In this document: piece after piece, positions 1-24,000 of the stretch | Layout of the letters: each line of letters begins with the position of its first letter | Numbering within the stretch: position 1 is the stretch's first letter | Origin: an uncultured Nitrospirales bacterium | GTDB taxonomy: Bacteria; Nitrospirota; Nitrospiria; Nitrospirales; Nitrospiraceae | Direction: 5' to 3' | Length of the DNA: 24,000 bases | Assembly (NCBI GenBank): GCA_964373355.1 | Contig: CAYJUM010000025.1 | Location: 7,366 to 31,365 of the forward strand | Notes under the pieces: generated by a model | The model's database searches: none | The model's input: only the letters and a program-made list of their open reading frames with translations | Told to the model about the DNA's origin: nothing | Program-made: the position numbers and the translations under genes

Positions 1-650
1 CGTTCCGCCAGCTCGATCAGCCGCTCCTTGGCCCATTGCTCGGCGCCGAGCTCGTGATACGACAAGGCGAGGTAGTACAGCGCCTCGGAGGAGGCGTCGA
101 TGTCCGGGTACTGCTTCACGACCGCTTCGAACCGGTGCGCAGCGGCGAGGTAGGCTTCACGCCGGAGGTAGAACTTCCCTACGAACAGATGGGCTTCCGC
201 GAGAAAATTGTGGCAGGACCGGATCCGCTCCCGCGCGTCGCTCTCGTACCGGCTGCCCGGATAGTCCTTCAGGAGCTTTTCGAACGACTCGAGCGCCTTG
301 TACACCGGATCGGGATCGCGGTCGATGCTCTTCACCATCTTGAAGTGGCTCTCACCCAGCCGGAACTGCGCGTAGGGCGCGAGGGCGTGGATGCGGTGCA
401 GGTCCAGGAAGTGCTGATACTCAACGATCGCTTCGGGATATTCTTCCTTCTCGAAGAACGACTCCGCCCGCTTCATGATCACGTTCGGGTCGTAGTTCTT
501 CTCGATGGTATCGCCGATGAAGATCTGCTCGTCGGTTCCGCTCAACGGCTTTTCCGTGGCGGCCTTCTTGGTGCTCGAGCAGCCGGCGGTCAGCGATAGA
601 GCGATGGCGAGGAATCCGATGGGGCGGACCAGGCGGTACAGCAGGGTCAT
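1..650 (-). CDS. bamD: BamD/YfiO-like outer-membrane assembly lipoprotein (TPR-like); 3' end runs off the window
   Basis: Absent from the ORF track because it is open at the window edge. Read in reverse complement from the ATG at 650-648 it gives MTLLYRLVRPIGFLAIALSLTAGCSSTKK..., a signal peptide with an LTAGC lipobox-like site. TPR-like helices follow (AESFFEKEEYPEAIVEYQHFL, YAQFRLGESHFKM, YPGSRYESDARERI, FYLRREAYLAAAHRFEAVVKQYPD, ALYYLALSYHELG). The listed + ORF 36..599 is its antisense shadow. Confidence 0.7.
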   Translation of the reverse strand, partial: MTLLYRLVRPIGFLAIALSLTAGCSSTKKAATEKPLSGTDEQIFIGDTIEKNYDPNVIMKRAESFFEKEEYPEAIVEYQHFLDLHRIHALAPYAQFRLGESHFKMVKSIDRDPDPVYKALESFEKLLKDYPGSRYESDARERIRSCHNFLAEAHLFVGKFYLRREAYLAAAHRFEAVVKQYPDIDASSEALYYLALSYHELGAEQWAKERLIELAE

Positions 651-741
651 TGGCAGGGGATGTGGTGTTGGCTACGAAAAAGCCGTCTCCGCAATTCTCG
701 CCCGGTAACAGTAGCAAATGCCCGGGGGAAAAGCAACCACA

Positions 742-770
742 TTGACGCCCTACCTTTGGGGACCTATAAT
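742..770 (+). promoter_or_regulatory. sigma70-type promoter upstream of the KAS III gene
   Basis: TTGACG (742-747), a 17-nt spacer, then a perfect TATAAT (765-770). It lies about 50 nt upstream of the 821/836 start in the bamD/fabH divergent intergenic region. Confidence 0.55.
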
Positions 771-820
771 GCCGCCCGTTTTCACTAACCCTGCGCGACC
801 TTCGGATAAAGGATCGTTCA

Positions 821-1828
821 TTGTTGACTCCCGGCATGCGGACCCGCATTGTCGCGACGGGCTCCTACCTTCCCGCCCGGCGCGTCAGCAATGGGGAGGT
901 CTGCGCCGGGTTGCGCCTGGACCCCGAGGCCGTCTACCGGCGCACCGGCATCAGGACGCGGCGATGGGCGGACCCGACGGAGGCCAGCTCCGAGCTCGCC
1001 GAACAGGCGGCCCGCGCCGCGCTCGCGGCGGCCGGCATGAAGCCCGACGCGCTTGATGCCCTCCTGGTGTCCACCACGTCTCCGGACATGGCGTTCCCGT
1101 CCACGGCCTGCCACCTGCAGCGGCTGCTGGGAGCGACCGGGGCCGCCGCCTTCGATCTGGCCGCCTCCTGCTCCGGGTTTCTGTACGGGCTCTCGATGGC
1201 GGACCGGTTCATCCGCAGCGGGCAGTTCCGGCGCTGCCTGGTCGTTGCGACGGAGGTGAAGTCCCGGTTTCTCGACGCGGGAGACGAACAGACCGCGATT
1301 CTCTTCGGCGACGGAGCCGGGGCGGCCGTGCTCGCGGCCGCTGGGCGGACCATGCTCCCCTCGGAGGGGTCCATCCTGGGCATCCGCCTGTACGCCGACG
1401 GCTCGCGGCAGGACTTGATCGAGGTTCGGGCGGGCGGGTCGCGTCTCCCGACGTCGGCGGCGTCCGTGCAGCAGCGCCTGCATGCCATCCGCATGAAAGG
1501 GAGCGCACTTTATCGCATCGCCATCAGGCGGCTGGCCGACGCCGTCGGCGATGTGCTGAAGGAATTCGGGGTCGAGATGAACGACGTGGGACAGGTGATC
1601 TTTCATCAGGCCAATGGCCGGCTGCTGGCGGCGGTCTGCGACCGGCTGGGGATGTCCCGCGAGAAGCTCTTCACCGGCATCGAGGACTTCGGCAACACGT
1701 CGTCGGCGTCACTGCCGATCGCGCTGGATCACGCCGTCCGGAGCGGCCGCGTCCGCCGGGGCGATCTCGTGCTGCTGGGAGCGTTCGGCGGAGGGCTGAC
1801 GTGGGGGGCGGGATTGATCCGGTGGTAA
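821..1828 (+). CDS. fabH: 3-oxoacyl-ACP synthase III (FabH-type KAS III)
   Basis: Catalytic triad contexts are present: AASCSGF (Cys), FHQANGR (His) and FGNTSSAS (Asn). The thiolase-fold N-terminus reads RIVATGSYLPARRVSN. The start is uncertain: TTG 821 follows AAAGGA (808-813), and ATG 836 is the alternative. Confidence 0.85.
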   Translation: MLTPGMRTRIVATGSYLPARRVSNGEVCAGLRLDPEAVYRRTGIRTRRWADPTEASSELAEQAARAALAAAGMKPDALDALLVSTTSPDMAFPSTACHLQRLLGATGAAAFDLAASCSGFLYGLSMADRFIRSGQFRRCLVVATEVKSRFLDAGDEQTAILFGDGAGAAVLAAAGRTMLPSEGSILGIRLYADGSRQDLIEVRAGGSRLPTSAASVQQRLHAIRMKGSALYRIAIRRLADAVGDVLKEFGVEMNDVGQVIFHQANGRLLAAVCDRLGMSREKLFTGIEDFGNTSSASLPIALDHAVRSGRVRRGDLVLLGAFGGGLTWGAGLIRW

Positions 1829-1866
1829 CGTGCAGTGACGTGCGCGACTAACAGGAGGGAGCTGCC

Positions 1867-2172
1867 ATGGGAGAGAAATCGAACGGGCAAATCTTCGTCG
1901 AGAGCTTTGTGCGGGCGATCGCATGGGCTGTCGTCTTCTCCGCGGCCTTCGTGCTGACCGTCGGCCTCACGATGCGCATGATGAAGCAGGAGATAAAGGA
2001 AATGATCCAGTACGCCTCGACCGAGGCGATCGGCACGTCCCTGGAGGCGCTCACGAGCCGGGAAGTTTTCCCGCTCCTCAAGCAGAACGTGAAGGAAGCG
2101 ATCGAGTATGCCGTGATCAAAATGGACAACCGGCTGGTGGCCCCCTATCATCCGAGGGTGGCCAAGAAATAA
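1867..2172 (+). CDS. Small hypothetical membrane protein (one predicted TM helix)
   Basis: A strong [11 protein letters not shown] (1853-1861), sits 5 nt before the ATG. The hydrophobic stretch is AIAWAVVFSAAFVLTVGLTM. Third-codon-position bias is consistent with coding. I recognise no family. Confidence 0.5.
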   Translation: MGEKSNGQIFVESFVRAIAWAVVFSAAFVLTVGLTMRMMKQEIKEMIQYASTEAIGTSLEALTSREVFPLLKQNVKEAIEYAVIKMDNRLVAPYHPRVAKK

Positions 2173-2190
2173 AGAAATAACCGGTAGAAG

Positions 2191-2214
2191 CCCGCGCGGC
2201 CGGCGCCGCGCGGG
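2191..2214 (+). terminator. GC-rich stem-loop after the small ORF
   Basis: CCCGCGCGGC (2191-2200) pairs perfectly with GCCGCGCGGG (2205-2214) around a 4-nt loop CGGC. It lies 19 nt after the stop codon. No U-tract follows (TCTCCCCC), so it is not a classical intrinsic terminator. Confidence 0.4.
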
Positions 2215-2240
2215 TCTCCCCCTCCTCACGAGGACGTAGC

Positions 2241-2864
2241 ATGGCATTGTTCGGGTTGATCCCCAGAGAAGTCCAGTTCCTGGAGATGTTCCAGAAGGCG
2301 GTGCGGAATGTCGTGGAAGGCAGCCGCCTCCTCAAGGCCATGACGGAGGACTTCCGCAATCCGGTGGAGCAGGCGCGCCGCATCAAGGACATCGAGCACA
2401 TCGGCGACGGGATCACGCATGAGATTGCCCTGAAGCTTAACCAGACGTTCATCACGCCGTTGGACCGTGAGGACATCTACGCCCTCGCCAGCGCGCTGGA
2501 CGACATCCTGGACCAGGTCGAAGCCGTCGCGGACCGGTTCGTCGTGTTCAAGATCGGCGCCCCGACCGAGGCGGCCATCAAGCTCGCGGACGTGCTCTAC
2601 CGCTCGACCGTCGCCGTGGCTGGCGGCATCGACCTCTTGGGCAAGCAGCACGCGGTGATCAAGGAGTGCTGCGTCGTGGTCAATGACCTGGAGAACGAAG
2701 CGGACCGGATCACCCGGGACGCCATCTCCAAGCTCTTTGAGGTGGAGACCGACCCGATCATGGTCATCAAGTGGAAAGAGATCTATGAAAATTTCGAGGA
2801 CGGCACCGACCGCTGTGAGGACGTCGCGAACATCCTCGAACGCATCACGCTCAAACACACCTAA
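2241..2864 (+). CDS. DUF47 / PhoU-like phosphate-transport regulator (usual partner of PiT)
   Basis: N-terminus FLEMFQKAVRNVVEGSRLL and core IKDIEHIGDGITHEIALKLNQTFITPLDREDIYALASALDDILD match the COG1392/DUF47 pattern as I recall it. SD GAGGA (2230-2234) precedes the ATG. It sits directly upstream of a PiT gene, which is the usual pairing. Confidence 0.8.
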   Translation: MALFGLIPREVQFLEMFQKAVRNVVEGSRLLKAMTEDFRNPVEQARRIKDIEHIGDGITHEIALKLNQTFITPLDREDIYALASALDDILDQVEAVADRFVVFKIGAPTEAAIKLADVLYRSTVAVAGGIDLLGKQHAVIKECCVVVNDLENEADRITRDAISKLFEVETDPIMVIKWKEIYENFEDGTDRCEDVANILERITLKHT

Positions 2865-2870
2865 CTACCA

Positions 2871-3010
2871 GTGAGGAGTGAGGGGTGAAGTGTAAGGGGA
2901 CAGGAATCGCTGCACACTCCTCTCGGTGTGGCCTTCTTTTATTTTTTACCCTGCTATACCTGACGCCTCGACGGTTGTTTGCTCCTCACTCCTCACCCCT
3001 CACTCCTCAC
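2871..3010. repeat. Heptamer-built inverted repeat (locus A): GTGAGGA-type arm and TCCTCAC-type arm
   Basis: Left arm 2871-2898 reads gtgagga gtgaggg gtgaagt gtaaggg. Right arm 2983-3010 reads tcctcac tcctcac ccctcac tcctcac. Positions 2871-2890 pair with 2991-3010 at 19 of 20 positions, enclosing a 100-nt loop. Confidence 0.9.
2913..2949 (+). terminator. Weak hairpin plus T-tract inside the loop of locus A
   Basis: CACAC (2913-2917) pairs with GTGTG (2926-2930). TTCTTTTATTTTTT follows from 2934, the only long T-run I saw in the window. The stem is only 5 bp, so this is tentative. Confidence 0.25.
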
Positions 3011-3017
3011 TGACCAG

Positions 3018-4022
3018 ATGCCTGACCTCGGCGGAATGCTCCTGGTCGTCGTGCTGCTGGCCCTGGCCTTTGATTTTTCCAACGGCTGGCACGACAGCGC
3101 CAATGCCATCGCCACGGTAGTGTCCACGCGCATCCTCAGCCCCGTCGTCGCCGTCCTGATGGCCGGGTTCCTGAACGTCGTCGGGGCGTTCATGTCCACG
3201 GCCGTCGCGAAGATGGTCGGGGCCGGCATCGTGGATCCCAACGCCGTCAGCCAGACCGTCGTGGCCGCCGCGCTCGCGGGGGCCATCCTCTGGAATCTGC
3301 TCACGCTCATGCTGGGGCTGCCCACCAGCTCCTCGCACGCCTTGATCGGCGGGCTGGTCGGCGCGGGGCTGTCCCACGGCGGCTGGGCGGTCGTGAAGCT
3401 GGGCGGGCTGCGGTCGGTCCTGGAGGCGATGATCCTCTCGCCGTTCTTCGGGTTTGTGATGGGGTTCATGCTCATGCTGGCGATCAGCTGGGCCTTCTTC
3501 CGGACGGCCCGAAGCCACGCCACGCGGCTCTTCGGGCGCCTGCAGCTCATCTCGGCGGGGTTCATGGCGTTCAGTCACGGGGCGAACGACGCACAGAAGG
3601 CGATGGGGATCATCACGCTGGCGCTGCTGTCGGCCGGACAGATCACGACGCCCGAAGTGCCGTCCTGGGTGATCATCTCCTGCGCGCTGGCCATGGGCCT
3701 CGGCACGGCCGTGGGGGGCTGGCGGATCGTCCGCACGCTCGGCATGCGGATTCTGAAGCTGGAGCCGGTGCACGGCTTCGCGGCGGAGACCGGCGCGGCC
3801 ACCGTGCTCCTCGCCACGGCGCACATCGGCCTGCCGGTCAGCACGACGCACACGATCACCTCGTCGGTGATGGGGGTCGGGGCGGTGAAACGGCTGTCGG
3901 CGGTGCGCTGGGGGGTGACGGCGAGGATCCTCTCGGCCTGGGTGCTCACGCTCCCGGGTGCGGCGTTCCTGGCGGCGCTGGCCTATGCGGCGCTGTCCTT
4001 CGGGCGATCCGTCGCGGGGTGA
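3018..4022 (+). CDS. pit: Inorganic phosphate transporter, PiT family
   Basis: Both PiT signature regions are present: FSNGWHDSANAIATVVSTR and FSHGANDAQKAMGIITL. The protein is polytopic and hydrophobic throughout. I place the start at ATG 3018 (MPDLGGMLLVVV...). The track start at 2979 would translate the heptamer repeat (LLTPHPSLLTDQ). Confidence 0.9.
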   Translation: MPDLGGMLLVVVLLALAFDFSNGWHDSANAIATVVSTRILSPVVAVLMAGFLNVVGAFMSTAVAKMVGAGIVDPNAVSQTVVAAALAGAILWNLLTLMLGLPTSSSHALIGGLVGAGLSHGGWAVVKLGGLRSVLEAMILSPFFGFVMGFMLMLAISWAFFRTARSHATRLFGRLQLISAGFMAFSHGANDAQKAMGIITLALLSAGQITTPEVPSWVIISCALAMGLGTAVGGWRIVRTLGMRILKLEPVHGFAAETGAATVLLATAHIGLPVSTTHTITSSVMGVGAVKRLSAVRWGVTARILSAWVLTLPGAAFLAALAYAALSFGRSVAG

Positions 4023-5803
4023 GTCTCCACGGGCTGCGCGGCCGGCAGCCTGACGACAAAGCGGCTTCCTGAGGGCTGTAGCCCTTCGACCCACACCTGG
4101 CCGCCGTGCCCTTCCACGATGTGCCGCACGATCGCCAGCCCGAGCCCGGTCCCGCCCATCTCTCGCGAGCGGGCCTTGTCCACCCGGTAGAACCGTTCGA
4201 ACACGCGGGGCCGGTCGGCCTCGGGGATCCCCGGGCCGGTGTCGCTGACCCGCAGCTCCACCACGTCCGCCTGCTCGGCGGCCTTGGCGTCGACGGTGAT
4301 CGTCCCGTGCGGCGGGGTGTACTTCACGGCGTTATCCAGCAGGTTCGTCAGCACCTGGACGAGCCGCTCCTCATCCCCGCAGACGGCCGGCAGGTCCGGC
4401 GGCAGCATCACATGGAGGATGTGCCCCTTCTTTTCCGACAGGGGGCGGATGAGCGAGAGCGTCCGGTCCACGACCGCCTCCAGGCGGACGGCGTCCCGTT
4501 TGAACACCACTTGGCCGGACTCGATCTGCGAGAGCTGCAGCAGGTCCTCCAGGATGAGGTTGAGCCGGTCGCTCTGCTTGAGGATGATCTCCAGGAACTG
4601 CCGGCTCTCGTCGGGGTTGTCCTTGGCGCCGTCCAGCAGGGCCTCGACGTAGCCCTTGATCGAGGTCAGCGGCGTGCGGAGCTCGTGCGAGACGTTCGCG
4701 ACGAAGTCCCGGCGGACGTGCTCGAGCCGCCGCAGCGCGGTGATGTCGTGGAAGACCAGCACGGCGCACGGCTCGTTCGGGGGGCGGCCCGCCACGACGA
4801 TGGCGTCGATGCGGAAGGTCAGGCCGCTCAACGCCAGCTCCACGCTCTGCGTCTCCCGGATGATGAGCACCTTGGTCGCCAGGTCTTTCAGGTCGTCATG
4901 GGGCAGGGCCTCCTGGTAGGAGCGGCCGGCCACCTCGCTCGCCCGCACGCCCAGCATCCGCTCCAGCGCCGGATTGATCAGCAGCACCGTGCCCCGGCCG
5001 TCCAGCACCATGATGCCTTCGACCATCGAGCGCAAAATGCCGAGGAGCTGCGCGCGCTCGTCCGAGACCTCCAGGATCGTCGTCTCGAGCTGGTCCGCCA
5101 TGCTGTTCAAGGTCGTCGCGAGCACGCCCAGCTCATCCCGCGAGGACGTCCGGATCCGTTCGCCGAGGGCGCCGTCCGCCAGGCGGCGGGCCACGGCCGC
5201 CATTTCGGCGAAGGGGCCCGTCACGCCCCGGGCCAGCAGGATGCTCAGGATCACCGAGACGAGGAACGCCACGCCGAAGGCGATGCCGAGCGCGTACTCC
5301 AGCTTCCTGATCTGGACTTCGAGCTCGGTCAGGGGGACCGCCAGCCGGACGATGCCGGCCGGCGCGCCGGGGGGACCGACCGAGATCGCCAGATAGAGCA
5401 TCCGCAGTCCCACCGTTCCGCTGAGACGGACGTCGGTGCCGAGGCCGCTGCGCAGGGCCTCGACGACCTCCGGGCGGGCGGCGTGGCTCTCAATGGTCGG
5501 GACGGCCTCATCCGCCGTGTAGCTGTCGGCCAGCACGGTGCCGTCGGGCCGGATCACGGTGATCCGGGCCTGCGCGCGCCTCCCCAGCTCCTTGGCGGCG
5601 CGCTGCAGCCCGGCCGTGCCGGTCCCCGACCGCAGCCCGCTCTCCAGGGACAGCGCCGCGAGGTTCGCGCGGGCGACGAGCGTGTCGGTCAGCCGGCCGG
5701 TCTCCAGCCGCTCGATCGAGCGCAGCGCCAGCGCGCCGGCGATCGCCAGCCCCAGGCTCACGGCCAGCAACGAGCCCAGCGTCAGCTTCCAGCGGATGCT
5801 CAT
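3983..5803 (-). CDS. phoR: PhoR-like sensor histidine kinase (TM, periplasmic domain, TM, HAMP, PAS, HisKA, HATPase)
   Basis: H-box FVANVSHELRTPLTSIKGY, N-box LLDNAVKYTP, G1 VSDTGPGIP and G2 GGTGLGLAIV are present. There are two hydrophobic segments (LGSLLAVSLGLAIAGALAL and IAFGVAFLVSVILSILLA), then a HAMP-like linker and a PAS-like block (MVEGIMVLDGRGTVLLINPA). It lies next to an OmpR-family regulator and a Pi transporter. The PhoR assignment is by resemblance and context, not proven. Confidence 0.75.
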   Translation of the reverse strand: MSIRWKLTLGSLLAVSLGLAIAGALALRSIERLETGRLTDTLVARANLAALSLESGLRSGTGTAGLQRAAKELGRRAQARITVIRPDGTVLADSYTADEAVPTIESHAARPEVVEALRSGLGTDVRLSGTVGLRMLYLAISVGPPGAPAGIVRLAVPLTELEVQIRKLEYALGIAFGVAFLVSVILSILLARGVTGPFAEMAAVARRLADGALGERIRTSSRDELGVLATTLNSMADQLETTILEVSDERAQLLGILRSMVEGIMVLDGRGTVLLINPALERMLGVRASEVAGRSYQEALPHDDLKDLATKVLIIRETQSVELALSGLTFRIDAIVVAGRPPNEPCAVLVFHDITALRRLEHVRRDFVANVSHELRTPLTSIKGYVEALLDGAKDNPDESRQFLEIILKQSDRLNLILEDLLQLSQIESGQVVFKRDAVRLEAVVDRTLSLIRPLSEKKGHILHVMLPPDLPAVCGDEERLVQVLTNLLDNAVKYTPPHGTITVDAKAAEQADVVELRVSDTGPGIPEADRPRVFERFYRVDKARSREMGGTGLGLAIVRHIVEGHGGQVWVEGLQPSGSRFVVRLPAAQPVETHPATDRPKDSAA

Positions 5804-5807
5804 ACGA

Positions 5808-5891
5808 GGTGATCGGTGATGGGTGATGGGTGATGAGCGGGTGATGAGTGATGGGTGCTCAAGTCACTGATCACCGATCACCCATCACTGT
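5808..5891. repeat. Heptamer array and inverted repeat (locus B): (GGTGATG)n facing (TCACYNA)n
   Basis: Plus strand reads ggtgatc ggtgatg ggtgatg ggtgatg (5808-5835), agcg, then ggtgatg agtgatg ggtgctc (5840-5860). The opposing arm is tcactga tcaccga tcaccca tcactgt (5864-5891). Positions 5808-5820 pair perfectly with 5870-5882, and 5848-5857 can pair with 5879-5888. The element fills the phoB-phoR intercistronic gap and overlaps the last codons and stop of phoB. Confidence 0.9.
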
Positions 5892-6567
5892 CCTTGAGCT
5901 TGTAGCCGAGTGATTTGACCGAGACGATGGCGTCGTCGAGCACCGGCATTTTCTGCTTGAGGCGGCGGACGTGGACGTCCACGGTGCGGGTGGTGCCGTA
6001 GTAGTCGTAGCCCCAGACGGCATTGAGCAGCTGATCCCGGGTCAGCACCCGTCCGGGGTTTCGCAGCAGATGCTCGAGCAGGCCGAACTCCTTGGTGGTG
6101 AGCGAGACCTCCTGGCCGTCCATCTTCACCTCGTGCCGCGAGCGGTCCAGGACCAGGGATTTATACACGTAGCGCGCCGAGTCTTCGTCCGTCCGGTCCA
6201 CGCGCCGGAAGAGCGCCTTGACGCGCGCGACCAGGGCCTTGGGGCTGAAGGGCTTCGTGATGTAATCGTCGGCGCCGAGCTCCAGGCCAATGACCGTGTC
6301 CGACTCCTCGGCTTTGGCGGTGAGCATGATGATGGGAATCATCGCGGTCTGCCGGTCCGCGCGGATGCGCTTGCAGACCTCCAGGCCGTCCATCTCGGCG
6401 AGCATCAGATCGAGGATGATCAGGTCGGGATGCTCGGCCTTGACCTGCGTGAGCGCCTCGAGCCCCGTCAGCGCCGTGGCGGTGCGGTATCCTTCCTTCT
6501 CCAGATAGAGCTTCAGGAGCTGGAGGATGTCTTTTTCGTCCTCGACGATCAGGATTTTCTTGCTCAT
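5878..6567 (-). CDS. phoB: OmpR/PhoB-family response regulator
   Basis: Receiver motifs are IVEDEKD, ILDLMLAEMDG (phospho-Asp context) and ITKPF. The winged-helix C-terminus reads LTTKEFGLLEHLLRNPGRVLTRDQLLNAVWG...RTVDVHVRRLKQK. It lies immediately upstream of the kinase on the same strand. Confidence 0.85.
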   Translation of the reverse strand: MSKKILIVEDEKDILQLLKLYLEKEGYRTATALTGLEALTQVKAEHPDLIILDLMLAEMDGLEVCKRIRADRQTAMIPIIMLTAKAEESDTVIGLELGADDYITKPFSPKALVARVKALFRRVDRTDEDSARYVYKSLVLDRSRHEVKMDGQEVSLTTKEFGLLEHLLRNPGRVLTRDQLLNAVWGYDYYGTTRTVDVHVRRLKQKMPVLDDAIVSVKSLGYKLKDSDG

Positions 6568-6674
6568 CGAGGAACAGCGTATAGGGTGGGAAAAGGGGAG
6601 TCAAGGGCGGGCCGTCGCGCGGGCGTTGGCTGAAGCCTTGCGGGCCGAATGACCATTACCAGTTCCCAGGTACG

Positions 6675-6758
6675 GGCTCTGGCTGTTGACGCCAGGGGCT
6701 CGTCTGACGTATGGTGGCCGTGCCTCGCTGACGGCTGAATGCTGAGAGCTGAGGGCGC
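6675..6758 (+). repeat. In-phase heptamer tract (locus H) ending in four GCTGANN units just before ispH
   Basis: Twelve consecutive 7-mers share one phase from 6675 to 6758; 10 of 12 end in G and 7 of 12 in TG. The clear core is gctgacg gctgaat gctgaga gctgagg (6727-6754). The last unit supplies the SD-like GAGGG, 10 nt before the ispH ATG. Confidence 0.65.
6686..6715 (+). promoter_or_regulatory. Candidate promoter for ispH
   Basis: TTGACG (6686-6691), an 18-nt spacer, then TATGGT (6710-6715), about 50 nt upstream of ispH. Motif match only. Confidence 0.3.
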
Positions 6759-6764
6759 CTACGA

Positions 6765-7721
6765 ATGAAAATCTACCTTGCGAGTCCCCGCGGATTCTGC
6801 GCCGGCGTGGACCGCGCCATCGACATCGTGGAGCTGTCGCTGAAGATCTACGGCGCGCCCATCTACGTGCGCCACGAGATCGTGCACAGCCGCCACGTGG
6901 TGAACTCCCTCCGCGAGAAGGGCGCCATCTTCGTGGAGGAGCTCGATCAGGTGCCGGATGGCTCGATCGTGATCTTCAGCGCGCACGGCGTGGCGAAGTC
7001 GGTGTGGGAAGACGCCGGCCGCCGCGGGCTGAAGGTCATCGACGCGACCTGCCCGCTCGTCATCAAGGTGCACAACGAGGTCAACCGGGACCACACGCAC
7101 GGCTACGAGCTGATCCTGATCGGGCACGCGGGGCACCCCGAGGTCATCGGGACGCTGGGGCAGATCCCCGACAAGTTCCATCTGGTCTCCTCAGTGGCCG
7201 ACGTCGAACGGCTGCAGGTCGAAAACCCCGACCACCTGTCCTACGTGACCCAGACCACCCTGAGCGTCGATGAATGCCGGGACATCGTCGAAGCCCTGAA
7301 CCGCCGATTTCCAGGCATCAAAGGCCCGCACCAGGAAGACATCTGCTACGCCACGCAGAATCGGCAGAACGCCGTCAAGGAGTTGGCGAAGCTCGTGGAC
7401 GTGATCCTGGTCATCGGCTCGCCGAACAGCTCGAACTCGAACCGCCTGCGGGAGCTGGCCGAGTACTGCGGCATTTCCTCCTATCTGATCGATTCCTCCG
7501 CGGACATCAACCCGCAATGGATCGCCAGCGCCAACGCGGTGGGCATCTCGGCCGGCGCCTCTGCGCCGGAAGTGCTGGTCACCGAGGTAGTGGACTATCT
7601 CAAGCGCACCAGCCCCACCGGCGTCGACGCCGTCGAAGAGCTGACGGTGATCGAGGAGGACGTGGAATTCCTGCTCCCCAAGGAGCTCGTGAATCCGCTC
7701 CCCTCGGCGCGCCTCTCCTAG
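6765..7721 (+). CDS. ispH: 4-hydroxy-3-methylbut-2-enyl diphosphate reductase (IspH/LytB)
   Basis: N-terminus [19 protein letters not shown] carries the first cluster Cys. [10 protein letters not shown] (second Cys) and ICYATQNRQ (third Cys) are present, and the length of about 318 aa fits. Confidence 0.95.
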
Positions 7722-7723
7722 AT

Positions 7724-7821
7724 TCTCCCGTCACTCGTCGTCCGTATCTCGTATCTGGCCGCTCGCCTCTCGTCGTTCGCACTGGATCGACACTTCACGC
7801 TTCACGCCTTACGCTTCACGG
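7724..7821 (+). repeat. In-phase heptamer tract (locus C): 14 units ending in (CTTCACG)4
   Basis: Starting 3 nt after the ispH stop: tctcccg tcactcg tcgtccg tatctcg tatctgg ccgctcg cctctcg tcgttcg cactgga tcgacac ttcacgc ttcacgc cttacgc ttcacgg. The 98 nt keep a single phase. I found no complementary arm nearby. Confidence 0.8.
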
Positions 7822-7877
7822 GTTCCCCATATCTTGTGGCCTGTCGTCCTCCATGCCCTCCATCCTGTATTTGTACT

Positions 7878-7906
7878 TTGATTTTTGCCATTTGCTGTGT
7901 TACAAC
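7878..7906 (+). promoter_or_regulatory. Candidate promoter for smc in a locally AT-rich patch
   Basis: TTGATT (7878-7883), a 17-nt spacer, then TGtTACAAC (extended -10, 7898-7906), about 60 nt upstream of the smc start. Motif match only. Confidence 0.3.
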
Positions 7907-7967
7907 CGCGCAGCCGGCATTCCTGCGTAGGGGGCGGTGTCCAGGCCGTGAACCTATCCATGAGGGG

Positions 7968-10900
7968 ATGATGTACCTCAAGTCGCTCGAGCTCACGGGG
8001 TTCAAGTCGTTCGTCCAGGCCCGGATCGACTTCCCGGCCGGCATCACCGCCGTGGTCGGTCCCAATGGCACGGGCAAGACCAACGTGGTGGACGCCATCC
8101 TCTGGGTGCTGGGCGAACAGAGCACGAAGACGCTGCGGAGCGACCGGATGGAGGACGTGATCTTCAACGGCACCGAGACCCAAAAGCCGCTGGGGATGGC
8201 GGAGGTCTCCCTGATCATGAGCGGGCTCTCCGAGCGGAACTTCGAGGGTGTGACGCTGCCGCACGGGCTGGGCGACTTTCAGGAAGTCATGATCACCCGG
8301 CGGCTGTTCCGGAACGGCGACAGCGAGTACCTCATCAATAAGACCCTCTGCCGCTTGAAGGACATCCGCAGCCTGTTTCTCGACACCCGGGCGGGGAGCA
8401 AGGGCCACACGATCATCGAGCAGGGGCGGATCGACCAGATCTTGAACGCCTCGCCACAGGATCGTCGCGAGCTGATCGAGGAGACCGCCGGCATCGTGCG
8501 TTACAAGAAGCAGAAGGCCGAGGCCCTCCGGAAGCTCGAAGCCACCCAGCAGAACCTGCTGCGCGTCCGGGACATCATCGCGGAAGTCCGCCGCCAGTTG
8601 AACTCGCTCGAGCGCCAGGCCCGGCAGGCCCGGAGCTACCAGACCCTGCAGGGTGAAGCGAGGCTGCTGGAGCTTCGCTTGCTGGTCCGTGAGTACCAAG
8701 GGTTGCTGGCCGCGCAGGAAACCGAGGAGGCCGAGCTCGCCGGGCTGGAATCGGTGGAGGCCGGGCAGCTCGCCGAGCAGGCGCGCCTGACCCGGGACGT
8801 CGAGGCCGTGAAGCTGGGCCTCACCACCTGCGATCAGACGATGAGCCGACTGCGCGAGGAGCTCGGCGGCGTCGAGCAGCGCCAGGGGCAGGCGGTGACC
8901 GCCACCGAAGTGGAACGGGAGCGTCTGAAGCTCTACGAGCAGCAGCGCGGCCAGGCCCGCGAGGATCTGCAGCGCCTCAAGGCGGACGCCGAGCAGGCGA
9001 CGGTCACGATCGCGGAGGCCGAAACCGCGCTCGTCAAGGCCGACGCCATGATCAGGGAGCAGGGCAAGACGGTCTCGGCGCTCGAGCAGGAGGCGGTGCG
9101 CCTCGCGACCGGACGGGCCGAGGCCCTCGAGGAGCTCGAGCGGGCCCGTCGCAGGATCATGGACCTGACGGTGGAGGCGGCCGGCGCCGAGAACGCCGTG
9201 ACGAGCCTCGATGCGCGCCGGCAGGAGGCGGCGCGGCGGGCCGAGCGGCTGGCGAGCGAGCGGGGTGAGCTCGAGACCCAGCGCGCGGCGGTGTCGGGCC
9301 GCCTGCAAGACCTCCTGCGCCACCGGGACGCCGGGCGGGCCCGCCTGCAAGACCTGCAAGCCTCCCGGGAGAGCCGGGCGCAGGAGTGCCGGGATGTGGA
9401 AGAGGAGCTGCAGGAGCTCGGCGGCCGGCTCGGCGGGCGGCAGCAGGAGCTGGCCGGCGTCCAGTCGCGTGCCAGGGCCCTGCAGGGCATGCTGCGCGAA
9501 GAGATGGGGTACGGCCGGGAAGGGGACGAACACGCCAGATCCCTGCGCGAGGCGTGCGCCGGCATCCGCGCGGCCGTGGCCGAGGGGCTGGAGGTGCCGC
9601 CGCGGCTGGTCCCGGCGGTGGAAGCGGTCCTGGGGGAACGGCTCCGTGCCTGGATCGTGAGTCATCCGAAGGACGGGCGCCAGGCCGTCGGATTCCTCGC
9701 GGAGCGCGGCCTGGGCCGCGGCGCATTCGTGCCGCAAAAGCCCCGCATCGGCACGGCCGGCAAGCAGGCGCCGGGCTGGTGGGCCGCCCTCCGGCACGAA
9801 GCGGGCGTCCTCGGCAGGGTGATCGAGCTGGTGACGGTGTCGAAGGAATGGCGGGACGCATTCGTGTGCCTGCTCGCCGACGTGGTGGTGGTCGAGAGCC
9901 TGGATGCCGCGCTGCGGATCTGGGAGAGCGGCAACTGGACCCGCGGCGCGGGCCCGATGCTCGTCACGCTCGACGGCGTCACGATCGATCCGGCCGGCGT
10001 CATGACCGGCGGCAAGACGGGCGCCTCCGGCGGTCTGCTGCAGCGCCGAGAGGAAAGCCGCGAGCTGGAGGCGAAGGAGCGCGAGCTGGCGCAGGCGGTC
10101 GAGACGACGCGGCGTCTCATCGAGCAGGCGTCGGCCCGCCAGGAATCGCTGCGCCAGCAGCTCGAAGCCCTGGAGGCGGACATCCGTGCGGCGGAGATGC
10201 AGGAGATCGGGCTCGCCAAGGATACCGAAGGGCTCACGCAACGACTCGAGGAACTGGGCCGCGGGGTCGAGGTCATCGACTCCGAGGAGACCAACGAGCA
10301 GGACGTCCGCCGCGGATGCGACACGGAGATCGCCGCGGCGCAGGAGCGCCTGGCGCAGACGCGTGCTGCGCAGGACCGGGAAGAGCAGGCGCTGCGCGCC
10401 CTGGCCACGGCCGTGGCGGCCAGGGAGCAGGAGGGCCACGCGCTGCAGGAGCGGCTCGGCGCGGCCCGGCTGGCGCTGACCACGCTGAGCGAGCGGCGGG
10501 AACGCCATGCCACCGACCTCACCCGTCTGCGAAGCGAGCGAGAGGAGCGCGCCGGCGCGATTCAGTCGTTGGAGCGTCAGATCACCGCGCTGGAGTCGCA
10601 GACCCGGCGCAGTTACGCGGAACGGGACCGCCACGAGGCGCTCTTCAAGGAGCTCGAGCAGCAGGCGGCGCGCCTCAAGGCCGACCTGCAGTTGGCGCAG
10701 GAGACACAGACCCGAGGGATCGAGGAGCTGAAAGGGCTGGAGCACCGGCTGGGGACGGTGCGTGAGGCGCTGGCCTCTGGCCGCGAGACGAGGACCGCCG
10801 TGGCGGTCCGCCTGGCCCAGCTCAAGACCCGGAAGGCGGCGGTCGAGGAGACGCTCGGCGCCACCTATCAATTGTCCATCGAGTCGGCGCTCGAGGAGGT

Positions 10901-11636
10901 CTCCACGCCCCAGGCCTCGAAAGAAGGCGAGGAGCCCCCGGCCGATCCCACCGTGCTCTGGAAGGAGCAACTCCAGAAGGTCCGGGAGCGGCTCCATCGG
11001 CTGGGCCCCATCAATCTCGCCGCGATCGAAGAGCACCGGGAGCTGGAGGAACGCTACCGGTTTCTCACGAGCCAGGATACGGACCTCTCCTCCTCCATCA
11101 ACTCCTTGAAGGAGATCATCCACCGGATCAACAAGACGACCGAAGAGATGTTCGTGCAGACCTTCGAGGAACTGCGGGCGAAATTCAGCGAGATGTTCGT
11201 GCGGTTCTTCCGCGGCGGGCGGGCGGAGCTCATCCTCACGCACGAAGAGGAGTCTCCGGAGCTGCAGAATGGTTCGCGTCCGGATCCGGGCGTGGACATC
11301 GTGGTCCAGCCGCCCGGGAAACGGCTCAAGAATATCTCCATGCTGTCGGGCGGCGAGAAGACCCTGACGGCCATGGCCCTGCTGTTCGCGAGCTTCCTGA
11401 TCCGGCCGACGCCGTTCTGCATCCTGGATGAGATCGACGCGCCGCTGGATGAGGAAAACATCGGGCGGTTCACGCACGTGCTGCGGGAGATGGCGCAGCA
11501 GTCGCAGTTCATCGTGATCACGCACAACAAGCGCACGATGGAGGTCGTGGACTCCTTGTTCGGCGTGACCATGGAGGAGCCCGGCATCTCCAAGCTCATT
11601 TCGGTGCGCCTCACCGATCTGCAACCGGTTTTGTGA
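7968..11636 (+). CDS. smc: Chromosome partition/condensation protein SMC
   Basis: N-terminal head MMYLKSLELTGFKSF with Walker A GPNGTGKTNVVDAI. Long Glu/Arg/Leu/Ala-rich coiled-coil arms flank a central hinge. The C-terminal head carries signature LSGGEKTLTAMALLFA and Walker B FCILDEIDAPLD. I place the start at ATG 7968 or 7971, after GAGGGG (7962-7967). The track start at 7836 adds an implausible Cys-rich leader. Confidence 0.93.
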   Translation: MMYLKSLELTGFKSFVQARIDFPAGITAVVGPNGTGKTNVVDAILWVLGEQSTKTLRSDRMEDVIFNGTETQKPLGMAEVSLIMSGLSERNFEGVTLPHGLGDFQEVMITRRLFRNGDSEYLINKTLCRLKDIRSLFLDTRAGSKGHTIIEQGRIDQILNASPQDRRELIEETAGIVRYKKQKAEALRKLEATQQNLLRVRDIIAEVRRQLNSLERQARQARSYQTLQGEARLLELRLLVREYQGLLAAQETEEAELAGLESVEAGQLAEQARLTRDVEAVKLGLTTCDQTMSRLREELGGVEQRQGQAVTATEVERERLKLYEQQRGQAREDLQRLKADAEQATVTIAEAETALVKADAMIREQGKTVSALEQEAVRLATGRAEALEELERARRRIMDLTVEAAGAENAVTSLDARRQEAARRAERLASERGELETQRAAVSGRLQDLLRHRDAGRARLQDLQASRESRAQECRDVEEELQELGGRLGGRQQELAGVQSRARALQGMLREEMGYGREGDEHARSLREACAGIRAAVAEGLEVPPRLVPAVEAVLGERLRAWIVSHPKDGRQAVGFLAERGLGRGAFVPQKPRIGTAGKQAPGWWAALRHEAGVLGRVIELVTVSKEWRDAFVCLLADVVVVESLDAALRIWESGNWTRGAGPMLVTLDGVTIDPAGVMTGGKTGASGGLLQRREESRELEAKERELAQAVETTRRLIEQASARQESLRQQLEALEADIRAAEMQEIGLAKDTEGLTQRLEELGRGVEVIDSEETNEQDVRRGCDTEIAAAQERLAQTRAAQDREEQALRALATAVAAREQEGHALQERLGAARLALTTLSERRERHATDLTRLRSEREERAGAIQSLERQITALESQTRRSYAERDRHEALFKELEQQAARLKADLQLAQETQTRGIEELKGLEHRLGTVREALASGRETRTAVAVRLAQLKTRKAAVEETLGATYQLSIESALEEVSTPQASKEGEEPPADPTVLWKEQLQKVRERLHRLGPINLAAIEEHRELEERYRFLTSQDTDLSSSINSLKEIIHRINKTTEEMFVQTFEELRAKFSEMFVRFFRGGRAELILTHEEESPELQNGSRPDPGVDIVVQPPGKRLKNISMLSGGEKTLTAMALLFASFLIRPTPFCILDEIDAPLDEENIGRFTHVLREMAQQSQFIVITHNKRTMEVVDSLFGVTMEEPGISKLISVRLTDLQPVL

Positions 11637-11639
11637 CCG

Positions 11640-11668
11640 CATCACCCATCACCCTTCACGCATCACGC
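11640..11668 (+). repeat. Heptamer tract (locus D): atcaccc atcaccc ttcacgc atcacgc
   Basis: It starts 4 nt after the smc stop. CATCACCCATCACC (11640-11653) is identical to the reverse complement of 5815-5828 in locus B. CTTCACGC is shared with locus C. Confidence 0.8.
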
Positions 11669-11682
11669 CCGCCTTGGGCGTG
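11664..11682 (+). terminator. Short GC hairpin after smc
   Basis: CACGCCC (11664-11670) pairs with GGGCGTG (11676-11682) around the loop GCCTT. No U-tract follows. It overlaps the last heptamer of locus D. Confidence 0.3.
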
Positions 11683-11690
11683 CGCAAACC

Positions 11691-11720
11691 TTGACACTCC
11701 GCAAATCGGTTTGCTATAAG
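11691..11720 (+). promoter_or_regulatory. Candidate promoter for shc (extended -10 type)
   Basis: Perfect TTGACA (11691-11696), then TGcTATAAG (11712-11720), giving an 18-nt spacer to the -10 hexamer. About 100 nt upstream of the shc start. Confidence 0.45.
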
Positions 11721-11817
11721 CCCCCTATGCAGTCCTGCGTGCCCCGCCCTTTCCCCGCGCGCCATTGGCCCCCGTCGGTGCCGTCGTCCAGCGTGGCGTG
11801 AGCCCGGTCACCGGTAC

Positions 11818-13980
11818 ATGAAACTCCTGAAGATTCTGATCACCCGACTGTCAGGCGGACTGTTTGCCTCGGTCTCCGATCGCCTGCGGTCAGGGGCGGA
11901 CCGCCACGCGTCGCCCACGCTGCGGCTCGTCTCGCACAACACCCTGGCCGGCGCGGCGCCGGAGATGGTGCGCCGGACCGGCTCGGCCGTCGGCCAGTCG
12001 GAAGCGGTGGATGACGCCATCCGGCGCAGCCAGCACTGGCTGCTGTCCCGCCAGGACCCCGAAGGGTTCTGGGTCGCCGAGCTGGAGGCCGACAGCACGC
12101 TGACGTCCGAATACCTGATGCTGCGGCGGTTCCTGGACCGGGTGGACCCGGAACGCGAGCGGAAGGCCGTCCACTACCTCCGGTACACGCAGCTTCCCGA
12201 CGGCGGCTGGCCGATCTATGCCGGCGGTCCCTCGGAGATCAGCGCGTCGGTCAAGGCGTACTTCGCCCTGAAGCTGGCCGGCGTCTCCGCGGACGAGCCG
12301 TTCATGACGCGGGCCAAGGAGTGCATCCTGGCCAAGGGGGGCGTCGTGGCGGCGAATGTCTTCACGAAGATCACCCTGACCCTGTTCGACCAGTATGACT
12401 GGCGGGGCATCCCGAGCATGCCCGCCGAGATCATGCTGCTGCCGACGCGCTTCTACTTCAGCCTCTCTGCCATCTCCTACTGGTCCCGCACGGTGCTGAT
12501 CCCGCTCCTGATCGTCTTCGCCCATCGGCCGGTGTGCCGGATTCCTGCGGCGCAGGGGATCGACGAGCTCTATCTCACGCCGCGCGAGCGGATCCGCTAC
12601 CGGAAGGAGCCGCCGTTTAACAAGGATGCCCGGTTGCTGACGTGGCGGAATCTCTTCATCACGCTGGACCTGTGCCTCAAACTCTACGACCGCATGCCGG
12701 TCCGCGCCCTGCGGAAGAGGGCGCTGCAGAAGGCGGCCGCCTGGATGCTCGAGCACATGAACGGCACAGGGGGGCTCGGGGCGATCTATCCGGCCATGGC
12801 CAACTCGATCTTCGCGCTGCGCAGCCTCGGGTATCCGGCCGACCATCCGTTGGTTACGAAGGCCCTCGGCGAGATCGAAGCCTTGGAGGTGTACAGCGCC
12901 GTCAAGGACGGCCACCGTGAGGTGGAGACCCTGCATCTCCAGCCCTGCTTCTCTCCCGTGTGGGACACTTCGCTCCTCATGAACGCGCTCGTCGAAGCCG
13001 GTCTCCGTCCCGATCATTCGGCGCTGGTGAAGGCGGCCGCCTGGCTCCGGGCCCGCCAGACGACGACGCCGGGAGACTGGAAAATGTCCGCCCCTTCGGC
13101 GGAGCCGGGAGGCTGGGCGTTCCAGTTCGAGAACGAGTGGTACCCCGATGTGGACGATACGGCCGTGGTGTTGATGGCCTTGGCCAAGCTCCGCCATCCG
13201 CCGAGCGCCCCGGCGCTCCAGCGGGGCCATCGCTGGGTCCTGGCGATGCAGGGCTCGGACGGGGGCTGGGGGTCCTACGACAAGGACAACAACCATCTGG
13301 TCTTCAACCTCATCCCCTTCGCGGACCACCGCGCCTTGCTGGACCCCAGCACCGCAGACTTGACCGGCCGCTGCCTGGAGTACCTCGGGACCGTCGGGTA
13401 CGACCGGTCGCATCCCGCGGCGGGACCGGCCGTGGACTTTCTCCGCCGGGAGCAGGAGGCGGACGGGAGCTGGTACGGGCGGTGGGGTGTCAATTACCTC
13501 TACGGGACCTGGTCGGTGCTGACCGGCTTGCGCGCGATCGGGGAGGACATGTCCGCGCCGTACGTCCGGAAGGCCATCGAATGGCTCGAATCCCGGCAGA
13601 ACCCCGACGGCGGCTGGGGAGAATCCTGTCTGAGTTATGCGGACCCGGCGATGGCCGGCCGGGGAGACAGCACGCCGTCCCAGACCGCATGGGCGTTGCT
13701 GGCGCTGCTCTCGGGGGGCGTGTCCGATTCGATCAGCGTGGTGCGCGGCGTGCATTTTCTGCTTCGGCACCAGCGGGAAGACGGCTCCTGGACGGAAGAG
13801 CGGCATACCGGCACCGGCTTCCCGCGCGTCTTTTATCTGCGCTACCACTGGTACTGCCAATACTTTCCGCTCTGGGCTCTCGCCATGTACCGGAACGTGC
13901 GCGCTCGCGGGCAGAGCAAGGCCGATGAGCTCCGTCACATCGCCCGTGACACGGGGTGGTTCCGGTCCATCGTCGGATAG
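11818..13980 (+). CDS. shc: Squalene-hopene cyclase
   Basis: The catalytic DxDDTA motif is present (YPDVDDTAVVLMAL). Repeated QW-type motifs occur (RQDPEGFW, QLPDGGWPIY, MQGSDGGWGSY, EQEADGSWYGRWG, RQNPDGGWGES, QREDGSWTE). C-terminus reads GFPRVFYLRYHWYCQYFPLWAL. The start is uncertain: ATG 11818 gives about 45 extra N-terminal residues with coding-like codon bias, and ATG 11965 is the alternative. Confidence 0.93.
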   Translation: MKLLKILITRLSGGLFASVSDRLRSGADRHASPTLRLVSHNTLAGAAPEMVRRTGSAVGQSEAVDDAIRRSQHWLLSRQDPEGFWVAELEADSTLTSEYLMLRRFLDRVDPERERKAVHYLRYTQLPDGGWPIYAGGPSEISASVKAYFALKLAGVSADEPFMTRAKECILAKGGVVAANVFTKITLTLFDQYDWRGIPSMPAEIMLLPTRFYFSLSAISYWSRTVLIPLLIVFAHRPVCRIPAAQGIDELYLTPRERIRYRKEPPFNKDARLLTWRNLFITLDLCLKLYDRMPVRALRKRALQKAAAWMLEHMNGTGGLGAIYPAMANSIFALRSLGYPADHPLVTKALGEIEALEVYSAVKDGHREVETLHLQPCFSPVWDTSLLMNALVEAGLRPDHSALVKAAAWLRARQTTTPGDWKMSAPSAEPGGWAFQFENEWYPDVDDTAVVLMALAKLRHPPSAPALQRGHRWVLAMQGSDGGWGSYDKDNNHLVFNLIPFADHRALLDPSTADLTGRCLEYLGTVGYDRSHPAAGPAVDFLRREQEADGSWYGRWGVNYLYGTWSVLTGLRAIGEDMSAPYVRKAIEWLESRQNPDGGWGESCLSYADPAMAGRGDSTPSQTAWALLALLSGGVSDSISVVRGVHFLLRHQREDGSWTEERHTGTGFPRVFYLRYHWYCQYFPLWALAMYRNVRARGQSKADELRHIARDTGWFRSIVG

Positions 13981-13990
13981 CCTCCGGCCT

Positions 13991-14039
13991 CGTGATCGGT
14001 GATACGTCTTCAATCACCAGTCACGAATCACCAATCACT
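13991..14039. repeat. Heptamer hairpin (locus E) between shc and the hpnG-like gene
   Basis: Left arm is cgtgatc ggtgata (13991-14004). Right arm is aatcacc agtcacg aatcacc aatcact (14012-14039). Positions 13991-14003 pair with 14013-14025: 11 Watson-Crick pairs, one T-G wobble and one mismatch, with a 9-nt loop. GTGATCGGTGAT (13992-14003) is identical to 5809-5820 in locus B. Confidence 0.85.
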
Positions 14040-14042
14040 GCC

Positions 14043-14813
14043 ATGCACGTGGGGATCTTTGTCGCGACGAGATGGGAGGTCAGGGCGATCCGGCAGGCCC
14101 TCACCGTCGAACGGCCCGGCCCCGCCGGCGGGGGCGCGGTCGTGACCGGCCACCGCGGAGCCTGCCGGGTGTCCGTCTTTCAGACCGGCGTGGGAGAGAC
14201 CCGCACGGCTGTGGTCTGCCGCGACGTGCTGGGCAGTCAGCGACTCGAGGCGGCGGTTGCGTCGGGGTTCGCCTGCGCCCTGGGGCCCTACGCGATCGGC
14301 ACCATCTTGATCGGGACGGATGTGATCAGGCAGGATCAGCGGACCGGCCCCCCGGCTGAGGCTCTGCCCTGCACCGAGGAGCTGAGGGGACTGGCGCTCG
14401 AGGCGGCGGTGGCGGCCGGTGTGTCGGCCCGCGCCGGACGGATCGTCACCGTCCCGCACGTCCTCTGGGAAGCGGCGGACAAACGGCGGGTGGCCGCAGC
14501 CTCCGGCGCGATCGGAGCGGACATGGAAAGCGCGGCGGTGGGCGCGGCGGCGCGCGAGCGGCACATCCCCTTCGTGGTGATCCGGGGAGTCTCCGATCTC
14601 ATGGATGAAGACCTCCCGTTCGATTTCAACGAGTACCTCCAGGGAGGCTGGCGCCGGGCGGCGGCGGCCTGCTTGGCCAGGCCCTCGCGTCTGGCCGGCC
14701 TCAATCGGCTGCGGCGGCAAGCGGCCGTGGCCTCGGAGCGCATGACCAGGTTCTACGGCGCATTTCTCGATGCCCTGGAGCCGGCCGCCGAAGGCTCCCC
14801 GAGGGCCTCGTGA
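14043..14813 (+). CDS. hpnG: Hopanoid-associated nucleoside phosphorylase family protein (HpnG-like, PNP/UDP-1 fold)
   Basis: MTA/SAH-nucleosidase-like motifs are present: VGIFVATRWE, FQTGVGETRTA, GADMESAAVGAAA and FVVIRGVSDLMDE. The position directly after shc is typical of hpnG. I place the start at ATG 14043. The track start at 13956 would overlap shc and translate the heptamer repeat. Confidence 0.65.
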   Translation: MHVGIFVATRWEVRAIRQALTVERPGPAGGGAVVTGHRGACRVSVFQTGVGETRTAVVCRDVLGSQRLEAAVASGFACALGPYAIGTILIGTDVIRQDQRTGPPAEALPCTEELRGLALEAAVAAGVSARAGRIVTVPHVLWEAADKRRVAAASGAIGADMESAAVGAAARERHIPFVVIRGVSDLMDEDLPFDFNEYLQGGWRRAAAACLARPSRLAGLNRLRRQAAVASERMTRFYGAFLDALEPAAEGSPRAS

Positions 14814-15589
14814 TGGGTCTACAGGACAGCGTCAGGAAGATCGGCCGCCCCATGACCCTCGTCCTCGAGGACATGGGCCGGATGCTGCTGTTTCTCCTCT
14901 CCACCTTCGGCTGGCTCCTGCGGCCGCCCTTCCGGCCGTTCCAGATCATCAAACAGATGCATTTCATCGGGTTCAAATCGACCTTCGTGGTGGTGCTGAC
15001 CGCCGTCTTCACGGGCATGGTGCTCGGCCTGCAGGGGTACTACACGCTGCGGAAGTTCGGGTCGGAGGGGTTGCTCGGGTCGGCCGTGGCGCTGAGCATC
15101 ATCCGGGAGCTCGGGCCGGTGCTCGCGTCCTTGATGGTCACCGCCCGGGCCGGGTCGGCGATGACGGCGGAGCTCGGCATCATGCGGATCACCGAGCAGA
15201 TCGACGCGCTCGACACCATGGCCATCAATCCCCTCCAGTACCTGGTCGCGCCGAAGGTCGTGGCCGGCCTGCTCGGCGTGCCGTTCCTCGTGGCGATCTT
15301 CGACGTGGTGGGGATCTACGGCGGGTACATCGTGGGGGTCGACCTGCTCGGGGGCAATCCCGGCGCGTACTGGAGCTCAATGGAGTCGTCCGTCGAATGG
15401 AAGGACGTCTACGGCGGCATTCTCAAATCCATCAGTTTCGGATTGCTTATCGCCTGGGTCTGCAGTTACAAGGGCTATTACACGCGGCCGAGCGCCGAGG
15501 GACTGGGCACGGCGACGACCGAGGCCGTGGTGCTGGCGTCCGTGCTGATCCTGGTGTGGGATTATTTCCTGACGTCCGTCCTCCTCTAA
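14813..15589 (+). CDS. mlaE: MlaE-type ABC transporter permease
   Basis: Characteristic MlaE/YrbE blocks: QMHFIGFKSTFVVVLTAVFTGMVLGLQ, LGSAVALSIIRELGPVLASLMVTARAGSAMTAELGIMRITEQIDAL and INPLQYLVAPK. ATG 14813 overlaps the hpnG stop TGA (14811-14813) by 1 nt; GTG 14810 is an alternative start. Confidence 0.9.
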   Translation: MGLQDSVRKIGRPMTLVLEDMGRMLLFLLSTFGWLLRPPFRPFQIIKQMHFIGFKSTFVVVLTAVFTGMVLGLQGYYTLRKFGSEGLLGSAVALSIIRELGPVLASLMVTARAGSAMTAELGIMRITEQIDALDTMAINPLQYLVAPKVVAGLLGVPFLVAIFDVVGIYGGYIVGVDLLGGNPGAYWSSMESSVEWKDVYGGILKSISFGLLIAWVCSYKGYYTRPSAEGLGTATTEAVVLASVLILVWDYFLTSVLL

Positions 15590-15593
15590 AACG

Positions 15594-15682
15594 GTGAGGA
15601 GTAAAGGGTGAAGAGTCAGGGGTTAAGGTGGGAAAGAATCATGATTCCTACCCTTCACCCTTTACTCCTCACTCCTTACTGG
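15594..15682. repeat. Heptamer hairpin (locus F) between mlaE and mlaF; perfect 20-bp stem
   Basis: Left arm is gtgagga gtaaagg gtgaaga gtcaggg gttaagg (15594-15628). Right arm is ctaccct tcaccct ttactcc tcactcc ttactgg (15648-15682). Positions 15594-15613 pair perfectly with 15653-15672. The loop holds a perfect 12-nt palindrome GAATCATGATTC (15636-15647). Confidence 0.92.
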
Positions 15683-15687
15683 CACCG

Positions 15688-16428
15688 ATGATACGGCTCG
15701 AGGGCGTCGAAAAGACACTGGGCGGGCAGCCGGTCCTGCGCGGGGTCAACCTGACCGTGCCGGTTGGGAAGCTCACCACCATCATCGGGAGAAGCGGCGG
15801 TGGCAAGTGCGTCCTGTTGAAACACATGATCGGCCTCCTGCAGCCGGACCGGGGCAAAGTCTGGGTGGGGGACGTGGACATCTCCCACCTCCGGTCCAAG
15901 GAGCTCAACGAGGTCCGCAAGCGTTTCGCGATGCTCTTCCAGGGGGCGGCGCTCTTCGATTCCTTGACGGTGTTCGACAATGTCGCCTTCCCGCTGCGCG
16001 AGAAACTGCACCTGCCGGAGGACGAGGTGCGGACCCGCGTGGAAGAAAAGCTTGACCAGGTGGGGCTGGCCGACATGGGCCATAAATTTCCGGCGGAGCT
16101 GAGCGGGGGCATGAAAAAGCGCGCCGGCCTCGCCCGGGCGCTGGTGATGGAGCCGGAGATCATCCTGTTCGATGAACCGACCACCGGGCTGGACCCTCTG
16201 ATGGCCAAGACCATCCATGATCTCATCGTCGCGATGCACCGGGCCTTCGGGTTCACGGCCGTCATGGTGAGCCATGAAGTCCCGGAGATCTTCGCGATCT
16301 CGGATTGGGTGGCGATGCTCCACGAGGGGACCATCATCTCGATGGCCCCGTCGGCGGAGTTCCAGCGGGTCACGAATCCGGTGGTCCACGAGTTCATCAC
16401 GGTGGGCGGCACGGCCCTCAACCCTTAA
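15688..16428 (+). CDS. mlaF: MlaF-type ABC transporter ATP-binding protein
   Basis: Walker A GRSGGGKC, Q-loop LFQGAALF, signature LSGGMKKRAGLARAL, Walker B IILFDEPTTGLDP and H-loop VSHE are present. I place the start at ATG 15688 (MIRLEGVEK...). The track start at 15628 would translate the repeat. Confidence 0.9.
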   Translation: MIRLEGVEKTLGGQPVLRGVNLTVPVGKLTTIIGRSGGGKCVLLKHMIGLLQPDRGKVWVGDVDISHLRSKELNEVRKRFAMLFQGAALFDSLTVFDNVAFPLREKLHLPEDEVRTRVEEKLDQVGLADMGHKFPAELSGGMKKRAGLARALVMEPEIILFDEPTTGLDPLMAKTIHDLIVAMHRAFGFTAVMVSHEVPEIFAISDWVAMLHEGTIISMAPSAEFQRVTNPVVHEFITVGGTALNP

Positions 16429-16442
16429 CGCACGGAGCGGAT

Positions 16443-16886
16443 ATGGAACGAGCGAAGCTGGAGTTTGTGGTCGGGATCTTCGTGCTGGTGGGATTGGCCG
16501 CCCTCGCCTACCTCTCGATCAAGCTCGGCAAGCTGGAGGTGATCGGTGGACGGATGTACGAGCTCGATGCGGTCTTCGATTCGGTCTCGGGGCTCAAGCC
16601 GGGGGCCACGGTGGAGGTGGCCGGCGTCGAGGTGGGGCGCGTGAAGGGCATCCGGCTGAACGACGACCGGGCGACGTTGAGGCTGGCGATCCGCGACGGC
16701 GTGACCCTCTACACGGATGCCATCGCCTCCATCAAGACCCGTGGCATCATCGGCGAAAAGTATGTGTCGCTCTCGCCCGGCGGCGGCGGCGAGCCGTTGA
16801 AACAGGGGAGCAAGATCCGCGACACCGAGTCCGGCGTCGATCTCGAGGAGTTGGTCAGCCAATTCATCCATGGGAATGTAAAATAA
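16443..16886 (+). CDS. mlaD: MlaD-type MCE-domain protein (single MCE domain, short)
   Basis: N-terminal anchor KLEFVVGIFVLVGLAALAYLSI. The MCE core reads YELDAVFDSVSGLKPGATVEVAGVEVGRVKGIRL...ATLRLAI...YTDAIASIKTRGIIGEKYVSLSPG. I place the start at ATG 16443, after GGAG. Confidence 0.85.
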   Translation: MERAKLEFVVGIFVLVGLAALAYLSIKLGKLEVIGGRMYELDAVFDSVSGLKPGATVEVAGVEVGRVKGIRLNDDRATLRLAIRDGVTLYTDAIASIKTRGIIGEKYVSLSPGGGGEPLKQGSKIRDTESGVDLEELVSQFIHGNVK

Positions 16887-16909
16887 TACCGTCCGGAGGT
16901 AGAGGTCAC

Positions 16910-17524
16910 ATGAACACCACAATTCGGGTCGGCATCGGCATCATTGTCGTGATGTTGTCGTATGTCGGGGTCCAGGCGGCCGCCGCCGGGCAGGCGACCG
17001 ACCAATTGAAAGGGACCATCGACGAGGTCGTCCGCATCCTGACCGACAAGGAGATGAAGAAGCCCGAGCGCACGGATGAACGCCGCCGGATCCTGGAGAA
17101 AGTGATCGGCGATCGGTTCAGCTACGATGAAATGTCGAGACGGGCTCTGGCGGCCCAGTGGAACAAGCTGAACGACGACCAGCGGAAGGAGTTTGTCTCG
17201 CTCTTCCAGCGGCACCTCGCCAATGCCTACACCGGGAAGATCGAAGGGTACAAGGGCGAGCAGATCCGGTTCATGAACGAGCGGTTGGAAGACAACACCT
17301 ATGCCGAGGTCCGGTCCAAGCTCGTCACCGAGAAGACCGAGATTCCCTTGGACTACCGGCTCATCAACAAGTCCGGCGAGTGGCGCGTGTACGACGTCAT
17401 CGTCGACGGCGTCAGTCTGGTGAACAACTATCGCGGCCAGTTCACGCGGATCATCCGCTCCTCCTCCTATGAGGATCTCGTCGAGCGGCTGCGGAAAAAG
17501 TCCGACGACCTGAAGGCTCCCTGA
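16910..17524 (+). CDS. mlaC: MlaC / Ttg2D-family periplasmic lipid-binding protein
   Basis: Signal peptide MNTTIRVGIGIIVVMLSYVGVQAAAA. Family-typical blocks: FSYDEMSRRALAAQWNKLNDDQRKEFVSLFQRHLANAYTGKI and WRVYDVIVDGVSLVNNYRGQF. SD GGAGGTAGAGG (16895-16905) precedes ATG 16910. Confidence 0.88.
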   Translation: MNTTIRVGIGIIVVMLSYVGVQAAAAGQATDQLKGTIDEVVRILTDKEMKKPERTDERRRILEKVIGDRFSYDEMSRRALAAQWNKLNDDQRKEFVSLFQRHLANAYTGKIEGYKGEQIRFMNERLEDNTYAEVRSKLVTEKTEIPLDYRLINKSGEWRVYDVIVDGVSLVNNYRGQFTRIIRSSSYEDLVERLRKKSDDLKAP

Positions 17525-17541
17525 CCCGTCACCGGGGGGAG

Positions 17542-18762
17542 ATGCAGCGACCACTCCGCCGCGTCGCGACCCTGCTGCTCTGGGCCGTGCTCCCCCTCGC
17601 GGCTCTGACTGCCGCGCCGTCTCTGGCGGCGGCGGCGGCGGCGGAGACCTCCTACTTTCCGATCCCCACCGTGTCGACCACCCGCAACGACGGGAACGAC
17701 GCGGGCTTTATCGTGCCGATCCTCGTCACCGAGCCGAGCGGGGACCTGAAGTACGTCATGGCCCCCATGTTCGTCGTGAACTCGATCGTCGGCGCGCGCG
17801 GTTCCTTCAACCTCTTCCGCTATGAGCCCGGCGGACGCGAGATGCGGTTCATCGGGTCGTTCACCGAGCGGATCGAGCGCAAGCTCGTGTTCAGCTACAC
17901 CGATCCCGCGTTCAGGAACGGCCAGTACGCGCTGAGCGTCGGCGGGTCCTTTTTCAAGAACGCGACCGCCCGGTTCTTCGGTATCAGCCAGGATACGCCG
18001 CTCAGCAACGAGTCGAACTACACCGCGCGCGAGGTGCGGGCCTACTGGAAGCTCGGGCTCCATCTGAACGAAGTCACGCAGGTGGCCGTCGGCGAGCGGT
18101 TTCGAGAGGTACGGGTGCAGCCGGGCGGCGCGACCAGCCTGCCGTACTCACTGGACCTTTTTCCGACCGTGGACGGCATGCAGGGCGCCTCCATCCTCGG
18201 CCACCGCCTCACGTTCCACTATGACACGCGGGACAATCTGGTCTCCCCGACGGCCGGCTCGCAAGTCACGGTCTATGCCGAGGTGAACCAGAACCTGAAA
18301 AACGGCGACAACCCGGTGTATACGCGCTACGAGCTGGAATTCCGGAAGATCTTTCCCAGCGAGTCGAAGCGGGCCATCCTCGTGGTGCGGGGCGATCTGC
18401 AGACCACCTTCGGCACCGAGGTGCCGTTCTACGAACGTAGCTCGCTGGGCGGGCAGAACAACTTGCGCGGCTACGGCGTGGACCGATTCATCGACAAGCA
18501 CCTCATCGCCATCAACGTCGAGAACCGGCTGCACGTGATGCGGACGAGGGTGATGGGGGTCGCGGCGGAGTTTGAAGTCGCGCCGTTCGTGGATATGGGC
18601 AAGGTGTTCAGTTCGTTCAGCAAGAAACCGTTCACCGGCTACGAAGTGACGCCGGGCGTCGGGTTTCGGGGCATGGTCCGCCCGAACGTCGTCGGCCGGG
18701 TGGACTACGGGTACAGCAAGGAGGGCGGGGCGGTTTTCGCTGGCCTGGATTATCCGTTTTAG
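17542..18762 (+). CDS. Omp85-family (bacterial surface antigen / D15) outer-membrane beta-barrel with no recognisable POTRA domains
   Basis: Signal peptide ends ...LAAAAAAE. Barrel motifs are DTRDNLVSPTAGSQV and ERSSLGGQNNLRGYG, and alternating amphipathic strands run through the sequence. The C-terminus is aromatic (GLDYPF). At 406 aa there is only about 20 residues between the signal peptide and the first strand-like segment. Confidence 0.75.
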   Translation: MQRPLRRVATLLLWAVLPLAALTAAPSLAAAAAAETSYFPIPTVSTTRNDGNDAGFIVPILVTEPSGDLKYVMAPMFVVNSIVGARGSFNLFRYEPGGREMRFIGSFTERIERKLVFSYTDPAFRNGQYALSVGGSFFKNATARFFGISQDTPLSNESNYTAREVRAYWKLGLHLNEVTQVAVGERFREVRVQPGGATSLPYSLDLFPTVDGMQGASILGHRLTFHYDTRDNLVSPTAGSQVTVYAEVNQNLKNGDNPVYTRYELEFRKIFPSESKRAILVVRGDLQTTFGTEVPFYERSSLGGQNNLRGYGVDRFIDKHLIAINVENRLHVMRTRVMGVAAEFEVAPFVDMGKVFSSFSKKPFTGYEVTPGVGFRGMVRPNVVGRVDYGYSKEGGAVFAGLDYPF

Positions 18763-18797
18763 TCAGCGAGTGGGGGCCACGGATGTCGTGTAAGCGC

Positions 18798-18827
18798 TTG
18801 ACAGTAAAAGAGGTTCTGTGTGAGACT
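18798..18827 (+). promoter_or_regulatory. Candidate promoter for dxs-ispG
   Basis: Perfect TTGACA (18798-18803), then TGtGAGACT (18819-18827). The spacing and TGn layout match the shc promoter candidate, but the -10 hexamer is weak. A small hairpin, GAGACT (18822-18827) with AGTCTC (18842-18847), would sit at the 5' end of the leader. Confidence 0.3.
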
Positions 18828-18888
18828 AGCCGGGCTTTTGCAGTCTCGAACCTCGGGGCAACCCTGGAGTTCGGGAGGAGAGGGAACG

Positions 18889-20784
18889 ATGTCCATACTC
18901 AAGACACTCCATAGCCCTGCAGATCTGAAGAAATTGTCTCCTGCGGACTTTCCGGCCCTCTGCCAGGAGATTCGGGAGCAGATCCTCGAGGTGGTGTCGA
19001 ACGTCGGCGGCCATCTGGCTTCCAACCTCGGCGTGGTGGAGCTGACCGTGGCCCTCCACTATCTGCTCGACACGCCGACGGACAAGATCGTCTGGGACAC
19101 GAGCAATCAGGCGTATGCCCACAAACTGCTCACCGGGCGGCGGGAGCAGTTTCATACCCTGCGGCAGTACGGGGGCCTGAGCGGGTTCTGCAAGCGCGAG
19201 GAAAGCCCCTATGACACGTTCAACGCCGGGCATGCGGGCACCGGCATTTCCGCCGCGCTGGGGATGGTGGAGGCGCGCGAGCAGCAGGGGCGCCACCACA
19301 AAGTCGTGTGCGTGGTAGGCGACGGCGCCATGACCGCCGGCATGACCCTGGAGGCCCTCCATCATGCGGGCGGACTGCACAAGGACTTTCTGGTGCTGCT
19401 GAACGACAACCAGATGTCCATCTCACGGAACGTGGGCGCCATCTCGGCATACCTCAATCGCACGTTTACCGGGGAGTTCTACACGAGAATCAAGGAGGAG
19501 ACCGGGCTGTTCCTCAAGGCCCTGCCCCACATCGGGCAGCCGGTCGGCAAATTCGCCCGCAGGGCCGAGGAGCTGGCCAAAGGGTTGATCCTGCCCGGCC
19601 TGCTGTTCGAGGAGCTGGGGTTCCGGTACGTCGGTCCCATCGACGGCCATAACTTCGAGCATCTCCTGCCGACCCTGGAGAACGTCCTCCGCCTGAAAGG
19701 CCCGACGCTGCTGCACGTGATCACCAAAAAGGGCCTGGGCTATGAACCGGCGATGAAGAACCCCGTGTGGTTCCACGCGTGCCCCGCGTTCGTGAAGGAG
19801 ACCGGCGAGCCGGCCAAGAAGCCGGCGCGGCCCTCGTACACGAGCGTGGCCGTGAACACCCTCGTGAAGCTGGCACGGCAGGACGAGCGGATCGTCGCGA
19901 TCACCGCGGCCATGTGCGAAGGGACCGGTCTCACGGCCTTCGAGAAGGAGTTCCCGCGCCGGCTGTACGACGTCGGCATCGCCGAGCAGCATGCCGTGAC
20001 GTTTGCCGCGGGGCTGGCGGCGCAGGGGATGCGCCCGGTCATCGCGATGTACTCGACCTTTCTCCAGCGGGCGTACGACCAGGTCGTGCACGATGTCGCC
20101 ACCCAGAACCTGCCCGTGAGTTTTCTGATCGATCGGGGAGGGCTCGTGGCGGAGGACGGGACGACCCACCACGGCGCGTTTGACCTCGCGTACCTGCGGC
20201 ATGTCCCGAACATGACGGTGATGGCCCCCAAGGATGAGAACGAGTTGCAGCACATGGTGGCCACCTGCGTCCGGCACGACGGTCCCGCAGCGGTCCGCTA
20301 TCCCCGCGGCCTGAGCCTGGGGGTGCCGATGGATGCGGACCCGGCCACGCTTCCCATGGGACAGGGCGAGCTGCTGCGGGCGGGGACCGATGTGGCGATC
20401 ATCGCGATCGGCGTGACCGTGTGGCAGGCGGTGCGGGCGGCGGCGCGTCTGGCGCAGGAGGGTATCTCGGCGGCGGTCGTGAATGCCCGGTTCGTGAAAC
20501 CCCTCGACGCCACGCTCATCGCGGACGTCGCGCGGCAGGCCCGTTGCGTGCTGACCGTGGAGGAGGGTGCGAAGATGGGCGGCTTCGGGTCGGCGGTGCT
20601 GGAGGCGCTGGCCGAGCAGGGGCTGTCCCTCCCGACCGCGATGCTCGGCCTGCCGGACTGGTATATTGAGCAGGGGCCCCAGGATCTGCTGCGCGAGAAA
20701 TACGGCCTCACGGCGGATAACATCTACGAGCGCGCCAAGGCGCTTCTGACCGGGGCGGTGTCCCGGGCCGAGGTGCCCCGGTGA
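18889..20784 (+). CDS. dxs: 1-deoxy-D-xylulose-5-phosphate synthase
   Basis: Motifs present: [19 protein letters not shown], the ThDP motif [20 protein letters not shown]...[38 protein letters not shown] and [17 protein letters not shown] place the start at ATG 18889, after GGGAGGAGAGGGA. Confidence 0.93.
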
Positions 20785-20800
20785 CGGCGTAACGGACCGC

Positions 20801-22000
20801 ATGCATATCGCCAGAAAAAAGACCCGCCAGATTAACGTCGGCCGGGTGAAGATCGGCGGCGACGCGCCGATCTCGGTCCAGTCCATGACCACGACCGACA
20901 CCCGCGACGTCAAGGCGACGGTCGAGCAGATCCACCGCCTGGAGCAGGCCGGCTGCGAATTGATCCGCGTGGCCGTGCCGGACATGGAGGCGGCCGCGGC
21001 GCTGCCGAAGATCAAGGCGCAGATGACCGCCCCGCTCATCGCCGACATCCATTTCGATCACCGGCTGGCCTTGAAGGCGGCGGAGGTCGTGGATTGCGTC
21101 CGCATCAATCCCGGCAATATCGGGGCCTGGTGGAAGACGGCGGAGGTGCTCAAGGCCGTCACCGACCGAGGCATCCCGCTCCGCGTGGGAGTCAACGGGG
21201 GCTCATTGGAGCGCCACCTTCTGGACAAGTACGGGTATCCCACGGCGGAGGCGCTGGCGGAGTCGGCGCTGAACGCGGTCCATGCCCTGGAGGACGTCGG
21301 TTTCACCAACATGAAGGTGTCGCTCAAGGCGTCGGATGTCCACCTGGCCGTGGACGCCTACTGGCTGTTTTCGCTGCAATCGAACTATCCGCTCCACATC
21401 GGGATCACCGAGGCGGGCACGGTGCTGACGGGCGCCGTCAAGTCCGCGATCGGACTCGGCTGGCTGCTGTCACAGGGGATCGGGGACACCTTGCGCGTCT
21501 CGCTCGCGGCCGATCCCGTGGAAGAGGTCAAGGTCGGGTTCGAGATCTTGAAGTCGCTGGAGCTCCGTCACCGGGGGATCAACGTCATCGCCTGTCCGAC
21601 CTGCGGCCGCGTGGAGATCGACGTGGTGCGGATGGCCAATGAGCTGGAGCAGCGGCTCGGCCATATCAAAGTGCCGCTCAACGTCTCGGTGCTGGGCTGC
21701 GTCGTGAACGGCATCGGCGAGGGCAAGGAGGCGGACATCGGCATCGCCGGTGGCGAGGGAGTCGGCATCCTGTTCAAGAAGGGGAAGTTGCTGCGGAAGG
21801 TCCCCGCCGAAGAGCTGATGGACACCCTGATCCAGGAAGTGGAGCTCTTGGCCAAGGAGAAAGAGGCTGAGGAAGGCGCGGCCGGGGCCGGCGCTGAGGA
21901 TCCCGATGGCTCCGGGTCAGAAACGCCGCTCTCCGCCGCCTCGTCCCTCGCCCCGTCGCGCGCCCCGCGCGAGGTCCCCGTCCTCCCCCCACGCCGCTGA
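20801..22000 (+). CDS. ispG: 4-hydroxy-3-methylbut-2-en-1-yl diphosphate synthase (IspG/GcpE)
   Basis: Motifs present: [50 protein letters not shown], and the cluster Cys contexts VIACPTCGR and [17 protein letters not shown]. It carries a roughly 49-aa low-complexity C-terminal tail. Confidence 0.93.
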
Positions 22001-22010
22001 CGCTCGTCTA

Positions 22011-22081
22011 GAAAGTCCAAAGTCTCTAAGTCGTCAAGTCGCGATAGACTGTAGACTTGATAGACTTTCGACTTTTGGACT
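22011..22081. repeat. Imperfect long hairpin (locus G) built from AAGTC / GACTT units between convergent genes
   Basis: AAGTC occurs at 22013, 22020, 22028 and 22036. GACT occurs at 22047, 22054, 22063, 22070 and 22078. There are three helices: 22014-22024 with 22070-22081 (11 bp, 1-nt bulge), 22028-22032 with 22063-22067 (5 bp), and 22034-22040 with 22054-22060 (7 bp). The loop is 13 nt. It fills most of the 84-nt gap between the ispG stop and the stop of the minus-strand gene, so it is a likely bidirectional terminator. Confidence 0.8.
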
Positions 22082-22084
22082 GGC

Positions 22085-22546
22085 TTATCGGATCAGAATC
22101 AGGTCCATCTCCCCCACCCAGCCGATGACCCCCTGGGCAAACCGGACCTGGTACAGCCAGCGCCCCTGCTCCCACACACCGTCCACGATGACCCCGGTAT
22201 TGTCCGCGGGCAGCGCATCTTGCAGCAGCATCTTTGCCTCAGGCCCGGTGTAGATCGTACCCGCCAGGCGTACCCGCACCGTCGCGCCCTCGGCAAAGTG
22301 CGGGGCGGTCGGCGCCATCCGATCCAGGCTGACCAACGGCTTGATGACCGACGTGTTGATGGCGGAGTAGGGGTCGTAAATCGCCGCGAGGACCGTGAGC
22401 GTGGCCATGACCAGGACGATCATCCCGATCGGCAGCCAGCTGTTCGTGCCCGGATACGGGTCGCGCCGCGGAAGGAGCGTCCAGCTCTTGTTGAGGTACG
22501 CCTGAATGGTCTTGATCCGCTCGGCGAAGGAGGAATTGGGCGGCAT
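22085..22546 (-). CDS. Membrane-anchored protein with C-terminal SH3-like domain (hypothetical)
   Basis: TM helix WLPIGMIVLVMATLTVLAAIY. The C-terminal block ATVRVRLAGTIYTGPEAK...GVIVDGVWEQGRWLYQVRFAQGVIGWVGEMDL resembles bacterial SH3 domains. I place the start at ATG 22546; the track uses TTG 22582. No clear SD for either. Confidence 0.5.
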   Translation of the reverse strand: MPPNSSFAERIKTIQAYLNKSWTLLPRRDPYPGTNSWLPIGMIVLVMATLTVLAAIYDPYSAINTSVIKPLVSLDRMAPTAPHFAEGATVRVRLAGTIYTGPEAKMLLQDALPADNTGVIVDGVWEQGRWLYQVRFAQGVIGWVGEMDLILIR

Positions 22547-22592
22547 GAGGTCTAGTCTACGGAACGGGGACGTATGACGCAAGACGGCTGCC

Positions 22593-22622
22593 TTGTCTTG
22601 CGCAAGAAGCGCTGGTTATAAT
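22593..22622 (+). promoter_or_regulatory. Promoter for tRNA-Cys
   Basis: Perfect TATAAT (22617-22622) ends 8 nt before tRNA position 1. TTGTCT (22593-22598) lies 18 nt upstream. An 8-bp hairpin, CGCAAGAC (22578-22585) with GTCTTGCG (22595-22602), overlaps the -35. Confidence 0.5.
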
Positions 22623-22630
22623 GCCGCCGG

Positions 22631-22706
22631 GGCGCCGTACCCAAGTGGTTAAGGGAGCAGTCTGCAAAACTGCGATGCAGCGGTTCGAACCCGCTCGGCG
22701 CCTCCA
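22631..22706 (+). tRNA. tRNA-Cys (anticodon GCA), CCA encoded
   Basis: Manual cloverleaf. Acceptor stem GGCGCCG pairs with CGGCGCC. D arm is CCC-AAGTGGTTAA-GGG. Anticodon stem GCAGT pairs with ACTGC, with loop CTGCAAA. Variable loop is GATGC. T arm is AGCGG-TTCGAAC-CCGCT. Discriminator T is followed by CCA (22704-22706). Confidence 0.9.
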
Positions 22707-22902
22707 CTCTCTACGAGCCAACGTTTCGGGCCTCTACCTCTCCACTTCAGGGCTTTCGCCGATCACCGCACGGTCTTCCCGCGGCTGACGCTCAGGGACA
22801 CGCGGGCGCATCCGGGGGGGGAGCCGGGGGGTGTCGCAGACTCCCCCCTCCGGTCCGTTACGGGCGCGAGGCGGGAGGTCGGCGCCTGATCAGGGAGAAG
22901 GC

Positions 22903-22931
22903 TTGCATTTTCTTCGGGGCGCTCCTAGTAT
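22903..22931 (+). promoter_or_regulatory. Candidate promoter for the caspase-family gene
   Basis: TTGCAT (22903-22908), a 17-nt spacer, then TAGTAT (22926-22931), about 50 nt upstream of ATG 22981. Motif match only. Confidence 0.3.
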
Positions 22932-22980
22932 TGAGCCTACGCCCGGCCAGAGGCAAAGAATCCTCGTGCAGAGGTCTCCC

Positions 22981-24000
22981 ATGCGACACCGCACCCTTCC
23001 ATTCGCGCTTGGATCGCTGCTTATGTTGCCCCTGCTCGCTTCTGCTCCCCTGCCCTCCCATGCCGCCAAAGGTGACTTCCAGCAGCCCAACGCGTATGCC
23101 GTGGTCATTGGGATCAGCCAGTACAGCGAAGAAGTGATGCCAAAGGTGGCCTACGCCGTCAAGGATGCCCAGGCCATCGCGACCCTGCTGCAGACCCAGG
23201 CCGGCATCCCGAAAACCCATATCAAGTTGCTCACCGATGGCAAGGCCACGCTGAGCGGTCTGCGGAACCATCTGGGCGAGTGGTTACGGATGCGTGTCAA
23301 ACCGGAGTCCGTGGTGTACGTGTACTATGCCGGACACGGCACGCCGAATCTGCAGGCCCAGTCCGGGTCCATCGTGCCCTGGGATGGCCACCCCGATTTC
23401 CCGGCCGGCCTGTATCCGCTCAAGGAACTCCAAGACACGCTGAGTAAGCTCCCGACCAAGGACGTCGTCGTGTTCTTGGATTCGTGCTTTTCCGGGGCGG
23501 CGTCAGGGGGAGCGGGGCGTACCGTACTGGCCAAGGGCGCGCGCCCCATGGGGTTGCAGTATCCCGTACTGTCCTCTGGCGAGGTGATGGTCCTGGCCGC
23601 CGCGAGCGGCACCCAGATCAGTTCCGATTACGAGAAGGCGGAGCACGGCCTCTTCACGCATTTCCTCCTGACCGGGCTGCAGGGTGAAGCCGATGCGGAC
23701 AACGATCAGGTCGTGACGTTGCGAGAGCTGGTCCCGTATGTGAAGAAGCACGTCGCCGACACGGCCGTGGAGGAACTCAACCGCGAGCAGACCCCGGTCC
23801 TCCTGCCGGGGGAAGAGGCGCTCGGCACGCGCGTCGCCCTCCCCCTGGCCCGGACGGTCTCGACCAAGGGAGCGTCCACGGCGCAGGTGAGCCAGCCGGA
23901 GGCAAGACCGAGCGCGGCACTCAGCCAAGCCCTGAGCCAGAAGGAACAGGAACTGAAGGCGTTGGAAGCGCAGGAGCGGGAGGTGGAGGATCAGAGCAAG
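22981..24000 (+). CDS. Exported caspase-family (peptidase C14) protein; 3' end runs off the window
   Basis: Absent from the ORF track because it is open at the window edge. ATG 22981, after AGAGG, gives MRHRTLPFALGSLLMLPLLASAPLPSHAAKG..., a signal peptide. The caspase fold follows: YAVVIGISQY, catalytic His context VVYVYYAGHGTP and catalytic Cys context VVVFLDSCFSGA. A Gln/Glu/Lys-rich coiled-coil-like segment (QKEQELKALEAQEREVEDQSK) begins near the window edge. The frame is open for all 340 codons. The minus-strand track ORFs here are antisense artefacts. Confidence 0.8.
   Translation, partial: MRHRTLPFALGSLLMLPLLASAPLPSHAAKGDFQQPNAYAVVIGISQYSEEVMPKVAYAVKDAQAIATLLQTQAGIPKTHIKLLTDGKATLSGLRNHLGEWLRMRVKPESVVYVYYAGHGTPNLQAQSGSIVPWDGHPDFPAGLYPLKELQDTLSKLPTKDVVVFLDSCFSGAASGGAGRTVLAKGARPMGLQYPVLSSGEVMVLAAASGTQISSDYEKAEHGLFTHFLLTGLQGEADADNDQVVTLRELVPYVKKHVADTAVEELNREQTPVLLPGEEALGTRVALPLARTVSTKGASTAQVSQPEARPSAALSQALSQKEQELKALEAQEREVEDQSK

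Follow-up and report, generated by a model that had tools for sequence, protein, structure and literature searches.

The eight loci of short tandem units in the window (the whole stretch of DNA analysed, 24,000 nt, from a Nitrospiraceae MAG) are best explained as lineage-amplified intergenic palindromic elements of the STRR/LSSR type with REPIN/MITE-like turnover, and not as conserved regulatory RNAs, an explanation to which we give about an even chance of being right. The elements are dense, confined to spacers and placed at a few hot-spot junctions, and their unit families recur across sites and genomes. Genomes diverged by 2-3% differ at these junctions by unrelated unit families or by presence/absence, with identical boundaries; the elements therefore behave as indel-polymorphic DNA with a fast turnover. 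They are a Nitrospiraceae addition to a known and poorly understood class seen in cyanobacteria, Xanthomonas and Geobacter.

Periodicity and position of the loci

When the 15 intergenic spacers of the window were pooled (1,394 nt), the self-match was highest at lag 7 (0.415; 535/1289), with 0.355 at lag 14, 0.308 at lag 21 and 0.25-0.30 at other lags. The lag-7 value of the coding DNA of the window is 0.264, and the claimed excess of 7-nt periodicity in intergenic DNA holds. At single loci lag 7 gives the highest peak (0.56-0.81; p <= 0.0035, 2000 shuffles), with the exception of G and H: in the left arm of G lag 8 is on top (0.52 vs 0.40), and H scores 0.45 at lag 7 overall and 0.64 only over 6724-6758. 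A segment caller detected seven strong period-7 arrays in the window, against 0.89 expected by chance in Markov-1 simulations, and all seven were intergenic or touched a stop codon; other periods gave zero to four arrays, every one of them coding. In TRF, loci A-E came out with period 7 and F with period 14. Three or more head-to-tail 7-nt units, which define a heptanucleotide LSSR/STRR, are present at A-F and in the 3' part of H.

The preliminary description listed eight intergenic 7-nt tracts. As periodic tracts A-F stand, whereas G is of mixed period 7/8 and H is clearly periodic in its 3' third only; as intergenic tracts all stand except B, which overlaps the stop codon of a response regulator. 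One phase is indeed kept for up to 14 units, at locus C. Lag 7 dominates, but '7-nt periodic' is too narrow a label, as equivalent junctions in relatives have arrays of period 6 and 8 and G is itself a member of an AAGTC family with period 8. The components of the loci are as follows.

Locus A, 5' arm, 2870-2902, unstranded: G-rich, units GTGAGGA, GTGAGGG, GTGAAGT, GTAAGGG; lag 7 = 0.68
Locus A, long 'loop', 2903-2978, plus strand: terminator-like stem and T-run at 2913-2946
Locus A, 3' arm, 2979-3012, unstranded: C-rich, four units of (CTCCTCA) type; lag 7 = 0.81
Locus B, GGTGATS array, 5806-5857, unstranded: about 7 units with a 4-nt interruption; lag 7 = 0.71
Locus B, second arm, 5862-5892, unstranded: four units, G-rich 5' arm on the sense (minus) strand; lag 7 = 0.67
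Locus H, periodic part, 6724-6758, plus strand: one-armed, units GCTGACG, GCTGAAT, GCTGAGA, GCTGAGG; lag 7 = 0.64
Locus C, 7724-7823, plus strand: one-armed, C-rich on the sense strand, 14 in-phase units
Locus D, 11638-11670, plus strand: one-armed, C-rich, units CGCATCA, CCCATCA, CCCTTCA, CGCATCA; lag 7 = 0.77
Locus E, 13991-14041, unstranded: short 5' arm GTGATCG, GTGATAC; four-unit 3' arm ATCACCA, GTCACGA, ATCACCA, ATCACTG
Locus F, 15592-15684, unstranded: 34-bp hairpin, arms of 5 and 4-5 units of GTGAGGA/GTAAAGG type, period-14 superstructure
Locus G, 22009-22083, unstranded: hairpin built from AAGTCNNN units, with both period 8 and period 7

Locus A begins 5 nt past a phoU-like TAA stop (2862-2864) and its 3' arm stops 6 nt short of the pit ATG (3018); its loop differs from the MAG contig by one SNP, at 2934. 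The GGTGATS array of B, read on the sense (minus) strand, is a C-rich 3' arm ending 4 nt ahead of a histidine-kinase ATG (5803), and the response regulator (ORF end 5878) has its final four codons (DSDG) and its TGA stop within positions 5864-5891. The periodic part of H adjoins the ispH ATG (6765) on its upstream side; the remainder of the locus (6675-6723) is weakly periodic and has a promoter-like site at 6686-6715. Locus C, directly 3' of the ispH stop (7721), is unstructured and consists of NNNCTCG-type units followed by four CTTCACG units (lag 7 = 0.57; 0.63 and 0.74 in its subparts). Locus D is directly 3' of the smc TGA (11634-11636) and upstream of a conserved shc promoter-like TTGACA-N17-TATAAG (about 11691-11721), and it is missing from the closest relative, L085. 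E ends 3 nt before an hpnG-like ATG (14043), F sits between the mlaE stop (15587-15589) and the mlaF ATG (15688), and G separates ispG (stop 22000) from a convergent hypothetical gene (stop 22085).

Unit families and shared blocks

All three blocks previously said to be shared between loci were found: the 12-mer GTGATCGGTGAT of B and E (at 5809 and 13992, and on the minus strand at 5870), the 14-mer CATCACCCATCACC of D and B (at 11640, and on the minus strand at 5815 and 5822), and the left arms of A and F, identical at 18/20 positions. A 13-mer, AAGTCGTCAAGTC, is common to locus G and the mlaE|mlaF element of L006. Apart from units and these short blocks (12-mer, 14-mer, 18/20) the window copies have no full-length consensus, and from site to site similar units are arranged differently without one master sequence, in contrast to classical MITEs or REPINs. 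The window holds several families of degenerate units, GTGA(nnn), GCTGA(nn) and AAGTC(nnn); AAGTC-type elements were seen at five or more junctions, and they abound in L021 and L025. The GTGA/TCAC core pointed out earlier is real and family-wide, with TGA/TCA as the more general core (57/80 consensus units, z 10.8). Units from one genome resemble each other slightly more than they do units from other genomes (permutation p about 0.05), a borderline genome-specific unit preference.

Occupancy and turnover in relatives

Five further sites are present on the same contig, in the 9 kb upstream, and in the 33 kb of the source genome that were covered, 13 of about 22 spacers carry an element. Among about 160 related loci, periodic-arm hairpins occur at the same operon junctions, mlaE|mlaF foremost, with units and periods (6, 7, 8) that vary. 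Lags 7 and 14 rank top in the 825 spacers of these loci, where strongly periodic spacers number 53 for k=7, 11 for k=8, four for k=6 and one for k=5. The mlaE|mlaF junction is periodic in 56/141 loci and empty (1-5 nt) in 30/141, phoU|pit is periodic in 10/23, and shc|hpnG, the junction of locus E, is hardly ever occupied in relatives (periodic in 1/145). The state of mlaE|mlaF is scattered over the SHC tree, and sister genomes differ in units and periods.

Comparison of orthologous spacers favours mobile-like presence/absence over conserved regulatory sequence. L043 and L070, which are 97-98% identical over 22 kb, have three hairpin sites replaced or present/absent between identical flanks; in this pair, the only one aligned across the whole 22-kb locus, the large alignment breaks fell at these elements. 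Presence/absence or unrelated elements were observed between genomes 94-98% identical, and L085 has other content at the D, E, F and G junctions. A metagenome scan for a closer relative gave L085 as the best (89% MlaE identity), already beyond complete turnover. In L040 one element is nested within the loop of another.

We found neither a transposase nor a target-site duplication nor a conserved terminal motif, filled and empty sites differing without duplication, and mobility is for this reason inferred from the patterns of presence and replacement only. A terminal motif CAGTGA...TCACTG with TA target sites (IS630/Tc1-like) was considered and rejected as inconsistent, only some copies having the motif. 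Homologous recombination between Nitrospira lineages could have moved alleles without transposition; the 5' end of mlaF looks mosaic. Separately, a non-periodic MITE-like element was noticed at the same junctions.

Folding, strand symmetry and polarity

As stated in the preliminary description, A, B, E, F and G are long hairpins and C, D and H are not. RNA folding z-scores are -6.05 for A, -5.43 for B, -3.55 for E, -7.49 for F and -4.41 for G (-3.6 to -7.5), and -0.17 for C and -1.68 for H; the array of D is unpaired. The arms of the five hairpins comprise 2-7 units, and loops range family-wide from 3 to 79 nt.

Hairpins of this kind could be conserved cis-regulatory RNA stem-loops (attenuators, RNase III or processing sites, stabilisers, elements of translation coupling), selected for structure, with the periodic arms as a by-product. 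We consider this unlikely. The great stability of the hairpins (z down to -7.5) agrees with it, as do the filling of the same operon junctions across the family, the stem base that carries the upstream stop and downstream start codons, and the downstream genes that often lack a Shine-Dalgarno sequence after the 3' arm. The empty mlaE|mlaF junctions in 30/141 genomes and the differences between 94-98% identical genomes argue against it, and so does the symmetry of the strands: among 58 periodic hairpins the sense strand has the stabler MFE in 31 and the antisense strand in 26 (p = 0.67). As there is no sense/antisense bias, selection for RNA-specific stems was dropped as a claim. None of the loci has a T-run after its periodic stem, the sole terminator-like site being inside the loop of A (2913-2946), and tRNA-Cys was the only match to Rfam 15 in the window at the gathering threshold; canonical terminators and known RNA families were rejected on these grounds.

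The elements are polar. The 5' arm has G>C in 60 cases vs 7 (of 67), and a stop codon is reached after a mean of 36 nt vs 52 nt with the arms swapped (p = 2e-5), an advantage that is modest in the worst reading frame (median 63.5 vs 69 nt). Among the better arrays, C-richness on the sense strand prevails (23 vs 8), including 5/5 at the opposite-strand RR|HK junction, a preference that speaks for the regulatory-RNA explanation. C-rich arrays occupy the 3' half of the spacer in 19/23 cases and G-rich ones the 5' half in 7/8 (Fisher p = 0.0009). The C-rich-on-sense asymmetry hints at selection at the RNA or translation level and counts against a purely selfish-DNA model, which does not predict such a bias.

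Other explanations

It is rather improbable, in our estimate, that the arrays are binding sites with one heptad per protomer, recognised by an IHF/HU-type DNA bender or by an RNA-binder (S1, Csp, KH-type or Rho). The TGA/GTGA core is far more conserved than base composition would predict (z 10.5-10.8), about four units are typical per array, each genome weakly favours its own units (p about 0.05) and one-armed arrays (C, D, H) exist; similar hypotheses have been published for Geobacter (IHF/HU; PMC2700814) and for TAACTGA repeats (an RNA-binding protein; PMC4679880). However, several unit families without relation to each other, and three periods, occur at the same junctions and even in one genome (GTGA, GCTGA and AAGTC in the window), the units are degenerate, no protein stands out as a candidate, and loci are lost without visible compensation.

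Similarly improbable is a dedicated system, either an enzyme or a binding protein co-evolving with the units, that writes, copies or replaces short-unit palindromes at junctions by rules common to Nitrospirota, Geobacter, Xanthomonas and cyanobacteria. The shared rules may be a unit of about 7 nt, a TGA/TCA core, a G-rich 5' arm on both strands and about four units per arm. If such a system existed, heptamer repeats would be a coherent class of bacterial elements comparable to REPIN-RAYT and not a by-product of slippage.

We find it very unlikely that the loci are microsatellite-like contingency loci, changing by in-place slippage alone and causing phase variation of the neighbouring genes. 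Head-to-tail 7-nt units are the most slippage-prone class (Mrazek 2007, summarised in PMC4679880), and whole-unit differences do occur, the same arm having four units in L047 vs three in L050. Yet unit number is unchanged at all eight loci between the window and a 99.86%-identical MAG contig, where 24 substitutions and a (GGC)2 indel were accompanied by zero heptamer-unit indels, which led us to reject hypermutable microsatellites. Moreover, the arrays are degenerate and not perfect, a divergence of 2-3% is enough for whole elements to give way to unrelated families, and the neighbouring genes have housekeeping roles (MEP pathway, hopanoid synthesis, Mla, SMC) and are not surface or contingency genes.

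G-quadruplex repeats, like the GGGNATC heptamers of Xanthomonas and Nostoc, are hardly credible, and we rejected them as a general account of the loci. Four GGG tracts do occur in the left array of B, and the polarity and preference for about four units agree with PMC4692102, but at least four G3 tracts are present in only 1/34 strong arrays (at least four G2 tracts in 9/34), units such as CGTGAAG, AAGTCNNN and ATGGTCA are unable to form G4, and the complementary arm competes for pairing. Shine-Dalgarno/anti-Shine-Dalgarno mimicry, considered on sequence grounds only for the resemblance of GGAGGTGATC / GATCACCTCC to the arms, was discarded as well: it fits the GTGA family only and not the AAGTC, ATGGTCA and GAGCGAC families, and the base that follows TCAC shows no preference for the one in the 16S sequence.

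Comparison with known repeats

The earlier comparison with STRR and REP/BIME places the loci in a fitting class, that of degenerate heptamer arrays dispersed over intergenic DNA, and the interpretation offered with it is partly supported as a whole. No paper describing these repeats in Nitrospira was found in the literature, which gave no catalogued family for this lineage. STRR heptanucleotide repeats of cyanobacteria were reportedly described by Mazel in 1990. Their consensus units are CCCCAGT, TTGGTCA and CAACAGT; none matches the units of the window, and ATGGTCA of L032 and L071 merely resembles STRR2.

The closest published architecture is that of the paired tandem-repeat sites of Geobacter metallireducens, in which 3-5 tandem units of 7-9 nt form paired opposite-strand sites at variable distance (Aklujkar et al. 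2009, PMC2700814). The units there are GTTGCTYN x4, TCTCCGTS[Y] x3 and MTYCTGA x5, the last with a CTGA core; the sites exist in tens of copies and in species-specific families, and one pair lies between the co-transcribed proB and proA, where a sister species differs (PMC2700814). Binding by a global regulator (IHF/HU-like) is a hypothesis without experimental support in that paper (PMC2700814). Paired opposed arrays at variable distance are likewise present at A, B, E, F and G. In contrast to the Geobacter families, which rest on BLAST-level conservation of whole sites, the Nitrospira copies are looser arrangements of degenerate units; the polarity, turnover and folding analyses given here are unpublished for Geobacter.

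The GGGAATC and GGGGA(C/T)T heptamers of Xanthomonas and Nostoc are G4-capable, with inverted copies noted and function unknown (Rehm 2015, PMC4692102). GGGAATC repeats are G-rich on the coding strand after or overlapping the stop and C-rich on the coding strand before the start, about four units are common, and related species share the occupied gene pairs while length and sequence differ (PMC4692102). The Nitrospira elements share with LSSR/STRR the 7-nt unit, dispersal over many loci with enrichment in the non-coding DNA that separates co-directional genes, the polarity of G-rich and C-rich strands, the size of about four units, inverted copies, and the occupation of the same gene pairs in related genomes by repeats that vary. 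The polarity and size thus recur here almost without G-quadruplex potential. They differ in having several degenerate families, where LSSR/STRR are near-perfect with one or few units per genome, and in that most copies consist of two opposed arms with 30-40-bp stems.

REPIN and REP/BIME are extragenic hairpins of 70-120 nt with two inverted halves and RAYT transposases (Bertels & Rainey 2011, PMC3116915; Di Nocera 2013, PMC3733652). The Nitrospira elements are also hairpins of two inverted halves and about 70-120 nt, and resemble them in hundreds-per-genome density, lineage-specific families, location in operon spacers, presence/absence polymorphism and insertion into other palindromes. However, by inspection no GTAG/CGTC tag is seen at the arm ends of A, B, E, F and G, the arms are internally periodic and not a conserved 20-40-nt REP, and the copies are not near-identical. 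They also differ from MITEs, which are defined by TIRs, TSD and IS relatedness, in that filled and empty sites show no target-site duplication.

TAACTGA direct repeats of marine Beggiatoaceae and cyanobacteria have one exact unit, with one inverted case in 170 (MacGregor 2015, PMC4679880). Like the Nitrospira arrays, they are intergenic heptamers with a TGA-bearing unit that stops forward translation and so limits them to gene ends and spacers, and they occur near start codons, often without a canonical ribosome-binding site (PMC4679880). Unlike them, they are direct repeats without predicted secondary structure (PMC4679880) and have the forward TGA orientation on the sense strand upstream of starts, whereas the start-side array in Nitrospira is in the TCA orientation.

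Possible origin and tolerance

If the loci are lineage-amplified palindromic elements, array growth and homogenisation would proceed via replication slippage, with a 7-nt preference that is general in bacteria. Complementarity of the arms would be kept by a strand-symmetric DNA process, e.g., intrastrand template switching or copying of whole palindromes, which fits the equal folding of sense and antisense strands. Several properties may make the elements tolerable at junctions: on either strand the 5' arm is G-rich and TGA-bearing and would soon terminate a gene running into it, the C-rich 3' arm on the start side would bear fewer stop codons, and with the stem formed, the upstream stop and the downstream start would be no more than about 3-13 nt apart. 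Transcribed two-armed copies would be long intercistronic stem-loops, probably modulating mRNA stability or translational coupling in the manner of REP/BIME, and the one-armed, C-rich, unstructured copies past stop codons (C and D) could act as Rho-loading sites.

The over-representation of heptanucleotide repeats in bacterial intergenic DNA is an old puzzle, of which this data set gives a cleaner view. The recurrence of the polarity and of the four-unit size with hardly any G4 potential, the strong enrichment of the TGA/TCA core and the wholesale replacement at fixed boundaries on short time scales are concrete constraints on any mechanism.

Consequences for genomes and annotation

Nitrospira are key nitrifiers, and nearly all their genomes are MAGs. 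Because the alignment breaks between L043 and L070 fell at the elements, these may serve as strain markers and are likely assembly break points.

The tracts were also said to mislead ORF calling, which was borne out for pit, hpnG and mlaF. The longest ORF starts at 2979 (TTG), 13956 and 15628, respectively, and in each case includes the C-rich arm (of A, E or F); it shares its frame with an ATG start supported by homology, at 3018 (pit), 14043 (hpnG-like) or 15688 (mlaF). Three of the longest ORFs of the window consequently carry spurious N-terminal extensions. The smc start at 7836 is spurious too (true start 7971), but it is downstream of tract C (end 7821) and reads through no repeat. Some genes, on the other hand, genuinely end on a stop codon supplied by an element: the response regulators of the window and of L043 and the histidine kinase of L070 all end on an arm TGA.

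Periodic arrays in the spacers

We have established the gene order of the window from Pfam scans and the gene calls of record:

fabH, first gene
2241-2864, PhoU_div gene
3018-4022, pit
3983-5803, minus strand, histidine kinase (HK)
5878-6567, minus strand, OmpR-type response regulator (RR)
6765-7721, ispH
7971-11636, smc
11818-13980, shc, squalene-hopene cyclase (SHC)
14043-14813, hpnG-like phosphorylase
mlaE, mlaF, mlaD and mlaC, in that order
Omp85-family gene
dxs
20801-22000, ispG
hypothetical gene, convergent with ispG
22631-22706, tRNA-Cys, last

Tandem units of about 7 nt occupy eight loci: the two-armed A (phoU|pit), B (RR|HK), E (shc|hpnG), F (mlaE|mlaF) and G (ispG|hypothetical gene), and the one-armed H (before ispH), C (ispH|smc) and D (smc|shc). 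Self-match at a distance of 7 nt (lag 7) reached 0.415 in the pooled spacers of the window (1.4 kb), against 0.25-0.30 at other lags. Harmonics appeared at lags 14 and 21, and coding DNA showed the lag-3 series only. The lag-7 peak was significant at each locus. Spacers account for about 6% of the window yet contain every one of its seven strong period-7 arrays; Markov simulations predicted 0.9 arrays per window. The tandem heptamers noted in the preliminary description are thus real and statistically overwhelming. The heptamer period attributed to all loci applies generally, but the AAGTCNNN units of G recur with period 8/7; of H, delimited as 6675-6758, only 6724-6758 is clearly periodic; and the loci, described as intergenic throughout, are mostly so, the exception being B, which runs over the response-regulator TGA stop and the final four codons before it.

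Folding supports the long hairpins proposed for A, B, E, F and G, each far more stable than its shuffled versions (z -3.6 to -7.5); this does not hold for C and H, and the D array is unpaired. Three sequence blocks reported as common to different loci were recovered. Of the four called starts suspected of reading through repeats, those at 2979, 13956 and 15628 are spurious and cross C-rich arms; the smc start at 7836 is spurious too but lies beyond tract C. Five further GTGA-type sites, three of them two-armed, were found in the 9 kb of contig just beyond the window, bringing occupancy on this contig to about 13 of 22 spacers over 33 kb.

The 76-nt 'loop' of locus A contains a terminator-like stem and a long T-run (2913-2946); judged from its sequence, A looks like two heptamer arms flanking an ordinary phoU-pit intergenic terminator.

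Anatomy of the hairpins

The hairpins are polar, the G-rich arm being the 5' arm in 60 of 67, and since this order survives reverse complementation, the polarity holds on whichever strand is read. Of 80 consensus units, 57 contain TGA/TCA, where 18.9 would be expected (z 10.8), and 34 contain GTGA/TCAC (z 10.5). A reading frame that runs into an element reaches a stop after 36 nt on average, compared with 52 nt when the arms are swapped (p = 2e-5), with a small gain in the worst frame. Three genes, the response regulators of the window and of the related locus L043 and the histidine kinase of L070, end on an arm TGA. Stem bases lie about 3-13 nt from the upstream stop or downstream start, and no U-tract follows the stems.

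Sense and antisense stems fold equally well, which argues that arm complementarity is maintained in the DNA. Among the most regular arrays, the sense strand is the C-rich one in 23 cases against 8, including five of five at the opposite-strand RR|HK junction; from this bias we infer that a transcription- or translation-linked filter also acts on the arrays.

Occupancy across relatives

The orthologous junctions compared come from 80 loci surrounding shc in genomes and 80 surrounding mlaE in metagenomes. In the 825 distinct spacers obtained, the highest lags were 7 and 14, and strongly periodic spacers mostly had period 7 (n=53), with some of period 8 (n=11) and 6 (n=4). Periodic elements cluster at a few junctions. 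At mlaE|mlaF, 56 of 141 loci have a periodic spacer and 30 an empty one (1-5 nt). Occupancy is intermediate at phoU|pit, dxs|ispG and RR|HK, falls to one locus in 145 at shc|hpnG, and is nil in the 106 loci at mlaC|omp85. The mlaE|mlaF element is invariably a 65-120-nt hairpin with periodic arms, and its unit varies by genome: GTGAGGA, GGTGATG, GTGCTGA, GACTCAG (x10), ATGGTCA, GAGCGAC and GGGCGAT, besides GAGGCT (period 6) and AAGTCNNN and AACCAGAT (period 8).

The heptamer hairpins share their junctions with a different, non-periodic element, MITE-like and 120-260 nt long, whose terminal inverted repeats resemble GGAGGCTGAAAAAGGC...GCCTTTTTGAGCCTCC (L083, 8541-8660; mlaE|mlaF of L026 and L033; phoU|pit of L033); it also occurs once just beyond the window. 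In L036, L038, L047, L061 and L071 the TATAAT box of the tRNA-Cys promoter is directly preceded by a C-rich heptamer array of the CTCTAGC/CTCTCGC type (at about 16.7 kb in L038 and 21.3-21.7 kb in the others); the window has this promoter (TTATAAT, ~22617) without the array. In the window the convergent pit and HK genes share 40 nt (3983-4022); in relatives such as L043, L070 and L027 they are separated by 86-150 nt, which periodic hairpins fill.

Turnover of the elements

The mlaE|mlaF states are scattered over the SHC tree, and sister genomes differ. Most telling is the comparison of L043 with L070, 97-98% identical over 22 kb: at pit|HK they carry unrelated elements (110 vs 86 nt) within identical boundaries, at mlaE|mlaF the elements are again unrelated, and at RR|HK an 80-nt hairpin in L043 stands against an empty junction in L070, whose stop and start overlap in ATGA. 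The window's closest relative, L085, lacks D and E, carries another family at F and has a one-armed GTGAGG-type array at G's junction. Unit families are tied neither to one junction nor to close relatives: AAGTC elements are found at no fewer than five junctions, and a 13-mer is common to G and the mlaE|mlaF element of L006. At pit|HK of L040 a CGAAGTC/CGAAGTT-type hairpin is nested in the loop of a GCGAGAC-type hairpin, which suggests that existing palindromes are favoured insertion targets. The comparison of orthologous spacers called for in the preliminary description thus shows the pattern of a fast-turnover repeat population, not of a conserved regulatory RNA.

Upstream of shc, a promoter-like TTGACA-N17-TATAAG (11691-11721) is kept in L085; the neighbouring D array is not.

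Comparison with known repeats and possible mechanism

The elements belong to an already known, still unexplained repeat class. No class of long SSR is more abundant in bacteria than heptamer repeats, according to the summary of Mrazek 2007 in PMC4679880. In Xanthomonas and Nostoc, GGGAATC repeats (PMC4692102) have the polarity of our elements and their variability in length and sequence at the same gene pair, with a preference for four units. G4 potential, however, is almost nil in the Nitrospiraceae elements, so the G4 explanation of that study fails for the same features here. The closest published architecture is that of Geobacter metallireducens (PMC2700814), where paired opposite-strand sites hold 3-5 tandem units of 7-9 nt, including MTYCTGA, one pair lying between proB and proA. 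Of the REPIN/MITE hallmarks, neither a GTAG tag nor a full-length consensus nor a target-site duplication was found in the Nitrospiraceae elements, and the literature yielded no earlier description of these repeats in Nitrospira.

We give about an even chance to these being STRR/LSSR-type palindromic elements in which arrays would expand through slippage, arms would stay matched via a strand-symmetric DNA process, and copies would spread or be replaced through element-specific mobility or recombination. They would persist at sites that tolerate them, owing to a stop-bearing 5' arm, fewer stops in the 3' arm and a compact stem. Secondary effects at the RNA level are plausible: two-armed copies may act in stabilisation or coupling as REP elements do, and the C and D arrays, C-rich and unstructured, may be loading sites for Rho.

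The near-identical contig and the gene cluster

Contig CAMTXR010000048.1 (MAG GCA_947085775.1) is 99.86% identical to the window, with no heptamer-unit indels between them, indicating short-term stability. Their sole repeat-length polymorphism is a (GGC)n tract (17625-17644) within the Omp85-family gene, differing by two units (6 nt). Of the 24 substitutions between the two sequences, 17 fall, together with a 1-nt indel, in a patch of about 220 nt downstream of tRNA-Cys (22813-23031), a strain-variable region adjoining the tRNA gene.

The SHC of the window is at most 78% identical to Nitrospiraceae MAG homologues. About 60 related loci have the same cluster as the window (11818-22000): shc, the hpnG-like gene, mlaEFDC, the Omp85-family gene, dxs and ispG, with ispH upstream. 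This placement of a Mla-type lipid transporter and an Omp85 protein amid hopanoid and MEP-pathway genes across Nitrospiraceae suggests a putative hopanoid-linked envelope lipid transport module.

Follow-up and report, generated by a model that had tools for sequence, protein, structure and literature searches.

How do hopanoids, bacterial lipids resembling sterols, reach the outer membrane and stay there? Only the inner-membrane stage of their path, export by HpnN, is known; passage through the periplasm and into the outer membrane is a matter of hypothesis. A 24-kb stretch of a Nitrospiraceae genome (hereafter the window) contains the hopanoid locus of this organism, in which the squalene-hopene cyclase gene shc and an hpnG-like gene are joined to an Mla-type lipid transporter and an outer-membrane barrel. 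The question raised by this arrangement is whether the transporter and the barrel handle the product of the enzymes encoded next to them. From the comparisons described below, we favor, with moderate confidence, the reading in which the hopanoid locus includes an operon-like lipid-trafficking set whose carrier and barrel would move hopanoids.

Organization of the locus

Seven open reading frames, all on the plus strand, run from shc to the barrel gene (Table 1). The co-directional series, the coordinates and the gene families given in the initial annotation were borne out by the list of open reading frames and by profile searches. The intervals given there (62, -1, 98, 14, 23 and 17 nt) all proved exact on reading the sequence, and the hpnG stop and mlaE start do overlap as TGATG at 14811-14815. 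In L165, a nearly identical strain, genes called independently have matching boundaries, including the 1-nt overlap; the overlap is not conserved, N. bockiana having a 34-nt gap at the hpnG/mlaE junction. No terminator-like site was found between the seven genes.

Table 1. Features of the hopanoid locus, with positions in the 24-kb window
Feature	Position	Strand	Basis and remarks
ispH (lytB), isoprenoid precursor gene	6765..7721	+	PF02401, 322 bits; upstream of cluster, smc between ispH and shc
Sigma-70-like promoter motif TTGACA-18-TATAAG	11691..11720	+	Consensus match and phylogenetic footprint; upstream of shc
shc, squalene-hopene cyclase	11818..13980	+	TIGR01507, 782 bits (cut-off 431); both Pfam SQHop_cyclase domains
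hpnG-like nucleoside phosphorylase/hydrolase (PNP_UDP_1)	14043..14813	+	PF01048, 86 bits; top NCBIfam match TIGR03468 HpnG, 86 bits
mlaE, permease	14813..15589	+	PF02405, 280 bits; TIGR00056, 268 bits (cut-off 212)
Long perfect hairpin, REP-like element, mlaE-mlaF spacer	15593..15673	+	RNA fold
mlaF, ABC ATPase	15688..16428	+	Top NCBIfam match MlaF PRK11831, 218 bits; PF00005
mlaD, single MCE domain and N-terminal membrane helix	16443..16886	+	TIGR04430, 142 bits (cut-off 135); PF02470
MlaC-family periplasmic lipid carrier, HpnM-like	16910..17524	+	PF05494, 164 bits
POTRA-less (noNterm) Omp85 barrel	17542..18762	+	PF01103, 75 bits
Weak promoter-like motif TTGACA-18-GAGACT	18798..18827	+	9/12 match; upstream of dxs
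dxs (DXP synthase)	18870..20784	+	TIGR00204, 833 bits
ispG (gcpE)	20801..22000	+	PRK00366, 496 bits

The profile matches differ in strength. MlaE and MlaD (147 aa, with a hydrophobic N-terminal helix) pass the cut-offs of TIGR00056 and TIGR04430. The hpnG-like product falls under the HpnG cut-off of 187, though HpnG is its top match; its gene adjoins shc here and hpnH in Methylomirabilota. MlaF, with 218 bits against a cut-off of 441 for PRK11831, is a generic ABC ATPase. The block is flanked on both sides by isoprenoid or hopanoid genes, shc and hpnG upstream and dxs and ispG downstream, to which hpnH is added in relatives. The order ispH-smc-shc is also found in L001, L013 and L165. The dxs start at 18870 is preceded by the ribosome-binding site GGAGGAG; the 631-aa gene call in L165 implies a start a few codons further inside.

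Promoter-like motifs had been described at both ends of the gene series. The one preceding shc is strong: it is the only plus-strand site matching at least 10 of 12 positions between 11500 and 19000, where shuffled sequences yield 0.035 such sites, and it is present in 17 of 28 related shc-carrying loci, at a distance of approximately 130-160 nt before shc, a conservation that spans divergent Nitrospirales. One promoter scan missed this motif, since it accepts only second hexamers that end in T. The motif after the barrel gene is also present, but it is weak and neither scan picked it up. The arrangement suggests that the genes from shc to the barrel form one transcription unit, read from the conserved sigma-70-type promoter.

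The 98-nt spacer between mlaE and mlaF contains a hairpin of -50.9 kcal/mol (z = -6.6) that is not followed by a U-run and is absent from the initial annotation. Related arms are found at 2871-3010, between two other co-directional genes.

Conservation within and beyond the Nitrospirales

Synteny of the block with shc and hpnG, proposed in the initial annotation as a check, holds in all sufficiently flanked Nitrospirales loci: the order shc-hpnG-mlaE-F-D-mlaC-barrel is kept in each, usually with dxs-ispG next. All seven genes are found in 22 Nitrospirales loci and the block without shc in none. Synteny persists where the barrels share just 42-53% identity, and mlaC is followed immediately by the barrel gene in each of the 37 Nitrospirales loci in which both were detected (median gap of about 51 nt between aligned stretches). 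However, smc, an unrelated gene, is conserved beside shc in Nitrospiraceae too; therefore, synteny inside one lineage alone proves little. On at least four Nitrospirales branches mlaEFD are absent from the cluster with mlaC and barrel intact, in one case with a remnant of mlaD left behind (L027 and L044). Judged by the loci compared, no part of the block varies more than mlaEFD.

The barrel family is small, with 127 representative clusters at E < 1e-30 among 1.84 billion. A total of 83 barrel loci were examined: 80 from the scan, two from N. bockiana, and the window. About 36 of them, mostly from Geobacterales, where the barrel is solitary, have neither hopanoid nor mla neighbors. Elsewhere the family lies inside hopanoid clusters, in various arrangements, in Nitrospirales, Methylomirabilota and two other lineages. 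In Methylomirabilota, shc-mlaE-mlaF-mlaD-OEP-mlaC diverges from carS-hpnH-hpnG-barrel-SQS, an arrangement unlike that of Nitrospirales. Other clusters read hpnI (330 bits, cut-off 310)-barrel-idi-hpnK...shc-hpnA-hpnH (L048), barrel-hpnJ (754 bits)...hpnG-shc (L054), or shc-hpnG divergent from the barrel (L019). A CruF-like gene, of a carotenoid-synthesis family, is present in the Methylomirabilota and L048 clusters.

As far as sequence comparison goes, a functional tie between the block and the hopanoid genes is supported, and the cross-phylum part of this comparison shifts the emphasis from the mla set to the barrel. The Mla-type route for hopanoids or another isoprenoid lipid put forward in the initial annotation is partly supported. 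The nearest relatives of MlaE (55-66% identity) and MlaC (40-48% identity) outside the Nitrospirales are encoded in mlaEFD-(OEP)-mlaC operons around which, over up to 10 kb, there is no shc. It follows that the Mla systems linked to shc do not form a hopanoid clade of their own. Since, in addition, mlaEFD is the least constant part, a general Mla role stays a live rival: the block would be an ordinary, general-purpose glycerophospholipid system, situated in the hopanoid locus and transcribed along with it owing to a shared role in outer-membrane lipid homeostasis, with the barrel replacing MlaA and a cargo other than hopanoids. It may be this genome's only Mla system, which counts against a hopanoid-dedicated reading; MlaD passes the cut-off of a housekeeping equivalog model and MlaE that of TIGR00056, and the case of smc shows that unrelated genes can persist beside shc. 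Against this, shc and mla also adjoin in a second phylum, where the genes are ordered differently; a canonical Mla unit would hardly be expected to keep mlaC and barrel after losing mlaEFD; the barrel family is found among hpnI, hpnK, hpnJ, hpnH and hpnG in lineages without adjoining mla genes; and the MlaC homologue leans to HpnM (see below). On these grounds we hold a general-purpose system to be unlikely, albeit deserving of serious consideration. If it were true, the locus would be merely an ordinary Mla operon in an unusual location.

The MlaC-type carrier and the barrel

The MlaC homologue has a signal peptide, lacks a lipobox cysteine, and all of its PDB matches are MlaC/Ttg2D-type proteins. 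It scores 98-101 bits on the HpnM model (TIGR03481) versus 40-42 bits on the E. coli-type MlaC model; HpnM is thus its top family, by about 58 bits, yet the score is under the HpnM cut-off of 160.1. MlaC homologues from shc clusters behave alike (92-105 bits for HpnM versus 28-48 for MlaC), and four solved MlaC/Ttg2D controls score 48-80 bits on HpnM versus 48-72 on MlaC. By these scores, the carrier leans to the hopanoid-associated HpnM. Its gene stands among hopanoid genes in all Nitrospirales and Methylomirabilota loci with sufficient flank.

The barrel protein has a signal peptide, a conserved N-terminal beta segment and a C-terminal YPF. Its AF2 model (pLDDT 68.6) is all-beta from residue 36, with 16 long strands and no POTRA domain. 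The 16-stranded barrel and an L6 motif of the (V/I/L)RG(Y/F) type (LRGYG) are features of the Omp85 superfamily. Foldseek searches with the model return BamA/TamA barrels at E ~1e-10, TamA being among the top structural matches. Identity with BamA or TamA was rejected: no POTRA match was obtained, and the score on TIGR03303 is 50 bits versus a cut-off of 297. The NF047779 score (136 bits) is also under its cut-off (200). POTRA-less Omp85 barrels with an L6 RGY-type motif have been described as noNterm Omp85 proteins (Heinz and Lithgow 2014, PMC4104836; Leptospira study, PMC11358297); those are without assigned function or reported link to lipid genes, whereas the family considered here is defined by its hopanoid-cluster context.

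One could imagine that the barrel alone is tied to hopanoids and is no transporter, but an outer-membrane enzyme or scaffold for modifying or anchoring extended hopanoids, or a protein needing a hopanoid-rich membrane for its assembly, the Mla genes being unrelated neighbors. While its tightest partners outside the Nitrospirales are indeed side-chain enzymes (hpnG, hpnH, hpnI, hpnK and hpnJ) and not transport genes, and the noNterm proteins in the two studies just cited have no assigned function, the placement of the barrel gene immediately after mlaC in 37 of 37 loci, and a protein in which PF01103 is the sole domain match and no catalytic domain is recognisable, make such a role improbable.

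A candidate route to the outer membrane

The recurrence of the barrel in hopanoid clusters of other phyla makes it a strong candidate for the step still missing from hopanoid trafficking, that at the outer membrane. For the favored reading, in which carrier and barrel move hopanoids, we infer the cargo, the direction of transport and the physical contacts between the parts as follows. An inner-membrane engine would extract hopanoids made at the inner membrane; in this genome it would be the MlaFED ABC complex, in the wider lineage probably also an HpnN-like MMPL/RND transporter. The soluble HpnM-like carrier would receive the lipid from the engine and hand it to the outer membrane, or pick it up from there, at the POTRA-less barrel, which would fill the position of the proteobacterial MlaA/HpnS lipoprotein. 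Carrier and barrel would then represent the constant hopanoid-linked core, with MlaFED as an accessory or interchangeable engine.

No HpnN gene lies in the 24-kb window. An HpnN-like MMPL transporter is encoded in the clusters of L013, L028 and L070, at three different positions; these transporters are orthologous (63% identity between two clusters) and score 104-117 bits on TIGR03480, far under its cut-off of 752. The initial annotation had raised the occurrence of hpnN in genomes with the block: two complete block-carrying Nitrospirales genomes do encode an HpnN-like MMPL protein outside the cluster, but again with a match far under the HpnN cut-off. Such genomes having both, the block is probably not an alternative to an RND exporter.

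In its most specific form, which we advance tentatively and as a guess that could well be wrong, the barrel would be a dedicated hopanoid acceptor or insertase fed by the MlaC-type carrier, the lipid exiting via the lateral seam, with MlaFED and the HpnN-like MMPL as interchangeable engines. It would give noNterm Omp85 proteins their first assigned function and MlaC-type shuttles their first described beta-barrel partner. That the block carries some other isoprenoid lipid from the shared precursor pool, for example squalene or a carotenoid, appears a very remote possibility, as the constant neighbors are hopanoid-specific (shc, hpnG, hpnH, hpnI, hpnJ, hpnK and hpnA, several above curated cut-offs), notwithstanding dxs, ispG and ispH around the block and the CruF-like gene of the Methylomirabilota and L048 clusters.

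In either form of the hopanoid reading, the locus supplies a concrete outer-membrane candidate that recurs across phyla, together with a first functional lead for the widespread noNterm class. It also provides a natural comparison, the same carrier-barrel pair being accompanied in some clusters by an ABC engine, in others by an RND engine, and in others by neither. As nitrite oxidisers are among the bacteriohopanepolyol sources in the literature, the locus bears on their membrane biology.

The locus shares with the E. coli Mla system (MlaFEDB, MlaC, MlaA-OmpC/F) a co-encoded MlaE permease, probable MlaF ATPase, single-MCE MlaD and soluble MlaC-family carrier. It differs in that the whole 24-kb window, operon included, has no open reading frame for MlaA (VacJ) or MlaB (STAS), the outer-membrane gene encodes an Omp85-type barrel, the operon begins with hopanoid enzymes, and the E. 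coli MlaC model gives the carrier just 40 bits. The TamA-TamB system, in which an Omp85 barrel anchors an AsmA-like lipid-transport protein, is a precedent for a barrel of this kind at the outer-membrane terminus of lipid transport. Unlike the barrel described here, TamA carries three POTRA domains, and its partner is a bridge-like protein instead of a soluble MlaC-type carrier or an ABC transporter.

An Mla-type route for hopanoids is not in itself a novel idea, one having been proposed with the HpnM family (TIGR03481) and in a preprint that describes an Mla-like HpnN-HpnM-HpnS route in Proteobacteria, itself a proposal (10.1101/2025.07.29.667474, 2025-26). The present locus is a new version of this already proposed route. 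Common to both are an MlaC-family carrier among hopanoid genes and, in the lineage, an HpnN-like MMPL. Here, however, a full MlaFED ABC engine is part of the operon and a barrel replaces the MlaA-like HpnS, while the carrier and the RND transporter of the lineage are far under the HpnM and HpnN cut-offs. The main text of the preprint makes no mention of MlaE, MlaD, Omp85, barrels or Nitrospira; in its searchable supplements the first four are likewise absent and Nitrospira appears in strain and genome tables only.

A three-compartment route for polycyclic triterpenoids, encoded beside biosynthesis genes, is known from the bacterial sterol transporters BstA (RND), BstB and BstC of Methylococcus (PMC11713862). 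Its proteins in the periplasm and outer membrane are not those described here, and the similarities are far under cut-offs: the cluster-borne RND transporter gives weak BstA matches, and a TPR gene that follows the barrel in marine Nitrospirales gives a weak match to BstC.

Organization of the shc-mla-barrel locus

All seven co-directional ORFs of the initial annotation are present and belong to the families it assigned. Its intergenic distances (62, -1, 98, 14, 23 and 17 nt) and the TGATG overlap between the hpnG-like gene and mlaE were reproduced exactly, and an independent gene caller set the same boundaries in the near-identical strain L165 (GCA_947085775.1). The overlap is not a conserved trait, as the corresponding junction in Candidatus Nitrospira bockiana is a 34-nt gap; close co-directional spacing is kept, and in the 22 loci carrying all seven genes the aligned stretches are separated by median gaps of 50-135 nt. 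In this window (G+C about 65%), dxs and ispG lie directly downstream and ispH upstream, an arrangement not stressed previously. The mla genes and the barrel gene are thus embedded in an isoprenoid/hopanoid locus rather than appended to one.

The dxs-like gene is highly divergent among Nitrospirales (26-50% identity in L012, L016, L027 and other related loci), while the adjacent ispG shows 71-90% identity and shc 60-75%. Two dxs types, or displacement by a non-orthologous gene, may account for this divergence. Further upstream, a phosphate-related block comprising a PhoU-like gene, a Pit transporter gene and a convergent histidine kinase/response regulator pair appears to bear no relation to the hopanoid and Mla genes.

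Features of the window and of related loci (L numbers, from genome or metagenome scans) with positions and matches
Feature	Position	Match or description
shc		TIGR01507, 782 bits
hpnG-like gene (PNP_UDP_1 protein)		top NCBIfam match HpnG, 86 bits; below cut-off of 187
mlaE		PF02405, 280 bits
mlaF		MlaF-like ABC ATPase
mlaD		TIGR04430, 142 bits; cut-off 135
mlaC-family gene (carrier)		PF05494, 164 bits
Omp85-domain gene (barrel)		PF01103, 75 bits
Phosphate-related block	2241-6567
Arm pair related to mlaE-mlaF palindrome	2871-3010
smc	7836-11636
CAC-rich repeats	11636-11668
shc promoter motif	11691-11720	TTGACA-18-TATAAG
Hairpin, shc-hpnG spacer	13990-14040	GTGAT/ATCAC motifs
hpnG-mlaE overlap	14811-14815	TGATG
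REP-like palindrome, mlaE-mlaF spacer	15593-15673
dxs-like gene	18870-20784
TolC-like gene, Methylomirabilota	L009:1138-2502	PF02321
mlaD 3' remnant	L044:9062-9226	E = 5e-5
mlaD 3' remnant	L027:9122-9196	E = 3e-4
Stand-alone mlaC homologue	L093:10001-10612
ORF between barrel and dxs	L013:11116-12153	no family match
TPR protein gene	L027:11157-11915	BstC, 30 bits; cut-off 350
Second shc copy	L050:12968-14824

The barrel and its linkage to hopanoid genes

The barrel protein carries a signal peptide, a C-terminal YPF and an N-terminal segment (residues 36-63) strongly conserved across phyla. Its AlphaFold2 model, of moderate confidence (pLDDT 68.6), is all-beta from residue 36; it comprises 16 long strands and lacks a POTRA domain, and LRGYG lies on the L6 loop. 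Foldseek matched the model to the barrels of BamA and TamA (E about 1e-10). This is the "noNterm" Omp85 architecture, a class already described. The barrel belongs to a small family, counting 127 representative clusters (E < 1e-30) among 1.84 billion.

Proteins identical to the window's barrel (100%) occur in NCBI MAGs, and the N. bockiana barrel is 72% identical, in a chromosome with the same gene order (ispH-smc-shc-hpnG-mlaE-F-D-C-barrel-dxs-ispG). Relatives were scanned with a seven-sequence barrel alignment, one genome per species (298 relatives, 80 loci kept); 80 further loci came from metagenomes searched with an MlaC alignment. The barrel gene follows mlaC, with shc upstream, in every Nitrospirales locus having enough upstream flank. 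Synteny with shc, which the initial annotation had singled out for checking, therefore held: in such loci the Nitrospirales block never occurs without shc. Within one lineage such synteny is weak evidence by itself, since the unrelated smc is also conserved beside shc; it lies between ispH and shc, an adjacency kept across Nitrospiraceae.

Several Nitrospirales loci carry additional genes. In marine-type members (about 18 loci) the barrel gene is followed by a gene for a TPR protein of about 250 residues, weakly matching the sterol-transport protein BstC; this gene is missing from the window. A conserved ORF of about 345 codons separates barrel and dxs in L013 and 12 other genome loci of the Nitrospira lineage, and is absent from the window and N. 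bockiana. One MAG (L050) carries two shc genes: the second, which shares 45% identity with that of the window, lies roughly 1.8 kb downstream of the barrel gene.

Outside Nitrospirales the barrel gene meets hopanoid genes in other arrangements. Methylomirabilota/Rokubacteria have shc-mlaE-mlaF-mlaD-OEP(TolC-like)-mlaC on one strand and, on the opposite strand, a CruF-like gene, hpnH, an hpnG-like gene, the barrel gene and a squalene/phytoene synthase gene. In L048, a Nitrospirota MAG, the barrel gene is flanked by hpnI (330 bits; cut-off 310) and idi/hpnK, with hpnJ, shc, hpnA and hpnH also near. In L054 the gene after the barrel is hpnJ (754 bits), and hpnG and shc lie beyond; in L019 shc-hpnG is divergent from the barrel gene. 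In a rough neighbour-joining tree the barrels fall into three clades (Nitrospirales; Methylomirabilota; Desulfobacterota with Geobacterales), and that of the Nitrospirota MAG L048 groups with the Desulfobacterota clade. Any given gene would fall within 10 kb of shc with a probability well below 1% in each genome, and the recurrence of this linkage in several arrangements is therefore the strongest single argument tying the barrel to hopanoids.

The association is not universal. The barrel gene stands alone in about 36 loci, mostly Geobacterales, and the idea that it always sits beside hopanoid genes was discarded, the Geobacter hydrogenophilus neighbourhood containing no hopanoid or mla gene. 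Geobacter makes hopanoids.

The TolC-like gene between mlaD and mlaC in Methylomirabilota recurs in several metagenomic mla operons unlinked to shc (L121, L123, L131, L137, L139). Operons of this type encode an outer-membrane protein of the TolC type and include no MlaA gene.

The carrier, the transport engine and the proposed hopanoid route

MlaC homologues from five shc clusters scored 92-105 bits against the HpnM model and 28-48 against the E. coli-type MlaC model. Control fragments of four solved MlaC/Ttg2D proteins gave 48-80 and 48-72 bits, respectively. None of the five reached the HpnM cut-off of 160; judged by these profile scores, the lean of the carrier towards HpnM is real.

The genes for MlaFED, the ABC-type inner-membrane engine, are missing from the cluster in six loci (L013, L027, L028, L030, L044, L053) on at least four separate branches, with mlaC and the barrel gene intact. 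MAG contigs whose cluster is devoid of mlaEFD include JAJDBS010000165.1, JAJDBQ010000171.1, JACZQN010000017.1 and CAYXED010000001.1. Remnants of the mlaD 3' end in the hpnG-mlaC gap of L044 and L027 show an in-place deletion that took mlaE, mlaF and most of mlaD. The carrier-barrel pair thus outlasts the ABC engine. A gene for an MMPL/HAE3 (RND) transporter occupies three different positions in the cluster: in L028 it sits in the shc-mlaC interval, in L013 it follows ispG (63% identity between these two copies), and in L070 it stands between dxs and the barrel region. Two complete chromosomes with the full block encode orthologues of the L013 protein (67-68% identity) far outside the cluster, so that ABC and RND engines coexist in at least some genomes. 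As to hpnN, for which the initial annotation suggested a check, MMPL orthologues exist in block-carrying genomes; the cluster copies match HpnN weakly (104-117 bits, cut-off 752).

On balance, we lean towards a hopanoid-trafficking module in which the HpnM-like carrier and the noNterm Omp85 barrel would form the constant core, and MlaFED would serve them as an accessory engine. The main rival, which we consider less likely, is a general Mla system co-located with shc. MlaD does exceed the housekeeping equivalog cut-off, and mlaEFD-(OEP)-mlaC operons without shc within up to 10 kb were found in L123, L131, L137, L139, L150, L160 and L164, their products being 40-48% (MlaC) and 55-66% (MlaE) identical to the window's. 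Mere co-location fits poorly, however, with the shc-mla adjacency of Methylomirabilota, where the gene arrangement differs, and with the retention of carrier and barrel after mlaEFD loss. An shc-linked Mla clade common to Nitrospirales and Methylomirabilota was rejected, the window's MlaE being closer to the unlinked metagenomic operons than to the Methylomirabilota copies (52-58%). The Mla-type hopanoid route suggested by the initial annotation is partly supported: barrel linkage and the carrier's HpnM lean favour it, but its Mla genes do not form a hopanoid-specific clade.

An MlaC-like protein has long been named HpnM from genome context (TIGR03481). A recent preprint (2025-26; 10.1101/2025.07.29.667474) proposes HpnN, HpnM and a new MlaA-like protein, HpnS, as an Mla-like hopanoid route in Proteobacteria, supported by microsynteny and AlphaFold 3 predictions only. 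Its genome set includes one Nitrospirales genome. The main text mentions neither MlaE, MlaD, Omp85 and barrels nor Nitrospira; in the searchable supplements the first four are absent and Nitrospira occurs only in strain and genome tables. Hopanoid production and the presence of shc and hpnH have been reported for Nitrospira; literature searches pairing it with Mla genes returned nothing. Compared with the HpnN-HpnM-HpnS route, the window's operon adds an ABC engine, and has a barrel where Proteobacteria have an MlaA-like lipoprotein. An Mla-like hopanoid route is therefore an idea already proposed, and the locus is a further version of that proposed, unproven kind.

A further point against a hopanoid-specific Mla is a stand-alone MlaC homologue in L093, 58% identical to the window's and surrounded by unrelated pentapeptide-repeat, MgtC, CBS and Lon-like genes; in this related organism it may represent a second paralogue of the carrier.

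Promoter motif and structured spacers

The built-in promoter/terminator scan returned nothing useful within the operon and zero terminator-like sites between its genes. Its rule excludes TATAAG, and it was replaced by a custom consensus scan. The promoter motif noted previously upstream of shc proved to be the sole plus-strand site matching at least 10/12 between 11500 and 19000, against 0.035 expected in shuffled sequence. Among 28 related loci with shc, 17 have the motif some 130-160 nt ahead of that gene, with variable spacer sequence. The second motif, noted previously after the barrel gene, lies upstream of dxs and matches at only 9/12.

A hairpin with almost perfect pairing (-50.9 kcal/mol, z = -6.6) lies in the 98-nt mlaE-mlaF spacer, and no U-run follows. 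The element is a REP-like palindrome whose arms span some 20 nt, GGTGAGGAGTAAAGGGTGAAG / CTTCACCCTTTACTCCTCAC; a related arm pair, also without a U-run, separates the co-directional PhoU-like and Pit genes. Lack of a U-run and occurrence of a similar element between two other co-directional genes led us to reject a terminator; we interpret the hairpin as REP-like, with a possible effect on mRNA stability. The shc-hpnG spacer holds a smaller hairpin (-20.2 kcal/mol, z = -3.7), and CAC-rich repeats resembling its motifs lie upstream of the shc promoter.
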